From positions 298,537 to 362,536 of the forward strand of contig CAWFCE010000002.1 of the NCBI GenBank assembly GCA_963814275.1: a DNA stretch of 64,000 bases. The letters run 5' to 3'. The stretch comes from Candidatus Parcubacteria bacterium (GTDB taxonomy: Bacteria; Patescibacteriota; Patescibacteriia; Patescibacteriales; UBA12075). The notes beneath the pieces were generated by a model. That model searched no databases. It saw only the letters and a list, made by a program, of their open reading frames with translations, and was not told the origin of the DNA. The position numbers and the translations under genes are program-made. Numbering within the stretch: position 1 is the stretch's first letter; every line of letters begins with the position of its first letter. Of the stretch, positions 1 to 64,000 are shown in pieces.

Positions 1-658
1 AAGTCCGCAATATGCCGTCTTTTTCCACTCCCAGGCAGTTATCGGCTGATCCGACCATGCCGACATCGGTAATTGCGGCCATCCCTTTTGCGCTTATACG
101 CGCATCGGCGGTCTGGACGTGGGTATGGGTACCGATTATCGCGCTGGCGCGGCCGTCGGCATAATGGGCCAAAGCGATTTTTTCCGAAGTCGTTTCGGCA
201 TGTATATCTACAATTATAGCAGAACGTGAATTCTTAGGCAAGTGATTATCCGCTAATATTTCATCCAATTTAATAAAAGGATTTTCCGGCTGCAGGGGCA
301 TAAACACCTGTCCGATCAGGTTAATCAAGAGTATCTTTGCACCGTTCTTTTCCAAAATGACCTGGCCTTTGCCAGGAACCGCGTTATTTGTGTTTGCCGG
401 GCGTAGAACCGGCAAATTGTCGAAAATAGCCAGTTGTTTTTTGTTTTTGAAGGCATGGTCGCCAGTCGTGAAATAATCAATCCCCGCCCCCCTTAATTCT
501 TCCACGATTGTTTCGGTAATGCCGGAGCCGTGGGCGCTGTTTTCGGCATTGGCAAACACAAAATCGAGACTGTGTTTATGGATGAGTCTGGGTAATAATT
601 TTTTAACGGTTTCCCGGCCAATCCGGCCGACAATATCACCGATGAATAATATTTTCAT
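1..658 (-). CDS. ymdB: YmdB-like metallophosphoesterase (2',3'-cyclic-nucleotide phosphodiesterase family); C-terminus runs off the left edge
   Basis: My own translation from the ATG at 658-656 gives MKILFIGDIVGRIGRETVKKLL...FVFANAENSAHGSGIT...TTGDHAF...IIGTHTHVQTAD. These are metallophosphoesterase motifs, and the gene sits in the classic position directly downstream of rny. It is absent from the ORF track because it has no stop codon inside the window. Confidence 0.8.
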   Translation of the reverse strand, partial: MKILFIGDIVGRIGRETVKKLLPRLIHKHSLDFVFANAENSAHGSGITETIVEELRGAGIDYFTTGDHAFKNKKQLAIFDNLPVLRPANTNNAVPGKGQVILEKNGAKILLINLIGQVFMPLQPENPFIKLDEILADNHLPKNSRSAIIVDIHAETTSEKIALAHYADGRASAIIGTHTHVQTADARISAKGMAAITDVGMVGSADNCLGVEKDGILRT

Positions 659-742
659 TTCCTGAGGATAATTAAAAACTTAGAAGAAAAAATAAATACT
701 ACATTTTATGCTAACATAACCTTATATTATTGGCAAGTAATT

Positions 743-775
743 AAAAACAAAAAACAACCGTTTGGTTGTTTTTTG
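743..775 (-). terminator. Rho-independent terminator after rny
   Basis: The stem aacaacc/ggttgtt (753-759 / 764-770) is followed on the minus strand by a T-run (A-run 743-752 on plus). It lies 25 nt past the rny stop. Confidence 0.65.
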
Positions 776-799
776 TTTGATATGTAAGTTGTCTGATTA

Positions 800-2314
800 T
801 TATCGGGCGAATTCGATCACGCGCATTTCGCGGATGACATTGACCTTGATCTCACCCGGGTACTTGAGTTCGCTTTCGATCTTTTTGGCGATCTCGCGGG
901 CCAGGTTATAGGCTTCGATATCATTGATCTCTTCGGGTGTGACAAATACGCGGACCTCGCGGCCGGCCTGGATGGCGTAGGATTTGTCCACGCCGGTAAA
1001 TGAGCTGGCGATTTTTTCCAGCTCTTCCAGGCGCTGCAAATAGCGTTCGTAGGTATCGGAGCGGGCGCCGGGTCGGGCGCCGGACATCGCATCGGCGATT
1101 TTTACTATTATCGATATCAGTCCGCGCGGCTTATCTTCGTGGTGGGTTTCGATCGGGGCAATAATATCTTCGGGCAAGCCGAATTTTTTGGCGATATCGC
1201 GTCCGATTTCGGGATGCGTCCCCTGGACTTCGTGGTCAACCGCTTTGCCGATATCGTGGAGTAGGCCGGCTTTCTTGGCAATTGTTACGTCCGCGCCCAA
1301 TTGCTCCGCCAAAAGGGCGGAAAGGTGGGCGACTTCCAGCGAATGGCGCAAGGCATTTTGCCCGTAGCTGGTGCGGTATTTCAAGCGGCCGATGATCGAT
1401 ACCAGCTTCGGATCCAAACCGGCGATGCCCAGTTCATAGAGGGCGTCTTCACCCGCTTTTTTGATGTCCATTGCCAATTCCTTTTTGGCGTCCTCGATCG
1501 CCGCTTCGATCTTGGTCGGATGGATGCGGCCGTCGAGGATCAGTTTGTCCAGGGTTTTTTTGGCGATGTGGCGCCGGATCGGCGAAAAGCCGGATACCAG
1601 GATCGAATTGGGCGTATCGTCTACTATGATTTCCGTACCGGTCAGCTGTTCGATCACTTTGATGTTGCGGCCTTCCCGGCCGATGATCCGCCCTTTCATT
1701 TCGTCGTTGGGCAGATCGACTGTTGTGGTCGTGATCTCAGGCGTGAAATTGGAAACCAGGCGCTGCATTGTGCTGGCCATAAGTTCCCGTGATTTTTCTT
1801 CCAGTACATCGGTCGTTTCGTTCTCCAGTTTGCGCAGTCGCGACATCAGCGATTCCTGCATCTGGCCTTCGATGTTTTTCATGATCACTTCGCGCGCCTC
1901 GTCCTTGGACATTTGCGCGATCTTTTCCAGCTTGTCCAGCTGGTCTTGCTTGATCTGTTTGATTTTTTCTTTTACTTCTTCGACTTTGGCGATCTTGTCA
2001 TAGAGTTTTTGCTGTTTGTCCTGGAGTTCTAGAAGTTTTTGGGAAAAAACGGTTTCCCGTTTTTCTAGCCGTGATTGCAGGTTGCCGATATCCTGGCGCC
2101 GTTTTTTTTCATCCTGCTTGGCTTCCTCGATGATTTTCAATGCTTTTTCCTGGGCCTTGAGTACCAATTCGTTCTGCTTGTTCTTAACCTCAGTAAGAAT
2201 TTTTTCCGCCCTTTGTTCGGCGGATTTGATCTTGGTATCGATCCGTTGCTGCCTGATCCAGTAGCCGACAAAAAAACCACCCCCGAGGAATACGGCATAC
2301 AATACATATTCCAT
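800..2314 (-). CDS. rny: Ribonuclease Y
   Basis: 504 aa with an N-terminal TM helix, a long K/E-rich coiled coil, a KH domain (GRIIGREGRNIKVIEQLTG) and an HD domain (RHSLEVAHL...LLHDIGKA). Confidence 0.95.
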   Translation of the reverse strand: MEYVLYAVFLGGGFFVGYWIRQQRIDTKIKSAEQRAEKILTEVKNKQNELVLKAQEKALKIIEEAKQDEKKRRQDIGNLQSRLEKRETVFSQKLLELQDKQQKLYDKIAKVEEVKEKIKQIKQDQLDKLEKIAQMSKDEAREVIMKNIEGQMQESLMSRLRKLENETTDVLEEKSRELMASTMQRLVSNFTPEITTTTVDLPNDEMKGRIIGREGRNIKVIEQLTGTEIIVDDTPNSILVSGFSPIRRHIAKKTLDKLILDGRIHPTKIEAAIEDAKKELAMDIKKAGEDALYELGIAGLDPKLVSIIGRLKYRTSYGQNALRHSLEVAHLSALLAEQLGADVTIAKKAGLLHDIGKAVDHEVQGTHPEIGRDIAKKFGLPEDIIAPIETHHEDKPRGLISIIVKIADAMSGARPGARSDTYERYLQRLEELEKIASSFTGVDKSYAIQAGREVRVFVTPEEINDIEAYNLAREIAKKIESELKYPGEIKVNVIREMRVIEFAR

Positions 2315-2627
2315 ATTCGCTATAGATCTCTAAATCCAAGGAGTGGCAGTTATAACCTTTGTATTTTGCCGAATTACAAAATCGCCGATACCATATCGAC
2401 TGTATTGGCGTTCTTTCTGTTAGCGCCGGCGTATGCGATTTGTTGAGGCAAAATATGAATTATGAACACAAGATTGATATAAGTCGAAATTCGCTAAGGT
2501 TATACTTGATCTTTCATTTCCTCGGATTCGAGATTTTTATTTATTAATTCGTATCCTAATTATTTCAGGATCACAGTTTCTATACTAACACAGAGGGACC
2601 GGTTTGTAAAGCCGGGAGTTCGGCGAG

Positions 2628-3206
2628 TTATTTCACGATTATTTTATCGATGATCCCGTATTTTTTCGCTTCTTCGGTGCTCATAAAACGGTCGCGATCT
2701 GTATCTTTTTCCACTTTCACGATCGTCTGATTGGTGTGTTTGGCCAATATTTTATTAAGCTGATCCTTCAGCTTGAGGATATATTCCGCGCGGATCTTGA
2801 TATCGGTTGCCTGGCCCTCGAATCCCCCCATAATTTGGTGGATCATTACCTGGCTATTGGGCAGGGCAAAACGCTTGCCCTTGGTGCCTGAGGCCAGCAG
2901 GACCGCTCCCATCGAAGCCGCCATGCCGATACAAATCGTGGAAACGTCGCTTTTGACGTATTGCATCGTGTCATAGATCGCCATACCTGCAGTAACCGAT
3001 CCACCGGGCGTATTGATATAGAATTTGATGTCTTTGCCTTTGCTTTCGGCATCCAGAAAAAGGAATTGGGCAATAATGATGTTGGCCGTATGGTCATTGA
3101 TCGGTTCACCCAGGAATATTATCCGGTCTTTCAACAGCCGGGAATAGATATCGTAGGCCCGTTCGATATGGCCTGATTTTTCGATAACGGTTGGTATCAA
3201 AGGCAT
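2628..3206 (-). CDS. clpP: ATP-dependent Clp protease proteolytic subunit
   Basis: 192 aa. [19 protein letters not shown], the catalytic Ser region [17 protein letters not shown] and MIHQIMGG are textbook ClpP motifs. Confidence 0.95.
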
Positions 3207-3307
3207 AAATTTAGTAATTAGTAATTAGTAATTGGAAATTTGAATAATATCCATATATGATTAAATATGATCCAAATTACCAATTTCCAGTTTCTAATTT
3301 CATTATT

Positions 3308-4291
3308 TTAGATTATATCCCACCCATCTTTTGATTTGACCAATTTGGCGTCGAGGACGAAGGCGCTGGCGCGGGGGTGGCCGCCGCCGCCCAGTTCCCG
3401 GGCGAGCTTAGAGATATCGATCTTTGGGTTCATGCTGCGCAGACTGCCCTTGATTTTGCCATCGTCCATTTCGCGCAATACCAGTATGGCATCGGCATCC
3501 GATATATTGGACAAGAAGCCCGGTACGCCTTCCATCTCTTCGTCGGTAGCGCCGGTTTCCCTGAAGTCATCGCGGGACAGCACTGTGATTGCCATATTGA
3601 AGCGTTTGTTAAGATACAGGCGGTGCATGGCAATGCCCCAGATCTTCATGCCGCCGATCGATTTGTTCCGCCAGGTGTTTTCCATAATCAGCGGAAAGCG
3701 GGCCCCGTAAAGCAGCATATCCGAGGCGATTTTGATCGTTTTGTCGGTGGTGGCGTCGTAGAGCAGGTTCCCGGTGTCGGTCAGGATCCCGGTAAGGATG
3801 CAAGTGGCCAGATTCTTGTTGATGCGGACCAGATTGGTACGCAGAAAGTCGAAAATGATCTCAACGGTCGAGGATGCTTTGGGATTCCTTATTTCCAGGT
3901 TGGCATAATCATGGACCTTGGGATGATGGTCAAATTCGATAACGAACTGGTCTTTGCGCCGTGCCTGGATCTCTTCGGTCAGAGAAGTGCGGGAAAGCTG
4001 TCCGCAGTCCAGGACGATGATAACATCGAATTGCCCGACATCCAGCAATTTTTTATCGGTAATTATCTTATCGATATGGGGCAGAAATCCGAACTGGGGC
4101 GGAGGGATATCGTGGCAAAAAGGCAAACAGTCCTTTTCCAGGAGCTGCATCAACTCGATTATCGCGCACATGGCAGCCAAGGCATCGCCGTCCGGCCGGT
4201 CATGGGTTACTATCAGGACGCGGTCGGCGGTGGTTATTTGGCCCAAGGCCTTAAGGTACTTGGGGGCAAGCATGACCGTAGCGGGTGTCAT
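3308..4291 (-). CDS. DHH/DHHA1 family phosphoesterase (NrnA-like oligoribonuclease/pAp phosphatase)
   Basis: VTHDRPDGDALAA, VIIVLDC, EFDHHP and the C-terminal DHHA1 motif GGGGHPRASAF. It sits downstream of infB-rbfA, as in many bacteria. Confidence 0.8.
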   Translation of the reverse strand: MTPATVMLAPKYLKALGQITTADRVLIVTHDRPDGDALAAMCAIIELMQLLEKDCLPFCHDIPPPQFGFLPHIDKIITDKKLLDVGQFDVIIVLDCGQLSRTSLTEEIQARRKDQFVIEFDHHPKVHDYANLEIRNPKASSTVEIIFDFLRTNLVRINKNLATCILTGILTDTGNLLYDATTDKTIKIASDMLLYGARFPLIMENTWRNKSIGGMKIWGIAMHRLYLNKRFNMAITVLSRDDFRETGATDEEMEGVPGFLSNISDADAILVLREMDDGKIKGSLRSMNPKIDISKLARELGGGGHPRASAFVLDAKLVKSKDGWDII

Positions 4292-4340
4292 CGGTTTGTT
4301 ATTGGATATTATTTAATTAGATTGGGAAATATTGAAAAAT

Positions 4341-4667
4341 CTAGTTCAATTCATCGAATACTTTTTCGATGTTGGCGGCGTAACGTTCGGCTGAATCGAT
4401 TTTCCAGGAAAAATTCGGGATAAACTTCATTTTGAGCTTGCTTTTCAATTCACGGGAAAATTCCGAGCTATGGCGGCGGAGATTCTTCAGCACCGTACCG
4501 GATATATTTTCCGGTAGAACGGAAATGAAAACAGTGGCATATTTGAGATCGGCGCCGCATTTTACCCGGATTACCGTTATTAGCCCTTGGTCCAAAGGCA
4601 GCTTAGCCGATATCATTTGGGCCAGTTCGGCCCGAAGCAATTCGTTGATCCGGTCGATTCTTGACAT
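4341..4667 (-). CDS. rbfA: Ribosome-binding factor A
   Basis: 108 aa. RIDRINELLRAELAQMI...ITVIRVKCGADLKYATVFISV is the typical RbfA pattern, and the gene lies immediately downstream of infB. Confidence 0.85.
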   Translation of the reverse strand: MSRIDRINELLRAELAQMISAKLPLDQGLITVIRVKCGADLKYATVFISVLPENISGTVLKNLRRHSSEFSRELKSKLKMKFIPNFSWKIDSAERYAANIEKVFDELN

Positions 4668-4713
4668 GGTGGCAGAGAATTATTTTTTGAAATTATGGCT
4701 TTAAAGTTTGTGC

Positions 4714-6687
4714 TTATTTCAACTGGCTGATTGATTCGATTTCTTTGATGAATTCCAGTATATCGTCTTCAGCGAGAGGTTCCTTGGTTTCCAGCTGCAA
4801 TCCGCATTCCTGGCCGGATTCGACCCGGGAAACATTCTGTTTGCCCGATTGGAGCTGGATGACCCGGCCTTTGCCGACCATTTCCTGGCCGCGGTGTATT
4901 TCTATGGTGGCGTCAGTTTCGGCGGTGCCGTTTACCACTTTGCCGCCGATAATCTGCTGGTTCTTTTCCGTGCGGAATATCGCCAGAACTTTTAATTTGC
5001 CCAAGACAACCCTTTCGACCGTCGGTCGGATTCTGGCTTGCATTAATTTTTTGATATCGTTGATCAAGTCGTAAATTATCGAGTAAAGCCGAATATCGGC
5101 ATTCGTTTCCCGGGCCATATTTTCCATTTGCGGCGCCAATTTGACATTAAAGCCGACGATAACCGCCCCGGCCGCTTCCGCCCTCTTCAAATCGCCATCG
5201 GTAATATTGCCGAGTCCTTTGTGGATTATTTTGACCTTAACATCCTTAGTGTTGATCTTTTCCAGCGATTCTTCGATTGCTTCCGCCGATCCCAGCACAT
5301 CGCTTTTGATCACGATGTTGACGGTGGCAATATCGTCGGACGTATCTGTCTCGGCTTCGGCATTGGCCGCTGTGCCGTTTAGGGTGATTCCCTTTATCCT
5401 TTTGTGCCTGATGCGTTCGCCTGAGCCGACTTCAATGATATCGCCCACTTGCGGCATCGCCTTAAGGCCGATGATTTGCGCGGGCGTCGACGGGCCGGCT
5501 TCGGCGATCATTTCTCCGCGGTAGTCCTTCAATGCCCGGACCTTACCGACGGCGATCTTATTGGCGATCAGCTCATCGCCGGTTTTTAACGTTCCGTTTT
5601 GGACCAATATCGTAGCGATCGGACCGGCGCCTTTGTCGATATTCGATTCGATGATCGTGCCGATGCCGGGCGAATGCGGGTTGGCCTGAATATTGTCCGA
5701 TTCCGTTTCGGCAGCCAGCAAAACCAGGTCCAAGAGCTCATCAATGCCGGTCCCTTTGAGGGCTGATATGGGCGCGCAAATGATCTTTCCGCCCCAATCC
5801 TCGGGCATGACGCCTAATTGGTTGGATAATTCCTGCTTGACCTTGTCGATATTGGCTTCCGGCTTGTCGATCTTGTTGATGGCGATAACATAAGGGATTT
5901 TGGTGGCTTCGATTATCTTGAAGGCTTCGATCGTCTGCGGCTTGACCCCGTCGTCGGCGGCTACGACCAGGATCGCGATGTCAGCGATCCGGGCGCCGCG
6001 GCTGCGCATGGCCGTAAATGCTTCATGGCCGGGTGTATCGATGAAGGTGATCAGTTTATCGTTCTTTTTCGCCTGATAAGCGCCGATGTGCTGGGTGATC
6101 CCGCCCGCTTCCCCGTCTACGATATGGGTTTTGCGGATGGCGTCCAGAAGCTTGGTCTTGCCGTGATCGACATGGCCCATTACCACAATTACGGGGGGTC
6201 GGGGTTCCAGATCGGTTTCCTGGGCCAGATTTTCTTTCAGCCGGTTTTCTTGGCCGGCAGTATCTGTATCTTCATTTTCCAGTTTATTGACTGTCAGTCC
6301 CAACTCCTGGCCGACCAGCCAGGCGGTTTCATAATCGATTTTTTCGTTCAAAGAGGCGAAAATTCCGTTTTTCATCAGTTCCGAGATAACCGCGCTGACC
6401 GGCACATTAGCCAAATGCGCCAGCTCTTTGACCGCTATATAATTGGAAATAGTGATCGAGGTTTTAGCCTGGACCTTTACCTTTTCCAGCTTCGTTTCCT
6501 CGGCGGCTTTTTCTTTCTGCTGCTCGATCTGCCGCCGGAGGCGCGGCCAGTCCCTGATTATTTGCGTGGCTACATTGCGGTTAATTTTGATCGCTTTTTG
6601 GCCGATATCATAACCGAATTGCGGCAGATAATTGCGCAATTCATGCGGATTGATCCTAAGTTGTCGGGCTAATTCGGAAATGTTCAT
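4714..6687 (-). CDS. infB: Translation initiation factor IF-2
   Basis: 657 aa with G-domain motifs [20 protein letters not shown] and NKIDK, plus C-terminal IF2 domains. Confidence 0.95.
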
Positions 6688-6855
6688 ATAATATTATGCC
6701 AATATGCGAATTAAGGCGAACGCCGCGAATCGCGGATCAGCAATCAGTAAATCAAAAACAAGGATGATTTCCTTGCATGGGTTACTTGAATTTTATTAAA
6801 CTTTACAATATTATTTAGATAAAGTCAAATAAGAATACGATTACACGAATCAATA

Positions 6856-7560
6856 ATGAACGCACAAATATTTATAAATATGGATAATGAAAAATCAGGT
6901 TTTTTATTAATTAATAAGCCGAGCGGGCCGACGTCGCACGATATAGTCAATCAATTGCGCCGTGTTACGGGAATAAAAAAGATCGGCCATGCGGGCACGC
7001 TGGACCCTTTCGCCAGCGGGCTTTTGATCATGGCGGTCGGACGCGAGGCTACCCGGGAAATCAGCCATTTCGTTAAATTGGACAAAATGTATATCGCGAC
7101 ATTGCGGCTTGGTGCGGTAACAGACACCTTTGATCGAGAAGGAACCATTAAAACATCGAATGTCGAATGTCGAATGTCGAATGCAAAATTAGAAAAAATT
7201 CTGCGCCAGTTCATAGGTAAACAAAAACAAATTCCGCCGATGTATAGTGCCAAGAAGATCGGTGGTAAAAAGCTGTATCAGCTGGCCCGCCGCGGCATTA
7301 CGATCGAACGCGAACCGGTAGACATAGAGATATATGACATTGAATTAGCCGGATACGATTGGCCTATGCTCAAAATAAAAACCCGCGTTTCGAGCGGGAC
7401 TTATATACGGGCATTGGCGCGTGATATCGGATTGGCTCTCGGTTGCGGAGCCTATCTCCACGCGCTGGAACGAACCGCCATCGGCGGCTATAGTATATTG
7501 GATGCGTCCGGTCTTGATGCCCTTAAGGAGGATAATTGGCAAAAAAAGTTGTTTGTATAG
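6856..7560 (+). CDS. truB: tRNA pseudouridine(55) synthase
   Basis: GFLLINKPSGPTSHD, the catalytic Asp region GHAGTLDPFASGLL and QIPPMYSAKKIGGKKLY. The start could instead be the second Met at 6880. A heptamer repeat tract lies at 7156-7184. Confidence 0.9.
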   Translation: MNAQIFINMDNEKSGFLLINKPSGPTSHDIVNQLRRVTGIKKIGHAGTLDPFASGLLIMAVGREATREISHFVKLDKMYIATLRLGAVTDTFDREGTIKTSNVECRMSNAKLEKILRQFIGKQKQIPPMYSAKKIGGKKLYQLARRGITIEREPVDIEIYDIELAGYDWPMLKIKTRVSSGTYIRALARDIGLALGCGAYLHALERTAIGGYSILDASGLDALKEDNWQKKLFV

Positions 7561-7566
7561 GCAGGG

Positions 7567-8334
7567 CTAAGGGTGAGTTTGCGGGTTTAAACGCATAAAA
7601 ATATCGCCATTTTCCTGAAAATCAATTTTATTTATTATCTCAATAAACTTATTTATCTCCAGCCAGTCTTCCTGCTTGAATTCCGGGGAATCAGTGGCCA
7701 CGAAATTAAACCGGTAATCGCCAAGTTTGGAAATCAAATGGAGACAATCGAGCGTATCCGTTTTTGCCGCTGAATTGAATTCGATTGACATCAGGGGCAG
7801 GGGCGCGCTTAATCCGCTTAAGACCTGGTATTCGAAATTCTCCACGTCGATCTTAATGTAGTCCGGCCGGCCGAATTCCTTTATCAATTCATCGAGAGTT
7901 GTTATCGGTACTGTGATGGATTTTCGCCAAAGTTCTTTCTTAAAGCCGGTTTCTTTGTGTTTGGCGGAAAAAGTCGATACGGTTGGCCGGTTGTGGCAGA
8001 TGAAGAAAGGCAGCTCTCCCGGCCGATTGCCCACCCCCTTTTTTACTATTATGACTTTTGTGTCATTCCTAAATCTGTCAGCGAGGCGGCTCGCGACTTG
8101 CGGGTTTGGCTCTACGGCCACAACCTTTTTCGCCAATTGCCGGAAGATATCGGTATGGTCGCCGAGATGGGCGCCGACATCGAATACCAAAAAATCTTCG
8201 GCAAGTATTTGGCCGTATAACAACCGTAGCCTTTTTTCTGAATGGTCGAATAATTTCTTGTATATCGGACGTAAAAGATAGATAACTTGTTCCGGCAAAA
8301 AACGATTGATATAGAATAAGAATTTTTTCATCAT
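7567..8334 (-). CDS. FkbM-family SAM-dependent methyltransferase
   Basis: VFDVGAHLGDHT (SAM-binding loop), VVAVEPNP and IKIDVENFEYQVLSG match the FkbM family pattern. Confidence 0.75.
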   Translation of the reverse strand: MMKKFLFYINRFLPEQVIYLLRPIYKKLFDHSEKRLRLLYGQILAEDFLVFDVGAHLGDHTDIFRQLAKKVVAVEPNPQVASRLADRFRNDTKVIIVKKGVGNRPGELPFFICHNRPTVSTFSAKHKETGFKKELWRKSITVPITTLDELIKEFGRPDYIKIDVENFEYQVLSGLSAPLPLMSIEFNSAAKTDTLDCLHLISKLGDYRFNFVATDSPEFKQEDWLEINKFIEIINKIDFQENGDIFMRLNPQTHP

Positions 8335-8353
8335 CCGGTTTGTTTTAAGTTAT

Positions 8354-9265
8354 TCAATTGATTTTATCGAGCCAAGTCGCTTCCCGGCCATAGCCTTGTT
8401 CTTGCATCAGCGAGCCGCAGTGCTTGTTCAATATTTTCGCCCTATCCGCCCCCCAATCGTTCCACTTCGGAATGACATCAAAGGGGGCGGGGTGTATTCG
8501 CCGTTTAAGCATATCTTCAGCCAAGTTTTTTTGGCTGGACGTCAGGGGGAGATTAAGCAAAAATTCAGCCATTTGGACCAGTGTTTGCGGCATCTGTTCG
8601 CTATTGATAATATCTTCGAATCGGTACAAGCGTACATGGGGATTTTGTTTGACAGCATCCAGGGCATAGCGGTTGATATAATTCCACGACCAGGCCAGCT
8701 TCTCGAAATTATCGTATTTTTTCCAGGCCGCCAGATGCGCCCGGTCATTGACCATTTTCGGTGTCGGCCGGTTGCCCAGCCAGACATTGATATCCCGCGG
8801 ATCGAAAAAATTCTTTTTATTCATCCATGACCGGACCCAGTCGCGGGGGTCGCGGATGATATAGGCCGCCCGGCAGTTAGCGAAAGCCAGCGGCAGGACA
8901 TCCAGCAGGCCGTAATAATGGTAGCTGCTTTCGACATATAAGCGGCCGGGCAGAGAATTGACGAATCTGTTCCGCACCTTGACCAATCTGGCAGCGGCTT
9001 CTTCAGCCGTTATTTTTTTTGCCAGCCTGAGGTTGGAAATATATTCGATATCACGCCGGCCGATCAGCTTTTTCAGGACTGCGCCGGCCAACCCATAAAG
9101 CCGGATCGCCTGCCAGGTTTTTTTCGTAAACAAAGTATTGCGGTCGATCATACCAGGTTCGTGCAGGACCGTATCGCCAGGCGCCAACGCCCGGAACAGG
9201 GCGGTCATGAACGTCGTACCGGTCCGGCCGAGGGACGTGATGATGATGCTGGTTTTTTCGATCAT
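8354..9265 (-). CDS. Sulfotransferase family protein
   Basis: A 5'-PSB-like loop (SLGRTGTTFM) and a 3'-PB-like motif (IIRDPRDWVRSW) are characteristic of PAPS-dependent sulfotransferases. Confidence 0.65.
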   Translation of the reverse strand: MIEKTSIIITSLGRTGTTFMTALFRALAPGDTVLHEPGMIDRNTLFTKKTWQAIRLYGLAGAVLKKLIGRRDIEYISNLRLAKKITAEEAAARLVKVRNRFVNSLPGRLYVESSYHYYGLLDVLPLAFANCRAAYIIRDPRDWVRSWMNKKNFFDPRDINVWLGNRPTPKMVNDRAHLAAWKKYDNFEKLAWSWNYINRYALDAVKQNPHVRLYRFEDIINSEQMPQTLVQMAEFLLNLPLTSSQKNLAEDMLKRRIHPAPFDVIPKWNDWGADRAKILNKHCGSLMQEQGYGREATWLDKIN

Positions 9266-9317
9266 ATTTTCAGGTATTATTTTGTTAGCACCGGTTGGTT
9301 GCGCGCAGTAGCCAATT

Positions 9318-10304
9318 TTATTCTGGTTCGTTCCCCTCTTTCGAGCGGTTTTTATGCGTTAGCCAGGGAATTATAAAAATGACTGAGATTATCGGTAGCC
9401 AGGCCAGGGTGCTTACGCGGTCGACCAAAGCGACCAGCGCGGCCTGGTCGACATTCCCGGCAGTGAAGCCGGCCGTTATGGCCATGGCTGCTTCGCGGAT
9501 GCCGATGGCCGCCGGTGTGAAGGTAACGAAAGACGCGATATTACCTGCCGCCCCGATCGTGGCGGCGGTCAGGAACGAAATACCGCCGTAAAAAATGTGA
9601 TACAAATACCAGAGTTTGGCGGCAAATACCAGGTTGGCGGCGATAGCATACGCCATGACCGGCATGAACAGACCGCGCCGGCGGAACGATTGCCACTGTC
9701 CATGCAGTTCGTACATTATTTTTTTTGCTACCGGCGGTAATAATACGGCGGGAAAGCAGATCGCGGCCAGGGCCGCGCCGGCGGCGCAAATCATGGCTCC
9801 CAATAGCCATAAATTCACATGGGAGAACCGCCAGGCAATAAGCAGCAGGGCAGTAATACCGACGAGGGCGGCGCCGAGCACAGCCGCTATGATCACGAAT
9901 ACCGAAAGCATGACGAACAGGCGATAACTCAGCGCGTAGCGTTTTTTGAGATAAACCCCCCTGAATACGGGGCCGCTTTTTATCAGGATATGGTTCATCA
10001 GGCGGTTCAATGCCGCCAGTCCCAGCCAGTCCGGAACCGACAAGCGGAAACCGAGCGAACGGAGAGCGACCATAAAAACCGAAGCGTTCAGGACCAGATT
10101 GATGATCGTGAGCACTGAAATGATCAGGATGTTCACGGGACTCAATTTTGTCAGGATCACGAAATCCTCACCATGACGGTAGATATATACGGCTAACGCC
10201 GCCAATGCCGCCAGAGTGAAGGCGATCTTCCCGGCCAGCCGGTATTTTTCGAATTTTCCGGCAGCGCGATCGCCGTTATTCATTTTTTCGCTGACGTTCG
10301 TCAT
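9318..10304 (-). CDS. Polytopic membrane protein, LPG-synthase-TM / flippase-like (UPF0104-like)
   Basis: 328 aa with ~8 predicted TM helices and an overall pattern resembling the lysylphosphatidylglycerol-synthase TM/flippase-like family. A 4-nt overlap with the upstream GT gene suggests translational coupling. Confidence 0.5.
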   Translation of the reverse strand: MTNVSEKMNNGDRAAGKFEKYRLAGKIAFTLAALAALAVYIYRHGEDFVILTKLSPVNILIISVLTIINLVLNASVFMVALRSLGFRLSVPDWLGLAALNRLMNHILIKSGPVFRGVYLKKRYALSYRLFVMLSVFVIIAAVLGAALVGITALLLIAWRFSHVNLWLLGAMICAAGAALAAICFPAVLLPPVAKKIMYELHGQWQSFRRRGLFMPVMAYAIAANLVFAAKLWYLYHIFYGGISFLTAATIGAAGNIASFVTFTPAAIGIREAAMAITAGFTAGNVDQAALVALVDRVSTLAWLPIISVIFIIPWLTHKNRSKEGNEPE

Positions 10305-11449
10305 ATGAGAGTATCGTATAATCGCCGGTGGGCCGCAGCCGCCCGGGACCAGGAATATTTTTCCTTGTATTCATTCAGTTTACGCGTCAGTTCCAGGCAG
10401 GCGGTTTTGTCGCTCAGGGCGAAGGACAGTTTGCCGGCCAGGTCGCCGCTATCGCCCGGCCGGGCGATAAAGCGGCGGTCACCGATTATTTCCGCCAGGT
10501 CGCCGACAGCCGTCACCACCATCGGACGGGTAAGCGCTAATGCTGTTTTGACCAGTCCGCTTGAAGCGTCAAAACGGCGATAGGGCAGGACGACTACATC
10601 CGCGACCGTTAACAACCGGGCGATTTCTTCTGCCGGAATATAGTATAGCTTTTTAACGATATACGGAGCCAGATCCAGTTCGTCAATTATTCCCTGGTAA
10701 ATATCCCAGCTACCCCATACCGTGCCGGCGATGATCAGTCGGGAAGAGGGATCATTCTTGATTACTTGGGACCAGGCCTTGAGCAGGACATCCAGGCCCT
10801 TGTAGGGGCGGATACTGCCGAAAAAAAGACAATATGTTTTAGACGGATCGAGCGCCAGTTTGTCCATGATCTCGGCGCGCGATCCGGTGATGGGCGGCAG
10901 TTGGCTGTCATATACACCGATGGGAATAACCGCCACGTCATCAGTTTTTATCCGGTATAGAGAGATTGCCTGACTTTTGTTCTGTTCGTTGTGGACGATG
11001 ATTTTATCGCACATCCTGACCAGGACACCCGTTAATATCGCGCCCAGGCCTCTTTGCTCGTGCGGCGTGACATTGTGGAGCGTCAGGATGGCCGGCCGCT
11101 TTTTTGTGAACCGGTTTACCAAGAGTATAGTAAAATAGACCGGGAACAGGATATGGGTCCACCATTGCAGATGGATGATATCGCCGGTAGCGGTCAGGGC
11201 GGCATCTAACCAGGAAAACGGATTGTACCAGGCCAATATCCGTTTTTCTACGCAGTTGCCGCTATCGTAGCGGCAATTTTTTCTTTCTTCATCGATCGCG
11301 CCCCCGGGGTAAAGCCATTCGGGATAAAGATTTTTGAAATTGACCAGCTCGAGCGGCAGATCGTTCGCGGCCAGTGAACGGGTGAGATGGTCGCTGTAGA
11401 CGCTGATGCTTTTTTGCGGATAAAACGCGGAAATTAATGTGACTTTCAT
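10301..11449 (-). CDS. Glycosyltransferase, GT4 (GT-B fold)
   Basis: 382 aa with the C-terminal GT1/GT4 signature ...ADVVVLPYRRFDASSGLVKTALALTRPMVVTAVGDLAEII. Confidence 0.75.
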   Translation of the reverse strand: MKVTLISAFYPQKSISVYSDHLTRSLAANDLPLELVNFKNLYPEWLYPGGAIDEERKNCRYDSGNCVEKRILAWYNPFSWLDAALTATGDIIHLQWWTHILFPVYFTILLVNRFTKKRPAILTLHNVTPHEQRGLGAILTGVLVRMCDKIIVHNEQNKSQAISLYRIKTDDVAVIPIGVYDSQLPPITGSRAEIMDKLALDPSKTYCLFFGSIRPYKGLDVLLKAWSQVIKNDPSSRLIIAGTVWGSWDIYQGIIDELDLAPYIVKKLYYIPAEEIARLLTVADVVVLPYRRFDASSGLVKTALALTRPMVVTAVGDLAEIIGDRRFIARPGDSGDLAGKLSFALSDKTACLELTRKLNEYKEKYSWSRAAAAHRRLYDTLI

Positions 11450-11456
11450 AGGTTTG

Positions 11457-13988
11457 TCAGTTTATCCGGTAGATCATATAGATACCGTCATCATAAACTA
11501 AATCCGTTTTAGTATCGAGAAATTTGCGGAAGGCATCGAGATCATCGTAGATACTGGGGCCCGCGCCCTCATATTGCCGGCGGTAGTCCGCCAGGCTGAT
11601 CCCTTTTATCTCCGGCCAATATTCGAACATGGTGTACATGTAGGAATGGACGATATACTTTATGTTATTTTTTTTCAGTAATTCATAATAATAATCGTTG
11701 CCATTTCGCAGGGCATAACCGGCTATCCCCAGATATGGATCGACATTAACCACCGTTTCTTGCGGGTTATCTATATAGGCCGCGCGGAAATCGCCGACGA
11801 CAATCGCTTTACCGCCCGAATCGGCGATCCGTCTGTTGAGATCTTCGGCCGCTTTGGCGAACGGGACAAAGCGGTAAAGGGCGTTATTGTCAGTTTCACT
11901 GCGCAAGAGGAACGGCAGATTGCCGTACACCGTAATATTCGTGATGAAGACCAGCGCCATTACCGGCAAATAAATTCGCGCCAGGGAGGGGAAGCGGACG
12001 AATAATACGGAAGCGAGCAGATATAGGATAATAAGCAGGGGGTAGAGATACCAAATTCCGCCGAAGCTGACTTTCTGCCAGGCGGCCAGGGCGACAATTA
12101 CGGCGGGCAGGATGATCATCAGCGCCCGGTATTTTCTCACGAAAAATAACAGGGGAATAATCACGATCAAGCCGAGAAAACCGGCATCATGCGAAGGCAC
12201 GTCGAATATCCGGTAGCCGATCGACTGATGCCAGAGAGCGCGCAGAATGGTAAGAGGGTTTTTGCCGGTCGCGGGATAGTCCAGTTTGAGCTGCATAACT
12301 TCTTCTCCGCGCATTCGTTGGTAGCCGGGCAAGCCGCTATCGTTCAAGTAGCCGCCGGTAGCGCCGGGCAAGCCGAAGATCTTTTGCGGATAAAGCGGAT
12401 TGGCGAAAACAACCGTGTTTTTTATCGCCCAAGGTGAAAATGCGGCCAGGGCAAGGACAACGGCAACGGCCAGGGAAATGATTGTTTGACGCCACTGTGA
12501 ACGCCTTCTGGCCAGGGCGGCAATCGCAAAAGACGCCAGTAACACTGCGGCAAAAGGGATGGCGGTATATTTGATGCCGACGGCAATGCCCGTGAACAAT
12601 CCGGCCAGATAGAGATATTTCTTGTCGAATGTGTCCAGCCAGAGCCATAAGAGCAGAAGGATATGCAGCAAATACAAAGCCAGCCACAAATCGACTTTGG
12701 CGGTATGAATGAAGTAAATGTTTATCGGGATGAATAAAACCGTTGCCAGGGCTATCAGGGCATGCTGCCGGCCGAAAAATCTGTCGGCAATCGCGAATAC
12801 GCTTAAAATAATCAGGAAAAACGCCAGCCAGGAATGAAGCATTACGAGCGGAGGGCCGCCAGCCAGAATGGCGATCGAATAAAGCATTTCGACGTTCTGT
12901 CCCATGTTGGCGTGGCCGTAATAACCGAGCGGGATATATCCGCCCTGGCCGACATACGCCATTGGGGCGGCAAAATAAGTATTCAGACTGTCGGCATCAG
13001 CCGGCGCGGGCCAGTAGCTGGTAACGAAAAAAAGCGAAGCGAAGAACAGCGTCAATATGGCTATTGCCGCGAGCCAGGCCCGGCCAGGCGTATCGTATTC
13101 CATCGTCAATATCGTTTGGACAGGCTGTTTGTATATTTTTTTCAAATAAGGCCAGCTGCACGCCAGGATCAGGAGGGCGAGGACGGTTATCGCCGCCGCG
13201 TTCAGCCAGCCGCCTAAGGCCAGAAAAAAAGTGCCCAGCATAAACGGAATCAGACCGATCGTAATCGAAATCAAACCGGTCGCGAGGCTGCGGTCCGGGG
13301 CCAGCCCGAGCCGGTCGAGTAATTGACGGCCAAAAATATGGGTTACTGCGAGCAGGACAACAAAATACAAGGCAGCCATTATAAGCCGTTGCCAAAGCGA
13401 GATAGCCGAAAAAATTACCGATGAGTCGATCACAAATATAGAGGAAAGCGGATTGGCCGGCAAATAGGCCAGCAAAGCGGTTGCCGTCAAAATGACAGCG
13501 AAGCCCAACGTGAACTTCCATAAACCGCGCCGGCACAGCCGGACCAAAAAAAGAATAGCGATAAGTAGCGACAGAGACGCGATGATATTCGGAATGGTTT
13601 CCGGCCGGCCGATCAATTTTTCCGGGTTGCCGGCCAGCCCCGAGATCTTGGCGGTTATTGCCAAAAACCAGCTCAAAAACACGAAGACAAAAATTATATC
13701 AGCCTGGTTCAGTTCGATCACCCGGACATTTACGAGCCGCGCTATCGCTTTGCGTATGTCGGCAAAATCGAACCGGTATAACGGACCCTTGCGAAGCAGA
13801 ATGACAAAGATAACAGGGAATATAAAAAAGCAGGCAATCGCTAAAGGGAATAGATACCGATGGTTATAGCAATACAAAAACATGGGTACAAAGACCCATA
13901 TCATTAAGAGCGCCGTTTCCCAGTGCTGGCGCAGGAAAGATTCTGTCTTTTTCGGCGTGTTATTCATCGGTCCCGCCATTTTCATCAT
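11457..13988 (-). CDS. Large polytopic GT-C-like glycosyltransferase (ArnT/PMT-like) with a C-terminal soluble domain
   Basis: 843 aa with more than 15 hydrophobic helices followed by a ~170-aa soluble tail. It is embedded between polyprenol-phosphate-sugar-type GT2 genes. The family assignment is an inference from architecture. Confidence 0.5.
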   Translation of the reverse strand: MMKMAGPMNNTPKKTESFLRQHWETALLMIWVFVPMFLYCYNHRYLFPLAIACFFIFPVIFVILLRKGPLYRFDFADIRKAIARLVNVRVIELNQADIIFVFVFLSWFLAITAKISGLAGNPEKLIGRPETIPNIIASLSLLIAILFLVRLCRRGLWKFTLGFAVILTATALLAYLPANPLSSIFVIDSSVIFSAISLWQRLIMAALYFVVLLAVTHIFGRQLLDRLGLAPDRSLATGLISITIGLIPFMLGTFFLALGGWLNAAAITVLALLILACSWPYLKKIYKQPVQTILTMEYDTPGRAWLAAIAILTLFFASLFFVTSYWPAPADADSLNTYFAAPMAYVGQGGYIPLGYYGHANMGQNVEMLYSIAILAGGPPLVMLHSWLAFFLIILSVFAIADRFFGRQHALIALATVLFIPINIYFIHTAKVDLWLALYLLHILLLLWLWLDTFDKKYLYLAGLFTGIAVGIKYTAIPFAAVLLASFAIAALARRRSQWRQTIISLAVAVVLALAAFSPWAIKNTVVFANPLYPQKIFGLPGATGGYLNDSGLPGYQRMRGEEVMQLKLDYPATGKNPLTILRALWHQSIGYRIFDVPSHDAGFLGLIVIIPLLFFVRKYRALMIILPAVIVALAAWQKVSFGGIWYLYPLLIILYLLASVLFVRFPSLARIYLPVMALVFITNITVYGNLPFLLRSETDNNALYRFVPFAKAAEDLNRRIADSGGKAIVVGDFRAAYIDNPQETVVNVDPYLGIAGYALRNGNDYYYELLKKNNIKYIVHSYMYTMFEYWPEIKGISLADYRRQYEGAGPSIYDDLDAFRKFLDTKTDLVYDDGIYMIYRIN

Positions 13989-14922
13989 ATTGCCGTTTTT
14001 TTAATAACAAAAGGATTTCTTCATTCAATTTCCGGTTGCGGGCGATCAGATCGCCCAAAAGGCCGAGTATTATCGTAAAAAATCCCATCAAGATGAGGAT
14101 AGCCGACAGGATAAGCGACTGGATGCGGCTGCCGCCGGCGCCGGCGAGCGATAAATAGATATGCCTGAGCCCAAGCAAGATGCCGGGAAACATAATAAGA
14201 AGGCCGAAATAAAAAAGCGTTTTTAGCGGCTTATACATTAGTACCGACCGGATGATCGTGGACGAAGATTTTTTTATGTGAGTAAACAGATTGTTGATCA
14301 GGCGCGATGATCTATCGGGGCGCGGCCTAACCGTTATCGGCATGTTGGCAATGGCCAAATTCTTGTATATCGCCTGGATGATCGTTTCGTGGGTGTAGGT
14401 ATAGCCGGAATTTATATTGAGCTGCATTGCCAGCGAACGTGAAAAGGCGCGGAAACCGCAGGAAAAATCGTTGATTTCCGACCCGGTAAGACGCTTCAGG
14501 ATCCAATCGCCGAATAGATTGCCGTATCTGTTTCCCCAGGGCATTTCTTTCCGGTTCCTGACCTGGCGGTCGCCGACTACGAGATCAGCCCGGCGGCGGA
14601 TGATCGGTTCGATCAAACGCGGGATCTCGTTGGCGTCGAACTGGTTGTCGCCGTCGATATTGACGATAATTTCGCCGCCGCCCAGGAGAGCGGCATCCAG
14701 GCCGCGGGAAAAGGTCTTGGCCAGGCCCATGTTCCTGCCACTTGATATCACTTTGTCTGCCCCGGCAGACGCGGCAGCTTTTGCCGTGTTATCTTTCGAA
14801 CCGTCGTCCAGAACGTACACTTCGGTCTGGCTTATGCCCGGGGTCTGCCGCGGGATGGACCGGACGACCGCCCCGATCGTCCGCTCTTCATTATAAGCGG
14901 GTATGATAACGATTAGCTTCAT
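13960..14922 (-). CDS. GT2 glycosyltransferase, polyprenol-phosphate sugar synthase-like with C-terminal TM helices
   Basis: IIPAYNEERTI, LDDGSKDNT and NIDGDNQFD (DXD) are present, with two C-terminal TM helices as in DPM1/GtrB-like enzymes. Confidence 0.8.
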   Translation of the reverse strand: MKLIVIIPAYNEERTIGAVVRSIPRQTPGISQTEVYVLDDGSKDNTAKAAASAGADKVISSGRNMGLAKTFSRGLDAALLGGGEIIVNIDGDNQFDANEIPRLIEPIIRRRADLVVGDRQVRNRKEMPWGNRYGNLFGDWILKRLTGSEINDFSCGFRAFSRSLAMQLNINSGYTYTHETIIQAIYKNLAIANMPITVRPRPDRSSRLINNLFTHIKKSSSTIIRSVLMYKPLKTLFYFGLLIMFPGILLGLRHIYLSLAGAGGSRIQSLILSAILILMGFFTIILGLLGDLIARNRKLNEEILLLLKKRQYDENGGTDE

Positions 14923-14962
14923 ATAATCTTGATTTCCTAATTTCTAATATCTGGTTTCTGCA

Positions 14963-15721
14963 TCAAGCATCATTTTGTTCTGCTGTCTTCTTGTCTATTT
15001 TGTAACGCCCGCGCACACGGTTAAGAAAAATACCGAGAACTTCACGCAGAGTGACAAAATATCCGCTAAGACCGACCCGGCTGACCGGCCCGTTGGTCCA
15101 GCGGACCGGAATGATGGCGATTCGGTAGCCGGCCGATCTGGCCAGCATCAATATCTCGGCATCGATCGCCCAGCGGTCCAATGTCGTATGAGGGAGAAGC
15201 GTGGCAGCAGCTTGGGCGCTCAGTACTTTGAAGCCGCATTGAGTGTCCCAAATACCTTTGACCGAAAGCGCCTGGAAGATCAGGTTGCCAACTTTACCGA
15301 AAGCCCGCTTCCACCGGGCCTGGGACCTTACTATCCTGCTCCCGGCGGCATCACGAGGATGGCGGCTGCCGATAACGATATCGGCATTGTTTCTGAAATG
15401 CGGCCAGACCGAATCCAAATGGTCGATGGTCGTGGCGTTATCGGCGTCTATAAACAGACGAAAGTCGCCACCGGCCTGGAGCAATCCGGTGCGGATAGCT
15501 GCGCCCTTGCCTCGGTTTGATTCATGCTCGACTAATTTTATCATCGGAAATTTCGCCGCCAGTTCCCGCGCGGTATTTCCTGTCCGGTCGGTCGAGCCGT
15601 CATTAACGATTATTATTTCATAGGCATAATTTTGCCTATCCAGGTATTCGCGGAAGCGGCCGATGGTTTGTTCCAGGCTTTTTTCTTCATTATAGGCGGG
15701 AATGATAATTGACAACTGCAT
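14963..15721 (-). CDS. GT2 glycosyltransferase (dolichyl/polyprenyl-phosphate beta-glucosyltransferase-like)
   Basis: IIPAYNEEKSL, VNDGSTDRT, NRGKGAAIRTG and IDADNAT are classic GT2 motifs. Confidence 0.8.
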   Translation of the reverse strand: MQLSIIIPAYNEEKSLEQTIGRFREYLDRQNYAYEIIIVNDGSTDRTGNTARELAAKFPMIKLVEHESNRGKGAAIRTGLLQAGGDFRLFIDADNATTIDHLDSVWPHFRNNADIVIGSRHPRDAAGSRIVRSQARWKRAFGKVGNLIFQALSVKGIWDTQCGFKVLSAQAAATLLPHTTLDRWAIDAEILMLARSAGYRIAIIPVRWTNGPVSRVGLSGYFVTLREVLGIFLNRVRGRYKIDKKTAEQNDA

Positions 15722-15858
15722 AATCGAGATAAATAGCTTAAAATTTGGCGGCTCTATATCTAATTATATTTTATCCAATTTTAAATAAATATTCCATACT
15801 TCTCGGTTTTCTCGAAACGGCAGGATCACCAGGCAAAAGGTCCGATACGGGCAATATA

Positions 15859-17485
15859 TTATTCCGATGCTAAACGGTGATAGACCACGCTGTAGTCATC
15901 GGCATAAGCCAATTCCCAATCGGCGGCATCATCCAGTATATTGTAGATTGTTTTATCCATTTCGTTATCCGCGTCGCTTGGATTATTCGCATAGCCGAAT
16001 AATAAGCGTTCGTACCAGCGGTATGTTTGCGGGTGTTGCGCCGGCAGCAATGCCAGGCCGATATTGAATTGGTCCATTTTGTCCAATGTCAGTTCGGGAT
16101 CGTAAAATTCGAAATATTCTTCCAGAAAAGTATGCCCGGCGTAAGGGTATTGCGGAAAGCGCCCATCGATGAAAATTTGTTTTTCCGGCCAATTCCATAC
16201 CAAGTAGCCGCCCCAGGCATATGAGTTGAATATATTATTTTTAGCCAGGTCAGGATTTTGTTTTATAAATTCCAAGGCGGAGCAGGGGTATTGGCGGCAG
16301 AATTTCGGCGAAACGAAAGGGTTATTGGTAAAGTCGGTTTTCAATATTTGTGTTGACATCGCTAATAATAAGCCGAGTGTGACGTAAATTCTGATAAATG
16401 TGTTGTTAACGATGAATTGTTTGATTTTTTCCGGCACTTCGAATATCGCATCAGCCGCCAGGGTCAATGCCGGAAAGGAAACGATGAAAAAAAGCGGAAA
16501 ATGGCGGCGGGATTTTATGGCCAGGGCCATAAAAAAAGAGGGAAAGGAAAAATTGCCAAGGGGGTAATTTTTTCAAACTCGGACTGGATCTTAGTGAGAG
16601 GAAATAAAGGCCGAACAAGGAGGCGGCGACAGCCAGAAGTATGGTTTGATGGATGAAAACAGGATGAGCCCAAGCCGGCAGCCACTCATTGATATGTTTC
16701 AGATAATAAGAATTGCCATAATCGGTTAGAAATGAGTATAACTTGTAATTATAAGGCGTCAAAAAGGTGGCGCCGACAGACAATACGAAGACGGTAATCA
16801 CGCGCCTGAAATCCTGCCGGCTAAGCGGCTGGTCCTTCTGGAAATAAGCGGGCCAGTGCCAGCGGGCAGTCAAAGGAAATATCAGCTTGAAAGAAAGCCA
16901 AAGCGGAATAATGAAGAGGCCGATGAGAAAACTCCCATGCAAATTCGCCCAAATCGCGAAAAGCGGTATCAGCCAAAGCAAGGTCATAGGCTGCCTTTTC
17001 CGGTCAAAAGCTTCAATGATCATAACAACCAGCAGCAGGAATAAAATCGCCAGTTCCTGCAGTCTGACGCCCAGGCTGGGCAGAGAAGCGTACATACCGG
17101 ATAACAATAGTATTGCAATCAAAATCCGGGGATTTCGCGGACTAAAAAATTTCAAAGTAAAACGATGCAGCAGAGCCAGGGTCAAAACAACCAGTAAGGC
17201 AAAAATTATATTGAGACCCGCATATCCCACGCTATCATACAGCCAATAGATAGTAGCGTTAAACAGCCATTCGTGATCGACCCATTCCGCCCCGTTTAAG
17301 GGAAAATTATAATAATCAAGGTGCGGAACGGATCTGTCCGTTAATATTTGCTTGCCTACCGCAATGTGCCAACCGAAATCAGGGTCTAAATAAGAAAAAG
17401 AGTTTTTAGCTAATATTAAAAATAAAAATAAATAAAAAAAGACTATAATCAGCTTATATTGCCAGTGTTTTTTATCCATAGCCAC
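15859..17485 (-). pseudogene. Polytopic membrane protein (possible GT-C-like) split into two overlapping ORFs by one extra base in an A7/T7 run
   Basis: ORFs 16451..17485 and 15859..16530 overlap by 80 nt in different frames. Removing one T from the T7 run (plus A7 at 16531-16537) joins them: ...FLSLFF + MALAIKSRRHFPLFFIVSFPALTL.... The corrected length is 1626 nt, or 542 codons. Confidence 0.6.
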
Positions 17486-17569
17486 AGTGTTTTTATGAAT
17501 CGAGTAGACTTACGCAAAATTTACTATGTAATAAATACTATCATATTTAAAAAAGGCTGGCTATAAAAT

Positions 17570-17598
17570 TTGTTAGTAGGGTGAAAATTTGGTATAAT
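17570..17598 (+). promoter_or_regulatory. Sigma70-type promoter for the first pilin gene
   Basis: TTGTTA (17570-75), a 17-nt spacer, then the extended -10 TGgTATAAT (17590-98). It lies ~110 nt upstream of the SD sequence (agggggtg) and the ATG at 17709. Confidence 0.55.
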
Positions 17599-17708
17599 AA
17601 AATAAATGTTAATAACTTGCCCAGGCAATCGAAAGATGGCCTCAAACTAAGTATCTTATAGAACGATAAAGATATTAATTTTTAATACAACTAGAAAGGG
17701 GGTGAAAT

Positions 17709-18101
17709 ATGAAAAAGATTTTTTTCAATCTCACCATTTCTCTGGTATTATCCGTTTTTATCCTATCTTTGGCGGCCATGCCTTTGCTGGCAGCGACTGA
17801 CGCTAATATCGGATTGAATTACGCGCAAAACTTCGGCTTGAAGTCACAGAATGGCGATGTCCGGGAAGTTGCCGTGAGCATTGTCCGCTATTTGATGACT
17901 TTTCTGGGGATTATCGCGACAGTAGTAATCCTTTTGGGCGGCTTCCGCTGGATGACAGCGGCCGGCAATGAGGATAAAGTGGCTGAAGCCAAGAAGCTTC
18001 TGGTAGCCGGTGTCGTCGGTTTGATCATTATTTTAGCGGCCTTTGCAATCGTTACCTTCGTGGTCGGCATTACCAATAACGCCATAACCGGGAAGTTCTA
18101 G
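17709..18101 (+). CDS. VirB2/TrbC-like two-helix pilin-like protein, paralog 1
   Basis: Signal peptide (LSLAAMPLLAA), then LNYAQNFGLKSQNGDVREVAVSIVRYLMTFLGIIA-TM1-GGFRWMTAAGNEDKVAEAKK-TM2. The two TM helices around a short charged loop match the VirB2/TrbC architecture. A strong SD precedes the start. Confidence 0.8.
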   Translation: MKKIFFNLTISLVLSVFILSLAAMPLLAATDANIGLNYAQNFGLKSQNGDVREVAVSIVRYLMTFLGIIATVVILLGGFRWMTAAGNEDKVAEAKKLLVAGVVGLIIILAAFAIVTFVVGITNNAITGKF

Positions 18102-18250
18102 TTTTTTCAAACTGAAAAACTCGGTTTATAAAAGTCCGATTACCCGATATCTGGCGAGAGGATGAACCTGCTCGCAGCGGCGCATCGGAAATGGCTGGCA
18201 CATGAGTGACCAGTTTATATACATATAATTCAAAGTAAACATCTAAAATT

Positions 18251-18634
18251 ATGAAAAAAATTTATCTAAAATCGTTAATGTTCGTATTGATGTTCTCAAT
18301 GCTGACTTTGGCGGCCATGCCGGTTCTGGCAGCTGAAGCCGACCTCGGCTTGAATTACGCCATGAATTTCGGCCTCCAGGCGCAGAATGGCGATGTCCGC
18401 GATGTTGCCGTTAGCATCGTTCGTTATCTGATGACCTTCCTCGGTATTATCGCCGTTATCATTATCTTGATCGGCGGTTTCCGCTGGATGACCGCAGCCG
18501 GCAACGAGGATAAAGTAGCCAGCGCCAAGAAAACGATAATCGCCGGTGCAATCGGTCTGGTTATTGTAATTGCCGCGTTCGCTATCGTTACCTTCGTGGT
18601 GCAGTTTACCAATAACGCCTTGTTTACCAGTTAA
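18251..18634 (+). CDS. VirB2/TrbC-like pilin-like protein, paralog 2
   Basis: Same architecture, with GGFRWMTAAGNEDKVASAKK. It is closely related to paralogs 1, 3 and 4 at the protein level, with many synonymous DNA differences. Confidence 0.8.
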   Translation: MKKIYLKSLMFVLMFSMLTLAAMPVLAAEADLGLNYAMNFGLQAQNGDVRDVAVSIVRYLMTFLGIIAVIIILIGGFRWMTAAGNEDKVASAKKTIIAGAIGLVIVIAAFAIVTFVVQFTNNALFTS

Positions 18635-18690
18635 TTATCCTTAGGATATTAGGAGGCGCTAAATAAAATTTTAGCGTAAATAATAATTTT

Positions 18691-19074
18691 ATGAAGTATA
18701 AGCAACGATTAGCTATAAGTTTTGTGCTTATCTTATCGAGCATTTGCGTTATCGCCATGCCTGTTCTGGCAGCCGATCTTGATTTGGGCATGAACTACGC
18801 CCTGAATTTCGGCCTCCAGGCGCAGAACGGCGATGTGCGCGATGTTGCGGTTACCATTGTCCGTTATTTGATGACATTCCTGGGAATAATCGCGGTAATT
18901 ATAATATTATACGGTGGTTTTCTCTGGATGACGGCTGCCGGTAACGAGGATAAAGTAGGCCGCGCGAAACGTATTATTATCGCCGGCGCGATCGGTCTGG
19001 TAGTAATCATCGCTGCCTTCGCTATCGTCACATTCGTTATTCAGTTCACTAACAACGCCCTGTTTACCGCATAA
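18691..19074 (+). CDS. VirB2/TrbC-like pilin-like protein, paralog 3
   Basis: Signal peptide, then LNFGLQAQNGDVRDVAVTIVRYLMTFLGIIA and GGFLWMTAAGNEDKVGRAKR. Confidence 0.8.
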   Translation: MKYKQRLAISFVLILSSICVIAMPVLAADLDLGMNYALNFGLQAQNGDVRDVAVTIVRYLMTFLGIIAVIIILYGGFLWMTAAGNEDKVGRAKRIIIAGAIGLVVIIAAFAIVTFVIQFTNNALFTA

Positions 19075-19131
19075 CGAATTATCCGGCAATACCCATTCTA
19101 ACGCTTGTCTGGGAGACAAGCCGATCTATAT

Positions 19132-19527
19132 ATGGCAATCAAAAGAAAATACAATATTGCCATGACAATATGCGCTATTATTGTCTTATTGGTGACATTC
19201 GCTAAGGTCGTTCCCGTCCATGCGATCGATATCGGTCTTGATTATGCCAAGAATATCGATTTGCCGGAAGCGGGCGATGAGGATATCCGTACTACCGCTG
19301 TCAATATTATCAAATACCTGATAACATTTTTGGGTATCATTGCGGTGGGGATAATGCTCTATGGCGGTTTTATCTGGATGACGGCTGCCGGCAATGACGA
19401 TCGAGTCGGTCGGGCTAAGCGGATTATAATTGCCGGTGCGATCGGCCTGATCGTAATTCTGGCCTCTTACGCTATCGTAAATTTTGTATTCCAGATAGCG
19501 CAAAATGCAATTAATGGAGATATATGA
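19132..19527 (+). CDS. VirB2/TrbC-like pilin-like protein, paralog 4
   Basis: The track ORF begins at a TTG (19105). The ATG at 19132 (MAIKRKYNIAMTICAIIVLL) is more plausible. Core motif GGFIWMTAAGNDDRVGRAKR. Confidence 0.75.
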   Translation: MAIKRKYNIAMTICAIIVLLVTFAKVVPVHAIDIGLDYAKNIDLPEAGDEDIRTTAVNIIKYLITFLGIIAVGIMLYGGFIWMTAAGNDDRVGRAKRIIIAGAIGLIVILASYAIVNFVFQIAQNAINGDI

Positions 19528-19616
19528 TACGTCGGGGGGCCGGTTTCCGGCCCCCTGTCTGGATCTTTCGGCCGTACCTGAATAAAAATACAAAATCTTG
19601 TGATATATAGGCAAAT

Positions 19617-20054
19617 ATGAAAACAAGGGCAACAAAAACAAAAAAAATACAATATAAAGTTACAATGACAGTAGCCGTATTGGCTATTTTTATTTTTGGA
19701 CTAAGCGCCATATGTCCTGTTTTGGCTGGTTCGGGCGTAGATAATGCGATCGGCGGGCTCAAAAAATCCGGCAGCTGGGCTTACGATAATGCTGATGGGA
19801 CTAGTGATCCCAAAAGTGTTGCCACCGATCTCCCCTCGGCCATCGGTAAGGTGGTAGGCGCGATCCTGGCTTTTATCGGCGTATTATTTCTGATCCTGAT
19901 AATTTACGGCGGTTTTACCTGGATGGTTGCGCGCGGCAATGAATCGGAAGTCACCCGGGCCAAAGACATGATTCAGGCAGCTGTTATCGGCTTGGTCATA
20001 GTTCTGGCTGCGTACGCGATCACCACATATGTGGGAAGCATAATTAGCGGTTAA
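19617..20054 (+). CDS. VirB2/TrbC-like pilin-like protein, paralog 5
   Basis: Signal/TM segment, a divergent ectodomain, then the core IYGGFTWMVARGNESEVTRAKD followed by TM2. Confidence 0.75.
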   Translation: MKTRATKTKKIQYKVTMTVAVLAIFIFGLSAICPVLAGSGVDNAIGGLKKSGSWAYDNADGTSDPKSVATDLPSAIGKVVGAILAFIGVLFLILIIYGGFTWMVARGNESEVTRAKDMIQAAVIGLVIVLAAYAITTYVGSIISG

Positions 20055-20127
20055 TTGCGGGATAAAGCAGTATTTATAAAGAATGTACAAAAAATAACAT
20101 TTCATAATTAAATCAAAATTTTAATTT

Positions 20128-20553
20128 GTGAAAAGCGTTTTAAGCAAAAGACGAATTAGATATATATATTTTACGATATTGGGATATTTATTGATTTATG
20201 CGCCGTATGTTTCGGCGGATACTGCTGCCGACCGGTTCAAGAGCTCAGCCGAGGCGACTGCCCGCGCTACCGGGCATTTGACTGCGAGTGGCGGGGGTAA
20301 GGGGATATTTTCCGCCAAAACGCTTCCCGAAGCGATTGGAGTAGTAATCAGTATTATACTGTCCATACTGGGAGTCCTCTTTCTGGGATTGATCGTATAC
20401 GGCGGATATCTCTGGATGATCGACCGGGGAGAACAGAAAGAAGCCCAAAAGGCGCGCAGTATCATAATTAATTCAGTGATCGGCCTGTTCATCGTTCTGG
20501 CCGCTTACGTGATTACGGATTTTCTGATCACAAACGTATTCAAATCGATTTAA
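20128..20553 (+). CDS. VirB2/TrbC-like pilin-like protein, paralog 6
   Basis: GTG start. Core VYGGYLWMIDRGEQKEAQKARS flanked by two hydrophobic helices. Confidence 0.7.
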   Translation: MKSVLSKRRIRYIYFTILGYLLIYAPYVSADTAADRFKSSAEATARATGHLTASGGGKGIFSAKTLPEAIGVVISIILSILGVLFLGLIVYGGYLWMIDRGEQKEAQKARSIIINSVIGLFIVLAAYVITDFLITNVFKSI

Positions 20554-20562
20554 GAGATAAAT

Positions 20563-20949
20563 ATGGCCAAAAAACTGATTAGTCTTATAGTGTTGCTCGC
20601 GGTATTTTCGGTCTTTTGCCTGCCGGCCTATGCCGGAAATTTGTCCGATGCCTGGACAAACGCCAAAACCGCGGCCGACAGCGCCGGATATAGTACCAGT
20701 AATACCAGCATCGACTCGGTAGTCGCTTTGGTGATAAATATAGCTTTGTCCATTTTGGGCGTGATTTTCGTGGGCCTTATGGTATACGGTGGTTTTCTCT
20801 GGATGACCGACCGGGGAAATGAGGACCAGGTCAAGCGGGCCCGCAACCTGATCTCGGCAGCCATTATCGGCCTCATTATCGTCGCTTCGGCCTACGCTAT
20901 CAGTATATTCGTTCTGACCCGGATAACCGAGAAAACGCTTGCCAAGTAA
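20563..20949 (+). CDS. VirB2/TrbC-like pilin-like protein, paralog 7
   Basis: Core VYGGFLWMTDRGNEDQVKRARN. It starts 9 nt after the previous stop. Confidence 0.75.
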   Translation: MAKKLISLIVLLAVFSVFCLPAYAGNLSDAWTNAKTAADSAGYSTSNTSIDSVVALVINIALSILGVIFVGLMVYGGFLWMTDRGNEDQVKRARNLISAAIIGLIIVASAYAISIFVLTRITEKTLAK

Positions 20950-21048
20950 TCGAGGTATATTGTCGCGTTTAAAATCCTCATAAATATTGCTTTTAATGTT
21001 ACTGTGTAGTAAAGTTAAAACTGGAAATAAAATAACGGCATTAAAATT

Positions 21049-21423
21049 GTGAAAAAATTCATTACTCAAATATTTATTTTGCTCGGACTGGTATTTGTCC
21101 TGCTTTTGCCTTATTTCGTTTTTGCGGCCGCGCCGAATCCGGTCAAACGGCTTAATGACATGCAGCCCGCCACCGGCTATGCCGCGGCTACGGAATATTC
21201 AATCGCGGAGATCGTCGGCTATATTGTCAATTCGGTCGTGGTCATCCTGGGGATGATCTTTACCGGACTGATTGTCTATGCCGGCTACAATTGGATGACC
21301 GCCGCCGGCGACGAGGGCAAGGTGCGCAAAGCCGGGGACACGATCCGCCAGGCAATCATCGGCCTGATAATTTTAGCTGGATCTTGGGCGATATATTTAT
21401 TTATTTTTGACCAGCTCATTTAA
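21049..21423 (+). CDS. VirB2/TrbC-like pilin-like protein, paralog 8
   Basis: GTG start. Core VYAGYNWMTAAGDEGKVRKAGD. Confidence 0.7.
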   Translation: MKKFITQIFILLGLVFVLLLPYFVFAAAPNPVKRLNDMQPATGYAAATEYSIAEIVGYIVNSVVVILGMIFTGLIVYAGYNWMTAAGDEGKVRKAGDTIRQAIIGLIILAGSWAIYLFIFDQLI

Positions 21424-21425
21424 GT

Positions 21426-21821
21426 ATGCCAAAAGTAATAAAAAACCTATATTATTTTTTAATTGCACTTTTGCTGCTTATTCCTGTAGATAGGTGTCTG
21501 GCTTTATCGTTAATAACGTCTGACGGAGCGGAGGGCATGAAGACTTATGAAGAAAAATTCCGTGGAGCGGCCGGGTTTAGTAGTGAAACAAGTATTGAAT
21601 GGATAGTCAGAGCGGTGATTGAAGGTTTTTTAATATTATTGAGTTTGATATTCATAATTTTGATAATTATTGCCGGCTACAACTGGATGACCGCAGCTGG
21701 TGAAGAGAATAAAGTAACGAAGGCGAAAGACACGATTAGGAGGGCGATCATTGGTTTGATAATTATTATTGCCGCCTATGGGATAACATATTTCGTCTTT
21801 AACATTTTACCTTGGGGCTAA
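21426..21821 (+). CDS. VirB2/TrbC-like pilin-like protein, paralog 9
   Basis: Starts 2 nt after paralog 8's stop. Core IIAGYNWMTAAGEENKVTKAKD. Confidence 0.75.
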   Translation: MPKVIKNLYYFLIALLLLIPVDRCLALSLITSDGAEGMKTYEEKFRGAAGFSSETSIEWIVRAVIEGFLILLSLIFIILIIIAGYNWMTAAGEENKVTKAKDTIRRAIIGLIIIIAAYGITYFVFNILPWG

Positions 21822-21851
21822 TAATTGTTAGTTAGAGAATAAAATAAAAAC

Positions 21852-21890
21852 AAGGCATTGAGTCGATCCGTCTAACTCAATGCCTTTTTA
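21852..21890. terminator. Bidirectional hairpin terminator closing the pilin array
   Basis: A 12-bp stem aaggcattgagt / actcaatgcctt (21852-63 / 21875-86) has a T-run after it on plus and an A-run before it. It lies between convergent genes. Confidence 0.7.
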
Positions 21891-21893
21891 AAT

Positions 21894-22271
21894 TCAGTGG
21901 CAGCGGCCATGCTTGCACCGCATTTGATAACTGTTACCCCAGGGGTCGGTTGAATAGTTTGTGGTAACCGTATCCCCTTGCCCGGTCTCGCTTCTCATTA
22001 TACCCCCAAATATATCAGGAGTATTATGAAACTTATTCGGGTCAGCAGTATATTCTTCTACCAACCCCGCTTTCGCATTAATGAAATGTCCCTCAGCGGC
22101 ATCTTTGTACGCCCGGGTAACAATACGGGGATCAGTTGAAAATATGCCGATGCTCTTGTTATTATAAATTGGCTTTCCTGTTGCCGGATCAGGAATTGAA
22201 ATATTGGTAAGGTTTGCGCAAGCCGCAAAAATTAAAACTATTAAAAGAACACTGAATCTGCATAATTTCAT
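21894..22271 (-). CDS. Small putative lipoprotein, unknown function
   Basis: The signal peptide carries a lipobox-like LIFAAC. The protein is 125 aa, and I recognise no domain. Confidence 0.5.
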   Translation of the reverse strand: MKLCRFSVLLIVLIFAACANLTNISIPDPATGKPIYNNKSIGIFSTDPRIVTRAYKDAAEGHFINAKAGLVEEYTADPNKFHNTPDIFGGIMRSETGQGDTVTTNYSTDPWGNSYQMRCKHGRCH

Positions 22272-22502
22272 TTTGAACCTCCTTTATCGAATGTTGTTAC
22301 TTTTATTGTTAATTAATTAGAATAAATTCTATAAATAAAATACTGTGGTGAATAGTTTAAAGTTACATAATACAAAATTTTATCATATTTTACCCTTTCT
22401 GTCAAGGTTGACGTGGACTTAAAACTATGATAAGATAAAGATATAGTAAGAAAATCCCTATGTGCACACCGTGCATGTGTAGGGATTTTTATTTAGAAAA
22501 AT

Positions 22503-23042
22503 ATGGCAACGCTTAAATATAAGGAAAAAAAGGTATTTTCCATAAAATTAGCCAAAAAAATTATTTTTTCGCTAATTATTGTGCTTATATTCGATTTTTT
22601 CCTATTCCCGGCTCCGACTTTGGCTGCCGCGCCGGTCGAATCCGGGGAAGAAGTAATTATCGATGGACCGGTAAATATTGAGCCAGAAGTGATGGATATT
22701 GTTAATAATTTGCCGGAAAACTCTGACCTGGAAGTGCTTCATACCAGTTATCATACGATTACCGCCTATAGTTCGGAAGTCAGCCAATGTGACGGCAACC
22801 CCTGCGTGACAGCTAACGGTTTTAACCTGTGTGAACATGGTATTGAAGATTCGATAGCGGCCAACTGGCTGAAATTCGGCACTAAGGTCAAAATACCTGA
22901 GCTTTACGGCGACCGGGTATTTGTGGTACGTGACCGTATGAACAGTAAATATGACAATAGAGTCGATATTTGGATGAAGGAGAAGGCGGATGCGAAGAAT
23001 TTCGGTATCCGCGTGGCTAAAATCGAGGTTTTAGACCACTAA
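22503..23042 (+). CDS. 3D-domain protein (MltA/RlpA-like barrel; putative peptidoglycan lytic transglycosylase), membrane anchored
   Basis: N-terminal TM helix, then HTITAYSSEVSQCDGNPCVTANGF...IAANWLKFGTKVKIPELYGDRVFVVRDRMNSKYDNRVDIWM. This matches the 3D-domain pattern (T.Y..., tA.G, vA.., GT.v.i, v.D.g, .iDi). Confidence 0.7.
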   Translation: MATLKYKEKKVFSIKLAKKIIFSLIIVLIFDFFLFPAPTLAAAPVESGEEVIIDGPVNIEPEVMDIVNNLPENSDLEVLHTSYHTITAYSSEVSQCDGNPCVTANGFNLCEHGIEDSIAANWLKFGTKVKIPELYGDRVFVVRDRMNSKYDNRVDIWMKEKADAKNFGIRVAKIEVLDH

Positions 23043-23070
23043 TAAATTTCACCCTTGCTAGCTAGCCGAT

Positions 23071-23096
23071 ATCAGCCTTCACGGGCTGATTTTTTA
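23071..23096 (+). terminator. Rho-independent terminator after the 3D-domain gene
   Basis: atcagcc-ttcacg-ggctgat followed by TTTTTT. Confidence 0.7.
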
Positions 23097-23183
23097 TCTT
23101 GTTTTGCCGCTAAATATTTGCTATGATAAATCTGTTAACTTACCGGTAAACTGCATAAGATTCGGCAAAAAGAATTTGGATAC

Positions 23184-23254
23184 GGCCTGATCGCCAAGTG
23201 GTAAGGCAAGAGTCTGCAAAACTCTCATCGCGGGTTCGACTCCCGCTCAGGCCT
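23184..23254 (+). tRNA. tRNA-Cys(GCA)
   Basis: Manual cloverleaf: acceptor ggcctga/tcaggcc, anticodon arm agagt-ctGCAaa-actct, T arm gcggg-ttcgact-cccgc. No encoded CCA. Confidence 0.85.
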
Positions 23255-23278
23255 CTGGGCATTAAACAAGAATTAAAA

Positions 23279-23303
23279 ACAAAGTAACTTACTTTGTTTT
23301 TTT
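23279..23303 (+). terminator. Terminator after tRNA-Cys
   Basis: acaaagt-aactt-actttgt followed by a T-run. Confidence 0.6.
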
Positions 23304-23334
23304 GTATAAAAAAACGTGGACTTTTCAACAAAAA

Positions 23335-23363
23335 TGTGGATAAATAGTTATTTATGTGGATAA
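23335..23363. promoter_or_regulatory. Two perfect DnaA boxes (TGTGGATAA = TTATCCACA) spaced 20 bp apart
   Basis: tgtggataa occurs at 23335-23343 and 23355-23363, with a weaker cgtggact at 23314. They lie inside an ~800-bp AT-rich ORF-free region. Confidence 0.5.
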
Positions 23364-23476
23364 CTTTTAAATATTTAAGTACACTATAGTTTGTACTTAA
23401 ACATTATTTAATTAGTTATCAACTTATAAAATATATTTGTTTTAACTTTAGCTTAAAATTATTCTCATCTATATGG

Positions 23477-23505
23477 TTGACCGGGTTTAAATAATATGGT
23501 ATACT
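23477..23505 (+). promoter_or_regulatory. Near-consensus orphan promoter inside the noncoding region
   Basis: TTGACC (23477-82), a 17-nt spacer, then the extended -10 TGgTATACT (23497-505). No ORF of 60 aa or more follows for ~560 nt. Confidence 0.5.
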
Positions 23506-24066
23506 AATATTAGTTAAAATAAAATCTGCACATAAACATTATATATTGTTACTACTAGCTTAAATATGGCTAGTCTCGACATAGCTATTCTGTCCTCAAA
23601 AAAGTTTATTTACGTTTAAGTACACTTTTTAGAGGACAGAACAAAAACAAAAACAAAAAAATGGTAAATTTTAATTCAAAATTATTTATTAGAGTTTACC
23701 AACTAGCAGGTAGTAACATGTTTATATAAGTCGGGATATGAACAATATATGACCCCTGAGAATGGGATTTTCTTGCTTATCACCAGATGAGTTAGATAAA
23801 AATTCTTAGGGATAGGGGTCAGTTATATAGGCCATTTACTTATTGTTTTATGCAAAAGAAGGGCCTCGACTGGCCCCTTTTATAATACAAAAAACCTAGT
23901 TTCTAATCCAATCATTAAAGTATAATGTTATAGTATTAGAATAAGTTTAAATTAAGGCCATTGCGAAGCAATTAGCAGGAAAGACCCTTGTATTTTTCTA
24001 AAAGTTACTATATAATTAGGGTGTAATAATCCTCTATAAAAGGGTTATTTATTTTATATTACTACC

Positions 24067-24468
24067 ATGACAGAAAATAAATCAAAAAAAGATAAGATTC
24101 TGGACCAGGCTACTATTGATGAGATCAAGAAAGATCTAATGGCGCGGCGGGAACAGGTGACTAAGGAATTGGCGGATTTATCCGGCAATGGGAAAGTCGA
24201 TGATGAATATAAGGCTAAATTTCCGAATTTCGGCGATAAGAGCGATGAAAATGCCCAGGAAATCGGAGAATATACTACGAATCTGGCTACGGAAAAACTA
24301 TTGGAAAAAACCTTGCGTGATATTGAAAATGCTTTGGACAGAATTGAAAAAGGCACTTACGGTATATGCAAATATTGCCACCAGCCAATCGGCAATAAGC
24401 GCTTACTGGCACGGCCGGTGGCAAGCGCCTGCGTTGAGTGTAAAACCAAACTGCAAAACTCTATATAG
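24067..24468 (+). CDS. DksA/TraR-family C4 zinc-finger protein
   Basis: 133 aa with a coiled-coil N-terminus and the C-terminal CKYCHQPIGNKRLLARPVASACVECK (CxxC-17-CxxC). Confidence 0.8.
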   Translation: MTENKSKKDKILDQATIDEIKKDLMARREQVTKELADLSGNGKVDDEYKAKFPNFGDKSDENAQEIGEYTTNLATEKLLEKTLRDIENALDRIEKGTYGICKYCHQPIGNKRLLARPVASACVECKTKLQNSI

Positions 24469-24496
24469 GTTTATGTTTGTTTTAGGAAACGAAAAA

Positions 24497-24934
24497 ATGG
24501 CTCGAACCGTTTGGTGCGCCATTTTTTTTGTTGCTCTTGACCGTTTTGCCAAGATGCTGTCACTTGCATATCTGATCAGGCATCAATTTCCCCTGCTTGG
24601 CAATATCCTGAAATTGGAATTTGCCAAAAATGTATACATTGCGTTTTCCCTGCCGCTTGGCGGGCGAGCCTTGCTAATCGTTATTTTTTTTATTTTGATT
24701 GTTTTGCTCTTGGCGATGGCTGATTATTACAAAAAACAACAATGGCGGAAAGTATTGCCCTTGTTGTTCGTATTTTTCGGCGCTTCTTCCAATTTTTATG
24801 ACCGGATCCGCTATGGTTTCGTAATCGATTATTTTTCTTTAAAATATTTTACGATTTTCAATATCGCGGATATGATGATAGTCGGCGGGGTGGTGCTATT
24901 TATATACTATGAGTTGAAAGCGGGCCGTAAATAA
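24497..24934 (+). CDS. lspA: Lipoprotein signal peptidase (signal peptidase II)
   Basis: Four TM helices and the motif FTIFNIADMMIVGG (FN.AD). The track ORF start at 24188 overlaps the dksA-like gene out of frame, and I rejected it. The alternative start is 24473. Confidence 0.75.
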   Translation: MARTVWCAIFFVALDRFAKMLSLAYLIRHQFPLLGNILKLEFAKNVYIAFSLPLGGRALLIVIFFILIVLLLAMADYYKKQQWRKVLPLLFVFFGASSNFYDRIRYGFVIDYFSLKYFTIFNIADMMIVGGVVLFIYYELKAGRK

Positions 24935-24957
24935 TTTTGTCGTCACAAGTCTTGCAG

Positions 24958-25413
24958 TCATTCCTTGGCCGGCTCTGATATATCGATATTTCGCCGGTTT
25001 TCGTCGATTGCTTCGAATTTGATATATATCGTACGCCGGGGCAGGATATCCCTGATACGGTCCGCCCATTCCACCACGGTCAGGGTATCGTCCTTGCCGA
25101 TAAAGTCCTCGGCGCCAATATCAATTATTTCATATTCAGTCTGGACTCGATAGGCGTCGATGTGGCAGAATTTTTTTATTCCGGGGTCGGCCGAAGCCGT
25201 ACGGACTTCGTACAAACGCATCAAATTGAAAGTCGGGCTGGAAACATTTTGCTTGATTCCCAGGCCATAGGCCAGACCCTTGGTGAATGCTGTTTTACCC
25301 GCGCCCAAAGGGCCGATCAAACCTATAATTTGTCCGGGTTTCAGGCCCTGGGCGTATTTTTGGGCAAAATTAAGGGTTTCCTGTTCTGAATTAGTGGTTA
25401 TTTGCATAATCAC
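24958..25413 (-). CDS. tsaE: tRNA t6A37 biosynthesis ATPase TsaE
   Basis: 151 aa with the P-loop GPLGAGKTAFTKGL, SPTFNLMRLY, HIDAYR and VVEW, which are TsaE/YjeE hallmarks. Confidence 0.85.
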   Translation of the reverse strand: MIMQITTNSEQETLNFAQKYAQGLKPGQIIGLIGPLGAGKTAFTKGLAYGLGIKQNVSSPTFNLMRLYEVRTASADPGIKKFCHIDAYRVQTEYEIIDIGAEDFIGKDDTLTVVEWADRIRDILPRRTIYIKFEAIDENRRNIDISEPAKE

Positions 25414-25444
25414 ATTATAGCGTATTTTGAGGTAAAAATAAAAC

Positions 25445-25529
25445 TTGACATAAGCGGCGTTTTATTATAATATTCACTAAGGCATATTTAACTAATATTT
25501 GAATAGAACCGGAGTGTTCTATTTTTGTA
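25445..25529 (+). promoter_or_regulatory. Putative rplS promoter plus a terminator-like leader hairpin
   Basis: TTGACA (25445-50) with TATAAT/TAATAT 15-17 nt downstream. The hairpin gaatagaac-cggagt-gttctatt plus TTTT lies at 25501-25529, just upstream of the rplS ATG. Confidence 0.35.
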
Positions 25530-25549
25530 TTTTAACTCATATCAATTAT

Positions 25550-25942
25550 ATGGCAGAAAAAAAAGCAACCGAAAAAGCAGAAAAGAAAAAAACAGAAAAG
25601 GGGGAAAGCGATAAGGCCGTTCTTCCGGATTTACAGCCGGGCATGACCGTACGCGTGTATCAAAAGATCAAAGAGCTCAATATAAAGGGCGAAGAAAAAG
25701 AACGGGTACAGTATTTTGAAGGGATGATTATTGCCAAAAAGCACGGTAAAGAAGCCGGCGGAAGTATTTTGGTCCGCAAAGTATCCGACGGTGTCGGCGT
25801 GGAAAAGATATTTCCTTTGCGCTTGCCGACGATCGAAAAGATCGAAATAAAAAAACAAGCGAAGGTCCGGCGGGCAAAACTGTATTTCTTGAAGCGCGGT
25901 TACAAAAAACGGCTTAAAGAGACGATCGTTACCGCCAAGTAA
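25550..25942 (+). CDS. rplS: 50S ribosomal protein L19 with a short K/E-rich N-terminal extension
   Basis: PDLQPGMTVRVYQKIKE...RVQYFEGMIIAKKHG...ILVRKVSDGVGVEKIFPLRLPTIEKIEI. I chose the ATG at 25550; the track's upstream TTG start is unlikely. Confidence 0.9.
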   Translation: MAEKKATEKAEKKKTEKGESDKAVLPDLQPGMTVRVYQKIKELNIKGEEKERVQYFEGMIIAKKHGKEAGGSILVRKVSDGVGVEKIFPLRLPTIEKIEIKKQAKVRRAKLYFLKRGYKKRLKETIVTAK

Positions 25943-25961
25943 TCATAGCTTGATCAAATAT

Positions 25962-25998
25962 TTTTCGCCTGATCAATCATTCAGGCGAAAATTTTTAG
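25962..25998 (+). terminator. Rho-independent terminator after rplS
   Basis: tcgcctga-tcaatcat-tcaggcga followed by aaaattttt. Confidence 0.65.
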
Positions 25999-26020
25999 TT
26001 ATATAAAATAATATATATTT

Positions 26021-26085
26021 GGGCGAGTGGTGGAATTGGTAGACACGCCCCGATTGCATCGGGGTGGCCGCACCCCGGTTTGTCG
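26021..26085 (+). pseudogene. tRNA-Leu-derived pseudo-tRNA (5' 28 nt identical to tRNA-Leu; anticodon arm replaced; no T arm)
   Basis: gggcgagtggtggaattggtagacacgc is identical to 26131-26158. It is followed by ccccg-attgcat-cgggg in place of the Leu anticodon arm, then tggccgca (shared), and then unrelated AT-rich sequence. Confidence 0.7.
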
Positions 26086-26130
26086 ATAAAGTATTAACAA
26101 CCATTTATTTTCAAACATATAATTACTTTT

Positions 26131-26214
<84 letters not shown>

Positions 26215-26384
26215 CGAAAACAACAATTGACAATTAACTTTTGACAGTTGACTGTTTTGTAAAGGCCAAGTTTCGCAAAACAGTGTTGACGATAGTTGTC
26301 GGAATAAATATATGGAGGTGTTTCTGAAATTGTTGAATGTTGTCTGGGTTAATTGTTAAATGTTAACTGTCAATTGTCGAAAAC

Positions 26385-26457
26385 GGACGCATAGCTCAGC
26401 TGGTAGAGCGCTTCGTTTACACCGAAGATGTCCGGGGTTCGAGTCCCTGTGCGTCCA
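26385..26457 (+). tRNA. tRNA-Val(UAC)
   Basis: Acceptor ggacgca/tgcgtcc, anticodon arm cttcg-ttTACac-cgaag, and T arm ccggg-gttcgagt-ccctg region. Confidence 0.85.
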
Positions 26458-26606
26458 CATCATAAAACTACCTGCACTCAGGTAGTTTTATGATGTGGAG
26501 GTATAGACTCCGAGAACCCTGCCTGATTATTCGCGTTATTTTTGTTAAATGATCATTTTATTTTCTAAATATTTTAGTTTCATCTTTCAATTTTAATTGA
26601 TGGCGT

Positions 26607-26641
26607 GGGGCTTCCGCCCCTTCGAGTCCCTGTGCGTCCAC
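26607..26641 (+). repeat. Duplicated 3' fragment of tRNA-Val preceded by the GGGGCTTCCGCCCC hairpin
   Basis: ttcgagtccctgtgcgtccac (26621-26641) is identical to 26438-26458 of tRNA-Val. It is preceded by ggggcttccgcccc (26607-20). Confidence 0.8.
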
Positions 26642-26841
26642 GTTCGCAAATGACGAGTTACGAATATCGAATGGCGAATATAATTTTATTTGGAATCGGC
26701 AGTGTGCGATTTCTGTCTTCTCGAGCCTTATGTACGCATAAACTGGAACAGCTGTGATATGGAGTGGTTTTTATTTTAATGTTAAATTAATCTAAAAATT
26801 ATATAATATTAAATATTAATTAATATTTAATTGCCATTTTT

Positions 26842-27120
26842 ATGCATCATGAACCACTTGAGAAATTATCCGTGCAAACCCTGGACCATAACCGGGCCAG
26901 CCGGTCTTTGAGGGAGGAGCTGGAGGCGATCGAATGGTACCAGGAGCGGATTGACGCCACTGTTGATGAAGAACTTAAGAAGATCCTGGCGCATAACCGG
27001 GACGAGGAGAAGGAACACGCCGCCATGCTGATCGAATATTTACGCCGCCAGGATCCGGAGTTTGCCAAAGAGCTCAAGGAAAATCTGTTCACCGACAAAG
27101 AACTGGGCAGCCATGATTGA
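26842..27120 (+). CDS. Encapsulated-ferritin (EncFtn)-family ferritin-like protein
   Basis: 92 aa. HEPLEKLS...RASRSLREELEAIEWYQERIDATVDEELKKILAHNRDEEKEHAAMLIEYLRRQDPEF...LFT matches, from memory, the Rhodospirillum rubrum EncFtn pattern (HEPLE, EELEA.DWY, HNRDEEKEHAAM, EWLRR). Confidence 0.7.
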   Translation: MHHEPLEKLSVQTLDHNRASRSLREELEAIEWYQERIDATVDEELKKILAHNRDEEKEHAAMLIEYLRRQDPEFAKELKENLFTDKELGSHD

Positions 27121-27154
27121 TTATTTGAATTGACCTTTCGTGTTATTGGAATAA

Positions 27155-27190
27155 AAAAATCCCGTCCGTTTTGCGTTCGGGATTTTTATG
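27155..27190. terminator. Bidirectional terminator between convergent genes
   Basis: The stem aaatcccg ... cgggattt has an A-run before it and a T-run after it. Confidence 0.65.
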
Positions 27191-27195
27191 TTTTA

Positions 27196-27756
27196 TTATT
27201 TTTGCAAAAGTTTTTCGATATAAGCGCTGATCTTCTTAAAGACTTCGTTTTTGTCCAAATGCGTGGTGTCCAGCACCAGATCGTAATTGACGGGATTGTA
27301 GACGTCAATATTGAAATATTTCCGGTAGCGCAGATTATCGCTTTGACGTCGCTCGCGATGGCTGCGAACAACATCGTCGACGCTTTGTATATTTCTGTCT
27401 TCGTTCCGTTCCTCGCTGTTTAGCAGTTCCTTGAACACCCGTTCCGCTCCGACACGCTCGGCCACGTCCAGGTAGAGCTTGACCGAATGGGGGATAAAAT
27501 ACCAGGAGGTCCGGCCTTCGATCACGAAATTGTCATCCGTTTCGCCCAGTTTTTTTTGATATTCGTCGACTTCCGTATCCGTCGAAGGATCGGTCTCGCC
27601 CAGCTTATTGTATTCGGCCAAGGTGAGGCCGCGTTCCCGGGCCTTTTGCCGCCGCAAACCGCCCATATAATAGCGCGGCCAGCCCAGTTTTTCCGAAAGC
27701 ATTTTGGCGATAGTGGATTTGCCCGAACCGGCCGGCCCGTTGATGGAAATAATCAT
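27196..27756 (-). CDS. Cytidylate kinase-like / AAA-family nucleotide kinase
   Basis: P-loop INGPAGSGKSTIAKML and the short archaeal-type CMP kinase-like layout (186 aa). Confidence 0.65.
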   Translation of the reverse strand: MIISINGPAGSGKSTIAKMLSEKLGWPRYYMGGLRRQKARERGLTLAEYNKLGETDPSTDTEVDEYQKKLGETDDNFVIEGRTSWYFIPHSVKLYLDVAERVGAERVFKELLNSEERNEDRNIQSVDDVVRSHRERRQSDNLRYRKYFNIDVYNPVNYDLVLDTTHLDKNEVFKKISAYIEKLLQK

Positions 27757-27892
27757 AAATTTTATTATTGTACGTGTAGTATAAAAATAAATTTGTTAAA
27801 TATGGTTTTCCCGGGAATTTTAATTATTGTCCGGTGGTCTAACGCTGATTACTGCGCCGATTTTACGCGGAAAATTTATTATGCGATAAGAT

Positions 27893-28612
27893 TTACTTCA
27901 ACTTATTTAAAAAGTCCGTTAATTCATCCGGCAGGTCGATCGTATATGAACGGCGCTTTCCGTCAAGGTCGTCGAATTCCAAATGGTGGGCGACCAGGAA
28001 TATCCGGCCAAGCTCCAGTTTTTTATTCTTGATGCGGGTTTTTTTCGTGCCGTAAAGGTCATCGCCGACCACCGGGTAGCCGTAAGCCGATAAATGGGTA
28101 CGGATCTGGTGGGTGCGACCGGTCCTGATCTTTATTTCAAGTAAAGTGTAATTGATGAAATGTCGGCGGACACAAAACTCCGTGATCGCACGCCTACCCA
28201 GGGGATTGGTTTCACCCTTGACGGTTTTGGGCAAAGCGGCCATTTTGTGGCCCTTACTGGAGCGCTGGATAAGAAAATCTATCTCGCCTTCATCGGCATC
28301 GACCGACCCGTAAACCAGGGCGGTATAGAGCTTAGTTACGGTGCGGCTTTTGAATTGGGATTTGAGGTGATCAAAGCTCGCCTGGGTGCGGGCGACCACC
28401 ATCAGGCCGGATACCAGCATATCCAGCCGGTGCATCAGGCCAGGCCGGTCGGGGTCTTCGCCGACCCGGGCGATTTCCGGGTAGTCTGCCAAAAGCTGGT
28501 TAGCCAGCGTTTCCGGCTGGTCTTTGATGTGCGGAGCGCCATGTACCAGCAGGCCGGATGGCTTGTTGATTACCAGGAATTCTTCGTTAGCCTCGATCAA
28601 GTGATATTTCAT
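27893..28612 (-). CDS. RluA-family pseudouridine synthase
   Basis: FLVINKPSGLLVH, the catalytic HRLDMLVSGLMVVA, and GRTHQIRTHL. Confidence 0.85.
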   Translation of the reverse strand: MKYHLIEANEEFLVINKPSGLLVHGAPHIKDQPETLANQLLADYPEIARVGEDPDRPGLMHRLDMLVSGLMVVARTQASFDHLKSQFKSRTVTKLYTALVYGSVDADEGEIDFLIQRSSKGHKMAALPKTVKGETNPLGRRAITEFCVRRHFINYTLLEIKIRTGRTHQIRTHLSAYGYPVVGDDLYGTKKTRIKNKKLELGRIFLVAHHLEFDDLDGKRRSYTIDLPDELTDFLNKLK

Positions 28613-29733
28613 AGAATTTTTTCAAACTCATCGGCCATTCGCCCGATGGTATATTTATTTTTGGCCAGCGCTTGGCCATTCGCGCTCAAATCCATACGCA
28701 GGCGTTTGCTTTGGTGTAGGCGGATGATCGTTTGGGCAAGCTCTTCATGGTTATCCGGCCGGTAAAGCAGGCCGGTTTGTTCATGTTTAATGAATTCCTC
28801 GATGGTTTCAACAGCCGGGCCGACCACGGGAAGGGCGGCCAGCAAGGCATGCAGCGTGCTATCGATATCATTGAGATGCCATGACCGGCCGGTAATGGCA
28901 TACACATCAAGGTTGGCGAACCATTTCCCCTTGAAACGCTGCTCGCCGACAAACCATACCAAAGTGGAAAGCTCCATTTTTTGCGCGAGCCATTGCAGCT
29001 GTTTGCGGTCGGGACCGTCGCCGATCACCACGATCTGCAGATTGGGAATCACGGCCAGGCAGATTTGCGCCGCTTTGAATAATAATTCCAGATTTTGCCG
29101 GTCATCAAGTTCGATAGCCGTACCGATACTGAAAAATTTGCGGTTTAACTGCCGCTTATTGGCGATCGCGATCTGGCTGAAGAGATTCTCCTGCCGCTGT
29201 TCCCGGCGGAAACGTACTCCGAGGGGCAGCAATATCGCCGCGGTATCGCCGTTTTGGCTTAATTTCCTTTGTGTTGCCGCTGTCAAAGCAATGGTTTTCG
29301 TCCAGGAACGCTGCCAAGCGGTGATTTTTTCCAAAAGCGGCGAATAGCTGTAATCGGCGTCGGGGCAGCGCATGATGATCAGGGGCATCTTCAGCACGCG
29401 GCAGGGCAGGGGAAGGATCAGCTTGCCGGCCGTGTGAAAACAGACGATAGCTTCGTGGTGGCGGCGGTATTTATAATACCAGATCAGGAAAATATGATAC
29501 AGCCAAAGTAACGGAAGGACGATGACGCCGGCAACAGCCCGCCAACCGCGGCCGAATACTGTCCGGGCTTTGATCAGCTTGGCCGTACAGCCGCCATCCC
29601 TGAATGTCCGGGCCAGCGCCGGGTCGATCGTGCGTACCGTCAGCCGATGGCCCCGTTCCTTAAGGCAGAGGAAAAAATCCGCCAGAGTGGATATGTTATG
29701 GACAGTATGGATAATGAGGATGCTTTTGGGCAT
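28609..29733 (-). CDS. Glycosyltransferase, GT4-like (GT-B)
   Basis: C-terminal half VVIGDGPDRKQL...FVGEQRF...LDVYAITGRSWHLNDIDSTLHALLAALPVVGPAVETIEEFI...TGLLY. There is a 4-nt overlap with the downstream gene. Confidence 0.7.
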   Translation of the reverse strand: MPKSILIIHTVHNISTLADFFLCLKERGHRLTVRTIDPALARTFRDGGCTAKLIKARTVFGRGWRAVAGVIVLPLLWLYHIFLIWYYKYRRHHEAIVCFHTAGKLILPLPCRVLKMPLIIMRCPDADYSYSPLLEKITAWQRSWTKTIALTAATQRKLSQNGDTAAILLPLGVRFRREQRQENLFSQIAIANKRQLNRKFFSIGTAIELDDRQNLELLFKAAQICLAVIPNLQIVVIGDGPDRKQLQWLAQKMELSTLVWFVGEQRFKGKWFANLDVYAITGRSWHLNDIDSTLHALLAALPVVGPAVETIEEFIKHEQTGLLYRPDNHEELAQTIIRLHQSKRLRMDLSANGQALAKNKYTIGRMADEFEKIL

Positions 29734-29750
29734 AAAAAATAGGCGTTATT

Positions 29751-31199
29751 TTATTTCGTTTTATTAAGCAGATCCATCATATCCTGTCTGGTCAAGCCGC
29801 GGAAAAAGTATATCAAGGGGAAATATACGGCCAGGGCGATCAGAAATATGGCTATCAGGTTGGCGGTGATATGGCTTTTAACGAGCCAGATCGCCACCGC
29901 CATGATCAAGGCAGCGGAGAGCGATTTGATAAATATGGTTAATTGCGGCAGGAAATGACTGTATTTCCAAACGATATAAAAGGATGCCAAGGCGATGGCC
30001 AGTTCGGAATAGATCGTGCCCCAGGCGGCGCCGAAATACGAATAACGGGGGATAGCGTACAAATAGAAGAAAACCGCGGTCATGGCGACAAACAGGTAAG
30101 CGCCGATGATATGCTTCTGTTTGCCCAGGGCGATAACCGCGTGGCTGAACATTATTCCCAGAAAAATGATGCCGGCGGCGCCGATCAGGATTTGCAGGAC
30201 CGGTCCGGACACGGCGAAATCGTTGCCGGCCACGAAGACCATAGCTTCGCGGGCGATCAGCTGGGTGCCGATAACGAGGGGAACGGCCAGGATGACCATG
30301 ACATCAAAGGCTTTTTGCAGGATCATCCGGTATTTTTCCCGGTCGCCGCCTATCCAGGCGGCGGTCAGGATCGGGAGAATGATCCCGGCGAACATAAAGG
30401 GGAAGGTGATTACCACGTCGATCACTTTGTAAGCGGCGCCGTAGATGCCCACTTCTGCGATAATCCCCAGCTGGCTTTGGCGCGGCAGGAGCGAGAGGAT
30501 CAGGGTGTCGGCTTTGAGATATATAAGATTAAGGATAATCGTTATCGCCAGCGGCCAGGAACGGAGGATGATGTCTTTGTAGACCGCCAGGTCGAAGCGC
30601 AGATTGAAGCGGACGAGCGAACGGGAGAAAAGGAAGTGCAGTCCGAAATTCACCGCGCTGGCGAATACCGTAGCCGCGATTATCCCGCTCAGGCCATAAT
30701 CGTATCGTATGGACAGGATAGTGGCGGCCAGCAAGACGAGACGGCTCACGACTTCCGCGATCGATACTTTTTCCAGCCGCAAATGCTTCTGGAACAACCC
30801 GACCAATATTTGGTTCAGCGCGATGAAGATAAAGGAGGCGGCTGCTACCCCGACAGCCATTTTGACCGCCGGGCCGTAAGGGAAAAGCATGACGATCAGC
30901 GGCGCTATGCCGAGGAGTATAATAGCGGTAAACAGACGCAAAGAAAGAAGATTGCCCAATAGGACCGGCTCATCCGCGCCGGGCCGTGAGATCATCTGGA
31001 CCGTGACCAAAGTTAATCCCAGATCGGCAATAATAGCGAAAAACGACAGGAAGGTAATGGCGGTCGTATATTCCCCGAAGCCTTCTTGTCCCAAGTAACG
31101 GGTAATCAGGGCAACGGTGGCAAGCCCCAGTCCGGTAGCAATAATTTTGCCGGCGAACTGGACTATTGTATTGTAGGCGACTTTGGTTGACAGGCGCAT
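29751..31199 (-). CDS. Oligosaccharide flippase (Wzx-like, MOP superfamily)
   Basis: 482 aa with ~14 TM helices. The N-terminus MRLSTKVAYNTIVQFAGKIIATGLGL is typical of polysaccharide biosynthesis/flippase proteins. Confidence 0.7.
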   Translation of the reverse strand: MRLSTKVAYNTIVQFAGKIIATGLGLATVALITRYLGQEGFGEYTTAITFLSFFAIIADLGLTLVTVQMISRPGADEPVLLGNLLSLRLFTAIILLGIAPLIVMLFPYGPAVKMAVGVAAASFIFIALNQILVGLFQKHLRLEKVSIAEVVSRLVLLAATILSIRYDYGLSGIIAATVFASAVNFGLHFLFSRSLVRFNLRFDLAVYKDIILRSWPLAITIILNLIYLKADTLILSLLPRQSQLGIIAEVGIYGAAYKVIDVVITFPFMFAGIILPILTAAWIGGDREKYRMILQKAFDVMVILAVPLVIGTQLIAREAMVFVAGNDFAVSGPVLQILIGAAGIIFLGIMFSHAVIALGKQKHIIGAYLFVAMTAVFFYLYAIPRYSYFGAAWGTIYSELAIALASFYIVWKYSHFLPQLTIFIKSLSAALIMAVAIWLVKSHITANLIAIFLIALAVYFPLIYFFRGLTRQDMMDLLNKTK

Positions 31200-31365
31200 A
31201 AGGTGGCTAATTTAGCCGAATTTTGGTATAATTATATTATGTTTTCTGCTGTTTGTTTGCTGCTTACTGTTTATTAAATCTTTTAAAGTATCTTGTGTAG
31301 CGAATAATCAGCAAATATTTTAGTATATCCGATAACAAGTTTGATTTAATTATAACATAATTTTT

Positions 31366-31776
31366 ATGAAAAAAGCCACGCGATTTTTAGCGTATAATTT
31401 ATTGGTTATAAGTTTATTTATTGTCCTGTTATCCGGCATACAGCCGGTCCAGGCGGGCTCGCTGTGGGACGCCCAGGACTCGTCGGTGAAAACCAGTCTG
31501 GGCCAGGCTTTCGGCCAAAGCAGCGCGCCCCAGGACGTCAGGGGCCTGATAGTCCAGATTATCAAAGTGTTCCTTTCTTTTTTGGGGCTTATTTTCATTA
31601 TTTATATCATTATCGCGGGGGTGAAATGGATGACTTCAGCCGGCAACGAAGAACGGGTGCGCGAGGCAAGGAGACAGCTTTTGCATGCCGCGATCGGTTT
31701 TACCATTATAATCGCTTCGTATGCGCTTACAGAGTTTATTTATCGTTATGTTATTTATTCTTTGAATCTGAAATAA
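31366..31776 (+). CDS. VirB2/TrbC-like pilin-like protein, paralog 10 (dispersed)
   Basis: Signal peptide, TM1, the core IIAGVKWMTSAGNEERVREARR, then TM2. Confidence 0.75.
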   Translation: MKKATRFLAYNLLVISLFIVLLSGIQPVQAGSLWDAQDSSVKTSLGQAFGQSSAPQDVRGLIVQIIKVFLSFLGLIFIIYIIIAGVKWMTSAGNEERVREARRQLLHAAIGFTIIIASYALTEFIYRYVIYSLNLK

Positions 31777-31825
31777 CGCAATTTTATTTTCGGGAATATT
31801 ATGTATTTTGGAATTTGGACGGCAT

Positions 31826-32833
31826 ATGTTCAATAAAATAAAAAAATCATGGCTTTGGTTCTCGCTACTGGTAATATTCCTGTTTGCCGTTTTTCTTCTG
31901 AGCCGGGGCTGGATATATTCGCCGGAGGAGCTCAGCTATGGCGTGACATTTTCGCCTCAACAGGCGACCGAGCTGGGGCTTGATTACCGGGAGGCTTATA
32001 CGGCCGTATTGGACGATCTGGGTGTGAGAAACCTCAGGTTGCCCGCTTATTGGGACGAGGTCGAGCCGGAGCCGGGGGATTTCGATTGGACAACCCTGGA
32101 CTGGCTGATCAGCGAGGCCGGTAAGAGAAACGCGCGCGTGATCCTGGCGGTCGGCGGCCGCCTGCCGCGCTGGCCGGAATGCCATTTTCCCGACTGGGCC
32201 GATGGCCTGGCCGAAACAGAACGTGAGCAGGCTACGCTTACCTATATCGAAACCGTGGTCAGGCGCTATCAAAGTAATAATACCATCGATACCTGGCAGG
32301 TCGAGAACGAACCGTTCCTGCCCCATTTCGGCGAGTGTCCGGAGCCTGATCCGGATTTTCTCGATGCCGAGATTGCCCTGGTCCGGTCGCTCGATTCCCG
32401 GCCGATCCTCTTGTCCGATTCGGGGGAACTGTCGCTCTGGGTGCCGGCAGCCAAGCGGTCGGATATTTTCGGTACTACTATGTACCGCGACACTTATTCG
32501 AATGTCCTTAAACGCTATATCCATTATCCGATCGAGCCGGGTTTTTTCCGCTTTAAGCGCAATATTACCCGCTTGTTCGCCCGGCCGGAAAAATGGATCG
32601 TGGTCGAACTGCAGGCCGAGCCCTGGGGACCCAGACCGTTCCAGGCGCTTAGTCCCGAGGAGCGGGATAAGACCATGAACCTGGAGAAATTCCGGGACAT
32701 CCTCGAGTTCTCCCGCCAGGCCGGCTTTCAGGAATTCTATCTCTGGGGAGTAGAGTGGTGGTTGTGGGAAAAGGAGGTAAATAATAATCCAGCACTCTGG
32801 GATGAAGCAAGGAAGTTATTTACTAGCACGTAA
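31826..32833 (+). CDS. Membrane-anchored clan GH-A (TIM-barrel, GH5/GH42-like) glycoside hydrolase
   Basis: N-terminal TM helix, LRLPAYWDEVEPEPGDFDW, and the acid/base motif WQVENEPF. The exact family is not resolvable by eye. I chose the ATG at 31826 over the track's TTG at 31808. Confidence 0.55.
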   Translation: MFNKIKKSWLWFSLLVIFLFAVFLLSRGWIYSPEELSYGVTFSPQQATELGLDYREAYTAVLDDLGVRNLRLPAYWDEVEPEPGDFDWTTLDWLISEAGKRNARVILAVGGRLPRWPECHFPDWADGLAETEREQATLTYIETVVRRYQSNNTIDTWQVENEPFLPHFGECPEPDPDFLDAEIALVRSLDSRPILLSDSGELSLWVPAAKRSDIFGTTMYRDTYSNVLKRYIHYPIEPGFFRFKRNITRLFARPEKWIVVELQAEPWGPRPFQALSPEERDKTMNLEKFRDILEFSRQAGFQEFYLWGVEWWLWEKEVNNNPALWDEARKLFTST

Positions 32834-32834
32834 T

Positions 32835-32967
32835 ACATAGCATGTAACACGCAGCACATAGCACATAGCACGCAGCACATAGCACATATTTCAACGTTTA
32901 TAACATATCTTGGAAATATTTCATGCTATGTGATGCGTGTTGCGTGCTGCGTGTAACGTGTTGTGTG
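32835..32967. repeat. Imperfect palindrome built from 7-nt words (catagca/cgcagca)
   Basis: The left arm acatagcatgtaacacgcagcacatagcacatagcacgcagcacatagcacat and the right arm atgctatgtgatgcgtgttgcgtgctgcgtgtaacgtgttgtgtg are roughly reverse-complementary. Confidence 0.8.
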
Positions 32968-32979
32968 ATAAATTATTTT

Positions 32980-33855
32980 ATGTCTAAACAAACAAAGATC
33001 TACACCATGGGCCTCGACATCGGCGCTACCAATATGCGGATCGTTCTTTTCGACGGGCTCAAGGCGGTAGCCGACGACCTCCTGGCCACGCCCAAAGACA
33101 ATCTGGACCATTTTCTGGTAATGGCCCGGGCCCTGATCGATCCGATGCTGGAAAAGGCGGCGGAAATGAAGGTCAAGGTGGCCTCAGTGGGAGTGGGTAT
33201 TGCCGGAACCCTGAATTCGGACCAAAACGTGATGCTGGCGTCGCCGAATCTGCCGATCCTCAATAAGGTCAATTTGCGCGAGCAGTTCAAGGCTGTGACC
33301 GACCTGCCGGTGTTTTTTGACAATGACGCGAGCTGTTTCGTGCGCGGTGAGGCGTTGGTCGGCGCGGGCAAGGGCTGGGACAATATCTACGGCATCACTC
33401 TCGGCACCGGCATCGGTGGCGGCTGGTGGTTCGGGGGCAAAGTATACGAAGGCGCCCACGGCGGCGGCGGCGAGCCGGGCGAGTTTATTATTGATTTTGA
33501 ACACGGAATCGGCCTGGAGGAGGCATACCACAAGATCATGCAGAGTAATCCCGCCCAAGTAGCCGAAGAGGCTTATCGCGGCGATGTGCTGGCGGAGAGA
33601 ACATTTGAAGAATTAGGACGGATGCTGGGGATCGCCTTTGCAAATATTGTCAATTTGATCGATCCGGAAATTTTTATTATTGGCGGCAGTGTGGTTGAAT
33701 CAAGCGCTCTTTTTTTATCCGAAGCGAAGAAGGCGATGCACGAGCATATCGAGTCAAGCGAAGCCCGGAAGAAGATCAAGATCGTCAAAGGCAAGCTGGG
33801 CGATCTGGCCGGCGCCATTGGTGCAGCGTTGCTGGCATCGTCACGTAACGCATAG
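32980..33855 (+). CDS. ROK-family sugar kinase (glucokinase-like)
   Basis: LDIGATNMRIVLF, GVGIAGTLN, DNDASCFVRGEA, and GTGIGGGWWFGG....GGGGEPGEF. The track's upstream extension merely translates the palindrome. Confidence 0.8.
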   Translation: MSKQTKIYTMGLDIGATNMRIVLFDGLKAVADDLLATPKDNLDHFLVMARALIDPMLEKAAEMKVKVASVGVGIAGTLNSDQNVMLASPNLPILNKVNLREQFKAVTDLPVFFDNDASCFVRGEALVGAGKGWDNIYGITLGTGIGGGWWFGGKVYEGAHGGGGEPGEFIIDFEHGIGLEEAYHKIMQSNPAQVAEEAYRGDVLAERTFEELGRMLGIAFANIVNLIDPEIFIIGGSVVESSALFLSEAKKAMHEHIESSEARKKIKIVKGKLGDLAGAIGAALLASSRNA

Positions 33856-33914
33856 CACACAACACATAGCATGCGGTAAATATTTTATGGCTGTAAAATA
33901 GATTTAAATAACAA

Positions 33915-33939
33915 AAAACGGCATTTGGCCGTTTTTTTA
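33915..33939 (+). terminator. Rho-independent terminator after the ROK kinase
   Basis: aacggc-attt(g)-gccgtt followed by TTTTTT. Confidence 0.65.
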
Positions 33940-33951
33940 TTTTTAATAGCT

Positions 33952-34304
33952 TTATCTTAAATTTGATATAATACTCCACAACATTGCTCCGATCTCATCT
34001 GCCGACTTTGCCAAAATTTGATGTTCGTCTTCTTTTATATAAGATTCAGAAAAAGAAAAATATAATAAATATTTCACCTCGCGCAAGGACCGTAGGATGT
34101 TTCCAAAAAATTCAGGTATAATCTGCATTTTTTACCTTTTCTGCGCGCGAACCCTTCGATGTAATTAAGTAAAATCGACAGAACCGCTCGCCTGATTTGC
34201 GAAACAACACAATACAATTCTTCTTTGGGAAATTTTTTTGCCGCCCTGTATACCCTTTTGACGAATAGATGCATTTTCCACTTAAGATTGGCATGAAAAT
34301 CCAT
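33952..34304 (-). pseudogene. Four-helix-bundle protein (23S rRNA intervening-sequence protein family), 1-nt frameshift
   Basis: ORF 34074..34304 (KMHLFVKRVYRAAKKFPKEELYCVVSQIRRAVLSILLNYIEGFARRKGK...FLETSYG) stops early. The next frame continues SLREVKYLLYFSFSESYIKEDEHQILAKSADEIGAMLWSIISNLR* to 33952. Adding one base gives 354 nt, or 118 codons. Confidence 0.7.
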
Positions 34305-34362
34305 ATCGTAAGCAGGAAAGGCAGTAATTAAATGTTGTGTGCTATGTGTTATGTGCTATGTG

Positions 34363-34779
34363 TCACGTCCCCAGCGGTTGCACCACTTTCACCAGTACGA
34401 AATTGACCATGGCGTAGGCCATGAAGATGACGACGATGCCGATGACGCTCCAGATAATGATATCGCGCCCTTTCTCGACCTGGTTCTTATTCCCGGCCGC
34501 CATCATCCAGGTAAACCCACCGTAGATGAACATGACCAAAGCAATAGAGCCGACAACACCCAGGACGGCATTGATGACTTTGCCGATATAAGAGTTGATT
34601 GTATCAGTTGTAACCGGATCCGAATTGCCGGTCAATGGGTTAGAGAGTGTAACAGGTGTGGCCGGTTTTTTAACGCCTCCTGTATTTGCGCCATCACCAA
34701 TTTCTGCCGTTGCAGTCAAGAATGGAGCAAATATTATGGCAATACTAGCAACAATTACAATTTTTTTAAAATAATTCAT
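34363..34779 (-). CDS. VirB2/TrbC-like pilin-like protein, paralog 11 (dispersed, minus strand)
   Basis: Signal peptide, TM1, the core IYGGFTWMMAAGNKNQVEKGRD, then TM2. Confidence 0.75.
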   Translation of the reverse strand: MNYFKKIVIVASIAIIFAPFLTATAEIGDGANTGGVKKPATPVTLSNPLTGNSDPVTTDTINSYIGKVINAVLGVVGSIALVMFIYGGFTWMMAAGNKNQVEKGRDIIIWSVIGIVVIFMAYAMVNFVLVKVVQPLGT

Positions 34780-34820
34780 CTCAATTATGTTATTGATCTT
34801 AACATTATTTTACCATTTAT

Positions 34821-34865
34821 AAAGAAAAAATAAAAGGAGAGAAACATGGAATGTATTCTCTCCTT
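34821..34865 (-). terminator. Terminator after the TPR-protein gene
   Basis: A 9-bp stem aaggagaga / tctctcctt is followed on the minus strand by a T-run (A-run 34821-30 on plus). Confidence 0.65.
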
Positions 34866-34894
34866 TGAATTATAATTGAAAAAACGTTTTAGGT

Positions 34895-35917
34895 TTATTG
34901 GAATGTGAGCCGGGCGTAGGCATCACCATTTTCCCTGACGAGTCGAAAGATTTCGTCAATTTTATATGGAAGCTCATTACGGTGGTATATTTTTCCGCTC
35001 CTGGTTTCGATATAATACTCCCCAAGCGTCATTTCGCGCTGGGTAAATATGTTGACGCACTTGGCAAGCATCCAAGGCGAAGCTTTGGTATCACCCCGCA
35101 AATCAAAATCAACCACATCGCCTGGTTTGTAAATTGTAAACTCAAATACTGCTTGAATAATGACTATTCTTAATTCGGCAGGGTAGTCTTCCATCGTCTT
35201 TTCCGCTACTGGAATAGGCAATTTGTTTAAAGCCGGCTTAGCTTCTTTAATAATGTCTGCTTTATAACTCTGTCCGTATTTAAGAGATAATTTAAAGAGT
35301 TTCATTTTGCCGAAGGCATCTTCCAAACTAACACCCGCTTCATACCAATTTTTTGATATTCTATCGCTTAACCCGTGGTCTAATTGCCATGATTTATCGA
35401 AGCATTTACTGGCGCTTGAATATTCTCCTTTCTTAAGTTCGTGTTCTCCCTTTTCTAATATATGCTCGGTAATCCATTGCTTGTTATCCGGTGAAAACGA
35501 TAAAATGTGATCATACAAAGTAAATGCATCCTCAATATCGCCAACTGCCAATTGGTAATTAGCCACATCGCTAATAAACTTGACTGCATTAGTTTTAACG
35601 GCCGGATTTGCAGATCCCCGCTTAAATGCGGAAATTGCCTTACCGCGGTCGTTTAATAGCCAGTAGCAGTACCCGAGAATTTCATTTGCCTTCGGGTCAT
35701 TCGGATCTTTGATAAGAATTTCTTTCAAATATCCAATCGCTTCGCCTGTTTTCCTTTGAGCGTCTTCATAAAAATTTGTTTTTGCCAGATTGCGCGCCTC
35801 AGAAAGCGCATCTTCGGCTTTGCCCAATTTAGTAATACTAAACGCATTTGCCGAAGTAACCAATGATAACCCGATTACCAAGTAAAGACTCAGAAGGATC
35901 GCACTTTTTAGTTTCAT
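34895..35917 (-). CDS. Secreted TPR-repeat protein with a C-terminal ~80-aa module shared with the upstream membrane protein
   Basis: Signal peptide (…LVTSANA/FS) and TPR-like repeats (AIGYLKEILIKDPNDPKANEILGYCYWLLNDRGKAISAFKRG). The C-terminal module is PGDVVDFDLRGDTKASPWMLAKCVNIFTQREMTLGEYYIETRSGKIYHRNELPYKIDEIFRLVRENGDAYARLTFQ. Confidence 0.7.
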   Translation of the reverse strand: MKLKSAILLSLYLVIGLSLVTSANAFSITKLGKAEDALSEARNLAKTNFYEDAQRKTGEAIGYLKEILIKDPNDPKANEILGYCYWLLNDRGKAISAFKRGSANPAVKTNAVKFISDVANYQLAVGDIEDAFTLYDHILSFSPDNKQWITEHILEKGEHELKKGEYSSASKCFDKSWQLDHGLSDRISKNWYEAGVSLEDAFGKMKLFKLSLKYGQSYKADIIKEAKPALNKLPIPVAEKTMEDYPAELRIVIIQAVFEFTIYKPGDVVDFDLRGDTKASPWMLAKCVNIFTQREMTLGEYYIETRSGKIYHRNELPYKIDEIFRLVRENGDAYARLTFQ

Positions 35918-36026
35918 GACATATTCTCCTTATTCCAGTAATATTTGTAGGTTAATTTTGAATTGTATAAGAGCTTTTATAATATTATAGTAATTATATA
36001 TTAACATATTATTAATATATTGTCAA

Positions 36027-36058
36027 TTAAAAAACGGAGGTCATTTCTGATCTCCGTT
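36027..36058 (-). terminator. Terminator after the membrane-protein gene
   Basis: aacggag ... ctccgtt is followed on the minus strand by a T-run. Confidence 0.6.
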
Positions 36059-36084
36059 TAAATGTACAATAAATATTAAAATTT

Positions 36085-37202
36085 TCAGGAAAATGTGAGC
36101 ACTGCGATAGCGTCACCATTCTCCCTGACGAGTCGAAAAACCTCGCCAATTTTATAAGGAAGTTTATTACGGTAATATATTATTCCGCTCCTGGTTTCGA
36201 TATAATACTCCCCAAGCGTCACCTCACGCTGGGTAAATATGTTGACGCAATCAGCCAACATCCAGGAGAAAACCTCGTCTCGCCAGTTAAATGAAATTCT
36301 GCTATATCCCCTGGGTAGTAGGTAATATAATCCTTAGTTGAATCGTTATTCTTTCCGGAAAAGAATTTTTTGATTGAGTCAAGGATGCTGCCGGCGGTAC
36401 GTCCGGTGACTGCCGTAACTGTGTGTTCGTTACGTTGTTTTAGAAGTTCTTCATATCTCTTTTGCTCACCGGACGTAATTGAAGCGATATTATGGTTTAG
36501 CTTATATATGTAAGTAGTCATGAAAGCAGCATCAATATCCTCCTTTATCGTTTTATTAATATCTTTCGCCTCATATACAAGACGGTCAACTTTGCTAACT
36601 GCCATTGTGTCATGCAGGCAGAAACCCAGAAACTTATAGGAGTATGACCTTGGGATCAGTAGCAAGAAACTGACTATGAGCGCGACGACACAGTAGAGAT
36701 ATATAAGCCGCTTAGCTATCTTTACTTTCATCCCCCAGACGAAGTCCATTAAGGCGAAAATGATCATCACCAAGAATATAATTGTAATACTCCGGGGATT
36801 GTTTTTAAACGATATGGTGCCGGCAGCCAACAATATGATTGAAATCCATAGCGTGGTGTGCCCAAGCGCGAGAAACCAGACTCCAACAATAGCGTTTTTC
36901 AGTTTCTCCGGCAGCGTTTTATCGTCTTGCAAGCTTATACCGATAATGCTTAATGGAATAAGTGCCGTCGGACGGGTCGCGATGATTATTGAGATAAACG
37001 CTATGAGAATGGCCAAAATAATGTTAGCCTGATACAAACCGATTAAATTAAATACAGTTCCAAAACCAGCCACAACTAACACCGCATAGAATAATGCCGA
37101 AATAAAACGACGGTGGTAATTATTAAGTATCGCCAGCGTATCACTTGGAAAATCCGTGCTTAAAACATATCTGATGTTATCCAGAATATTTTGGAAATTC
37201 AT
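36085..37202 (-). pseudogene. Polytopic membrane protein with the same C-terminal module, interrupted by a 1-nt deletion
   Basis: ORF 36219..37202 ends ...GDIAEFHLTGETRFSPGCWLIASTYLPSVR*. Shifting frame at ~36264 restores ...SPWMLADCVNIFTQREVTLGEYYIETRSGIIYYRNKLPYKIGEVFRLVRENGDAIAVLTFS* (stop at 36085-87). The corrected length is 1119 nt, or 373 codons. Confidence 0.65.
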
Positions 37203-37212
37203 ATCTCCTCCT

Positions 37213-37926
37213 TTATCTCCAGAAAATAAAAATATTGTATTTGCCGGGCATGTTGGCCTTCTTTTTGGCCATCACATCACGTAAATTGTGGATCCTTTGG
37301 CCGCCTACCTCTTGACCAAACCAATCGTCAATTGAGTTCACAATTGCTGTTGCTTTATCCGTCAAATGGAATTGGCCGTTTGTCTCAGTCGCTAAATCCC
37401 TCAAAGTTTTAGCCATTTCTCGAACCACATCCGAGGGTGCAATTGTTGTACCAAAGCCTTCTAAAACGGATTTAATTTGTTCTTCACTCAATGGAGCAAG
37501 CATCGCAATCAGCGCGCCTCCACGAACATTTTTCGTTGTCTTTTCCGTAGTGGTTTTTTCTTTTGCATCTTTGCCATCTCCCCTTTTTTTCGTAACGGAC
37601 TCCGTGACTTCAATTTCATCTCCACCGAAAATACGAATGATTTTGGTGCGTTGCTCCAAGCGTTCGTAACTTTTGATTACATTAGCGATTTTGACGATTT
37701 CTTCTGGCTTCACTTTATGATCTAATACAGCTACTCGTGCTGCCCCATCTAAGGCAAGCATTTCGTCGTTTATGCCGAATCCACCGAAATGTGTTTTTAA
37801 TGCTTCATGCGCCTTTTCACCCGCGACCTCCGTGGCTTTTTTTGTTAAGCCACTAAATAATTTTCTCAATACCTCGCCACCAAAAAAAAAGCTTAAGAAT
37901 TCTACAATTTCATTCCAGAATTTCAT
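37213..37926 (-). CDS. Hypothetical protein (237 aa), first gene of the 37.9-34.4 kb minus-strand cluster
   Basis: A long ORF with coding-like composition, 10 nt upstream of the next gene. I recognise no domain. Confidence 0.55.
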   Translation of the reverse strand: MKFWNEIVEFLSFFFGGEVLRKLFSGLTKKATEVAGEKAHEALKTHFGGFGINDEMLALDGAARVAVLDHKVKPEEIVKIANVIKSYERLEQRTKIIRIFGGDEIEVTESVTKKRGDGKDAKEKTTTEKTTKNVRGGALIAMLAPLSEEQIKSVLEGFGTTIAPSDVVREMAKTLRDLATETNGQFHLTDKATAIVNSIDDWFGQEVGGQRIHNLRDVMAKKKANMPGKYNIFIFWR

Positions 37927-37969
37927 TGCGGTCTCCTTCCAAATAGTCAGTTAGTATTATGTAATTGTC

Positions 37970-38130
37970 AAAGGACTCGTGCGGAAAAGAGTCCCCCTAT
38001 TTTCCTTTTCCGTTGTGGAATGCCCACGCTGTTCGGGTAGTGAAATTATGCCGGGCAAGTTTAGAGACCGCTTGCCTGGCGCGCATCCCCATGCTTGTGC
38101 CACTACCCGAAGAGCGTAGGTGTTCCGCTG
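37970..38130. ncRNA. GC-rich structured island (candidate ncRNA or 5' leader); identity unknown
   Basis: Hairpin ggactc-gtgcggaaaa-gagtcc (37972-93). Then a ~28-bp imperfect long-range stem (gtggaatgcccacgctgttcgggtagtg, 38019-46, against cactacccgaagagcgtaggtgttccgc, 38101-28) encloses the hairpin gccgggcaag-tttagagaccg-cttgcctggc. It sits in an otherwise AT-rich 680-bp ORF-free gap. Confidence 0.3.
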
Positions 38131-38612
38131 ATGTTTATTTCTACAAAGATAACTATTTTATTATAGTTAATTCTTTGATTTATATTCTGTCCGCGGATTT
38201 TACGCTGATATTTATATTTTATCTAATATTCAATAAAAATAACGCTTGGCTAGCGCTTTGATTATGAGTAGTTTATTTAATATTAGCTAAATTGTTCTAA
38301 TATTAGGTTGGGGCGCGCTAGTGAATATATTAATATAGCATAATAGTTTAATTTAGTCAAGGGCAATTTACCTTAAATCGGAGATCGGAGATCGTAAATC
38401 AGGCAATGTAAATTTAAAATAATTGATAATATTTATAAAATTGCTAAAATTAACAATATTAATGGACACAGATTTACGATACACGAACTACGAAAACATT
38501 AATATATTTGATAATTATAGCCATATTACTGCCATCTGCTGACTGTTTTCTGTTATCTTTAGATAAAATAAGGCGGGATCCTTGTGGGAGTCCCGCTTTT
38601 GTAGGAACATAG

Positions 38613-38693
38613 CTATTTAGCTTTGGCCGCTTTGTCTTTAGCCGGCTTTTTCTTTTTTTTATCCTTTTTGTCTTTTTTTTGTTTCTTAGCCAT
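38613..38693 (-). CDS. Unannotated 26-aa lysine-rich micro-ORF
   Basis: MAKKQKKDKKDKKKKKPAKDKAAKAK*. A perfect SD (aaaggagg) lies 7 nt upstream of the ATG, and the hairpin gcggga...tcccgc (38574-38597) with a T-run lies downstream. Confidence 0.45.
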   Translation of the reverse strand: MAKKQKKDKKDKKKKKPAKDKAAKAK

Positions 38694-38880
38694 CAAATTG
38701 CCTCCTTTAAAAGATTGTTAGGTACGAATTAATCGCAATATTAAAAAACCGCCTTAATGCGGTATATTTAAAATATATAATATTAATGTTAAAAGATAAT
38801 TAAGATTGATATAGAAATGAGGGCTTGGAACGAAAAGAGGTAATAAAAATCTGTTATCCTGCCTGACCGCAGGCAGGCTG

Positions 38881-39588
38881 TTACTTGCCCAGAGCTTGCC
38901 GAGGGGTCTGCTTTCCAGTTTTTTTCATCTGCTCCCGCCACTTCGCGATTTCCGCGTGGTTGCCGGAGAGCAGGACATCCGGTACTTTGTATTCCTTGCC
39001 CTCGTCATCGATAAAAACTTCCGGCCGGGTGTATTGGCCGTACTCGAGGACGCCCGGCTCGCTATGCGATTCATCGACCGGGCTTTCGGCATTGCCCACT
39101 ACCCCGGGTATCAGGCGGGTGATCGAGTCGACTATCGCCATGGCCGGAATCTCGCCGCCTGTCAGCACATAATCGCCGATCGAGACCTCCTCATCGACGA
39201 AATTCGTGATCCGTTCGTCGACCCCCTCATAGCGGCCGCAGACGAGGATGATATCGTTTAGTTCGGAGTACTCTTTCGCTAGTTGCTGGTTCCAGGTTTT
39301 ACCCTTGGCGGAAAGCAAGATGATTTTAGGCGGTAGGCAGTAGGCGGTAGGCAGTAGGGATTTTTTGATTGATTGAATCGCTTTATACAAAACATCCACC
39401 TTCATCACCATGCCGGCGCCGCCGCCGTAAGGCGTGTCGTCGACCGTGCGGTGCTTGTCTGCGGTCCAGTCGCGCAGATCATGGGTTTCGATCTCGATCT
39501 TTTTATCTTTTTGCGCTCGTTTAATTATGCTCTCGCTGAAGTAAGAGTCGAATATTTCGGGAAAAATCGTAATGATATGGAATTTCAT
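38881..39588 (-). CDS. trmD: tRNA (guanine37-N1)-methyltransferase
   Basis: MKFHIITIFPEIF, PYGGGAGMVMK, CGRYEGVDERI, SIGDYVLTGGE. A (taggcgg/taggcag) word tract lies at 39327-39359, encoding LLPTAYCLPPK. Confidence 0.9.
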   Translation of the reverse strand: MKFHIITIFPEIFDSYFSESIIKRAQKDKKIEIETHDLRDWTADKHRTVDDTPYGGGAGMVMKVDVLYKAIQSIKKSLLPTAYCLPPKIILLSAKGKTWNQQLAKEYSELNDIILVCGRYEGVDERITNFVDEEVSIGDYVLTGGEIPAMAIVDSITRLIPGVVGNAESPVDESHSEPGVLEYGQYTRPEVFIDDEGKEYKVPDVLLSGNHAEIAKWREQMKKTGKQTPRQALGK

Positions 39589-39719
39589 ATGATTGTTGGG
39601 ATGTTATTATAAATAATATTATCATACAAATCCCAAATATCCCAACTATCTCAAAACGCACAGAGCCACCCCGCTATACGGTGTGGCTCTGTGTTATTTT
39701 GATAGTCTTGATATTTGTC

Positions 39720-40049
39720 TTAGATCTTGAGGTCATCAACACTGGAAGTGTCGATATCAGCGGAATCATGCTCCCGGCGGGGTCCACGGGTGGAACCTTC
39801 CGGTTCGGTGATCTTCAAGTTCACGCGAGCATTGTTCTTAGCGCCAACGATCTTTAAGAGGGTACGAATCGCCTGCGCGGTCTGTCCGCGGCGGCCGATC
39901 ACATAGCCCATGTCAGCCGGGTTAATGTCGAGAGTCAGGAGGACTCCGCGTTCATCAACCGTGCGGGAGGTTTTTACGTCCTCTGGATGTCCGACGATGC
40001 TTTTCACCACAAACTCCAGAAACTGTTGGTCCAAGTTGGCTTCTGCCAT
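39720..40049 (-). CDS. KH-domain RNA-binding protein (YlqC/UPF0109-like)
   Basis: VVKSIVGHPEDV...INPADMGYVIGRRGQTAQAIRTLL. It occupies the conserved position between rpsP and trmD. Confidence 0.8.
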   Translation of the reverse strand: MAEANLDQQFLEFVVKSIVGHPEDVKTSRTVDERGVLLTLDINPADMGYVIGRRGQTAQAIRTLLKIVGAKNNARVNLKITEPEGSTRGPRREHDSADIDTSSVDDLKI

Positions 40050-40234
40050 AGGTTTGTTCTGATTTCTTCCAAATCGTCAGCGAGAATGCATTCATCTGCC
40101 GGTCCGATCTGAAAGAGTTCTTATTTAATTACTTCTGCTAATTACGAATCCGTTTTCAAAAGGTGAACCCCTAATTAGTATTTTTTATAATATCACATTA
40201 TTAATAATTTGTCAAGGGCAGTATTTTACCTTGA

Positions 40235-40678
40235 TTATTTGGCTTCTGCCGGTTTTTCCGCTTTTGGCTCTTCCTTAGCCGGAGCAGCCGTTTCTGCCGG
40301 CTTTTCTTCCTTGGCCGGTTCCTTGGTTTCGGCAACGGCAGGAGCCGGTTTTTCCTCAGGCTTTGCTTCACCAGCCGGTTTCGCGGCGGCTTCCCCTTCC
40401 GGTTTTTCCTGCTTTTTTGGCTTATATGAGCGTACTTTTTCGCCCTTTATGATCTCTTTGGCAATTAACAGGTTGTTTACCGTTGCCGACATGCCGGCAC
40501 CGTTTTTGAGCCAATGTTCAATGCGGTCCTGCTTGCAGGCCAGTTCCTTGGTGTAGGGATTGTAGGAACCCAAAATCTCCAGGGCATGCCCATAGGGGTC
40601 TTTGGATTTTTCGGATATCACCAAGCGATACATCGGTTTGTTCTTTTTTCCAATCCTGGAAAGTCGAATAGTCAACAT
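40235..40678 (-). CDS. rpsP: 30S ribosomal protein S16 with a ~60-aa K/E/P/A-rich C-terminal tail
   Basis: MLTIRLSRIGKKNKPMYRLVISE...GSYNP, followed by the low-complexity tail KPKKQEKPEGEAAAKPAGEAKPEEKPAP.... Confidence 0.9.
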   Translation of the reverse strand: MLTIRLSRIGKKNKPMYRLVISEKSKDPYGHALEILGSYNPYTKELACKQDRIEHWLKNGAGMSATVNNLLIAKEIIKGEKVRSYKPKKQEKPEGEAAAKPAGEAKPEEKPAPAVAETKEPAKEEKPAETAAPAKEEPKAEKPAEAK

Positions 40679-40867
40679 AATTATTTTAGATAACAGATAA
40701 CAGACAGCAGATAGCAGTCGTTAATCGTGTCCTATCCTTAGAATATTATAGAATAATTAATAAATATTAGCGTAAATATCAAGTAATGTCAAATTTATTA
40801 TTCTTTTATTTTCCTGAAGTTAACTGTTAATTGTCTACTGTCAATTGTTATATACCGCCCCTCGATT

Positions 40868-40975
40868 CGCTACGCTCCCGATAATGATTTCTGAGCGGGT
40901 AACCCCGTACGACTCGCTTACGCTCGCTACGGGGCAGGCGGGAATCGAAGGGGGCGGAAGCCCCAATCCATCATA
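40868..40975 (-). repeat. Degenerate 3' fragment of tRNA-Gly plus a duplicated 36-nt flank
   Basis: The 36-nt direct repeat cgctacgctcccgataatgatttctgagcgggtaac occurs at 40868-40903 and 41087-41122. Read on the minus strand, the fragment is ggggcttccgccccc-ttcgattccc-g-[ccccgta..tacgggg hairpin]-ttacccgctca. Confidence 0.75.
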
Positions 40976-41112
40976 AATCAATGGGCCGTGCAATTGTTAT
41001 GTTAAATTCTCAAGGTTGATTCGATAGTTTTAAAGCCTTTGGTCAGTCGGGTTCTCACCGAGACCCGCTCATAAATCACTATCGTCCGCTACGCTCCCGA
41101 TAATGATTTCTG

Positions 41113-41185
41113 AGCGGGTAACGGGAATCGAACCCGTATCTTCAGCTTGGAAGGCTAACATAATAAACCATTATACGATACCCGC
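41113..41185 (-). tRNA. tRNA-Gly(UCC)
   Basis: Minus-strand read: gcgggtatcgtataatggtttattatgttagccttCCAagctgaagatacgggttcgattcccgttacccgct, anticodon loop cttccaa = UCC. Confidence 0.85.
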
Positions 41186-41272
41186 AGTTTAGTTGAAAGT
41201 TATAAAGTATAAAGTTAAAAGTTTATTAGCAGGCTCTTTACAACTTGTCACTTGATAACTTTTAACTAAGGT

Positions 41273-41346
41273 GTCGGGGTGCCGGGATTCGAACCCGGGA
41301 TCTCCTACTCCCAAAGCAGGCGCCTTAGCCAGCTAGGCCACACCCC
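41273..41346 (-). tRNA. tRNA-Pro(UGG)
   Basis: Minus-strand read: cggggtgtggcctagctggctaaggcgcctgctttgggagtaggagatcccgggttcgaatcccggcaccccga, anticodon loop tttggga = UGG. Confidence 0.85.
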
Positions 41347-41351
41347 GGATT

Positions 41352-41423
41352 CAAATGACGAATGTCGAATTACGAATGTCGAAAGATATCCCATTCGTCA
41401 TTCGAAATTTGTAATTCGACATT
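41352..41423. repeat. Heptamer-word hairpin spacer (gaatgtc/gaattac words)
   Basis: aaatgacgaatgtcgaattacgaatgtcgaaag / cattcgtcattcgaaatttgtaattcgacattt form an imperfect palindrome between tRNA-Pro and tRNA-Phe. Confidence 0.8.
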
Positions 41424-41430
41424 TAAATTG

Positions 41431-41502
41431 TGCCGCGGGTCAGAATTGAACTGACGACACGTAGATTTTCAGTCTACTGCTCTACCACTGAGCTACCGCG
41501 GC
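41431..41502 (-). tRNA. tRNA-Phe(GAA)
   Basis: Minus-strand read: gccgcggtagctcagtggtagagcagtagactGAAaatctacgtgtcgtcagttcaattctgacccgcggca. Confidence 0.85.
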
Positions 41503-41505
41503 CAG

Positions 41506-41588
41506 AGAAAGTAGAAAGTATAAAGTTGAAAGTACAAAGTTATGGTATAAAATAGTACTTTTAACTTTCAACTTTATACTTTCTACTT
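41506..41588. repeat. Heptamer-word hairpin spacer (gaaagta/aaagttg words)
   Basis: agaaagtagaaagtataaagttgaaagtacaaagtt ... gtacttttaactttcaactttatactttctactt. Confidence 0.8.
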
Positions 41589-41593
41589 AATTG

Positions 41594-41666
41594 TTGCGGG
41601 GGTCGGATTCGAACCGACGACCTCCAGGTTATGGGCCTGGCGAGCTGCCAGCTGCTCTACCCCGCG
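41594..41666 (-). tRNA. Initiator tRNA-fMet(CAU)
   Basis: Minus-strand read: cgcggggtagagcagctggcagctcgccaggccCATaacctggaggtcgtcggttcgaatccgacccccgcaa. A C1:A72 mismatch is present as in bacterial initiators. The anticodon loop cccataa has C rather than U at position 33. Confidence 0.8.
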
Positions 41667-41675
41667 CTAATAAAT

Positions 41676-41741
41676 TTCGAATTACGAATGTCGAATTAGT
41701 AAATTTTTTTATTCGTCATTCGACATTCGTAATTCGTCATT
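41676..41741. repeat. Heptamer-word hairpin spacer
   Basis: ttcgaattacgaatgtcgaatta ... attcgtcattcgacattcgtaattcgtcatt. Confidence 0.8.
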
Positions 41742-41749
41742 TGTAAGTG

Positions 41750-41823
41750 TGGGCGCACATGGATTCGAACCATGGACCTCGTCCTTATCAGGGACGCGCT
41801 CTAGCCAACTGAGCTATGCGCCC
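41750..41823 (-). tRNA. tRNA-Ile(GAU)
   Basis: Minus-strand read: gggcgcatagctcagttggctagagcgcgtccctGATaaggacgaggtccatggttcgaatccatgtgcgccca. Confidence 0.9.
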
Positions 41824-42119
41824 GGTATTTTAAAAATAAATTTATTTAAGATTGTAAATATCATTAGGATTTACCCTGGCGGATAATAGAGCGAAATATG
41901 GACCCTTGCCCCGTCGGATGACGGGGTCGTCCTTATCAGGGACGCGCTCTAGCCAACTGAGCTATGCGCCCGGTATTTTAAAAATAAATTTATTTAAGAT
42001 TGTAAATATCATTAGGATTTACCCTGGCGGATAATAGAGCGAAATATGGACCCTTGCCCCGTCGGATGACGGGGTCGTCCTTATCAGGGACGCGCTCTAG
42101 CCAACTGAGCTATGCGCCC
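41824..42119 (-). repeat. Two identical 148-bp tandem units, each a tRNA-Ile pseudogene (intact 5' half, GC hairpin insert, decayed 3' half)
   Basis: The 5' half gggcgcatagctcagttggctagagcgcgtccctgataaggacga recurs ending at 41971 and 42119. It is followed by ccccgtc-atcc-gacgggg and ggtccatatttcgctctattatccgcc (compare ggtccatggttcgaatccatgtgcgccc). Confidence 0.85.
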
Positions 42120-42482
42120 GAAGCAAATTTCGAATTACGAATGTCGAATGTCGAATTTATTTTTTACATAAATTAAAATCATAATATTCGTGAATTCGTA
42201 ATCCCAACAAAAAAGATTGGTTCTAGCTAAATTGAAGGACCAATCTTTTTTGCTTGGTAAAAAAGGAACGGCCCCATAAACCGTTTATGGAGCTAGTAAG
42301 CACCAATTTGCTAGACCACCTTACGACTACCGTGGTAAGGATTTTATCCTGAATCAGAATAAATTCTGATCCATGTACCCTTCCGGAACTTCCGGAAAAG
42401 CCGACCGTAGGAATTCAGAACTGGAATTCGAAACCGAGATTTGGCATTCGACATTCGTAATTCGTCATTCCCGATGTCTCCC

Positions 42483-44078
<1,596 letters not shown>

Positions 44079-44618
44079 GAAAAGTTTTTTGACAGGTTTA
44101 CTTGCCTGTTTAAGCAATGTTGTGTAAACACGAACAGTGCTTAAGGAATATATGAGGAAAATGAGTTTCCTAATTGTTTGTACTTGGTTGTTGCAAATTG
44201 GCGCTTATTAGCGCCATATTATATTCGGTTGTTAATGACCGCAAACGCGATAAATTTGCCTTCCCGCCAGATAAGCAAAAAACAGACCTTACAGCCTGTT
44301 ATCAAGTGTAAGCGGGTCGGTTTTTGGTTTTGTTTTTAGATTGTCATGGATTTATCGCAATTTGTTATTGCAATAATAATATTAAAGGATTTGCCGAAAT
44401 CTGTCAAGGCAATTCAGATAGTAGATAACGGATAGCAGATAGCAGCCAATTTTTTATTTAATATTAAATGATTTATTTAATAAACGAGCTAATATTAGTT
44501 TCCCGGGGTGTGATTAAGGAAAATTATAAATTTATATACAATCAAATTCCGGTTATTTATCAAGAGTATTTGCACAGGTTTTGAACATATTTAAAATGCG
44601 TTTTAAAAAAATTATTTT

Positions 44619-44648
44619 TTGCGAATTATTAATTAAAAATGGTATAAT
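44619..44648 (+). promoter_or_regulatory. Candidate promoter for the GH1 gene
   Basis: TTGCGA (44619-24), an 18-nt spacer, then the extended -10 TGgTATAAT (44640-48), ~75 nt upstream of the ATG at 44724. Confidence 0.45.
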
Positions 44649-44723
44649 ATGTTAAATGGCAAACTAAGGATATACATTATTATTTCGCTAAGAGAATAAT
44701 TAATTATTAAATCACTGCCTGCA

Positions 44724-46661
44724 ATGTCTGACGATATACTTGATTTAAGGGATAATTCCGTTAAAGACGCGGAAGAAAAATTGGCATCGCCGAAGAGTGA
44801 GCATCGGCGGGAGTTTGAGGCGCGCTTAAAAAGATTGGACGAAAAAGGCGGGGAAGCGGCCGGGGAAGGCGGTGGGGAAGGCGCGGATAATATCATGCCG
44901 GAACCGAAAATCGACCTTCATAGCCAGGATCATCTGGCAAGCGCCAGCGGGAACGATGAGCCGTCCGACGAAACGCTTGATTTGCGCACTGACCAGACAT
45001 CAGCTAATGCCGTGGGCGAGGTTGTCGCCGCAAATAAAAAAGGAAAAAATGAAAAAGAGGATGAAAACCGGAACAAAGATATATCTGGACCCAAGATTGA
45101 TCTCCACAAATTGGACCACCTCTCAAGCGCGAGTGGTGACGATGAGCCGATGGATGAGGCGGTCGATTTGCGTTCTCCGAACGAACGCGTGGAAGTTTTA
45201 AAAACTATGATTTCCGAGCTGGAAGGCGAGCTGGAGAAAATGGAAGGAGCGGTGATTAAATCGCCGGTCAGAGAGCCCGAGAAGGAGAAAACGCCGGAGC
45301 CGGTAATAAAACTGGAAGCGGACATTGCCGATCAGGAAAACAATATTCCCGCGGTAGCGCTTGGGGCCGCAGCGAATATGGCGCAAGAACCGGAAGCTGC
45401 GCCTTTAGCACCCCCGCCGCCACCGCGGCCGACCAGAAAACTCAAGTTCCCCAATGGCTTCCTCTGGGGCACGGCTACCAGCGCGTACCAGATCGAAGGC
45501 GGGGTCAGCAATAACTGGAGCATGTGGGAGCGCTCGATCGGCCGCAAGCTGGAACTGGCCAAGACCAAGAAGAATGTCCATGATTTCATCTGCGGCCAGG
45601 CTTGCGACTCGTACAACCGTTATGAGGAGGATTTCAAGCTGGCCAAGGGCATGAACAATAATGCCGTCCGTGTCGGGATCGAATGGGCGCGGGTCCAGCC
45701 CAAGAAAGACACCTGGAACGTGGATGAGATAAACCATTACCGCGGCGTGCTCAAAGCGGCCAAGAAGCGCGGCCTTACCACCTTTGTCACCCTTTGGCAT
45801 TGGACCATCCCGAACTGGCTGGCCCATATCGGCGGCTGGGAAAACCCGGAAGTGGTCAATTATTTTTTAGCCTTTGTCGATGTCGTGGTCAAAGAATTCG
45901 GTGTTGAAATCGATTATTGGGTGGTCCTCAATGAACCGATGATGTTTGTTTACGGGGGTTATCTTAAGGCTTATCACCCGCCGCAGAAGCGCAGCCTGAG
46001 GAAGGCGGAAAAAGTAACGCGCCATCTGGCGCTGGCGTATTTAAAAAGCTATAATCTGATCCATAAGCATTTTATTGACGCCCAGGTTGGCATGACAAAC
46101 CTGCTGAATTATTTCGAGCCGGCGCATATCTGGAACCCGATTGAGCGGTTATTTGCCGGGACTCTGCACTATTTTTGGAATAAAAGAATTCTGGAAAAGA
46201 CCGCAAATAAATGTGATTTTGTCGGCGTCAATTATTATTTTCATGACCGGATGGTATGGTACCCGCCTTTCCGGAAGAACAAAAACGCATGGACAAACGA
46301 TAAAGGCTGGGAAATATACCCAAAAGGAATTTATCAGGTATTGAAATTTGCCGCCAAATACGGAAAGCCTATTTATATCCTGGAAAACGGCACGGCGGAT
46401 GCCGCCGATAAGCATCGGGAGCGGTATATCAAAGAACACTTGCGGTATGTCCATCAGGCGATCGCGGACGGAGCGGACGTGCGCGGTTATTTCCATTGGT
46501 CGCTTCTCGATAATTTTGAATGGAGCTTCGGCTATGAGCCGAAATTCGGGCTATATACGGTTGACCGCGAGACTTTTACCCGGACCCCGCGTCCGAGTGC
46601 GGAGGTCTATAAAAAAATCTGCAAGGAGAACGCGGTGGAAGTAGACGAAGTACAAAGTTAA
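44724..46661 (+). CDS. GH1 beta-glucosidase with a ~235-aa acidic repeat-containing N-terminal extension
   Basis: GH1 motifs: FLWGTATSAYQIEGG, TLWHW, the acid/base VLNEP and the nucleophile YILENG. The N-terminus contains two copies of PKIDLH..DHL.SASG.DEP.DE..DLR. Confidence 0.85.
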   Translation: MSDDILDLRDNSVKDAEEKLASPKSEHRREFEARLKRLDEKGGEAAGEGGGEGADNIMPEPKIDLHSQDHLASASGNDEPSDETLDLRTDQTSANAVGEVVAANKKGKNEKEDENRNKDISGPKIDLHKLDHLSSASGDDEPMDEAVDLRSPNERVEVLKTMISELEGELEKMEGAVIKSPVREPEKEKTPEPVIKLEADIADQENNIPAVALGAAANMAQEPEAAPLAPPPPPRPTRKLKFPNGFLWGTATSAYQIEGGVSNNWSMWERSIGRKLELAKTKKNVHDFICGQACDSYNRYEEDFKLAKGMNNNAVRVGIEWARVQPKKDTWNVDEINHYRGVLKAAKKRGLTTFVTLWHWTIPNWLAHIGGWENPEVVNYFLAFVDVVVKEFGVEIDYWVVLNEPMMFVYGGYLKAYHPPQKRSLRKAEKVTRHLALAYLKSYNLIHKHFIDAQVGMTNLLNYFEPAHIWNPIERLFAGTLHYFWNKRILEKTANKCDFVGVNYYFHDRMVWYPPFRKNKNAWTNDKGWEIYPKGIYQVLKFAAKYGKPIYILENGTADAADKHRERYIKEHLRYVHQAIADGADVRGYFHWSLLDNFEWSFGYEPKFGLYTVDRETFTRTPRPSAEVYKKICKENAVEVDEVQS

Positions 46662-46734
46662 AAGTTGAAAGTTTATAAAGTATGATGATTACTGCTTTAT
46701 ACTTTATAAACATTCAACTTTCAACTATATTTAT

Positions 46735-47700
46735 ATGTATATACTAGTTGCCGTTGCCTCATTCTTCATCAATGCCGGCGTCTATGTGGCCGACAAGTTT
46801 TTGCTGTCCAAGAAGATCCACTCGTCGATCACCTACGCGTTTTTCGTCGGGATCTGGAGCATCTTCAATTTTGTCCTGCTGTTTCTCGATCCCTGGATGC
46901 CGGATTTCCGCGAGTTTACCCTTGATCTTCTGGCCGGTATCCTGTTCCTGGTGACGCTTGTTTTCTGGTATAAGGCCCTCCACCAGAGCGAAGCGACGCG
47001 GGTGGTGCCGATCGTCGGAGCGCTCATCCCGATCTTCAGCTTCGTCTTTTCTTATATTTTCCTGGGCACCGCCCTGGGCGAGCGGCAGTTCCTGGCTTTC
47101 ATTATCCTGATTATCGGCGGCATCATGATCTCGGCCAAGCATACCCGGTTCTATTATATACGTGATATGCTGGACCGTTTCAAACGGATATTCGGCGACT
47201 TTCTCGGTCCGATCCATGCCCATTACCGGCCGACCCGGCGTTTGATCTTCAACTCGCTGACTTCCGCCCTGCTCTTCGCCGCCTATTACGTGTTGATCAA
47301 GTATATCTATACCACGCAACCCTTTATCGGCGGATTCGTCTGGAGCCGTCTGGGCACTTTCGTCGGGGTGATCCTGATGCTTTTCGTGACCGATTGGCGG
47401 AATTTGATCGTCCTAAACCAGCGCGGCAATAAAACCCCGAAGAATCTGAGCTTTTTCCTCTCTGTCCGGCTGGCGGCGGCGGTCGCTTTCATAATGCTCA
47501 ACTGGGCGATCAGCCTGGGCAATGTCGCGATCGTCAATTCGCTCCAGGGCACGCAGTATATTTTTCTGTTCCTGATCGTGTTGTTCCTGTCGCTCCGCTA
47601 TCCCCGGATCATGAAGGAAGAACTGGGTGGCGGGGTAATGTTCCAGAAAGGGATCGGTACGACGCTGGTGGTGTTGGGGCTGTATATGCTTATTACTTAG
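46735..47700 (+). CDS. EamA/DMT-like 10-TM membrane protein
   Basis: Two EamA-like halves, e.g. ALHQSEATRVVPIVGALIPIFSFVFSYIFLGTALGERQFLAFIILIIGGIMIS. Confidence 0.6.
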   Translation: MYILVAVASFFINAGVYVADKFLLSKKIHSSITYAFFVGIWSIFNFVLLFLDPWMPDFREFTLDLLAGILFLVTLVFWYKALHQSEATRVVPIVGALIPIFSFVFSYIFLGTALGERQFLAFIILIIGGIMISAKHTRFYYIRDMLDRFKRIFGDFLGPIHAHYRPTRRLIFNSLTSALLFAAYYVLIKYIYTTQPFIGGFVWSRLGTFVGVILMLFVTDWRNLIVLNQRGNKTPKNLSFFLSVRLAAAVAFIMLNWAISLGNVAIVNSLQGTQYIFLFLIVLFLSLRYPRIMKEELGGGVMFQKGIGTTLVVLGLYMLIT

Positions 47701-47771
47701 GCTTTAGGCAGTAGGCAATAGGATTGTAGGATGAAACGTAAATCTTGGATTTCAATCCATAGCATAAAAAG

Positions 47772-49352
47772 ATGCATATTCTAATTATCATTTTTTCCAT
47801 TCTATTTACTGTTTTAGCGGTCAAGCGTTTGAATTGGGCGGTTTTTTTGATGTTGGCCCTGCTGCCTGCTTATCAAATCCGATTTCAGGTTCTGGGTATA
47901 CCTTTTACTCTGCTTGAAACAATGATCCTGACCTCATTTGCTATTTGGCTCATCAGGAACTGGAAGCAGATATTAGAGAATTTAAAAAATAAAATAAAGA
48001 ACCGTTTACAAATTACAAATTACAAATTACAAATTACCACGCGTTATCCTTTCGACCTCGAGATTATCGCCCTGCTCATCATATCCTGGATCGCGATCGT
48101 GGTGGCCGGATTTTCGAATGAAGCGCTGGGAGTATGGAAGGCATATTTTTTCGAACCGGTGCTGGTGTTTATTTTGGTGATGAATGTTTTCGGTAATAGC
48201 GCAAAAGACGCAGACTTCACGCAAAAGGCGCAAAATGCCGCCCAGCCGAAATCGGGCAAGGGAATTGAGCCGGTTTTGTGGGCGTTGACTCTGGGGGCGG
48301 GTTGGATAGCGCTGTGGGCGATTATCGAGCGGATCACCGGCTGGACCGCCCACGGGAATTTTTGGCCGCGCGTGACCGGTCCGTTTCCTTATCCCAATGC
48401 GCTGGGGCTTTATTTGGGCCCGGTCTCGGTTCTATTGGTCGGTTGGATTTTGAACAAGATGCAAGACGCAAGATACAAGATACAAAATGACAAAATATTT
48501 ATTGTGCAAATTTTGTCTATTGCGCTTGTGGTACTATTGTCTTTGTTCGCGATCATGCTGGCCAGGAGCGAAGGGGCGATCATCGGGATCCTGGCGGCGG
48601 TATTGGTCATGGGGTTGTTTATGTCCGGTAGTAAAAGAAAGAAGGTCCGTTGGCTGCCGGCCGGCATTACCGGGTTAATATTACTTTTCGTTTTTATAAG
48701 CGCGCCGCTCTATCTCCTGGCCGTACCGCGCGACCAGTATTTCGATTTCCATAATGGCGGGCTTAATTACCTGTCGGACAAGATAATGCTTAAGGACTTG
48801 TCGGGGGAGATCAGGAAACAGCAGTGGCGGGAGACCTGGGCGATGATGAAAGACAATTGGCGCTGGCTGACCGGCACCGGCCTGTCCGGTTATCGGGCGG
48901 CGATCGCGCCGTACCACCAGCCGGGGATATTCTTCAACAGCGGCCGTGATCCGGAATTCCACCGCCACACGGTCTGGGACGAAGCCTACCGCAACGCGCA
49001 TTGGCAGCCGGTTGAGATATATATGTATCCGCACAATTTACTCCTGAATTTCTGGACGGAGCTGGGGCTGGCCGGAGTAATTTTGTTTATCTGGATAATC
49101 CTTAAATTTATTTATTTAGCGTTTACCAGTTACAAATTGCAAACCGCAAATCCAACCGGTGGCCCCCAAAAGGAATATTTACTTTTGGGTTTACTGGGTG
49201 CGATAATAGTTATTGTCGTCCATGGCATTGTCGATGTGCCGTATTTCAAAAACGATCTGGCGGTTTTGTTCTGGCTGCTGGCGGCAATGATGGGTTTTAT
49301 CGGAATATCCGCCCATATCAAAGAAAAAAAAGATAATATTGATGCAGGTTGA
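47772..49352 (+). CDS. O-antigen ligase-like (Wzy_C domain) polytopic membrane protein
   Basis: 526 aa and ~12 TM helices, with a large loop containing ...LARSEGAIIGILAAVL... and HPHNLLLNFWTELGLAG (Wzy_C-type H..N....E.G). A word tract (acaaatt)x4 lies at 48008-48038. Confidence 0.65.
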   Translation: MHILIIIFSILFTVLAVKRLNWAVFLMLALLPAYQIRFQVLGIPFTLLETMILTSFAIWLIRNWKQILENLKNKIKNRLQITNYKLQITTRYPFDLEIIALLIISWIAIVVAGFSNEALGVWKAYFFEPVLVFILVMNVFGNSAKDADFTQKAQNAAQPKSGKGIEPVLWALTLGAGWIALWAIIERITGWTAHGNFWPRVTGPFPYPNALGLYLGPVSVLLVGWILNKMQDARYKIQNDKIFIVQILSIALVVLLSLFAIMLARSEGAIIGILAAVLVMGLFMSGSKRKKVRWLPAGITGLILLFVFISAPLYLLAVPRDQYFDFHNGGLNYLSDKIMLKDLSGEIRKQQWRETWAMMKDNWRWLTGTGLSGYRAAIAPYHQPGIFFNSGRDPEFHRHTVWDEAYRNAHWQPVEIYMYPHNLLLNFWTELGLAGVILFIWIILKFIYLAFTSYKLQTANPTGGPQKEYLLLGLLGAIIVIVVHGIVDVPYFKNDLAVLFWLLAAMMGFIGISAHIKEKKDNIDAG

Positions 49353-49467
49353 AATATTTAACGGTTTTATGGTATTATGTAGGCGAATAACCCGTTAAAT
49401 AAACGGCGTTATTTTTTACCGTAAAAAGTAACAGGCATTTTAAGTTAGCGATTATTAAAGTATTTCT

Positions 49468-50223
49468 GTGGCCAAGCTGATACTACAAAAATTCATCGTC
49501 GATTCAGGCTTTTGCTCGCGGCGCCAGGCGACCGAATTGATCAGGGCGGGGAAAGTAACGGTAAACGGTGAAGTGGCTGAGCCGGGCATGAAAGTATTTT
49601 CCAATGACGATGTCCGGATAGGAAAGAAGCGTTTACCCGGCGAGCCGGAAAAAATCTACCTGATCATAAATAAGCCGGATGGCTATGTCTGCACGAACCG
49701 GACTTTTACCGGTGAGAAGAACGTTTATGACCTGCTGCTTGACCGCCAGGGAGAAAAAGCGTATCCGAAACAGCGCCTGTTCGTGGTTGGCCGTCTGGAC
49801 AAGAACAGCCGCGGCTTAGTGTTAATCACCAATGACGGCGATATGGCCCAGCGGGTGTCGCATCCCCGGTTCGGGCATGAAAAAGTATATGCAGTAAAAT
49901 TGCGGATGACGAATGACGAATGCCAAAAGAATAAAGATAGATTGATAAAGAACCTGGTAAAGGGGGTCGATATCGGCGAGGGAGACGGTGTTGTCAGGGC
50001 AAAAAAGGCTGAGTATTTGGGTGAAAATAAATTCAAAGTAATCTTGACCCAGGGGGTGAAACGGCAGATCAGACGGATGTTCAAGACTCTGGGCATCGAA
50101 GTCATCGATCTCAAGCGGACGCGTATCGGCTGTACCAAATGCGGCATTGAATTGGGCGATCTGCGCTGTGGCCGTTGGCGCAAACTCAAGCTGGAAGAAA
50201 TAGAAAAATTACAGGAGAGTTAA
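49468..50223 (+). CDS. RsuA/RluB-family pseudouridine synthase with an S4 domain
   Basis: GTG start. S4 domain: LQKFIVDSGFCSRRQATELIRAGKVTVNGE. Catalytic motif GRLDKNSRGLVLITNDG. A word tract gatgacgaatgacgaatgcc lies at 49905-49924. Confidence 0.85.
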   Translation: MAKLILQKFIVDSGFCSRRQATELIRAGKVTVNGEVAEPGMKVFSNDDVRIGKKRLPGEPEKIYLIINKPDGYVCTNRTFTGEKNVYDLLLDRQGEKAYPKQRLFVVGRLDKNSRGLVLITNDGDMAQRVSHPRFGHEKVYAVKLRMTNDECQKNKDRLIKNLVKGVDIGEGDGVVRAKKAEYLGENKFKVILTQGVKRQIRRMFKTLGIEVIDLKRTRIGCTKCGIELGDLRCGRWRKLKLEEIEKLQES

Positions 50224-50341
50224 TGGTCAAGTGCTAAAAGTCAAATTCGGAGAGGTGGCTCGAGTGGTTGCCCGCGACATAGCCGCTTGGCGGCTCGCGC
50301 GGGTCCGCGCACCCGCGAAGCGGGATGTCGCGGAAAGGCTT

Positions 50342-50587
50342 ATGTATTATACATATTTTTTATTTAGTAAAAACCATAAAAAGGTTTATGTCGGTTCGAC
50401 CGAAGATTTGAAGACCAGAATCAAAACACATAATGAAGGCAGGGTGCAATCGACAAGATATTATCGGCCATGGGTAATTGTGTATTATGAGGCCCATCGC
50501 AATAAAACATTGGCAAGAAAAGCCGAACTTTTCTATAAATCCAGCCAAGGCAGGCGGCAAGTAAAAAAGAAATTAGGTTTAGAGTAA
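50342..50587 (+). CDS. Small GIY-YIG nuclease (81 aa; 82 codons incl. stop), copy 1
   Basis: MYYTYFLFSKNHKKVYVGSTEDLKTRIKTHNEGRVQSTRYYRPWVIVYYEAHRNKTLARKAELFYK... carries the GIY (YTYFL) and YIG (VYVGST) motifs, the conserved Arg and the conserved Glu. The track's upstream extension translates the tRNA fragment and hairpins, so I rejected it. Confidence 0.8.
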   Translation: MYYTYFLFSKNHKKVYVGSTEDLKTRIKTHNEGRVQSTRYYRPWVIVYYEAHRNKTLARKAELFYKSSQGRRQVKKKLGLE

Positions 50588-50697
50588 TATTATTATAGAT
50601 TTCCGGAGAGGTGGCTCGAGTGGTTGCCCGCGACGTAGCCGCTTGGCGGCTCGCGCGGGTCCGCGCACCCGCGAAGCGGGATGTCGCGGAAAGGCTT

Positions 50698-50943
50698 ATG
50701 TATTATACATATTTTTTATTTAGTAAAAACCATAAAAAGGTTTATGTCGGTTCAACCGAAGATTTGAAGACCAGAATCAAAACACATAATGAAGGCAGGG
50801 TGCAATCGACAAGATATTATCGGCCATGGGTAATTGTGTATTATGAGGCCCATCGCAATAAAACATTGGCAAGAAAAGCCGAACTTTTCTATAAATCCAG
50901 CCAAGGCAGGCGGCAAGTAAAAAAGAAATTAGGTTTAGAGTAA
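50698..50943 (+). CDS. Small GIY-YIG nuclease, copy 2
   Basis: The protein is identical to copy 1, with one synonymous tcg-to-tca change. Confidence 0.8.
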   Translation: MYYTYFLFSKNHKKVYVGSTEDLKTRIKTHNEGRVQSTRYYRPWVIVYYEAHRNKTLARKAELFYKSSQGRRQVKKKLGLE

Positions 50944-51053
50944 TATTATTATAGATTTCCGGAGAGGTGGCTCGAGTGGTTGCCCGCGACGTAGCCGCTT
51001 GGCGGCTCGCGCGGGTCCGCGCACCCGCGAAGCGGGATGTCGCGGAAAGGCTT

Positions 51054-51300
51054 ATGTATTATACATATTTTTTATTTAGTAAAAACCATAAAAAGGTTTA
51101 TGTCGGTTCGAACCGAAGATTTGAAGACCAGAATCAAAACACATAATGAAGGCAGGGTGCAATCGACAAGATATTATCGGCCATGGGTAATTGTGTATTA
51201 TGAGGCCCATCGCAATAAAACATTGGCAAGAAAAGCCGAACTTTTCTATAAATCCAGCCAAGGCAGGCGGCAAGTAAAAAAGAAATTAGGTTTAGAGTAA
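51054..51300 (+). pseudogene. GIY-YIG nuclease copy 3, frameshifted
   Basis: gtcggttcgAaccgaag has one extra base relative to copies 1 and 2, and the frame breaks right after the YVGS motif. Confidence 0.75.
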
Positions 51301-51317
51301 TATTATTATAGATTTCC

Positions 51318-51408
51318 GGAGAGGTGGCTCGAGTGGTTGAAGGCGTCGCTCTCGAAAAGCGATGTGCGTGCAAGCGTACCGGGAGTTCGAATCTCCCCCT
51401 CTCCGCCA
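51318..51408 (+). tRNA. tRNA-Ser(CGA), CCA encoded
   Basis: ggagaggtggctcgagtggttgaaggcgtcgctctCGAaaagcgatgtgcgtgcaagcgtaccgggagttcgaatctccccctctccgcca, with a long variable arm. Confidence 0.9.
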
Positions 51409-51487
51409 TTCCAATTTTTGGTTTACGATTTTCGATTTAGATTATAAGCTTAATTCGAAAATCGAAAATCGTAATTCGAAAATTTCC

Positions 51488-51559
51488 GCACCCGTCGTTC
51501 AACGGATAGGACACAAGTTTCCGGAACTTGCGATCGAGGTTCGATTCCTCGCGGGTGCA
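51488..51559 (+). tRNA. tRNA-Arg(CCG)
   Basis: gcacccgtcgttcaacggataggacacaagtttCCGgaacttgcgatcgaggttcgattcctcgcgggtgca. Confidence 0.85.
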
Positions 51560-51798
51560 CCCTTCGACAGGCTCAGGGCAGGCCCTTCAGCTCAGTGACA
51601 CTTGCTCGGGGCAGACCCTTCAACATCGTACTGTTTGCTCAAGGCAGGCTGCCCGACTCTTAATTGATGGTTGAAAATTATTTTCCGCGTTTAATCCGCG
51701 TATTGATCAGCGTCCAATCAGCGGTAGAATGATTGATTGTTCGACTGCCGTGAATATCGTGGAAGCGGTAAAAAACTATCGTTCAAGGGTAATATTGT

Positions 51799-52635
51799 AT
51801 GTTCATCAAGCAAAATATTTATAAAAAATTGCCAAAACTCCTGAAACTGGACAAGCCACTGGTTGTTTTTGATATTGAGACGACCGGGCTCAACCTGCAT
51901 TCGGACAAGATCGTCGAGATCGCCTATATCAAAATATGGAGCAATGGCAAAGTCAAGCGCGACGATATGCTGCTTAACCCGGAGATGAAGATCTCGCTCG
52001 AGGCGGTCGCCGTGCACGGCATCCGCAACCGCTATGTACAGGACAAACCCAAATTCCGGGACAAAGCCCAGGAATTGTGGGAAATTTTCCATGACACTTA
52101 TTATTCCGGGTTCAATATCGTCAATTTCGACCTGCCCCTGATCCGCCGCGAGTTCATCCGCTGCGGCATGGACCTGGAATATACGCCGAAGCAGATCATC
52201 GACACCAGGGAAATTTTCCTGAAAATGGTTCCGCGCACTCTGTCATCGACCTACGAATATTATTGCAGCAAGGATTTCAAGCAATGGCACACCGCCCTGA
52301 TCGACACCGAGGTGGCGGCCGAAATCCTGGTCCGGCAGCTGGAGAAATACAAGGAATGCCGGGACTGGGAGTTCATCAATAAGATCCATATCGGGGAAGA
52401 GGAGGACTATCTGGATGCCACGAGGAAATTCTATTGGCTGCGCGGCGAAGCCTTTTTCGCTTTTTCCAAATACCGCGACAAGACCCTGAAGCAAGTGGCG
52501 AAAGAAGACCCGCGTTTTCTGGAATGGATCTTGACCGCCGATTTCAGCGATGAAGTGAAGAATATCGTCCAAAAAGCCCTGTCAGTTCATCGCCCGGCCC
52601 CATCCTTGATCCAGAAAATTAAAAATAAAATCTGA
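51799..52635 (+). CDS. DEDDh 3'-5' exonuclease (DnaQ/epsilon-like) with a C-terminal DUF3820-like domain
   Basis: Exo I: VVFDIETTGL. Exo II: GFNIVNFDLPLI. Exo III: WHTALIDTEVAAEIL. C-terminal: FSKYRDKTLKQVAKEDPRFLEWIL. Confidence 0.8.
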   Translation: MFIKQNIYKKLPKLLKLDKPLVVFDIETTGLNLHSDKIVEIAYIKIWSNGKVKRDDMLLNPEMKISLEAVAVHGIRNRYVQDKPKFRDKAQELWEIFHDTYYSGFNIVNFDLPLIRREFIRCGMDLEYTPKQIIDTREIFLKMVPRTLSSTYEYYCSKDFKQWHTALIDTEVAAEILVRQLEKYKECRDWEFINKIHIGEEEDYLDATRKFYWLRGEAFFAFSKYRDKTLKQVAKEDPRFLEWILTADFSDEVKNIVQKALSVHRPAPSLIQKIKNKI

Positions 52636-52637
52636 TT

Positions 52638-53105
52638 ATGGATATATTGTCGCATGCCCTGTGGACCAATCTGATCCTGAAGGAATTGCCGCCACTCGAG
52701 CGGGGAACTGCCATCGCCTTCGGCGAGCTGCCCGATCTGATCAGTTTCTCCTTCATCCTTACCCGCCATTTTATCCGCAAGATCACTTCCATCAAAGAAC
52801 CGCCATTGTCAGATATGCCGAAATATGTGTTTAGCCTTTACAATCTCACCCATAGCCTGATCGTCTGGCTGGGTGTTTTTTTGTTTTTGATGATTATCGG
52901 CCTGGATTGGTGGGCGCTGGCTTTTTTGGGTTGGGGAATCCATATTATTCTTGATATATTTACCCATACCGATGATTATTTTCCTACGCCGATCTTTTGG
53001 CCGCTGTCAAAATTCCATTTTTCCGGCATCAGATGGTCAAATAAGTGGTTCATGTTCGCCAATTATTGCCTGCTCCTAATTCTCTATTTGGTTTTTTATT
53101 TTTGA
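52638..53105 (+). CDS. Membrane-bound metal-dependent hydrolase-like protein (YdjM/DUF457-like)
   Basis: 155 aa with MDILSHALW..., an H-rich motif (GIHIILDIFTHTDD) and 3-4 TM helices. Confidence 0.5.
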   Translation: MDILSHALWTNLILKELPPLERGTAIAFGELPDLISFSFILTRHFIRKITSIKEPPLSDMPKYVFSLYNLTHSLIVWLGVFLFLMIIGLDWWALAFLGWGIHIILDIFTHTDDYFPTPIFWPLSKFHFSGIRWSNKWFMFANYCLLLILYLVFYF

Positions 53106-53231
53106 GGTCAAAATTTACGGTTAAATACTGATTTTAAAATATAAAATAACGGTAAATTCCAGGTAAAAAGGGGCAATAATCCGACGCCCTTTTAATTTGC
53201 CAAAAAAAACTTAAATAGCTACAATTAAAAT

Positions 53232-54260
53232 ATGGACGATTCAAATGAAGACAGAATAATAGCCGGCCAGGAGGCGAATGGCGATAATCAGCTGGATATT
53301 ACGCTGCGGCCGAAGAAACTCGAAGAGTATATCGGCCAGGAGCAGGTCAAGGCCAATATCCGGATCGCGGTCGAAGCCGCCCGGAAGCGCGGCGAGCCGA
53401 TCGAGCATGTGCTGCTTTATGGCGCGCCCGGCCTGGGCAAGACTACCCTGGCCCATATTCTGGCCAATGAAATGGGCACCAATATCCGCGTAACCAGCGG
53501 GCCGGCGATCGAGAAGTCGGGCGATTTGGCGGCCATCCTAACCAACCTCGCCGAAGGGGATATTCTTTTTATCGACGAGATCCATCGCCTGAACAAAGCG
53601 ATCGAAGAAATTCTCTATCCGGCGATGGAGGACTATGCCCTGGACATCATCATCGGCAAGGGACCGAGCGCGCGGACCTTGCGCATCGATCTGCCGCGCT
53701 TTACGATCATCGGCGCGACCACCAAAATGAGCATCTTGTCGGCGCCGCTCCGGGACCGGTTCGGCCTGGTCCATCACCTGCGTTTTTACGAGCTTGATCA
53801 TATCGAGGAAATAATCCACCGCAGCGCCAGGATCCTCGGCATCGCGATCGATGACGATTCCTGCCGCAAGATCGCGACCCGCGCCCGTCGGACGCCGCGG
53901 GTGGCCAACCGCCTTTTGAAGCGCGTCCGCGATTACTGCGAGGTCAAAGGCGACGGCACGATCGGGGAAGTGCACTGCGACGGGGCGTTTACTATGCTTG
54001 ATGTCGATGAATTGGGACTGGACTGGATAGACCGCAAGATCCTGGAGCTGATCATCGACAAATTCAACGGCGGTCCGGTGGGCCTGAATACGATCGCGGC
54101 GGCCACCGGCGAAGATACGGCCACGATCGAAGAGGTGTATGAGCCTTATCTGATGCAGCTCGGTTTCCTGGACCGCAGCCCCCGCGGCCGGATCGCGACC
54201 GACAGCGCCTATCGGCATTTGGGGAAGAAGCCAAAAGACAACCAACGTAAATTGGTTTAA
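53232..54260 (+). CDS. ruvB: Holliday junction branch migration helicase RuvB
   Basis: [13 protein letters not shown], Walker [15 protein letters not shown], Walker [10 protein letters not shown], and GATT....L..PLRDRFG. Confidence 0.95.
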
Positions 54261-54340
54261 TTCCTAATATCTAAATTATAATTTCTAATGAAATTTAAAA
54301 ATATATTAGGAATTATAATTTATAATTTAGGAATTATTCA

Positions 54341-54598
54341 ATGACTTTCTCCTTGTCATTACTTCTCTACCCCTATCTCGCTTTTCTCGCGGTCTGGCTC
54401 TTCTTCATGCTGACCGGCGTTTATCATATGCTCAAGTTCGGTTTGAAAAGTGTCCTGACCGTAGTGATGACTATTTTGTTCGTCTTGGTCGGAGCAGGAT
54501 TGCTGTCGGTTTCACTCGGCTATATTTCGCAAATCGATTGGCAAAAACAAGTAAGTATTTTCGGCACTGGAAACAACAGCGTTGAAAATATGGAATAA
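54341..54598 (+). CDS. Small 2-3 TM membrane protein, unknown function
   Basis: 85 aa and strongly hydrophobic, with coding-like composition. Confidence 0.45.
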   Translation: MTFSLSLLLYPYLAFLAVWLFFMLTGVYHMLKFGLKSVLTVVMTILFVLVGAGLLSVSLGYISQIDWQKQVSIFGTGNNSVENME

Positions 54599-54754
54599 CG
54601 GCGATATTGAATTTATATTTAGTGATAAACAGCCTGCAATTCTCAGCGTAAAATCAACGTTGCAATCCGCGACCTATCTGCGGTGAAAGGGTTTTAGCCG
54701 GAAGAAGTACGGTAATCATATATCTTTATATTTGAATTTTTCAAATAATATTCT

Positions 54755-55312
54755 ATGTTTTTGATCGACCATCTGCCCAACCAACAACCGGGTGAAAAGA
54801 TAATCCGGATCATCCGTCGGGATTTGTTTATTTTGCTTAAAAAGATAATAATGTTCCTGGGTCTTTTTTTGCTCCCCTTGATACTGCTTTTCGTTATTAT
54901 CTCGGCTGAGCCGCAGTTCCTGATCGGGGAAATATCATTGCCGCTCCTGGTCCTGGGCACAAGCGCCTATTATCTTTTTATCTGGGCGTTTTTCTTTTTT
55001 TCTTTTATCGACTATTATCTGGACGTCTGGTTCATCACCGATGAGCGTATTATTGATATCCAGCAGCAGGGCTTCTTTTCCCGGGTAATAAGCGAGCAGA
55101 AATTGTTCCGCATTCAGGACGTAACGAGCGAGGTCAAGGGGATTTGGCCGACCGTGTTCGCTTTCGGCGACGTCTATGTCCAGACGGCGGGCACTAAAAC
55201 CCGCTTCCATTTCGACGACGTACCCAAGCCGGACGAAGTCCGCGACCTGATCATCAAATTGGCCGAAAAACGCCGCCACGAGGTGCAAACCGAAGAAGAC
55301 CGGGATAGTTGA
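54755..55312 (+). CDS. Membrane protein with a bacterial PH (bPH_2/YdbT-like) domain
   Basis: PGEKIIRIIRRDLFILL, two TM helices, then ...YLDVWFITDERIIDIQQQGFFSRVISEQKLFRIQDV. The stop codon lies inside the first 'gatagttga' word of the downstream repeat. Confidence 0.6.
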   Translation: MFLIDHLPNQQPGEKIIRIIRRDLFILLKKIIMFLGLFLLPLILLFVIISAEPQFLIGEISLPLLVLGTSAYYLFIWAFFFFSFIDYYLDVWFITDERIIDIQQQGFFSRVISEQKLFRIQDVTSEVKGIWPTVFAFGDVYVQTAGTKTRFHFDDVPKPDEVRDLIIKLAEKRRHEVQTEEDRDS

Positions 55313-55394
55313 GATAGTTGAGATAGTTGAGATTGTTGGGATGGTTGGGATGGTTGGGATAATCAAATTTAATCCCAACCATCCTAACAATCCC
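55304..55394. repeat. 9-nt-word hairpin (gttgagata / gttgggatg)
   Basis: gatagttgagatagttgagatagttgagattgttgggatggttgggatggttgggat, then aatcaaattt, then aatcccaaccatcctaacaatccc. Confidence 0.8.
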
Positions 55395-56531
55395 ATGAAG
55401 CTAAATGATTTCGATTACAATCTGCCCAAAGAGCTGATCGCTCAGGAGCCGATGAAACCGCGTGACCATTCGCGGCTTCTTTTGTTGGACAAAGAGTCGG
55501 GCGAGATCGAACACCGACATTTCAATGACCTGGCGGACTATTTGCGGGCCGGTGATGTTATCGTAATGAATAATTCCAAAGTGTTTCCCGCGCGTTTGAT
55601 CGGCCAGCGCGAAGGAAGCGGCGGGAAAGTGGAAGTGTTTTTATTGCGAAACCTCTCCCCCCATTCCCCTCTCCTAGCCAGCAGAAGGGGTGGTATAGAT
55701 AAAGGTGAGGTTTGGCAGTGTTTGGTGGGCGGACATCGGCGCAAAGAAGGTTTGGCGGTAGAGTTCGAAAATGGATTGGAAGCGGAAGTTACCAAAAACA
55801 ATCAGGATGGCACCTTTGATGTCCGGTTCAATGAAAGCGGAAAGGTGTTAATGGATATTGTGAATAAAATTGGACAAATGCCGTTGCCACCCTATATTAA
55901 ACGTAGGGGCATTGCGCGCAATGCCCGTACGGACGAGGCGAATTACCAAACTGTATATGCCGATGACAGTAAGGTCGGGTCAGTGGCGGCGCCGACTGCC
56001 GGTTTCCATTTTACTCCTGAACTGATCGATAAATTGCAGAAGAAAGGCGTCCAATTCGAATATATTACCCTGCATGTCGGCCTGGGCACGTTCGCGCCGG
56101 TTAAGACGGATGACATCACAAAACACAAAATGCACGCGGAATGGGTCGAAGTTGAAGGTAAATTGTTGGCGAGTATAGCCAAGGCAAAAAAAGAGGGCCG
56201 GAGGATAATTGCCGTTGGAACCACATCGGTTAGAACACTGGAATCAATATATAAAAAAATTCTCAGTATAAATTCTGAAACAATAAATAAAATCGAAAAT
56301 CGAAAATCGAAAATCGAAAATTACCAAGGTTGGGTGAATATTTTCATCTATCCGGGTTATGAATTCAGGATTGTCGACGCGATGATCACGAATTTCCATC
56401 TGCCCAAATCGACCCTGCTCATGCTGGTGAGCGCGTTTGCGGGAAAGGAAAATATTGACAAGGCCTATCAATCTGCTATAAAGAATGGATACCGATTTTT
56501 TTCTTACGGTGATGCTATGTTGGTATATTAA
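55395..56531 (+). CDS. queA: S-adenosylmethionine:tRNA ribosyltransferase-isomerase
   Basis: MKLNDFDYNLPKELIAQEP, PLPPYIKR, GSVAAPTAGFHFT, AVGTTSVRTLES, IFIYPGYEF, ITNFHLPKSTLLMLVSAF. A (cgaaaat)x4 tract lies at 56291-56321. Confidence 0.9.
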   Translation: MKLNDFDYNLPKELIAQEPMKPRDHSRLLLLDKESGEIEHRHFNDLADYLRAGDVIVMNNSKVFPARLIGQREGSGGKVEVFLLRNLSPHSPLLASRRGGIDKGEVWQCLVGGHRRKEGLAVEFENGLEAEVTKNNQDGTFDVRFNESGKVLMDIVNKIGQMPLPPYIKRRGIARNARTDEANYQTVYADDSKVGSVAAPTAGFHFTPELIDKLQKKGVQFEYITLHVGLGTFAPVKTDDITKHKMHAEWVEVEGKLLASIAKAKKEGRRIIAVGTTSVRTLESIYKKILSINSETINKIENRKSKIENYQGWVNIFIYPGYEFRIVDAMITNFHLPKSTLLMLVSAFAGKENIDKAYQSAIKNGYRFFSYGDAMLVY

Positions 56532-56554
56532 CAATAAAATTGGAAGGAGCGGCC

Positions 56555-56773
56555 ATGCAATGTGAAAACTGTGAGAAAGGCGATGGATTTATCCCTATAA
56601 AAGGGATGAGATTTAAGGGAACGTATTATGCCCCGTATATCGCATGCAATCATATGATAAAAAAGTGTCCGGTATGCGGCAAAATCTGGCTCGTATTCGA
56701 CGACCCTTCTACTGGAAAGACCAGGTGGGAAGAGGTAATCGACCCGCTGAATGATCTTGAAAAAATTCATTAG
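56555..56773 (+). CDS. Small zinc-ribbon-like protein (72 aa)
   Basis: MQCENCEKG...CPVCGKIW contains two CxxC pairs. The SD ggaaggag lies 5 nt upstream of the ATG at 56555. Confidence 0.5.
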   Translation: MQCENCEKGDGFIPIKGMRFKGTYYAPYIACNHMIKKCPVCGKIWLVFDDPSTGKTRWEEVIDPLNDLEKIH

Positions 56774-56949
56774 ACCGTCATATTTCCCACCAGGGCGGCG
56801 CCATATTGTAGGCACCGCCTTTATTTTTAAATACAAAAGTATATGCGATGCAATATTCCGATTTTATCTTAGCTTGACTTTTCATGCGCTTTTGTTTATA
56901 TTTAAGAATATAATTCGTAATTTAATAGTTACATAACCATCCTTATAGT

Positions 56950-57153
56950 ATGTCAGTACCATCAAAAAGAAGGACATCGGGCAAGGTCGGGCGGCGGCGG
57001 TCGCATCATGCTCTCAAAAAAGTAACTTTGACCAAATGTCCGCAATGCGGCCGGGCAGTCGCTCCGCATCATGCCTGCAGCTTTTGCGGCAATTACAAAG
57101 GCAAAACTGTTTTGAAGATCAAAACCAAAGAAAAAAAGAAAAAAGAAGGATAG
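56950..57153 (+). CDS. rpmF: 50S ribosomal protein L32
   Basis: MSVPSKRRTSGKVGRRRSHHALK...CPQCG...HHACSFCGNYKG. Confidence 0.9.
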   Translation: MSVPSKRRTSGKVGRRRSHHALKKVTLTKCPQCGRAVAPHHACSFCGNYKGKTVLKIKTKEKKKKEG

Positions 57154-57234
57154 CTCTTATCTTTCTTTTTTTTGTTAATTAAATATGAATTCAGCGTAAT
57201 CACGAATAAATTATTCGCCTATTCGCATTATATT

Positions 57235-57693
57235 ATGTCTAATCGTCATTTAGCCAGAACCATCGCCATGCAGGCTTTGTTTCTTTGGGATTTTAACGGC
57301 AAGCGGGAAAAAAGCCTGGAGCCGGTTGTGGAAGGAATATTTCTGAACTTCGCGCCGCAATTCGACGATCACGGATTCGTTTATGACGTGGTCAAGGGAG
57401 TATTGAATAACAGCGTGGCGATCGATGCCTATATTACCAAGTATGCCACCGAATGGCCGCTCGACCAGATCACGATCATTGACCGCAATATCCTGCGTAT
57501 CGGAGTTTACGAGCTGGTATTGGATGACGATATCCCGGCTAAAGTCGCGATCAATGAAGCGATTGAGATCGCCAAGGCCTTCGGCAGCGAGTCGTCCGGC
57601 AAGTTCGTCAATGGCGTATTGGGAGCGATCTACAAAGACATGTTGAAAGCGACCGGAGGCACCGAGGCCGAAGCGAATAATAGACCAAGCTAA
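57235..57693 (+). CDS. nusB: Transcription antitermination factor NusB
   Basis: [20 protein letters not shown]...[12 protein letters not shown]...[19 protein letters not shown]...KFVNGVL. Confidence 0.85.
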
Positions 57694-57789
57694 TTGAAAT
57701 TAATATATGGTTATATGGTTATAAGGTTATATGGCCGCCGTAACTCGGTAGTCGATATAACAATATGACAATGTCACCATCCCGATCTT

Positions 57790-58482
57790 ATGCATGAAGT
57801 TCGCAGCTTAGCGAAACGGATTGGCGTCTCCTTTGACGACATCGATCTGCTCAGGCAAGCAGTAGTCCACCGTTCTTATTTGAACGAAAATCCCCAGTTT
57901 CCCCTGCCGCATAATGAACGTCTGGAATTTCTCGGCGACGCGGTATTGGAAATTATCGTAACCGAATATTTGTTCAAGCATTTTCCGGAAACACCGGAAG
58001 GTGATCTGACCAATTGGCGGGCCAGCCTGGTCAATTCCAAGATGCTGTCGATAATAGCGAATGAGATCGGCCTAGAAGATTACTTGTATCTATCGAAAGG
58101 GGAAGCGAAAGACAGCAACACCAAGGCCAGGCAGTATATTCTGGCGAACGCGGTCGAAGCGCTTATTGGCGCAATTTATCTCGACCAGGGGATAAAGGTG
58201 TCTAAAAAATTCGTCAAAACCAATATAATAGATAAGCTCGAATATATACTGGAAAACCAACTATATCTTGATCCAAAATCCAAATTCCAGGAAAAAGCCC
58301 AGGAAATATACAAGATAACCCCGCATTACAAAGTGCTGTCCGAAGTCGGACCGGACCATGCGAAAGTTTTCGAGGTCGGATTATATTTGAATGACAGATT
58401 GGTCAGCCGGGGCAAGGGTTCGAGCAAACAGGAGGCGCAGGTCAAGGCGGCGGATAAGGGATTGAAGAAAATGGAATGGTGA
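57790..58482 (+). CDS. rnc: Ribonuclease III
   Basis: Signature NERLEFLGDAVLE, followed by the C-terminal dsRBD (KSKFQEKAQE...GKGSSKQEAQVKAA). Confidence 0.9.
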   Translation: MHEVRSLAKRIGVSFDDIDLLRQAVVHRSYLNENPQFPLPHNERLEFLGDAVLEIIVTEYLFKHFPETPEGDLTNWRASLVNSKMLSIIANEIGLEDYLYLSKGEAKDSNTKARQYILANAVEALIGAIYLDQGIKVSKKFVKTNIIDKLEYILENQLYLDPKSKFQEKAQEIYKITPHYKVLSEVGPDHAKVFEVGLYLNDRLVSRGKGSSKQEAQVKAADKGLKKMEW

Positions 58483-58797
58483 GGCGAATGTCGAATGACG
58501 AATTTCAAATGACAAATAATTTTTGATCTCATGGAAGTCCGAAAATAGTTCGGGCTTCTTTTTGTTTAGGCGGAAATATGTTAAAATAAATAAAGACAGC
58601 TATTATTGTATTGTGATTATCTTAATATTAAGTAAAAGAATTGAGAAATTGTTTTATCAGTGTTTAATCCGCGTAGTAATCCGCGCTTGCCTGCCTGCCG
58701 GCAGGCAGGTAAGATCTGCGGTGAATAGGCTAGTATATAGAAAATACGCGTATTGAAGCATAAGGGATATTCGACGTTTCTCGTTCAGAATAATACT

Positions 58798-59850
58798 ATG
58801 ACGATTAAGGAACTTCTTAAATTTGCCAGTGAAAAAAAGGCTTCCGACCTTCATCTTGTCGTTGATTTACCCCCGGCGATCAGGATTGACGGCGACCTAT
58901 CGTTCATCGAAGGAAAAGATCCGATCAATAAGAAGGATATGGAACAAATGGTCGCTACCCTCTTGGATGCGAAACAATTGGAAAGATTCAAGACCAGCCG
59001 CGAACTTGATTTCGGCTTCGAGATGGATGGGTACCGCTATCGCGTCAATCTGCTTTTTGAGCGCGGCAATATGGGCCTGGTGGCCCGCGTCATATCCGGA
59101 CAGATCCCGAATCTGGATGAGATCAACATGCCGAAAGTCGTGTATAATCTCCTGGACCTGAAACAGGGCTTGATCCTTCTGACCGGTCCGACCGGCTGCG
59201 GTAAATCCACTTCTCTGGCGGCAATGATCGACTATATCAACAATAACCGATTTTGCCATATTATCACCCTGGAAGATCCGATCGAGTATGTGTTCAAGCC
59301 GAAAAAAAGCATGATCATCCAGCGTCAACTTGGAGCGGATATGCTGTCTTTTGCCGAAGGGTTGAAACACGCCTTGCGCCAGGATCCGAACGTCATTATG
59401 GTGGGTGAAATGCGCGACCTGGAAACGATCGCAACCACTATTACCCTGGCCGAAACCGGGCATTTGGTATTGGCTACCCTGCATACATATAATGCCGCCC
59501 AGACGATCGATCGTATCATCGATATATTCCCACCCCACCAGCAGAATCAGGTACGCCAGCAATTGTCGATGACTCTGGCAGGAGTAATTTCCCAGCGTTT
59601 GCTGGCCAAGGTCGGCGGTAGCCGGGTGGCAACCAGAGAGATCATGATCAACACGCCGGCGGTCGCCAATCTGGTCCGGGAAGGGAAGATTACCCAGATA
59701 AAAACCATTATCGAAACAAGCTCGAAAGAGGGTATGGTGTCGATGGATCAGGATATCCAGCGGCTGTTCAAGGAAAAAGAAATCGATAAAGATACGGCCC
59801 AGGGGCAGATGGACAATCCGGAACTTTTGGATAAATTCAAGCTGATTTAG
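58798..59850 (+). CDS. pilT: PilT-family type IV pilus retraction ATPase
   Basis: ASDLHL, Walker A GPTGCGKSTSLAAMI, the Asp box ITLEDPIE, Walker B IMVGEMRD, and the His box GHLVLATLHT. Confidence 0.85.
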   Translation: MTIKELLKFASEKKASDLHLVVDLPPAIRIDGDLSFIEGKDPINKKDMEQMVATLLDAKQLERFKTSRELDFGFEMDGYRYRVNLLFERGNMGLVARVISGQIPNLDEINMPKVVYNLLDLKQGLILLTGPTGCGKSTSLAAMIDYINNNRFCHIITLEDPIEYVFKPKKSMIIQRQLGADMLSFAEGLKHALRQDPNVIMVGEMRDLETIATTITLAETGHLVLATLHTYNAAQTIDRIIDIFPPHQQNQVRQQLSMTLAGVISQRLLAKVGGSRVATREIMINTPAVANLVREGKITQIKTIIETSSKEGMVSMDQDIQRLFKEKEIDKDTAQGQMDNPELLDKFKLI

Positions 59851-60092
59851 ATGGTGGATAGCAGAAGGCAGTTAACAGACGATAGAAATTAGTTGATGCA
59901 TAAATATTTTTCAAATCGTTTTGGATTTATTGAAGGAGTGTGGAGAAATTGTTAATATGTATTTTAAATTAAAGTATTATTATAAACGGGCAATAACAAT
60001 TGAATTGTTGTAAAATAATTTTTACTAGTTTTAGTTATTTTTTTAATAAATTTCTGATATCCGCTATCTGTTATTTGTTATCTGCCAAATTC

Positions 60093-60120
60093 TTGACATA
60101 TTCCCAAAATCCTGTATAAT
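60093..60120 (+). promoter_or_regulatory. Consensus sigma70 promoter upstream of 23S rRNA
   Basis: TTGACA (60093-98), a 16-nt spacer, then TATAAT (60115-20), ~430 nt upstream of the mature 23S 5' end. Confidence 0.55.
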
Positions 60121-60544
60121 GATAATTACCAAATAAAGACAAAATTAATAGTAATCATCTTTTATGAGTTACTCCATAACTACTAAATGCAAAAGCGGTT
60201 GATGCACTAGCTGGTTTAAAGTGTGGTCAAACCGCTTTAAAGCGGTTTTTTGTTTCAAATCTGGCTTAGTCCTTTCAATTAAAGAGAAAAACGGTCCAAT
60301 CGAATTCAGGAATCTATTAATCAACTCGGATGCTGTGAAAACAAATTCGGAGCATCCGGATATAGTTCGTAGATTCGGATTATGAGTTGAACTTTAACAA
60401 TTCAATATAGTCCGCAGTTCCCGACAGAACTGCGGACAATTAAGAGCATCAAACCATCCGGCATCGCAATGCCGGATAATCGAAGAGTCCGTTCATAGAG
60501 CGATCTATGGACAAAAACGTTTTTGAAACCAAAAACGTGGGAAA

Positions 60545-64000
<3,456 letters not shown>

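Follow-up and report, generated by a model that had tools for sequence, protein, structure and literature searches.

How tandem repeats with a unit of seven nucleotides come to lie in frame inside conserved genes, and what keeps them there, is the question raised by the window, the 64-kb stretch of Patescibacteria DNA that we analyzed as a whole. A sequence-only reading had placed such tracts in five genes and in the variable helices of both large rRNAs, and had offered two explanations: a repeat process that spreads into coding DNA, where loops tolerate it, or slippage-prone contingency sites at which one unit more or less would shift the frame. We propose that the coding tracts are probably unstable heptanucleotide repeat DNA tolerated in permissive surface loops, where selection keeps them in frame, free of stop codons, and polar.

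Heptamer tracts across the window and within its genes

Period 7 accounts for 38 of the 91 TRF rows of the 64-kb window. At one score threshold, 15 period-7 tracts were found against 0.1 in shuffles, an excess of ~150-fold, and every other period gave 0 to 1 tracts at that threshold, the multiples 14 and 21 excepted. When tract locations across the whole window were assigned via a greedy ORF map (73% coding, 9% RNA genes), 22 tracts fell in intergenic DNA, 7 in coding DNA, and 1 in rRNA, with a tract density ~13-fold greater in intergenic than in coding DNA and a coding density still far over chance. At least 20 distinct consensus words occur in the window. Tract extents were used in place of a perfect-run copy-number spectrum, which is confounded by perfect sub-runs within imperfect tracts; by this measure 20, 19, 28, 8, and 1 tracts span 2, 3, 4, 5, and 6 units, respectively, with the peak at 4 units. 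The coding tracts of the window have 2.4 to 4.7 copies each. The best protein matches of the window all belong to Patescibacteria (Parcubacteria, Falkowbacteria), with next-best orthologs 67 to 78% identical and the closest other TruB 67% identical to that of the window, whose own proteins lie on a contig of 1.27 Mb; no near relative of the window genome is present in the databases, and strain-level comparisons were therefore drawn from related populations. The coding tracts, together with a palindrome in queA, are as follows.

6856-7560, truB ORF of 234 aa, in which the tract occupies aa 100-109
7152..7183, plus strand, truB tract, AACATCG as a degenerate first unit followed by (AATGTCG)x3.6, about 4 copies, encoding TSNVECRMSN
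39327..39358, minus strand, trmD tract, reading (TAGGCGG/TAGGCAG)x4.6 on the plus strand; the antisense CTGCCTA/CCGCCTA encodes LLPTAYCLPP, aa 78-88
48006..48037, plus strand, first tract of the Wzy_C protein, (TTACAAA)x4.6, encoding RLQITNYKLQITT
48455..48485, plus strand, second tract of the Wzy_C protein, (CAAGATR)x4.4, encoding KMQDARYKIQN
49899..49922, plus strand, tract of an RsuA/RluB-like pseudouridine synthase, (AATGACG)x2.4, encoding RMTNDEC
55902..55931, plus strand, queA hot spot 2, a 30-nt in-frame palindrome with arms CGTAGGGGCATTGCG and CGCAATGCCCGTACG, encoding GIARNARTDE
56289..56321, plus strand, queA tract at hot spot 3, (AAAATCG)x4.7, encoding NKIENRKSKIEN
58271..58289, plus strand, RNase III, short (ATCCAAA)x2.7 tract in the linker that joins the catalytic domain to the dsRBD

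A recheck of the sequence agreed with the earlier reading on the position, unit, and peptide of the tract in each of the five genes it had named, whose identities are backed by their Pfam domains (TruB_N, tRNA_m1G_MT, Wzy_C, S4 with PseudoU_synth_2, and Queuosine_synth), and all coding tracts of the window are in-frame repeats with a unit that is not a multiple of three. The second Wzy_C tract and the RNase III tract had been missed.

That the tracts occupy loops was borne out for TruB and TrmD by structure models: the TruB tract (aa 101-109) forms the loop from strand 98-100 to helix 109-117 (AlphaFold model, pLDDT 90), and the TrmD tract forms the loop from helix 64-77 to strand 88-98. Comparison with solved homologs upheld insertion for TrmD, which is 7 aa longer at the tract than solved TrmD, for the RsuA-like protein (3 to 6 aa longer), and for QueA (14 to 16 aa longer at hot spot 3), but not for TruB, which is only 1 residue longer and in which the tract takes the place of a stretch of ordinary length, adding none. 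At hot spot 2, where QueA is 7 aa longer than T. maritima QueA, the arms of the palindrome are 93% complementary with no spacer, and heptamer tract peptides occupy the same place in 21 orthologs; the remaining QueA hot spot of the window holds a weaker hairpin-like insert. Selection, including the filtering of stop codons, is visible in three ways: the trmD word, which holds TAG on the plus strand, can code only in the antisense orientation; the RsuA-like tract closes with GAATGCC exactly where a third in-phase copy would give TGA; and in the ortholog set the sense strands of tracts are A-rich and G-poor (44% A, 13% G) and the peptides are polar, with an abundance of K, S, Q, N, R, and T.

The coding tracts had been called indistinguishable from the intergenic ones, which holds for their words, common to both, but not for their arrangement, since an inverted partner lies within 200 nt of 14 of the 22 intergenic tracts and of none of the 7 coding tracts. 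Intergenic inverted pairs fold into long perfect hairpins, and the tRNA-Met/tRNA-Phe spacer reaches a folding z of -11. Excess RNA structure was sought in five coding tracts and none was found, the z of -3.7 at queA stemming from a neighboring hairpin and not from the tract; on these grounds we rejected both an inverted partner and RNA structure for the coding tracts.

For rRNA, the presence of tracts in variable helices was upheld in part for 23S and failed for 16S. Alignment of the 23S rRNA to that of E. coli gave ~13 expansion segments, within which lie one clear and ~3 weak period-7 tracts, including the following.

62045..62213, plus strand, 23S expansion segment (E. coli ~1162-1184), GTTTAGA x4.6 with 72% matches
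62757..62825, plus strand, 23S variable region (E. coli ~1732-1754) with two period-7 tracts, AACAATT and CAAATGT

In the segment at 62045..62213, weakly period-7 arms pair into a ~75-bp helix (z = -10.2). The 16S rRNA has a 95-nt insert in helix 6 without period 7, and elsewhere only a single 2-copy ATAGGCC.

Orthologous recurrence, unit-wise length changes, and patchwise replacement

We compared 9-aa windows of proteins with the translations of every perfect heptamer repeat, and ran this peptide scanner on 120 orthologs each of TruB, TrmD, and QueA (360 in total). At no more than 1 mismatch, it detected tract peptides in 16 of 120 TruB, 40 of 120 QueA, and 44 of 120 TrmD orthologs, against 0 to 1 in reversed or shuffled controls. 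The matches fall nearly all in the tract loops of the window rather than being scattered: 36 of 120 TruB orthologs have tract peptides in the window loop at no more than 2 mismatches and 16 at no more than 1, ~50 of 120 TrmD orthologs have them in the window loop of TrmD, and QueA matches fall in three hot spots, of which the strongest is the site of the window tract, hot spot 3. Across 100 orthologs with a tract, 59 different words were counted. Tract peptides also occupy the same loop of two diverse RsuA-like representatives (P0410 and P0429), and in DNA both tract loops of the window Wzy_C protein are occupied by tracts in a Wzy_C ortholog (L004) too, where the words differ. A genome-specific vocabulary, as from a trans-acting factor or ectopic conversion, was considered and rejected, related word pairs not being enriched within the window.

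The TruB alignment places odd peptides such as ITNYKLQI, SNDECQMSN, and QLRITNCEL at the window tract position in other Patescibacteria, and ortholog DNA at this site reads (AATTACN)x4.5 in L001, (AATTACG)x5 in L004, and AATTTCG AATGACG AATGTCA AATGTCG in L003. Tracts were likewise confirmed in DNA for trmD (L012, L013, and L020) and queA (L014 and L018). A contig search with TruB returned only truB of Firmicutes and Flavobacteriaceae, which served as a control, and no such tracts were present at the Firmicutes truB loci (L005 to L011). In being placed in frame within conserved genes, at the protein surface, and in being absent from orthologs elsewhere, the tracts resemble Rickettsia palindromic elements. 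Their positions are old expansion sites common to Patescibacteria and not the sporadic invasion of one genome. The loops and the extra residues broadly support the idea of a repeat process that spreads into coding DNA and persists in tolerant loops; the idea needs amending in that invasion is not sporadic, a large fraction of Patescibacteria orthologs having tracts in these loops. Nor can passive inheritance explain the periodicity, because third codon positions are only 39 to 41% identical between the window and three truB orthologs and the tract is near-perfect in every ortholog.

Length changes by whole units were found among relatives. Between L012 and L013, one arm of a tRNA-spacer hairpin is longer by a unit and the other arm shorter by a unit, with flanks otherwise identical over >1 kb; this is a change of the kind expected of STRR-like repeats, seen in these relatives rather than in the genome of the window. 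In several pairs of close orthologs the difference at the tract is exactly 7 aa (3 units), and one TrmD (P0260) contains six 7-aa repeats from the word family of the window. Coding-tract length differences are all multiples of 3 nt (15 or 21 nt). In the queA tract of L016 and L017, a 15-nt deletion is accompanied by a C-to-T change that creates TAA and makes one unit match its neighbors; the downstream frame is intact, and the nonsense allele is present in two independent assemblies. Comparison within clusters at >=90% identity gave no length change at tract sites, a result biased by the splitting of clusters by different tracts, and it was replaced by comparison on flank identity. Cycles of target-site duplication were rejected as the origin of the 7-nt arrays, P0292 versus P0329/L020 being, as a single case, a plain 21-nt insert.

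Tract segments are also replaced patchwise, such that protein pairs with 91 to 96% identical flanks can carry unrelated hot-spot segments. In trmD, L012 and L013 are 100% identical over ~1150 nt, then ~65 to 70% identical over a patch of ~170 to 200 nt centered on the tract, which is (GCAGACA)x4 in one and (CAAGATA)x4 in the other, and then 97 to 99% identical. In queA, L014 and L015 are identical over 6.5 kb up to a ~500-nt patch that differs mainly at third positions, starts at hot spot 2, and runs past hot spot 3; at hot spot 3 one strain has an inverted tract pair and the other a GC palindrome with an 18-bp stem, both in frame; between L016 and L018, queA divergence starts at the tract. 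Because the differences are synonymous in pattern, the patches must have come in from diverged alleles by recombination and were not mutated in place. Within one near-clonal JGI population, the coding tract of a UvrD-like gene is of equal length in 5 of 5 contigs, and at a second UvrD-like site and a nearby spacer one contig (L021) differs from its four sister contigs by wholly different cassettes with sharp borders, laid out as tract, GC-rich hairpin, and tract.

Tolerated repeats as the proposed explanation, and the alternatives

Some bacteria have an excess of heptameric repeats, for which slippage of the polymerase has been put forward as the origin (PMC4692102). We propose that the coding tracts are heptanucleotide simple-sequence repeats of the same class as those of the tRNA spacers and 23S expansion segments, hosted by a few permissive surface loops and linkers of conserved proteins that are old expansion sites and phylum-wide. 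Slippage is the generator that we infer: tracts may be renewed by whole-unit slippage or realignment, and also by exchange of segments with other alleles through recombination, with selection passing only states, mostly polar ones, that keep the frame and have no stop codon in the sense orientation. The encoded peptides would be neutral passengers that the enzymes work around, the tracts would have no selected function as nucleic acid, and frameshift or nonsense states would be accidents with no regulated switch.

Several observations speak against the tolerated-repeat reading. Extents peak at 4 units, whereas slippage at a simple equilibrium should give fewer tracts as length increases, and the reason for a 7-nt unit is unexplained, as are the ~30-nt modal length and the cassette-like replacement. 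The truB tract is the sole tract in 14 kb of L001 and in 4.8 kb of L003, and its retention amid tract-free flanks is a hint of maintenance specific to the site. Between the window and L003, the truB tracts are 26/30 identical, against 63% for the rest of the gene. Near-clonal strains differ by whole sharp-edged cassettes and not stepwise, and, with only ±3-unit steps allowed in frame, homogenization by slippage alone is awkward. The peak at 4 units, the truB tract kept amid tract-free DNA, and the replacement of cassettes at fixed sites leave room for other readings. One is a dedicated Patescibacteria process, distinct from plain replication slippage, by which ~30-nt cassettes with a period of 7 nt, often including a small GC-rich palindrome, would be written and exchanged at set positions in rRNA expansion segments, tRNA spacers, and protein genes; near-clonal strains would for this reason hold entirely different cassettes at one position, and the window coding tracts would be its products. 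We give this only a small chance of being right. It is similarly unlikely that the ~30-nt tract is itself functional as DNA or RNA, with the word unimportant, and is kept at fixed sites including genes because it serves as an array of binding sites, as a hot spot for recombination or for the replication fork, or as a signal for RNA processing. Such a role would fit the persistence of the period at orthologous sites despite saturated synonymous divergence, the modal length of ~4 units, a truB tract kept in DNA otherwise free of tracts, the position of divergent-patch junctions at or near hot spots in 3 of 3 strain pairs, and the very stable helices formed by paired tracts in tRNA spacers and 23S rRNA in a genome with an RNase III gene. 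Yet 59 unrelated words in 100 proteins make sequence-specific recognition unlikely, and related word pairs, at 6.3% inside the window against 5.4% at random and 9.8% when different genomes are compared, give no genome-specific vocabulary; the coding tracts are solitary and unstructured, so that a hairpin function is inapplicable to them, 60 to 85% of orthologs have no recognizable tract at the site, and junctions beside heterology are expected anyway in strain pairs picked for differing there.

A mobile origin, in which the tracts are footprints or landing pads of a GC-rich palindrome of ~21 to 32 nt (CCTGCC...GGCAGG) that enters or generates heptamer arrays, with the tracts marking sites of its repeated visits, is quite improbable. 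It draws on a 21-nt copy that splits an (AAAATCC)n tract in the trmD of L020 (+7 aa versus P0292, flanks 92% identical), on the hairpin flanked by tracts in the UvrD-like gene of L021, where the four sister contigs differ, on the recurrence of an encoded PAGRQ/CLAGRQA motif in TruB, TrmD, and QueA of different species, and on an intergenic copy in the window, CCTGCCTGCCGGCAGGCAGG at 58691-58710, which is marginal against chance, 12 of 100 shuffles also having matched. Most tracts, including all 7 coding tracts of the window, are without the palindrome, the comparison of P0292 with P0329/L020 needs no target-site duplication, and no associated transposase was identified. Elhai et al., writing in Genome Res in 2008 and cited in PMC3116915, reportedly described small dispersed repeats inside cyanobacterial heptamer repeats, and the ~21-nt hairpin-like inserts within the heptamer arrays of L020 trmD and L021 are alike in this respect; the inserts here were seen in relatives and not in window coding tracts, and in another taxon, and the likeness is a lead. 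The other explanation offered by the sequence-only reading, phase-variable contingency, holds that the enzymes are turned off or back on whenever a tract gains or loses a single unit, like the heptanucleotide-controlled neuO of E. coli K1, and we consider it very unlikely. Spacer heptamer tracts in the clade do shift by single units, the queA allele combines an in-tract stop with an intact downstream frame in two independent assemblies, and phase variation by heptanucleotide repeats is known from other bacteria (PMC13001214, PMC8262952). Against this, each coding tract has only 2.4 to 4.7 copies and lies mid-gene in a loop; the targets are tRNA and rRNA modification enzymes, TruB, TrmD, QueA, the RsuA-like synthase, and RNase III being housekeeping proteins and the Wzy_C protein alone being envelope-related, with surface, host-interaction, and restriction-modification genes otherwise not represented; coding length differences are multiples of 3 nt, and tract length was uniform across the 5 contigs of one population. 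No ±1-unit allele occurred in the 360 orthologs or the cluster members, in protein databases where frameshifted genes would be under-sampled, and single-unit variation giving ON/OFF alleles was not seen in the related populations. Programmed phase variation by the coding tracts is thus not supported; tract instability is real, and accidental inactivation therefore does happen.

Significance and relation to known repeat systems

Bacterial heptamer repeats have been known for decades, unexplained and regarded as intergenic, and here they lie within loops of universally conserved enzymes. Patescibacteria offer a natural comparative system for the origin of 7-nt repeats, with hundreds of orthologous sites and the reading frame as a selection filter, and the tracts give a concrete origin, at the level of DNA, for the unusual insertions in proteins and rRNAs that have been described from genomes of the candidate phyla radiation. 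Tract segments can break metagenome assemblies, split protein clusters at 90% identity, and distort alignments and phylogenies, and the peptide scanner detects the phenomenon from protein databases alone.

Heptanucleotide contingency loci are known from neuO of E. coli K1 and from the hmw1A/2A promoters of H. influenzae (PMC13001214, PMC8262952), where the copy number of a 7-nt unit sets the frame or the expression level. The unit length is shared, but those repeats are long, hypervariable, and placed in surface and host-interaction genes, whereas the tracts described here have 2.4 to 4.7 copies, lie in housekeeping enzymes, and gave no frameshift alleles.

Rickettsia palindromic elements (RPEs) are selfish repeats in frame within housekeeping genes (PMC10969869). 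Like RPEs, the tracts are repeat DNA without evident protein purpose, in frame in unrelated conserved genes at fold-compatible positions, and present in RNA genes and spacers too. Unlike RPEs, which are ~150 bp long with a conserved consensus and a conserved peptide, the tracts are ~30 nt long, have only the period in common, and code for peptides that are not related to one another, and their sites recur across orthologs where RPE sites are sporadic; a conserved consensus with palindromic structure is absent from the window coding tracts.

A further comparison is with heptamer repeats such as the cyanobacterial STRR, GGGAATC in Xanthomonas, and TAACTGA in Beggiatoaceae, cyanobacteria, and Bacteroidetes (PMC4692102, PMC4679880), of which TAACTGA, where it falls within ORFs, is for the most part in hypothetical proteins or at the ends of proteins (PMC4679880). 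Both share a 7-nt unit in short arrays of 2 to 6 copies, far above chance in the window as well, that are mostly intergenic, often in inverted pairs, and occasionally overlap ORFs, with function not established and slippage proposed. In contrast to the one or few words per genome of STRR-like repeats, dozens of unrelated words per genome are found here, not one or three, in a Patescibacteria genome of ~1.3 Mb, and the tracts sit mid-gene and in frame in orthologous loops of conserved enzymes phylum-wide. A literature search for heptamer tracts in the candidate phyla radiation found no report. What is new relative to these known systems is the combination of many words, mid-gene in-frame tracts, phylum-wide orthologous hot spots, and fast turnover.

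Related sequence in the two rRNA genes

One insert family appears to be present in both the 16S and the 23S rRNA, because the helix-6 insert of the former and one expansion segment of the latter have about 80 nt of related sequence in common (TTGCTTCGCAA..ACCGCGGA..ACGCAGAT..GCGTAAAATC.GCG):

43907-44013, minus strand: 16S helix-6 insert with the shared sequence
62953-63091: 23S expansion segment with the shared sequence

The two genes are unlinked and lie on opposite strands.

We also observed that the 16S-tRNA operon as a whole, which is on the minus strand, lies between two directly oriented tracts that share the word GATARCA (40688-40717 and 44424-44445).

Polymorphic sites in trmD and queA and a GC-rich palindrome

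Some TrmD proteins (P0379, P0385 and P0386) in the cluster of P0303, whose members are at least 90% identical to each other, carry an insert of 12 or 24 residues, FTPLEIMPRSSTSGFNNQPKFLTG, after YTRPE[VI] and with FT at either side. The insert is not obviously derived from a heptamer; this is a further polymorphic in-frame insert site. A heptamer tract in trmD of a related locus (L020, 6001-6678) contains a close variant, exactly 21 nt long, of a GC-rich palindrome that is intergenic in the window:

58691-58710: GC-rich palindrome CCTGCCTGCCGGCAGGCAGG, intergenic

Another close variant lies within heptamer tracts of a UvrD-like gene (L021, ~10563-10666), and the PAGRQ/CLAGRQA motif that the palindrome encodes is found again in several species, in TruB, TrmD and QueA. 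The palindrome may be a tiny mobile element.

In queA of two related loci, L016 (3660-3790) and L017, the heptamer tract holds an in-frame TAA, and downstream of it the frame is fully intact and conserved. This allele, seen in two independent assemblies, could mark a gene that recently became a pseudogene, a gene split in two, or a stop codon that is read through. The window segment 55302-55395 holds 6.4 tandem copies of a 9-nt unit, GATAGTTGA, and after them 2.8 copies of the approximate complement, AATCCCAAC. The two arrays jointly form a hairpin directly upstream of position 55395, the probable queA start; the longer open reading frame start at 55341 is probably wrong.

Partial tRNA repeats and hairpin spacers

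Two large tandem repeats include the 5' part of a tRNA gene:

41779-42120: 148 nt x2.3, 100% identical, with the 5' part of tRNA-Ile
50248-51339: 356 nt x3.1, 99% identical, with the 5' part of tRNA-Ser

ARAGORN found only one complete tRNA in each. The repeats could be real, with the tRNAs partly duplicated, or an artefact of the assembly.

Downstream of the 16S gene is a tRNA cluster (41190-42160) whose spacers are all long hairpins built from inverted pairs of heptamer tracts. One of these hairpins and the rnc gene lie at:

41506-41540 with 41557-41588: arms of one spacer hairpin (RNA-structure score z = -11)
57790-58482: rnc, an RNase III gene

Hairpins of the same AAAGTNN word family also occupy tRNA spacers in a different species (L012, 1-450; L013, 1-500), and the heptamer hairpins look like RNase III-type processing stems.

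Follow-up and report, generated by a model that had tools for sequence, protein, structure and literature searches.

Tandem secretion-system pilin genes of an ultrasmall Patescibacteria bacterium adjoin a sugar-donor enzyme and an unnamed membrane glycosyltransferase, a linkage that suggests sugar-coated pilins

The DNA analysed here, a stretch of 64,000 nucleotides referred to as the window, comes from an ultrasmall Patescibacteria bacterium and carries tandem secretion-system pilin genes. Next to them lie the genes of an enzyme that makes a sugar donor and of a membrane glycosyltransferase that has no name, called MEM below. The presence of MEM next to such arrays in relatives suggests that the pilins are sugar-coated. 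With moderate confidence, we favour reading the locus as a Patescibacteria "pilin array plus glycosylation" module in which the pilins would be the glycan acceptors. Its conserved core would comprise an array of VirB2-like (PF18895) pilin genes that are diverged paralogues, a soluble DPMS/GtrB-like GT2 enzyme encoded divergently from the array, and MEM itself, a putative GT-C-fold enzyme of about 530 aa. In the window's lineage, a membrane-anchored YuiC-like 3D-domain protein, a presumed lytic transglycosylase encoded downstream, could be added as a fourth part. Glycosylation is undescribed in the literature for any bacterial VirB2-type pilus (PMC9905601).

The array occupies positions 17709-21821 of the plus strand and consists of nine genes (17709-18101, 18251-18634, 18691-19074, 19105-19527, 19617-20054, 20128-20553, 20563-20949, 21049-21423 and 21426-21821), all nine of which exceed the Pfam cut-off for PF18895 (T4SS_pilin). 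In an alignment, the nine products have a signal peptide, two TM helices and the conserved loop GGFxWMTAAGNEDKV. As these paralogues have diverged both in protein (mutual identity 22-76%) and in DNA (identity at most about 83%), an assembly artefact is ruled out. The divergent intergenic region that separates the first pilin gene from MEM (17486-17708) contains, by consensus match only, a sigma-70-like site on the plus strand (17570-17598, TTGTTA-17-TATAAT with TG) and weaker promoter-like sites on the minus strand (17623-17594 and 17567-17540).

MEM (15859-17485, minus strand) is split in the window into two ORFs, 16451-17485 and 15859-16530. The sequence-only reading of this DNA had described a frameshifted polytopic membrane protein here, and tblastn agrees, with both halves covering an intact 533-aa homologue (P0009) end to end, in frame +1 and then in frame +2. 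The break lies in a run of seven T near 16532-16538, which has one T too many; deletion of one T gives ...FFLSLFFMALAIKSRRHFPLFF..., in agreement with the family consensus. The deposited annotation contains the identical break (P0008, 342 aa). This one-base homopolymer frameshift may reflect an error in sequencing or the recent inactivation of the gene, or it may work as a slippage switch.

MEM has no match in Pfam or NCBIfam, and represents a large family without a model in either. The AF2 model of the intact homologue P0009 (pLDDT 93.9, pTM 0.93) predicts a GT-C fold for the family, with DPY19, STT3, AglB and PglB as nearest relatives. These lead the Foldseek matches (DPY19 with E 2e-6, STT3 with a TM score of 0.60), followed by ArnT, which ranks below about 18 matches to protein-modifying GT-C enzymes, while Emb, AftB and PMT are far weaker. 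The folds closest to that of MEM are those of enzymes that modify peptides, not glycans or lipids. Among 71 homologues, D31 and D33 are retained in at least 90%, and H37, R138, W176, H180 and R328 are invariant. Two parts of MEM are predicted to face outward, namely a conserved DxD...H loop that follows TM1 and a globular domain at the C-terminus.

The partner of MEM, GT2b (14963-15721, minus strand; Pfam Glycos_transf_2, E 1e-32), finds its best PDB matches in Pyrococcus DPMS (5mlz, E 7e-18) and in GtrB (5ekp), and is presumed to be the polyprenyl-phosphate-sugar synthase that supplies MEM. On the cytoplasmic side of the membrane, GT2b would join a sugar to polyprenyl phosphate; the product would then be flipped across, and MEM would move the sugar to an extracytoplasmic acceptor. 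The likeliest acceptor would be the pilin subunit while it is still embedded in the membrane and not yet polymerised, with the sugar attached to the short segment exposed at its N- or C-terminus. The core pair of GT2b and MEM comes without a recognisable flippase.

The sequence-only reading had linked glycosylation genes to the pilin array, and conservation of the neighbourhood bears this out. When loci were centred on pilins, a GT2 plus GT-C pair adjoined a VirB2-like array in 20/58, with MEM at most 3 kb upstream of the array; these loci were ranked by likeness to the window's own pilin, so that such frequencies may be biased for the phylum. The other 38 had no MEM inside 3 kb, and MEM is not obligatory, being absent from related arrays (L009, L033 and L040). 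When sampling was instead centred on close MEM homologues (24 metagenomic loci), 22 had a pilin gene no more than 1.5 kb away and three or more pilins within 6 kb, and 18 had a GT2 gene within 3 kb of MEM. Loci L082 and L083 repeat the MEM plus pilin layout. The position of MEM relative to the array varies (divergent, embedded, downstream co-directional or convergent), and inherited synteny alone is disfavoured by this variety of gene orders. The flanks of the module vary as well: the upstream genes are PBP1a, YraN together with a methyltransferase, or the glycan block of the window, and the downstream ones are PpdK-Lgt or DksA-LspA-TsaE. A protein remotely related to MEM, f29 (hhalign probability 93%), is encoded next to a GT2 gene downstream of a different array class. 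Remote homologues with 25-30% identity are also found at the head of Tad loci, adjoining genuine Flp pilin genes whose products have C-termini rich in Ser/Thr. This association was seen in three loci (L086, which is from Bradyrhizobium, L084 and, by motif, L160).

Envelope glycans are the usual targets of GT2 plus GT-C "three-component" systems such as GtrABC, CsbB/YfhO and ArnC/ArnT (PMC5836110, PMC11127046). The GT2 and MEM pair could likewise, with the accessory block described below, make or decorate a general envelope glycan (a teichoic-acid-like polymer, a lipoglycan, an S-layer glycan or another surface glycoprotein), leaving the pilins unmodified, so that adjacency would reflect envelope-gene clustering. 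We consider this possible, although less probable than not. It fits the poor conservation of the accessory block beside arrays and the sharing of these neighbourhoods by envelope genes (PBP1a, Lgt, LspA and the 3D protein). It also fits the pilins themselves, in which no acceptor signature was seen: the NxS/T density of the exposed termini equals the expectation from composition, and their Ser/Thr/Gly richness is equal with and without MEM among arrays in otherwise similar contexts. Moreover, L085, L087 and many further loci carry remote MEM homologues with no pilin nearby, and for that reason the wider family probably acts on other substrates. However, a general glycan does not readily explain why 22 of the 24 close MEM homologues touch an array in varied layouts and between differing flanks, nor the independent association with Flp pilins in Proteobacteria, nor the closeness of MEM to the folds of peptide-modifying enzymes rather than to those of enzymes acting on glycans or lipids. 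Glycosylation of the pilins is the reading that we prefer on these grounds.

The glycan genes beyond the core pair form a contiguous minus-strand block (7567-14922). Pfam, PDB matches and tblastn agree with the sequence-only gene calls for the minus-strand genes, for the array and for a distant Wzy_C gene. The block starts with an FkbM-family methyltransferase (7567-8334; PF05050, E 1e-17; TIGR01444, E 1e-28) and a sulfotransferase (8354-9265; Sulfotransfer_1, 28.1 bits against a cut-off of 22), whose motifs GRTGTTF and RDPRDWVRS resemble, by eye, both PAPS-binding loops. It continues with an LPG_synthase_TM-type polytopic membrane protein (9318-10304; PF03706, E 3e-13) with six hydrophobic segments, a possible flippase, and with a GT4 glycosyltransferase (10301-11449; Glycos_transf_1 and Glyco_trans_1_4). 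An 843-aa PMT_2-type GT-C enzyme (11457-13988; E 7e-11) with about 18 hydrophobic segments comes next. The last gene encodes GT2a (13960-14922), an ArnC/GtrB-type polyprenyl-phosphate glycosyltransferase that aligns over its full length with ArnC structures (E 5e-16), has AglJ as its top NCBIfam match, under the cut-off of that model, and ends in two TM helices (232-253 and 264-295).

It seems unlikely to us that the whole of 7567-23042 is one integrated module. In such a module the pilins would be glycosylated by the 843-aa GT-C, the Wzy_C protein or both, the glycan would be modified by the sulfotransferase and FkbM, and the 3D protein would serve as a dedicated VirB1-like hydrolase. All these genes are present and contiguous, and three loci besides the window (L003, L109 and L097) have GT2a with an 843-like GT-C (27-30% identity) close to the array. 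Locus L003 repeats the window's order Sulfo-LPG_TM-GT4-GT-C-GT2a-GT2b-MEM-pilins, and L109 the order MEM-GT2b-GT2a-GT-C. Against this, a search of 5.8 billion proteins returned no homologue of the 843-aa enzyme above 34% identity besides itself. The homologues of the sulfotransferase (36% identity) and of the LPG_synthase_TM protein occur in L003 only, and FkbM has none beside the arrays of other loci. The Wzy_C (O-antigen ligase/polymerase-like) gene (47772-49352, plus strand; PF04932, E 2e-16) is 26 kb from the array; some other arrays (L017, L022, L055 and L076) have a homologue 5-8 kb upstream. The conserved partner of the array is therefore MEM with GT2b rather than the 843-aa or Wzy_C proteins to which the sequence-only reading had given the key role, and its inclusion of sulfation and methylation genes in the module is not upheld. 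Of the integrated appendage module that it proposed, the array with GT2b and MEM stands, while most of the glycan/sulfation locus is an accessory, variable cassette. It could lengthen or decorate the glycan of the core pair, or serve a different envelope glycan.

On the other side of the array, the membrane-anchored 3D-domain protein (22503-23042, plus strand) was not recovered as such by Pfam or PDB sequence searches. Its AF2 model (pLDDT above 90 across most of residues 80-179, N-terminal helix at 14-34) nevertheless predicts a YuiC/MltA-like DPBB fold, with YuiC (4wlk; 25-26% identity, rmsd 2.3-2.8 A), PA4485 and MltA as Foldseek matches. Together with the invariant residues D116, D144 and D155, and with several of its 568 homologues named "3D domain-containing" at source, this confirms the original domain call; the protein is probably a lytic transglycosylase. 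The gene lies at most 3 kb downstream of 18/54 arrays, in three differing downstream contexts, which would suit an integrated module. However, the protein is 50-65% identical over hundreds of Patescibacteria, and is a widespread housekeeping gene product of the phylum, array-adjacent in one lineage only. An array adjoins one of the three 3D-centred contexts sampled and is absent from two, and the dedicated VirB1-like role is thus unproven even though the hydrolase-like fold stands. The 3D gene has promoter-like and terminator-like sites of its own (consensus matches only), the latter a hairpin at 23071-23090 on the plus strand with an 8-bp stem followed by a T-run. Moreover, the gene of the small lipoprotein (21894-22271) lies between it and the array, on the minus strand. 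This protein does have the expected lipobox (LIFAAC), but its gene is convergent with the array; it had no Pfam match and no homologue in any fetched locus, and is lineage-specific.

VirB2-type pili are stoichiometric protein-lipid filaments, with one lipid per subunit in conjugative pili (PMC9905601), and for this reason adjacent glycosyltransferases could supply a filament glycolipid. A MGDG_synth/GT28 gene lies at most 3 kb downstream of 7/54 arrays, GalU at most 3 kb upstream of 26/58, and the lipid-modifying ArnT is among the structural matches of MEM. Lipid is not known from Flp pili, the other partner of the MEM family. With ArnT also ranked under the protein-modifying matches, we find it quite improbable that MEM and an MGDG-synthase-like GT28 act on a pilus lipid rather than on protein.

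A Pfam scan of the larger ORFs of the window did not find VirB4, VirB6 or VirD4. Pfam did identify pilin genes outside the array, at 34363-34779 (minus strand) and at 31366-31776 (plus strand; PF18895, E 9e-9). The latter is a lone VirB2-like gene; a second pair of glycan genes, Wzx (29751-31199) and GT4 (28609-29733), diverges from it, and this layout is kept in locus L089.

In the sampled loci, a pair formed by a GT2 glycosyltransferase and a novel GT-C protein tracks VirB2-like pilin arrays. In the window, the pair consists of GT2b (14963-15721, minus strand) and an unnamed membrane protein, here called MEM (15859-17485, minus strand), divergent from an array of nine pilin genes (17709-21821, plus strand). 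Loci from other genomes and metagenomes were sampled in three directions, centred on the pilin, on MEM and on the 3D protein, because the 843-aa GT-C protein of the window lacks any homologue above 34% identity and could not serve as a synteny anchor. The pilin-centred set comprised 80 loci, obtained by a contig scan with the alignment of the window pilins, and their ORFs were compared by phmmer and all-against-all clustering. The window genes recurring in it are GT2b, MEM (intact, ~530 aa) and the gene of the 3D protein. MEM lies within 3 kb upstream of 20 of the 58 arrays with enough flanking sequence (71 arrays had at least three genes), a frequency biased towards relatives because the loci were ranked by similarity to the window pilin. 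The flanks of this module vary, with PBP1a, or YraN, a methyltransferase and a RodZ-like gene, or the glycan block of the window on the upstream side, and either PpdK-Lgt or DksA/TraR-LspA-TsaE-L19 on the downstream side. In two loci with close MEM homologues, GT2 and MEM are divergent from six or seven PF18895 genes.

The MEM-centred set consisted of 80 further loci from a metagenome scan with the MEM alignment, counted when at least 1.5 kb was available on both sides. Of the 24 close MEM homologues (at least 32% identity), 22 have a pilin gene no more than 1.5 kb away and three or more inside 6 kb, and GT2 lay within 3 kb of MEM in 18 of the 24 loci. If a ~1-Mb genome holds a few such arrays, we roughly estimate that a gene placed at random would come this close in only a few per cent of cases. 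The placement of MEM is not fixed: it may be divergent from the array, inside a co-directional array (L132-L134), behind the array and followed by GT2 (L148), or convergent (L143, L146). A predicted glycosyltransferase gene beside a pilin gene, one of the marks of pilin-adjacent glycosylation systems, is present in 22/24 of the MEM-centred loci. The sequence-only reading had seen the pilin array, the neighbouring glycan/sulfation locus and the 3D gene as a possible integrated surface-appendage module. What it observed is confirmed and its interpretation is partly supported.

A second class of arrays was also observed (e.g. L015, L044, L059, L065, L079), in which type IV pseudopilin-like N_methyl genes precede many arrays. 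GalU (26/58) and a solute-binding lipoprotein (24/58) are found upstream, and an MGDG-synthase-like GT28 (7/54), or DUF2079 followed by the gene family f29 and GT2, downstream. Thus, sugar-nucleotide and glycolipid genes flank arrays even without MEM. Family f29 is itself a remote MEM homologue (hhalign probability 93%, E 3e-7, 242 columns). Another family, f33, is a polytopic ORF of ~460 aa without a Pfam match, often inserted between GT2 and MEM (L034, L054, L061, L069, L016, L008, L089) and remotely related to f29 (hhalign probability 93.5%); it may serve as a second transferase or supply the flippase that is missing.

The sequence-only reading had described MEM as a frameshifted polytopic membrane protein, and ORFs 16451-17485 and 15859-16530 are indeed one gene: an intact 533-aa homologue (P0009) spans the two ORFs, in frame +1 and then in frame +2, with 40-45% identity and no further defect. 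The reading frame breaks at a T7 run (at about 16532-16538), and the consensus sequence is regained on removing one T. In the public annotation, the gene is truncated likewise (P0008, 342 aa). MEM, three intact homologues and the remote members have no Pfam or NCBIfam match (intact homologues: Pfam, E <= 0.1), and a PDB sequence search returned nothing usable. MEM belongs to a very large unnamed protein family: a profile search with the MEM alignment (A2) retrieved 38,533 clusters (50% identity) at E <= 1e-3; with the threshold tightened to E <= 1e-30, it retrieved 15,561.

Information about MEM could be obtained only by structure prediction and Foldseek. The AF2 model of P0009 (pLDDT 93.9, pTM 0.93) contains ~11 transmembrane helices and a C-terminal globular domain. 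Its top match in the PDB is DPY19, followed by STT3 (yeast, human and dog), AglB, PglB and ArnT, all with Foldseek probability 1.00 and query-normalised TM of 0.44-0.60. Emb, AftB and PMT are far weaker matches, and the isolated C-terminal domain of AglB (3vu0) is also matched. According to this model, MEM is predicted to be a GT-C fold membrane protein that superimposes on solved GT-C enzymes. The motif SYLDPDFGWH follows TM1. Across 71 sequences, its H37 never varies, and conservation of D31 and D33 reaches 90% or more; R138, H180 and R328 are conserved as well. These six conserved residues fit a GT-C active site, and the acidic loop after TM1 probably faces outwards, given the basic N-terminus.

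The best structural matches of MEM belong to Dol-P-Man systems (DPM synthase with DPY19/PMT; STT3/AglB/PglB; query-normalised TM 0.5-0.6), and a DPM synthase is the best solved relative of GT2b. By sequence, MEM is not a member of the DPY19 C-mannosyltransferase family, its top match. Its sequence identity to DPY19, STT3, AglB and PglB is just 10-13%, the Dpy19 Pfam model does not match, Trp makes up just 0.3-0.4% of the exposed pilin termini and WxxW is not enriched in the pilins, unlike what is expected of DPY19 substrates. The C-terminal globular domain of MEM resembles that of AglB (3vu0). We reject an assignment of MEM to the N-glycosylating oligosaccharyltransferases (OST; STT3/AglB/PglB) because there is no match to the STT3 family and the WWDYG motif is absent; the MEM C-terminal domain has WGGY(L/M) instead (consensus WGGYLIW). 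In addition, ~11 helices are predicted versus 13, and the NxS/T density of the exposed pilin termini equals the compositional expectation, without the sequon enrichment expected of OST substrates. The likeness of MEM to STT3, AglB and PglB is of fold only.

Further information came from remote MEM homologues. In Bradyrhizobium sp. ISRA443 (L086; CP094523, 6567-17503), a homologue with 28% identity has a GT87 gene on one side and three small ORFs on the other, the latter followed by a prepilin peptidase and the Tad machinery. At least the two shorter ORFs have the Flp processing motif G/xxxxEY and Ser/Thr-rich C-termini. The 91-aa ORF has the same mature sequence after an N-terminal extension, which may be an over-extended start. 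The layout is the same in L084 (7675-17709), and in L160 Flp-like ORFs, recognised by the motif, are found with RcpC. In these three loci, remote MEM homologues and GT87 genes head Tad/Flp operons and directly adjoin the Flp pilin genes. Another remote homologue (L088) is grouped with GtrB-like GT2, GtrA and GT87 genes. Other remote homologues have no pilus context, and no convincing pilin-like small ORF was found near those without an annotated context. From these gene contexts, therefore, the MEM family overall would be expected to use lipid-linked sugars, and two separate MEM branches adjoin two unrelated classes of small helical pilins.

Both GT2 proteins of the window belong to the polyprenyl-phosphate glycosyltransferase class. 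GT2b is soluble, and its best solved relatives are the Pyrococcus DPM synthase and GtrB; no recognisable GtrA-type flippase accompanies the core pair. Going beyond the observed gene identities, conservation and linkage and the modelled fold, we infer that GT2b would make a polyprenyl-phosphate sugar and that MEM would transfer the sugar on the outer side of the membrane, the exposed ends of the pilin subunits being the most plausible target. The acceptor is the weakest step of this mechanism because no acceptor signature was found in the pilins, and their exposed termini show no visible difference between arrays with and without MEM. We tentatively hypothesize that MEM represents a large unnamed GT-C family whose core role is the glycosylation of small membrane-embedded helical pilins, VirB2-like in Patescibacteria and Flp in Proteobacteria, a proposal that we hold to be possible rather than probable.

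For type IV pilins, there are already examples of GT-C enzymes encoded beside the pilin. TfpW of Pseudomonas aeruginosa Pa5196 is a GT-C protein encoded next to pilA that arabinosylates the type IV pilin (bioRxiv 10.1101/2020.04.19.049825). As in the proposed MEM system, a polytopic GT-C-type enzyme directly adjoins its presumed pilin target and a polyprenyl-phosphate sugar is used at the outer face of the membrane. The target of TfpW, however, is a type IVa pilin, while the pilins here are T4SS pilins of VirB2/TrbC-like type, whose arrays can reach nine genes or more; this comparison is by description, the activity of MEM being predicted and MEM matching no Pfam or NCBIfam family. PilO/TfpO and PglL are also pilin-modifying enzymes encoded near pilins, and the window contains a gene of their Wzy_C family, whereas the conserved partner of the array is of GT-C fold, another superfamily. 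A polyprenyl-phosphate GT2 coupled to a GT-C transferase is found in the three-component systems GtrA/GtrB/GtrC, CsbB/GtcA/YfhO and ArnC/ArnEF/ArnT (PMC5836110, PMC11127046), but those modify O-antigen, teichoic acids and lipid A, while the window pair is tied to pilin genes. The locus would thus add a GT2 plus novel GT-C/VirB2-array version, predicted from its genes, to the pilin-adjacent glycosylation systems. Term searches of two papers on these arrays (PMC12102498, PMC10633639) returned no mention of flanking glycosyltransferases, glycosylation of bacterial conjugative-type (VirB2-type) pili is not described in the literature searched (including PMC9905601), and a search for GT-C glycosylation of VirB2-type or Tad/Flp pilins found nothing relevant.

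In abundance and distinctiveness, VirB2-like pilin arrays rank among the foremost gene families of Patescibacteria. The GT2 and GT-C pair that follows them offers a concrete handle that can be tested. A very large family without a Pfam or NCBIfam model gains its first functional context, and, because a parallel association with Flp exists in culturable Proteobacteria such as Bradyrhizobium, the hypothesis can be approached in an ordinary laboratory organism. If true, a glycosylation system for conjugative-type pilins would here be seen for the first time. It is tempting to propose that, in such a case, diverged pilin arrays together with swappable glycan cassettes (second GT-C, sulfotransferase, methyltransferase) would form a combinatorial surface code, by which episymbiotic ultrasmall bacteria could recognise or evade their hosts.

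The 3D protein (22503-23042, plus strand, 179 aa) is missed by Pfam, including its 3D model, and by PDB sequence search. In its AF2 model, most of the stretch from residue 80 to 179 has pLDDT >90, and Foldseek matched the 3D region to YuiC (4wlk; rmsd 2.3-2.8 A over ~91 residues, 25-26% identity), PA4485 and MltA. D116, D144 and D155 are invariant among 42 homologues. This predicted fold and the three invariant Asp bear out the 3D-domain call of the sequence-only reading, and the protein is best described as a DPBB/3D-domain protein of MltA-type lytic transglycosylase fold. The fold, the three Asp and a membrane anchor liken it to YuiC of B. subtilis and MltA. Like VirB1, which is absent from most of the Patescibacteria genomes with arrays (PMC12102498), it is encoded close to a pilus gene cluster, but it is not a homologue of VirB1 (SLT or CHAP) and is conserved across Patescibacteria with or without an adjacent array.

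In the pilin-centred loci, 18 of 54 arrays have the 3D gene no more than 3 kb away on their downstream side. Homologues of the 3D protein number 568, with identities of 50-65%, and the three long contigs of the 3D-centred set have an array (L089, which repeats the window synteny from GT2 through the second pilin), a single pilin and no pilin, respectively. A small lipoprotein and the 3D gene had been placed directly downstream of the array. Both genes are present, but the lipoprotein is on the opposite strand to the array. An opposite-strand gene separates the array from the 3D gene, which has its own promoter-like and terminator-like sites and so appears to be a separate transcription unit. 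The link between the 3D gene and the array is real in one lineage and weak as functional evidence.

The glycan/sulfation block on the minus strand was correctly annotated from the sequence, since all of its calls (FkbM, Sulfotransfer_1, LPG_synthase_TM, GT4, an 843-aa PMT_2 GT-C and two GT2 genes) were recovered by Pfam. An identical glycan block occurs in run ERR11571143. GT2a (13960-14922) can be aligned from end to end with ArnC structures and carries two TM helices at its C-terminus. The 843-aa GT-C protein (11457-13988) is of PMT_2/ArnT type (PF13231, 43 bits versus a cut-off of 26.1), with ~18 hydrophobic segments. It might have been taken for the conserved partner of the arrays, a role ruled out by its lack of any homologue above 34% identity besides itself among 5.8 billion proteins (the contig scan was also empty); the database copy has 842 aa and a different start. 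The sulfotransferase (8354-9265) has a modest Sulfotransfer_1 score (28.1 bits versus a cut-off of 22), and its GRTGTTF and RDPRDWVRS, assigned by eye, resemble the 5'-PSB and 3'-PB PAPS-binding motifs, as expected of a putative PAPS-dependent sulfotransferase.

Outside L003, the FkbM (7567-8334), sulfotransferase, LPG_synthase_TM (9318-10304), GT4 (10301-11449) and 843-aa GT-C genes do not recur in the pilin-centred loci. The sulfotransferase and LPG_synthase_TM recur in L003 only, and FkbM in none of the sampled loci. GT2a and an 843-like GT-C stand beside the module in L003 and L109, in window order, and on the other side of the array in L097. A second three-component set appears to be formed by GT2a together with LPG_synthase_TM and the 843-aa GT-C. 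The Wzy_C domain noticed at 47772-49352 was also verified; it fits PglL/PilO, O-antigen ligase or polymerase alike, and the gene is 26 kb from the array, in a neighbourhood not conserved with it.

The array itself is well defined. All nine ORFs are above the gathering cut-off of PF18895 (T4SS_pilin, Pfam), and their alignment (A1) displays the signal peptide and the two hydrophobic helices with a short loop of VirB2/TrbC pilins. They are diverged paralogues, and an assembly artefact is ruled out as their source, since DNA identity between copies does not exceed ~83%. Quinonero-Coronel et al. (2025; PMC12102498) report 441 VirB2-like arrays of 2-11 genes with low paralogue identity; arrays of this size are on record for 383 Patescibacteria assemblies (PMC12102498). 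The array is essential for epibiotic growth in Southlakia, the one genetically tractable species (PMC10633639). The window array is typical of Patescibacteria but has no virB4 within 64 kb. A Pfam scan of the larger ORFs of the window found no VirB4, VirB6 or coupling protein/VirD4, and no T4SS machinery was noted in the clustered gene families of window-like loci. Its genes may lie in another part of the genome.

Two more PF18895 genes were found. The first (31366-31776, plus strand) is divergent from a Wzx flippase and GT4 pair, and genes for a GH42/GH10-like glycosidase and a ROK kinase come after it, so that the region 28609-33855 represents a second pilin/glycan gene pairing in the window. 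L089 (14511-18534) keeps this whole arrangement, and L090 (1-2332) displays only the pilin-glycosidase-ROK part because the locus begins at the pilin. The second, the eleventh pilin gene, is solitary (34363-34779, minus strand). A PilT/T2SSE-type ATPase is encoded at 58753-59850 (plus strand), close to the 23S gene.

The window is chromosomal DNA of a member of the Patescibacteria (CPR) and part of a deposited contig of 1.27 Mb, with ten tRNA genes and many housekeeping genes. Its nearest relatives by the pilin scan are MAGs labelled Parcubacteria, Falkowbacteria and the like. Dozens of MAG records titled 'uncultured Gammaproteobacteria bacterium isolate binchicken/SRP...' (e.g. L003, L009, L011, L012) also have typical Patescibacteria pilin arrays and synteny; their taxon label looks wrong. 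The rRNA genes are unlinked and on opposite strands (16S at 42486-44084, minus strand; 23S from 60541). The 23S match (60541-64000) spreads model positions 1-2813 over 3460 nt, indicating ~650 nt of extra inserted sequence, and no ORF of at least 100 aa is found beyond 60782. Five tightly clustered genes for tRNAs (Gly, Pro, Phe, Met, Ile; 41112-41823, minus strand) lie downstream of the 16S gene in its direction of transcription. Finally, two tandem small ORFs with GIY-YIG nuclease domains (50231-50587 and 50611-50943; 118 and 110 aa) are located directly upstream of tRNA-Ser and tRNA-Arg.

Follow-up and report, generated by a model that had tools for sequence, protein, structure and literature searches.

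What is the short insert that separates an intact tRNA-Val gene from a second, exact copy of its 3′ end in the 64,000-nt stretch of a Candidatus Parcubacteria genome analysed here (hereafter, the window), and how might it have come to lie there? Islands that integrate into tRNA genes (tDNA) are recognised by the combination of a regenerated gene and a displaced 3′ fragment (PMC4383910, Islander database), which bears out the initial annotation of this locus in its reading of the displaced tRNA 3′ end as a mark of integration; furthermore, mycobacteriophage Ms6 has its attB in the T-loop of tRNA-Ala (PMC1762012). Here, we describe what is apparently an undescribed family of non-coding cassettes of ~180 bases that reside in the T-loop of many Patescibacteria tRNA genes and of a tmRNA gene. 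On balance, we consider the insert behind tRNA-Val to be probably one copy of such a cassette, non-coding, non-autonomous, ~180 nt long and specific for the tRNA/tmRNA T-loop in Patescibacteria.

The insert behind tRNA-Val

The tRNA-Val(tac) gene that hosts the first unit (winVal) is intact (26385–26458, plus strand, identified with ARAGORN; Rfam tRNA at 26385–26457, 69.7 bits). Its last 21 nt, from T54 to the 3′ end (TTCGAGTCCCTGTGCGTCCAC, 26438–26458, plus strand), form the left edge of the unit and the first copy of the direct repeat, denoted C1. The identical 21-mer recurs at 26621–26641 (plus strand) as the displaced second copy from T54 to the 3′ end, C2, with a spacing of 183 nt, confirming the direct repeat of the tRNA-Val 3′ end first noticed by eye; the base that follows is not the same at the two copies (a versus g).

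All parts between the two copies lie on the plus strand. Immediately 3′ of tRNA-Val is a 16-bp stem-loop (H, 26459–26494), the hairpin that had been seen to open the insert; its pairing reaches into TCCAC of the tRNA, giving a 28-nt inverted repeat that is 89% complementary, and a simple terminator scan did not flag it as a terminator. The next segment, A (26495–26521), is an imperfect inverted copy of tRNA-Val positions ~49–73, that is, of the acceptor 3′ strand and the T-arm, as judged from alignment to the reverse complement of the tRNA and from folds. The loop part of A is CCGAGAAC, and the segment with 'ccgagaaccctg' is part of this inverted copy of the tRNA's own 3′ third. In folding, A has alternative partners, C1 (giving a long hairpin) or C2 (giving a panhandle). 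It is followed by the left conserved box, CCTGATTAT (26522–26530; family consensus YTGAKYAW, from the alignment), by the AT-rich interior of segment B (26531–26597), the length but not the sequence of which is conserved between units, and by the invariant right end, TGATGGCGTGGGGCTTCCGCCCC (26598–26620). The latter contains a 5-bp/4-nt hairpin, GGGGCTTCCGCCCC (26607–26620), which directly abuts C2, as originally described. Given that the trailer after C2 (…caaatgacgagttacgaat…) resembles the trailers of other tRNAs of the same genome, it is C2 that lies in the native context.

A second unit behind tRNA-Gly

The only other exact copy of GGGGCTTCCGCCCC in the window lies on the minus strand at 40951–40964, behind tRNA-Gly(tcc) (41112–41185, minus strand; ARAGORN, Rfam). 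This second unit (winGly, 40950–41132 as a whole) is built, entirely on the minus strand, from C1 (41111–41132), the trailer plus a loop (41085–41110), an inverted copy of the trailer, acceptor strand and T-arm (41047–41084), the box CTGACCAA (41039–41046), and the end TGATGGATTGGGGCTTCCGCCCCC (40950–40973), with the interior between box and end. Here, the direct repeat also takes in 24 nt of the trailer, and its second copy is interrupted: the first part of C2, TTCGATTCCCG (40939–40949), is separated by an inserted 36-nt GC-rich hairpin (40903–40938) from the second part, TTACCCGCTCA, with the 24 nt of duplicated trailer (40868–40902). The two units have in common a stem-loop that includes the tRNA 3′ end, the GAGAACCC block and the end TGATGGnnTGGGGCTTCCGCCCC, in agreement with the earlier observation that the Gly insert has the same terminus and a similar block.

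A family of units in Patescibacteria

Public genomes and metagenomes were scanned with the end motif GATGGNNTGGGGCTTCCGCCCC as the sole query, without any tRNA sequence, so that nothing about tRNAs was built into the search. The genome scan returned 8 loci, 6 of them in Patescibacteria MAGs (Falkowbacteria, Parcubacteria and others) and the other 2 being chance matches within GC-rich coding DNA. Of the 24 loci in the metagenome scan, 11 are GC-rich (56–76% G+C) chance matches, mostly copies of a single unrelated sequence, with no tRNA 3′ fragment behind the motif; the remaining ~13 are on AT-rich, CPR-like contigs. At every AT-rich locus, the motif is directly followed by a tRNA or tmRNA 3′ fragment that begins in the T-loop, and the matching tRNA lies ~145 nt upstream of the motif, intact wherever the contig reaches far enough. 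The displaced fragment starts at T54 in most units, at G52 or G53 in three (L015, L017 and the tRNA-Cys unit of L010) and at C56 in L018. In total, the scan yielded ~22 units, all in Patescibacteria-type DNA, and no matches to the unit end were found in viral contigs, phage records or plasmid records.

The hosts comprise at least 16 kinds of tRNA gene, including Val(tac, cac), Leu(taa, caa, gag, tag), Tyr, Glu, Ser(cga), Trp, Lys, Cys, Ile(tat) and Gly(tcc), and one tmRNA gene (L029). Adjacency searches, without an exact match to the full motif, added two extra units, the second unit of L006 and that at tRNA-Cys of L010, which have ATGACGG in place of ATGATGG and an identical hairpin; the invariance of the unit end is, in part, an ascertainment effect of the exact-pattern search. 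Thus, many further copies exist in public genomes and metagenomes, and the original proposal of one family of small, ORF-less elements tied to tRNA T-loops is borne out. Searches with Rfam 15, in gathering mode for the whole window and in E-value mode for both inserts, matched only tRNAs, any other matches in the inserts being weak chance matches far below the gathering scores. Full-text literature searches found no description of the units, only of group I introns in Patescibacteria tRNAs (PMC13011429).

Anatomy of the unit

All units are 170–188 nt long, counted from the first base of C1 through the last base of the end hairpin, and their parts follow one another in a constant order: C1, H, A, the YTGAKYAW box, ~85 nt of AT-rich DNA, TGA(T/C)GGNGTGGGGCTTCCGCCCC and C2. 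The suggestion that the inserts are deletion remnants, one of the options considered initially, does not survive this comparison, since the constant size and anatomy exclude remnants of random deletion. C1 runs from T54 to the 3′ end and belongs to the working tRNA. H is a stem-loop, the usual form of which, as seen by eye in most units, is an A-tract, a GC stem and a T-tract; the tRNA-Leu unit of L010 has none. A corresponds, imperfectly, to the reverse complement of a tRNA segment bounded by about position 49, at the base of the T-stem, and about position 73, together with trailer sequence. It aligns in this manner in nearly all of the 15 aligned units, with L027 matching in the trailer and acceptor part only. 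Because A is the reverse complement of the tRNA 3′ part, C1-H-A folds as one long hairpin. This fold-back is absent at all tRNAs without the hairpin motif in the same loci, indicating that A belongs to the unit. In most units, A begins 36–40 nt past the tRNA 3′ end, as against 22 nt at the tmRNA, and the end hairpin begins at +142 to +153 (+135 at the tmRNA), with the exception of L021, where a partial second copy of tRNA-Ser intervenes and the hairpin is at +231.

By contrast with the ends, the interiors cannot be aligned between units, even between two units within one genome: winVal and winGly have only the boxes in common, as do the Leu and Cys units of L010. Alignable interiors are found only in related genomes (L003 and L004, 90%) and in a tandem pair (L006, 76%). 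Given that copies in the same genome share only the boxes, there is no sign of recent bursts of transposition. RNAalifold, applied to a MAFFT alignment, detected no structure other than the invariant 5-bp hairpin; since H and A cannot be aligned by sequence, the long hairpin was missed and the result is silent on it.

No conserved ORF was found in any unit. The only shared frame, a micro-ORF MxWGFRP, was rejected on account of conservation at the nucleotide level without synonymous variation: TGGGGCTTCCGCCCC is invariant, the sole variable site of the frame is a second codon position, and the tails vary with the tRNA. Reverse-strand ORFs in the units were rejected as well. Among RNA motifs, a box C/D-like K-turn (YUGA with AUGAUGG) and a pairing of the GAGAA loop with the UUCC loop were discarded, with no consistent complementarity or covariation in ~10 units inspected by eye, and a hammerhead was discarded because CUGAUGAG occurs in L015 only. 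Finally, a split-tRNA or BHB-intron reading was rejected, with neither a complementary leader nor a bulge-helix-bulge seen by eye and the gene being complete without splicing.

Target-derived parts and a family-specific core

Judging from the sequence comparisons, C and A, and sometimes H, are local sequence, and the core, consisting of box, spacer and end, is specific to the family. The direct repeat spans 19–21 nt in most units, 45 nt in winGly and ~60 nt in L006, where it covers the whole hairpin. The host trailer is included in both the direct repeat and the inverted copy in winGly, L006 and L036; the last of these was reached through GIY-YIG homologues and has the layout C1-H-A-X-C2, where X is an unrelated 68 nt. 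C2 and C1 differ at 12 positions in 336 nt (96% identical), and A is ~20% off an exact inverted copy. A single copying event followed by neutral decay does not fit this combination of near-identity and divergence; one possibility is that C2 is held constant by constraint or homogenisation, the other that selection maintains A as an imperfect palindrome. Moreover, the T-loop part of A is xGAGAAy in at least 12 units on different tRNAs, whereas the exact complement would be TCGAA, so that at least this part of A looks inherited or selected rather than copied from the target. Damaged versions of C2 are also found, with a 36-nt insertion in winGly, a mutated T-loop in L021 and three changes in L031.

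A direct-inverted-direct arrangement of ~25 nt, trailer included, is the expected product of fold-back and template switching. Thus, the units could be scars of repair, whereby breaks in the T-arm, produced, for example, by nucleases targeting tRNA genes, such as the GIY-YIG proteins encoded beside tRNAs, would lead through fold-back priming and template switching to a triplication of the 3′ end, direct plus inverted, with filler. The same layout with a different interior in L036 and a partial fold-back without B in L015 are in line with this explanation, and so are the abundance of other partial tRNA duplications in the window, one of which holds a GIY-YIG gene, and the presence of another GIY-YIG gene just upstream of the unit-bearing tRNA in L015. 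However, filler would not be expected to end in the same 23 nt, to include the conserved left box and to keep a fixed length in ~22 independent cases, spread over different tRNAs and different genomes, and a GIY-YIG gene is located near only 1 of the 18 unit-bearing tRNAs. We regard an origin of the units as repair scars as improbable.

Strand asymmetry and the fold of the sense strand

Outside the T-loop, 54 of the transitions by which A departs from the exact tRNA complement keep G-T/G-U pairing on the tRNA-sense strand, compared to 16 such transitions for the opposite strand (binomial p = 6e-6). The sense strand also folds better in most units (−60.7 versus −53.6 kcal/mol for the window copy). 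Together, this asymmetry and the better folding indicate a single-stranded form of sense polarity, which could be RNA or the non-template strand of the DNA. Alternatively, the G-T bias may have a mutational cause, C-to-T deamination of the non-template strand. The trailer RNA of winVal is predicted to fold into H plus an A:C2 panhandle that encloses the GC hairpin (−60.7 kcal/mol, z = −6.4); this panhandle is the alternative fold, in which A pairs with C2 once the tRNA has been folded or cut off. The promoter scan found no promoter inside the units above the background rate. A unit of L010 must be transcribed through, given that the next tRNA begins 5 nt past its C2.

Could the unit, then, be a module selected by the host rather than a parasite? 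Such a module would provide a strong stem-loop or terminator for the tRNA gene together with a tRNA-sense RNA in which an acceptor/T-stem-like helix of A and C2 closes a loop of ~110 nt. This RNA could be excised by RNase P and RNase Z, or by RNase III, and would serve as a tRNA mimic, a decoy, a spare 3′ fragment or a regulator of tRNA maturation. Such a role would account for a C2 that is 96% identical to the tRNA 3′ end despite interiors that cannot be aligned, for the conservation of the 23-nt end, the GAGAA loop and the unit length, and for the maintenance of sense-strand pairing via G-U; it is consistent also with the predicted panhandle of the window trailer RNA (z = −6.4), with transcription through the L010 unit, and with a putative RNase III ORF in the window (57790–58482; sequence read by eye). 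Nevertheless, only 2 of the 10 window tRNAs carry a unit and the carriers are different tRNAs in related genomes, unlike what is expected of an essential function; C2 is damaged in winGly, L021 and L031; the interior has no conserved sequence or structure; H is terminator-like in most units and would halt transcription ahead of A; and no promoter was detected within the units. Overall, selection of the unit by the host appears rather unlikely.

Gain and loss of units

In L010, the order rplS, tRNA-Leu(gag), tRNA-Val(tac) is that of the window, with ~72% nucleotide identity in coding DNA. L010 has units behind Leu and Cys and none behind Val, whereas the window, in which 2 of 10 tRNAs are occupied, has one behind Val and none behind Leu or Cys. 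Thus, empty counterparts of filled sites, such as an insertion of the kind first annotated implies, do exist; in L017, furthermore, a filled tRNA-Val(tac) has the same 3′ end as the empty site of L010. Units also occur in tandem, with unrelated interiors in the L022 pair and related ones in the L006 pair, and the units of L031 and L009 are 81% identical, with unrelated flanks. The differing occupancy among related genomes implies that units are gained and lost, on the time scale over which genera or families diverge. A search for an empty site at strain level, by exact matches to the flanking proteins (EncFtn-like, L19), retrieved only short contigs from one sample, which break at the repeats, and Logan contigs of the same sample stop ~100 nt from these repeats.

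Relationship to known systems

The nearest known systems are the tDNA-integrating islands (PMC4383910, PMC1762012), which share with the units the regeneration of the target and the displacement of a fragment. In both cases, the element splits the target in the T-loop and makes good the missing 3′ end, leaving the displaced fragment to mark its far boundary; tmRNA genes are among the targets, sites can be occupied in tandem, and presence varies among relatives. The islands, however, measure kilobases, whereas the units are ~180 nt long, with no integrase and no genes. The reading of the two repeat copies as attL and attR holds only in part: the regenerated tRNA with a displaced direct-repeat fragment stands, in all units recovered with both copies, whereas neither an integrase gene, within the element or in a full-length relative, nor inverted core sites were found. 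A full-length relative carrying an integrase, as envisaged in the initial annotation, did not emerge, all units recovered with their tRNA being short. In addition, a single invariant end goes together with at least 17 distinct tRNA or tmRNA 3′ ends, each matched exactly. Unlike the case of the islands, these multiple 3′ ends are accompanied by an inverted copy of the target, a junction that floats by ~2 nt and, in some units, a repeat that reaches into the trailer, none of which would be predicted for one integrase with one attP. Symmetric tyrosine-recombinase core sites are absent as well, given that …CGCCCC to the left of T54 is constant, whereas the right strand of the T-stem varies with the tRNA.

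One way to reconcile small size with an island origin would be that the units are leftovers of islands or prophages integrated in the T-loop by tyrosine integrases and deleted almost completely, so that attL, a stub and attR remain. Integration of this kind is classically recognised by a regenerated tRNA gene and a displaced fragment that begins in the T-loop, with tmRNA genes as another classical site (PMC4383910; PMC1762012). Such islands are also known to form tandem arrays. The uniform size of 170–188 nt and uniform internal order, as well as the failure to find an integrase-bearing relative, speak against this origin, as do the invariant …GCCCC to the left of the T-loop, which is not an inverted partner of the variable 3′ strand of the T-stem, and the inverted copy of the target, which is not a part of att sites. 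Island leftovers are, accordingly, largely refuted and, in our estimate, highly improbable.

MITEs and small bacterial repeats, such as Correia/NEMIS, RUP and RPE, are small, non-coding, form hairpins or panhandles and are presumably moved in trans. The units resemble them as small non-coding DNA that forms a long hairpin or panhandle, is presumably moved in trans, lies in non-coding DNA and does not kill the neighbouring gene. The initial description of the inserts as MITE-like is thus a loose fit, apt with respect to small, non-coding and non-autonomous DNA and inapt in other respects. The long inverted repeats of the units (A versus C1/C2) are local copies of the target and not sites for a transposase; a short target duplication of fixed length is lacking (the repeats are 19–21, 45 or ~60 nt); the 2–3 copies available per genome fragment are unrelated outside the boxes; and insertion takes place at a motif of genes for structured RNAs. 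Neither a parent IS nor any other parent element was found. In short, the units have neither the integrase and symmetric core sites that define islands nor the shared TIRs and short, fixed TSD that define MITEs.

Another group of systems, including integron attC sites, the ends of IS200/IS605 elements and their PATE derivatives, and CTX phage with Xer, recombine a folded single strand. Like these, the units have a long hairpin with a conserved structure and little conserved sequence, a strand asymmetry of mismatches, and subterminal hairpins. A further parallel is the short conserved box that marks the cut site, G|TT for attC compared with G53|T54T55 for the units, whereas the order of the boxes is the reverse of that in attC, for which reason the attC analogy was rejected. 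Compared to ends of the IS200/IS605 type, the units have hairpins at both ends and a junction at G53/T54 (±2), with the left hairpin derived from the target. Folded-strand systems do not duplicate 21–60 nt of the target, whereas the units do.

Two further systems involve tRNA genes directly. Phage T4 SegB is a free-standing GIY-YIG homing endonuclease encoded in a tRNA gene cluster (PMC2330249), a setting similar to that of the GIY-YIG genes located directly at tRNA genes here (tRNA-Ser of the window, L035, L036 and L015), which, in these genomes, are flanked by displaced tRNA fragments. Unlike these GIY-YIG cassettes, which lie on the 5′ side, the units contain no ORF and have no sequence in common with them; an obligatory link in cis between units and GIY-YIG genes was rejected (1 of 18 units). 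Group I introns are found in Patescibacteria tRNA and tmRNA genes (PMC13011429; bioRxiv 10.1101/2025.07.03.662931), that is, in the same phylum and the same class of target genes as the units, and mostly lack a homing endonuclease gene. However, these introns interrupt the gene at position 35/36 and require splicing, whereas the units leave a complete gene upstream and duplicate the target; moreover, the units are too small for group I introns and match no Rfam intron model.

Other tRNA duplications in the window

Apart from the two units, the window contains several partial tRNA duplications on the 5′ side: the first 28 nt of tRNA-Leu at 26021; the first 45 nt of tRNA-Ile, twice, in tandem units of 148 nt; and the first 22 nt of tRNA-Ser, three times, in tandem units of 356 nt, each of which holds a GIY-YIG gene (PF01541, E = 7e-16), frameshifted in the third copy. 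These duplications mirror the T-loop units: in addition to a new 5′ part, they supply a promoter (for example, a promoter-like site at 26094–26123), and a GC-rich hairpin directly adjoins the displaced fragment. The proteins of the window and the loci syntenic with it are indicative of Patescibacteria/CPR. The window further includes a 16S gene of 1599 nt and, starting 16 kb away from it, a 23S gene that is ~650 nt beyond the Rfam model over the part seen.

A candidate mechanism

Three observations are at odds with a classical integrase attP: no integrase-bearing relative was found, the sequence to the left of T54 is invariant and non-symmetric, and the target is present in an inverted copy. 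In conjunction with the uniform size and order, this misfit favours a non-autonomous, T-loop-specific cassette. The cassette is located at or beside position 53/54 of the gene. The tRNA gene is kept whole, with the left part of the cassette (C1) re-supplying the sequence from T54 to the 3′ end, whereas the native 3′ end (C2) is displaced ~183 nt downstream and retains the native trailer; the invariant 23-nt end with its GC hairpin abuts T54 of C2. We propose that a trans-acting enzyme, encoded outside the unit, would recognise the T-arm of any tRNA-like gene as well as the invariant end, and that the same putative enzyme would insert the cassette at the T-arm. The tRNA-specific parts, C and A, would be copied from the target at insertion, or homogenised later, rather than carried between sites. 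The intermediate or product would be single-stranded and of tRNA polarity, with C1-H-A forming a long hairpin or, alternatively, with the pairing of A and C2 closing a panhandle.

A more far-reaching version of this scheme is conceivable, even if we lean against it, namely, that the ~110-nt core (left box, spacer and hairpin end) is a mobile element of an undescribed kind, which recognises the T-arm of any tRNA-like gene, copies the 3′ end of its target both directly and inverted, builds its own matching 'ends' anew at each site, and yields a tRNA-mimic RNA as a by-product. The twofold copying of the target might proceed, for example, by fold-back priming or through a single-stranded RNA or DNA intermediate, and the acceptor/T helix of the by-product RNA would be composed of A and C2.

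Implications

Patescibacteria have tiny genomes, in which most tRNA genes are single copy. Repeated, non-destructive entry into tRNA and tmRNA genes is a way for selfish or regulatory DNA to persist in such streamlined genomes. In doing so, the units create pseudo-tRNA fragments and long palindromes that break assemblies, and can mislead tRNA annotation as well as programs that locate islands by their displaced tRNA fragments. Should the tRNA-specific parts prove to be copies of the target, the units would represent a new mechanism of insertion that reads the structure of an RNA gene, not its sequence, and the 23-nt invariant end would offer a handle for finding the enzyme. If, instead, the A-B-C2 transcript is functional, it would constitute a new class of tRNA-like RNA.

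Duplications on the 5′ side of tRNA genes

Three tandem units of 356 nt (window 50249–51317, plus strand) precede tRNA-Ser (51318–51408), each containing the first 22 nt of the tRNA-Ser, a GC-rich multi-hairpin segment of ~65 nt and a GIY-YIG gene (PF01541) for a product of 81 aa, which in the third unit carries a frameshift. Homologues of this gene in other Patescibacteria (L035 and L036, public loci compared with the window) end 1–6 nt 5′ of a tRNA-Ser, and these cassettes, too, have a displaced tRNA 5′ fragment upstream. The L035 locus further encodes a serine recombinase (Resolvase; 2050–2747, plus strand), the gene for which starts ~200 nt 3′ of the GIY-YIG-bearing tRNA-Ser, in the terminal part of a 112-kb contig.

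Two other tRNA genes of the window are preceded by pieces of themselves. Upstream of tRNA-Ile (41749–41823) lie two tandem 148-nt units (41824–42119, minus strand), each of which comprises tRNA-Ile positions 1–45, the hairpin CCCCGTCATCCGACGGGG, ~8 nt more of tRNA sequence stopping near the T-loop, and a remainder of ~95 nt that includes a promoter-like TTTACA…TAAAAT. Upstream of tRNA-Leu (26131–26215), the stretch 26018–26127 (plus strand) begins with a pseudo-tRNA-Leu made up of the first 28 nt of the tRNA, the hairpin CCCCGATTGCATCGGGG, which replaces the anticodon arm, and the variable-arm sequence TGGCCGCA; 3′ of these pieces is a strong promoter-like site for the real tRNA-Leu gene (TTAACA-18-TATAAT, 26094–26123).

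Duplications on the 3′ side of tRNA genes in other loci

Several of the compared loci carry T-loop units or similar structures, in which C1, the segment from the T-loop (usually T54) to the 3′ end of the intact tRNA, recurs downstream as a displaced copy, C2. The flanks of tRNA-Ser(gct) in L036 hold a GIY-YIG cassette on the 5′ side and, on the 3′ side, the order C1, hairpin, inverted copy, X and C2 (1812–1992, plus strand), where X is an unrelated interior of 68 nt replacing the usual B core and the junction is at A58; this structure folds at −94 kcal/mol (z = −10.7). In L015 (4700–5600 and 5615–5842, both minus strand), a GIY-YIG ORF is located ~30 nt upstream of the unit-bearing tRNA-Glu, and C2 is followed by a second hairpin and by 12 nt that repeat the acceptor strand perfectly in inverted orientation, without a B core. 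In L021 (1–380, minus strand), tRNA-Ser(cga) is complete, but the unit belongs to another tRNA-Ser copy downstream of it, which is truncated at the 5′ end; in the C2 of this unit, the T-loop sequence is TGAGAAT.

The second copy of the 3′ half of tRNA-Val(gac) downstream of the gene in L011 (1750–2132, minus strand) begins at the anticodon stem and is broken by two GC-rich hairpins. It has neither a fold-back nor the GGGGCTTCCGCCCC end and is thus a tRNA 3′ duplication of another kind.

Spacers and rRNA genes of the window

The spacers flanking tRNA genes (26216–26384, 41186–41272, 41348–41429, 41503–41592 and 41667–41748) are made up of short repeats of the GACAATTAAC/TGTCAATTG, ACGAAT/TCGAAT and AAGTTGAAAG types, laid out as inverted repeats between adjacent genes, a style also seen in L004 (Falkowbacteria). 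A GC-rich stretch after tRNA-Arg (51562–51670, plus strand) contains repeated CCCTTCA(R)C motifs and a terminal CTCTTAATTGATGG; TTAATTGATGG occurs both here and at the end of the Val unit, but the stretch lacks a hairpin and a tRNA fragment.

A five-tRNA array adjoins the 16S rRNA gene (42486–44084, minus strand; 1599 nt), which is unlinked to the 23S rRNA gene, being 16 kb away on the opposite strand. The latter (60541–64000, plus strand) spans 3460 nt for model positions 1–2813, ~650 nt more than the model, and thus probably holds insertions or introns.

A possible family of GC-rich hairpin insertions

A 36-nt GC-rich hairpin, CCTGCCCCGTAGCGAGCGTAAGCGAGTCGTACGGGG, interrupts the displaced tRNA-Gly fragment as an insertion (40903–40938, minus strand). 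Given that similar GC hairpins recur in other pseudo-tRNA pieces, namely, those of Leu and Ile in the window and that of L011 (1750–2060), they suggest that small GC-palindrome insertions form a family of their own.

Follow-up and report, generated by a model that had tools for sequence, protein, structure and literature searches.

The window, by which we mean the whole 64,000-nt stretch of DNA analysed here, carries a single four-helix-bundle (4HB) gene, located between a ROK-family kinase gene and a T4SS-pilin-like gene (Table 1). This intergenic locus lies 26 kb away from the 23S rRNA gene, and thus not inside helix 9, 25 or 45 of the 23S. Around the 4HB gene are two arms made of short repeated words and an inner hairpin, and word-built hairpins free of any such gene are found both next to the ROK gene and inside the 23S rRNA.

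Table 1. Features of the 4HB locus and of the related word hairpins in the window.
Feature	Position	Strand	Description
ORF-less hairpin filling the GH-ROK gap	32824..32970		CATAGCA/CGCAGCA words; cross-complementary to the cassette arms
ROK-family kinase gene	32980-33855	+	PF00480, E 2e-47; convergent with the 4HB gene
ROK-side arm	33843..33877		heptamers CATAGCA CACAACA CATAGCA; inverted-repeat search, shuffle test, MFE pairing
Bidirectional intrinsic-terminator-like hairpin within the arms	33913..33937		just downstream of the 4HB stop codon
4HB gene, TIGR02436 / PF05635 "23S rRNA IVS protein"	33952..34304	minus	two ORFs; one T lost at 34088/34089
Pilin-side arm	34331..34368		reverse-complement words CATAGCA CATAACA CATAGCA CACAACA; inverted-repeat search, shuffle test, MFE pairing
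T4SS-pilin-like gene	34363-34779	minus	PF18895, E 3e-12; upstream of the 4HB gene and co-directional with it
ORF-less word-hairpin expansion of 23S, helix 25	61226..61379	+	E. coli ~540-552, by position mapping to E. coli 23S
ORF-less word-hairpin expansion of 23S, helix 45	62045..62194	+	CTAAAT-type words; E. coli ~1162, by position mapping to E. coli 23S

When its frame is repaired, the 4HB gene encodes a 117-aa product that matches TIGR02436 (E 3.7e-25, 88.3 bits, cut-off 24) and PF05635 23S_rRNA_IVP (E 3.6e-24, 85.5 bits, cut-off 33.8) in profile searches. Each half of the split gene also matches TIGR02436/PF05635 separately, and PDB 2GSC (XCC0516) is similar to the product at E 1.4e-9. 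A sequence-only reading of this locus had assigned the gene to the 4HB family, named a profile search as the check, and placed the gene between a ROK kinase and a pilin paralog; the matches to the family and to PF00480 and PF18895 bear it out on these points, while its length of 118 codons has to be corrected to 117. The best homologues of the protein anywhere are at most 64% identical, and no close viral relatives were found among viral contigs. The reading frame is not intact. The two halves are ORFs in different frames (34304..34074 and 34128..33952), and where the nearest homologue (L138) reads TACGGTTCG, the window reads TACGGTCC, that is, one T is absent, inside the range of 34085-34091 near which a 1-nt deletion had been noted.

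The gene had also been described as bracketed by inverted catagca/cacaaca words, and this holds up well: the paired arms (33843-33871 and 34340-34368, 29 nt each) are 90% complementary, with an alignment score of 43 vs. a maximum of 22 in 100 shuffles. Both arms consist of period-7 tandem words (CATAGCA, CATAACA and CACAACA). They pair with each other in the MFE and centroid folds of both strands (z = -4.7 and -4.4), as expected from the earlier suggestion that the repeats could form a stem around the whole gene. The element measures 526 nt at this site, and its arms extend a few bases into the 3' ends of both the ROK and the pilin-like genes. On the strand of the 4HB gene, the pilin-side arm is the 5' arm; it has stop codons in all three frames and ends at the stop codon of the pilin-like gene (34363-34365). 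The ROK-side arm is the 3' arm on that strand and has ATG in all three frames, and the TAG stop codon of the ROK gene (33853-33855) falls within its first word.

The same site is occupied in related lineages. In L001/L003/L004/L020, L007, and L138, the order is ROK(+), 4HB(+), and then pilin(-) or another gene, with arms of CATAACA/CGTAACA/CATAGCA words and an inner terminator. Compared with the intact copies at the ROK/pilin site in four related lineages, the interior of the window cassette is reversed, and a fifth lineage (L099) has the arms and the terminator but no ORF. The terminator-like hairpin is found at the equivalent place in L001, L007, L138, and the gene-less L099. Among lineages with an occupied site, the ROK proteins are only 49-71% identical. 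The arms of the orthologous sites are 80-86% similar between lineages, about as similar as the two arms within an element are complementary, all arms there being near-identical words; a search for compensatory change that compared these two measures gave no discrimination at this site. A neighbour-joining bootstrap tree of the 4HB proteins has 0/50 support for any grouping, places the window copy on a long branch, and resolves no orthologous clade. Orthology therefore rests on synteny and nearest-neighbour context: the nearest protein homologue by distance matrix (P0014, from L138) occupies the same ROK site.

Comparison across these lineages shows the ROK/pilin cassette to be an old, vertically inherited resident. 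Opposite-orientation copies in four lineages, together with the arms-only fifth, argue that the window copy is such a resident, now flipped and probably in decay, and L099 looks like the end state of that decay. In L007, a further 4HB gene, itself degraded, occupies the GH-ROK gap; the corresponding gap of the window is filled by the gene-free hairpin built from the word family of the cassette, which is possibly a relic cassette. Decay is the part of our explanation that would be affected if the missing T were an assembly or basecalling error, in which case the 4HB gene would be intact and the cassette normal. We consider this an appreciable possibility, though the less likely one. Both halves of the gene are otherwise stop-free and score well, a second one-T loss in a TT pair breaks a gene 2 kb away (36219-36261), and a 100%-identical 148-nt tandem repeat hints at possible artefacts. 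However, no long homopolymer is present at the site of the loss, decay is also seen in other copies (the second one of L007 and the ORF-less L099), and the ORF of the Coxiella intervening sequence (IVS) is also reported to be decaying (PMC4990558). The flip, in turn, may instead be an independent insertion in the opposite orientation, a reading with which the lack of a resolved orthologous clade in the 4HB tree is consistent.

The arrangement of arm, ORF, and arm recurs widely. We surveyed 80 Patescibacteria loci with 75 testable 4HB genes, and kept seven cyanobacterial plasmid copies apart. Word arms bracket 49 of the 75 genes (65%) vs. 6 of 193 control genes (3%; Fisher p ~1e-27); the control count was a raw 10/197 ORFs, from which three further 4HB paralogues and one spurious ORF were removed. 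A clear bracket is absent in 26 of the 75 copies, for example in the Portnoybacteria T2SS copies, and bracketing arms are present at six of the seven cyanobacterial plasmid copies. Among the 49 bracketed loci, the arm period is 7 in 22 and 8 in 27, and takes no other value. Arms typically have 4-5 words, with a mean length of 32 nt and a median spacing of 9 nt ahead of the ATG and 7 nt past the stop, although one arm in L007 has about 17 word copies. Stops in three frames are found in 31/49 of the 5' arms (14% in shuffles), and ATG in three frames in 27/49 of the 3' arms (0% in shuffles), which the 7- or 8-nt period permits and a 6- or 9-nt period would not. With respect to orientation, 63 of 70 copies are co-directional with both neighbours and 0/70 are antisense between co-directional neighbours. 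The contexts differ across genomes and include gatC/gatA, the vicinity of lexA, and ROK/pilin; in L005, the layout is exactly gatC-TAG, 26-nt arm, ATG..TAA, 26-nt arm, gatA-ATG. This comparison shows that the 4HB family is normally packaged as an arm-ORF-arm unit in Patescibacteria and, built of different words, also in cyanobacteria. The unit usually occupies the space from a host stop codon to the following start codon and has the same direction as the host gene upstream of it.

Each cassette has its own private words, yet the type of word is not random with respect to the gene. AACA-type words occur in 24/49 of the 4HB arms vs. 2/28 of the ORF-less hairpins of the same loci (p = 1.4e-4), and the same ORF subfamily is found with the same word type at unrelated sites in different genomes. 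Because word type follows the ORF subfamily and not the other hairpins of the host, arms and ORF travel together. These observations bear on the earlier proposal that the ORF-plus-stem unit is a transposable cassette able to reside outside rRNA. Residence outside rRNA stands: 49 of the 75 copies are bracketed, and no embedded rRNA was found in the 80+ related loci. Mobility fares less well, given the long residence at one site and the lack of a transposase and of a consistent target-site duplication.

Taking these comparisons together, we lean towards the view that the window locus and the ORF-bearing 23S IVS belong to one kind of element, the window locus being an intergenic example. Such an element would consist of a long stem, formed by inverted arrays of 7-nt words, and of a 4HB gene in its loop that lacks a promoter but brings its own terminator. 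Once transcribed, the arms would pair and loop the insert out, and the host stop codon would then come to lie next to the following start codon or, in an rRNA, the two halves of a helix would meet. By analogy with the Coxiella IVS, the stem may serve as an RNase III substrate, leaving little harm to the host RNA. The change of orientation in the window would most likely have come about through recombination between the arms. The ORF-less word hairpins, including those of 23S helices 25 and 45 in the window, may be relics or relatives of the cassette. These two helices are classical IVS sites, and a tblastn search of the 23S rRNA part of the window returned no 4HB-like ORF, in agreement with the sequence-only reading that the 23S expansions here lack one. 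Its link between the IVS phenomenon and word hairpins likewise gains support, from the ORF-less word hairpins at helices 25 and 45 and from the tandem heptamers of the Coxiella IVS.

Some observations count against this explanation. The mismatches in 49 stems, read on the sense strand of the gene, comprise 108 G.U and 114 A.C pairs (p = 0.74). G.U is thus tolerated no better than A.C, which speaks against an RNA stem being under strong selection and fits a constraint at the DNA or sequence level. In addition, the similarity of arms between lineages is about as high as their complementarity within elements, and the word sequence, not only the pairing, therefore seems constrained. On this basis, the cassette could be a DNA-level foldback element in which words that bind a protein form inverted arrays at the two ends, much as in the subterminal repeats of transposons or in eukaryotic Foldback elements, and RNA pairing is incidental; the pentameric 4HB protein or a host enzyme would recognise the words, with a role in mobilisation, recombination, or a cruciform. 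The symmetric mismatch spectrum is what this reading would lead one to expect, as are words conserved across deep divergence, a word type that tracks the ORF subfamily, the same ORF-plus-word type in many gene contexts, and the flipped interior in the window relative to four lineages. Arms of 4-5 words also go together with a solved family member reported as pentameric (PMC4990558), and in L075 a GxxExxY cassette sits inside a perfect 44-nt inverted repeat that includes irregular words. This last cargo cuts both ways, however, as it has word arms but no 4HB gene. The unit contains no transposase or recombinase, no near-identical cassette copies were found, nor a second copy in the window, and words are private to each cassette. 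GTCACGT is present on both outer flanks of the window copy (33840-33846 and 34362-34368), where the two coding ends and a palindromic ACGT overlap with it, but nothing comparable to such a target-site duplication was found in L138 or L005. Together with long vertical residence at one site, and with a strict co-orientation with the upstream gene and a stop/start content of the arms that point to a role at the level of expression, this makes us regard the DNA-level reading as unlikely.

We find it less likely again that the 4HB gene is a passenger that merely landed in or beside a generic intergenic word hairpin. Word hairpins might then serve throughout the genome as spacers, as terminators, or in processing, and arise from slippage and palindrome correction, and the window does have many that lack an ORF, between genes, between tRNAs, and inside the 23S rRNA, outnumbering its 4HB genes. 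Against this, 65% of 4HB genes are bracketed vs. 3% of other genes, word type follows ORF subfamily, arms and ORF exactly fill the gatC-gatA junction in L005, and the same design is seen in cyanobacteria. It is very improbable that the arms are the recombination sites of an inverton, a switch that turns the gene on in some members of a population and off in others: the segment does lie between inverted repeats with its interior opposite to that of four orthologous loci, a difference seen at the evolutionary scale, but the absence of antisense copies between co-directional neighbours (0/70) indicates that flipping is rare, the match between the arms is imperfect (90%), the cassette has no invertase gene next to it, and the convergent site provides a co-directional upstream gene in either orientation.

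For about 35 years, three things have been puzzling: where 23S IVSs come from, what tandem heptamer repeats (for instance the cyanobacterial STRR) mean, and what the proteins of the very large four-helix-bundle/Avd-like family do. All three appear to meet here in one recurring object, a small gene looped by inverted word arrays and set as a stop-start wedge or in an rRNA helix tip. As a tentative generalisation, and one we would put well short of probable, PF05635 genes and the inverted arrays of 7- or 8-nt words around them could make up selfish "stop-start adapter" cassettes, a class that spans phyla and has so far gone undescribed. Any upstream frame would be ended by the 5' arm, the 3' arm would offer a start in any frame, and the stem would bridge the host RNA; one and the same element, with or without its gene, would underlie 23S IVSs, the heptamer hairpins of cyanobacterial STRR, and the Patescibacteria word hairpins, and the pentameric protein may recognise the words of its own cassette. 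Should a full survey confirm the pattern, it would provide a concrete model, open to testing, of the way in which insertions in operons and rRNA are tolerated by streamlined genomes, an easy rule for annotating many small "hypothetical" genes and unusual hairpins, and, in the words, a candidate nucleic-acid ligand for the 4HB family. The message of the window locus itself is more modest, that of an old, flipped, and probably dying copy.

Among known systems, bAvd, the accessory protein of diversity-generating retroelements (DGRs), shares the fold superfamily and gives weak matches, but the scores are below both cut-offs (NF033474, 38.4 bits vs. 80; PF22296, 33.6 vs. 40) and the neighbours are ROK and pilin genes, neither of them a reverse transcriptase; we rejected this assignment. 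MITEs and Foldback-type elements resemble the cassettes in their inverted terminal arrays of short tandem words, variable copy number, and ORF-less derivatives, whereas the cassettes have private words and lack a transposase partner, a consistent target-site duplication, and a near-identical family. The TAACTGA repeats of Beggiatoaceae and cyanobacteria are intergenic 7-nt tandem words with stop codons in all three frames that often end at a start codon, with no Shine-Dalgarno (PMC4679880). Cyanobacterial 4HB genes are bracketed by tandem heptamers of this STRR/TAACTGA kind, although such repeats have been described as direct arrays and not as inverted pairs enclosing a 4HB gene, and our literature search found no papers linking them to PF05635. 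More generally, in a search that did not extend to subscription-only papers, the one link of 4HB/S23p genes to heptamer or inverted word repeats was the Coxiella heptamer note.

Within rRNA, the ORF-less 23S IVSs of the Salmonella, Yersinia, and Campylobacter type and the insertions in CPR rRNA are stem-loops that replace the tips of helices 25/45, and the 23S of the window has the same, built of words; the ORF-less IVSs differ from the window cassette in having no gene. Most described CPR rRNA insertions hold LAGLIDADG or GIY-YIG genes or group I introns, and only a few hold 23S_rRNA_IVP ORFs (PMC11270868). The closest parallel is the Coxiella IVS, which is 444 nt long with a 28-bp terminal stem that RNase III cuts at mid-stem, and in which tandem GACAGAT heptamers stand just ahead of the ATG of the S23p (4HB) gene (PMC4990558). 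The window element differs in lying between protein genes and in having its own terminator, and RNase III excision is known for Coxiella only. The two are nevertheless alike in their PF05635/TIGR02436 protein, their size class (526 and 444 nt), a terminal inverted repeat of ~28-29 bp that loops out the ORF, a 5' arm whose tandem heptamers closely precede the ATG, and an ORF that is prone to decay.

The gene between the ROK kinase and pilin-like genes belongs, as the sequence-only reading had proposed, to the four-helix-bundle (4HB) family, and it is broken by a one-nucleotide frameshift. It is split into two ORFs in different frames; fused at ...ETSYG|SLREV..., they give a 117-aa repaired product that profile searches assign to the 'four helix bundle protein' model TIGR02436 (88 bits against a cut-off of 24, E 3.7e-25) and to PF05635, '23S rRNA-intervening sequence protein' (E 3.6e-24), and the separate halves each match their own half of these models. 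The only solved structure related to it by sequence is 2GSC (Xanthomonas XCC0516). An identity as DGR Avd was rejected, as the Avd models score under their cut-offs. The DNA of the nearest homologue, at locus L138, has TACGGTTCG at the position of TACGGTCC in the window, which therefore lacks a T at 34088/34089; this loss may be an assembly error. A second frameshifted gene lies 2 kb away, where a 327-aa ORF carries on in another frame as an ORF paralogous to the C-terminus of a TPR protein; this break resembles loss of a single T from a TT pair (CCTTGG to CCTGG), the same type of lesion. No second 4HB gene was found elsewhere in the 64-kb window or inside its 23S gene; for the 23S expansions this agrees with the earlier reading.

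The inverted word repeats described around the gene are also real. Both arms are made of tandem heptamers (CATAGCA, CATAACA, CACAACA), align with a score of 43 against a shuffle maximum of 22, and, whichever strand is folded, pair as the outermost stem in the minimum-energy and the centroid structure (z about -4.5), as had been proposed for the flanks. The ROK stop codon TAG lies inside the first arm word, and the TGA of the pilin gene abuts the last.

Coordinates of the 4HB cassette and other features of the window
Feature	Position	Strand	Remarks
ORF-less hairpin, GH-ROK gap	32824-32970		CATAGCA/CGCAGCA words, of the cassette's word family
ROK kinase gene	32980-33855	plus	neighbour of 4HB
Cassette arms	33843-33871, 34340-34368		29 nt each, 90% complementary
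Terminator-like hairpin	33913-33937	both	bidirectional; within arms, 3' of 4HB stop codon
4HB, 3' part	34128..33952	minus	58 aa
4HB, 5' part	34304..34074	minus	76 aa
T4SS-pilin-like gene	34363-34779	minus	neighbour of 4HB
TPR protein gene	34895-35917
Continuation of 327-aa ORF	36085-36261
Second frameshift	36180-36330	minus
327-aa ORF	36219-37202	minus
ORF-less word hairpins	41352-41753, 46656-46726, 51409-51484, 54258-54336, 55306-55417
tRNA-Ile	41749-41823	minus
Tandem repeat	41779-42120		148-nt unit, 2.3 copies, 100% identical
16S gene	42486-44084	minus
23S gene	60541 onward	plus
23S expansion	60876-60969		E. coli ~291
23S expansion	61487-61539		E. coli ~653
23S expansion	62745-62838		E. 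coli ~1753-1768
23S expansion	62953-63103		E. coli ~1863-1877

This architecture, a 4HB gene enclosed by inverted arms of tandem short words (hereafter a cassette), is strongly enriched among relatives. We surveyed 80 loci of one 4HB subfamily, one genome per species and mostly titled Patescibacteria-group MAGs, aligning, for each gene, 200 nt of upstream flank with the reverse-complemented downstream flank; a bracket was called at a score of at least 32, which tops the highest shuffle score at each of 75 loci, and thresholds, ORF calls and start codons are simple heuristics. By this test 49 of 75 testable 4HB genes are bracketed, and about a third of copies are without clear arms. Control ORFs from the same loci, not adjoining the 4HB gene, reach the score in 10 of 197 cases. 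Three of these are additional TIGR02436 paralogues and one is a spurious ORF; the others are a GxxExxY gene (TIGR04256), a RAYT-like tyrosine transposase, a lexA-like gene at L077 (identified by reading the sequence, not by profile) and three other genes. With the paralogues and the spurious ORF set aside, 6/193 non-4HB controls are bracketed (Fisher p ~1e-27 versus 49/75). The arm period is 7 in 22 bracketed loci and 8 in 27, with no other value; the 5' arm is A+C-rich in 43/49, and the arms lie at a median of 9 nt 5' of the ATG and 7 nt 3' of the stop codon. ORF-less hairpins elsewhere in these loci use different words, with at least three AACA motifs in 2/28 of them versus 24/49 4HB arms (p = 1.4e-4); arms and ORF thus pass down the generations as one unit. 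This unit occurs in many unrelated gene contexts, and no rRNA was found in any survey locus, which supports that part of the earlier interpretation by which such a cassette can reside outside rRNA.

Similar arrays are found on cyanobacterial plasmids, where inverted heptamers (including TCAGGAG, AGGGTGT, TAGGGAG and AGGTGAC) bracket 6/7 4HB genes, in a set of 4HB genes only. Two, at L133 and L136, are found in CRISPR loci, where they lie with long heptamer arrays between cas6 and cas4, and at L133 GCTAAAA is repeated more than ten times on either side; 23S_rRNA_IVP ORFs within cas operons have been reported (PMC3936711). Word arms are not exclusive to 4HB cargo, because the GxxExxY gene at L075 (2230-2730) is enclosed by TACTAAT-type words that form an inverted repeat, 44 nt long and perfect, spanning exactly the upstream stop codon to its ATG and its own stop to the next gene's ATG. 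At L060 (1400-2420), a locus that also has a 4HB cassette, palindromes of the GGGGACTGTCCCC type lie on either side of the gene for the RAYT-like (REP-associated tyrosine transposase) protein. L064 (1100-3400) carries three 4HB cassettes of different subfamilies, each with private words, within 2.3 kb, and a counterpart of the L077 lexA-like gene lies between two of them.

The best homologues of the window gene are only 55-64% identical, and the source-named ones are labelled Patescibacteria/Parcubacteria; its nearest neighbour in the distance matrix is the L138 protein (P0014). The order Polysacc_synt / pilin / GH / ROK / 4HB is common to three independent lineages (L001 with L003, L004 and L020; L007; L138), and every ROK-site copy has CATAACA/CGTAACA/CATAGCA-type arms and an inner terminator 3' of the stop codon. 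In all three lineages ROK and the 4HB gene point the same way, but in the window the 4HB gene is on the opposite strand. At L099 (ROK 62% identical) the ROK-pilin gap holds both word arms and the terminator without the gene, an ORF-less derivative, and at L100 and L102 it is occupied by an 83-aa ORF that is unrelated and has no word arms. Residence at this site has been long, and the simplest reading of these sequence comparisons is that the cassette is an old resident whose interior was flipped in the window lineage via recombination between the arms, and that cassettes decay into ORF-less hairpins; instead of a flip, the window orientation may also go back to a separate insertion event. The window locus is an ordinary copy, probably one in decay. 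In the orthologous cassette of L007, one arm (3862-3980) has grown to about 17 tandem CACATAA/CACGTAA heptamers and the other has about 5, hence rapid slippage in the arms. The adjacent GH-ROK gap, which holds an ORF-less hairpin in the window, contains at L001 an ORF-less hairpin built of different words, at L007 a further 4HB gene, from a different subfamily, that is disrupted by an in-frame stop as well as a frameshift and has still other words in its bracket, and at L099 (2761-3500) apparent degraded GIY-YIG-type ORFs or pseudogenes, judged by eye and flanked by inverted GTCATTCCCGCG...CGGGAATGAC motifs. Small selfish genes seem to have hot spots in the gaps on both sides of ROK.

Cassettes are co-oriented with their host genes: in 63/70 4HB copies both neighbours run in the direction of the gene, and in none of the 70 does the gene lie antisense to two neighbours that share a direction. 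The gaps on the two sides have medians of 37 and 32 nt, about one arm length (mean 32 nt), with L005 as the extreme case (gatC-TAG, 26-nt arm, ATG...TAA, 26-nt arm, gatA-ATG). Stop codons cover all three frames in 31/49 5' arms versus 14% of composition-matched shuffles, and ATG does so in 27/49 3' arms versus 0% (9.2 ATG per 100 nt versus 2.0 expected); the window arms, read on the gene's strand, obey the same rule. We propose that the arms would pair in the transcript and loop out the insert, which would set the host stop codon beside the start codon of the next gene; in rRNA, the pairing would restore a helix. On the other hand, G.U and A.C mismatches in the stems are equally frequent on the sense strand (108 vs 114), and word conservation between lineages is about equal to arm complementarity, which argues against a purely RNA-level role. 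This leaves real room for a rival, foldback-type model in which the words act at the DNA level or in protein binding, with RNA pairing incidental; an action of the arms directly at the level of codons would likewise fit.

Word hairpins also occur in the rRNA of the window. In an alignment to E. coli 23S, word hairpins with no ORF are inserted at ~540-552 (helix 25) and ~1162 (helix 45), the classical intervening sequence (IVS) sites, and several of the further 23S expansions are word hairpins. The 16S and 23S genes are unlinked. Other ORF-less hairpins in the window, built of 7-9-nt words that are private to each (ATTCGAC, AAAGTTG, AAATCGA, TAGTTGAGA and others), occupy the spacers that separate neighbouring tRNA genes or protein genes of one direction. 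A tandem repeat that begins inside tRNA-Ile extends towards the 16S gene, so part of the tRNA is duplicated there, either recently or as an assembly artefact.

The window locus exposes a broad pattern, which we class with the IVS kind. Our literature search found no description of inverted word arrays enclosing 4HB genes. A few CPR 16S and 23S insertions are reported to carry 23S_rRNA_IVP ORFs (PMC11270868), and for TAACTGA repeats heptamer arrays are described that end at start codons, with stops in three frames (PMC4679880). The IVS of Coxiella is reported to be 444 nt long, with a 28-bp terminal stem whose loop contains a decaying S23p (4HB) ORF; its ATG is preceded by a tandem array of two to three GACAGAT heptamers and a degenerate one, varying in number among strains, and RNase III cleaves in mid-stem, at the first repeat (PMC4990558). 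By analogy, RNase III may cut the cassette stem. Together with the word hairpins at helices 25 and 45, the Coxiella heptamers lend support to the suggested link between IVS and word hairpins.
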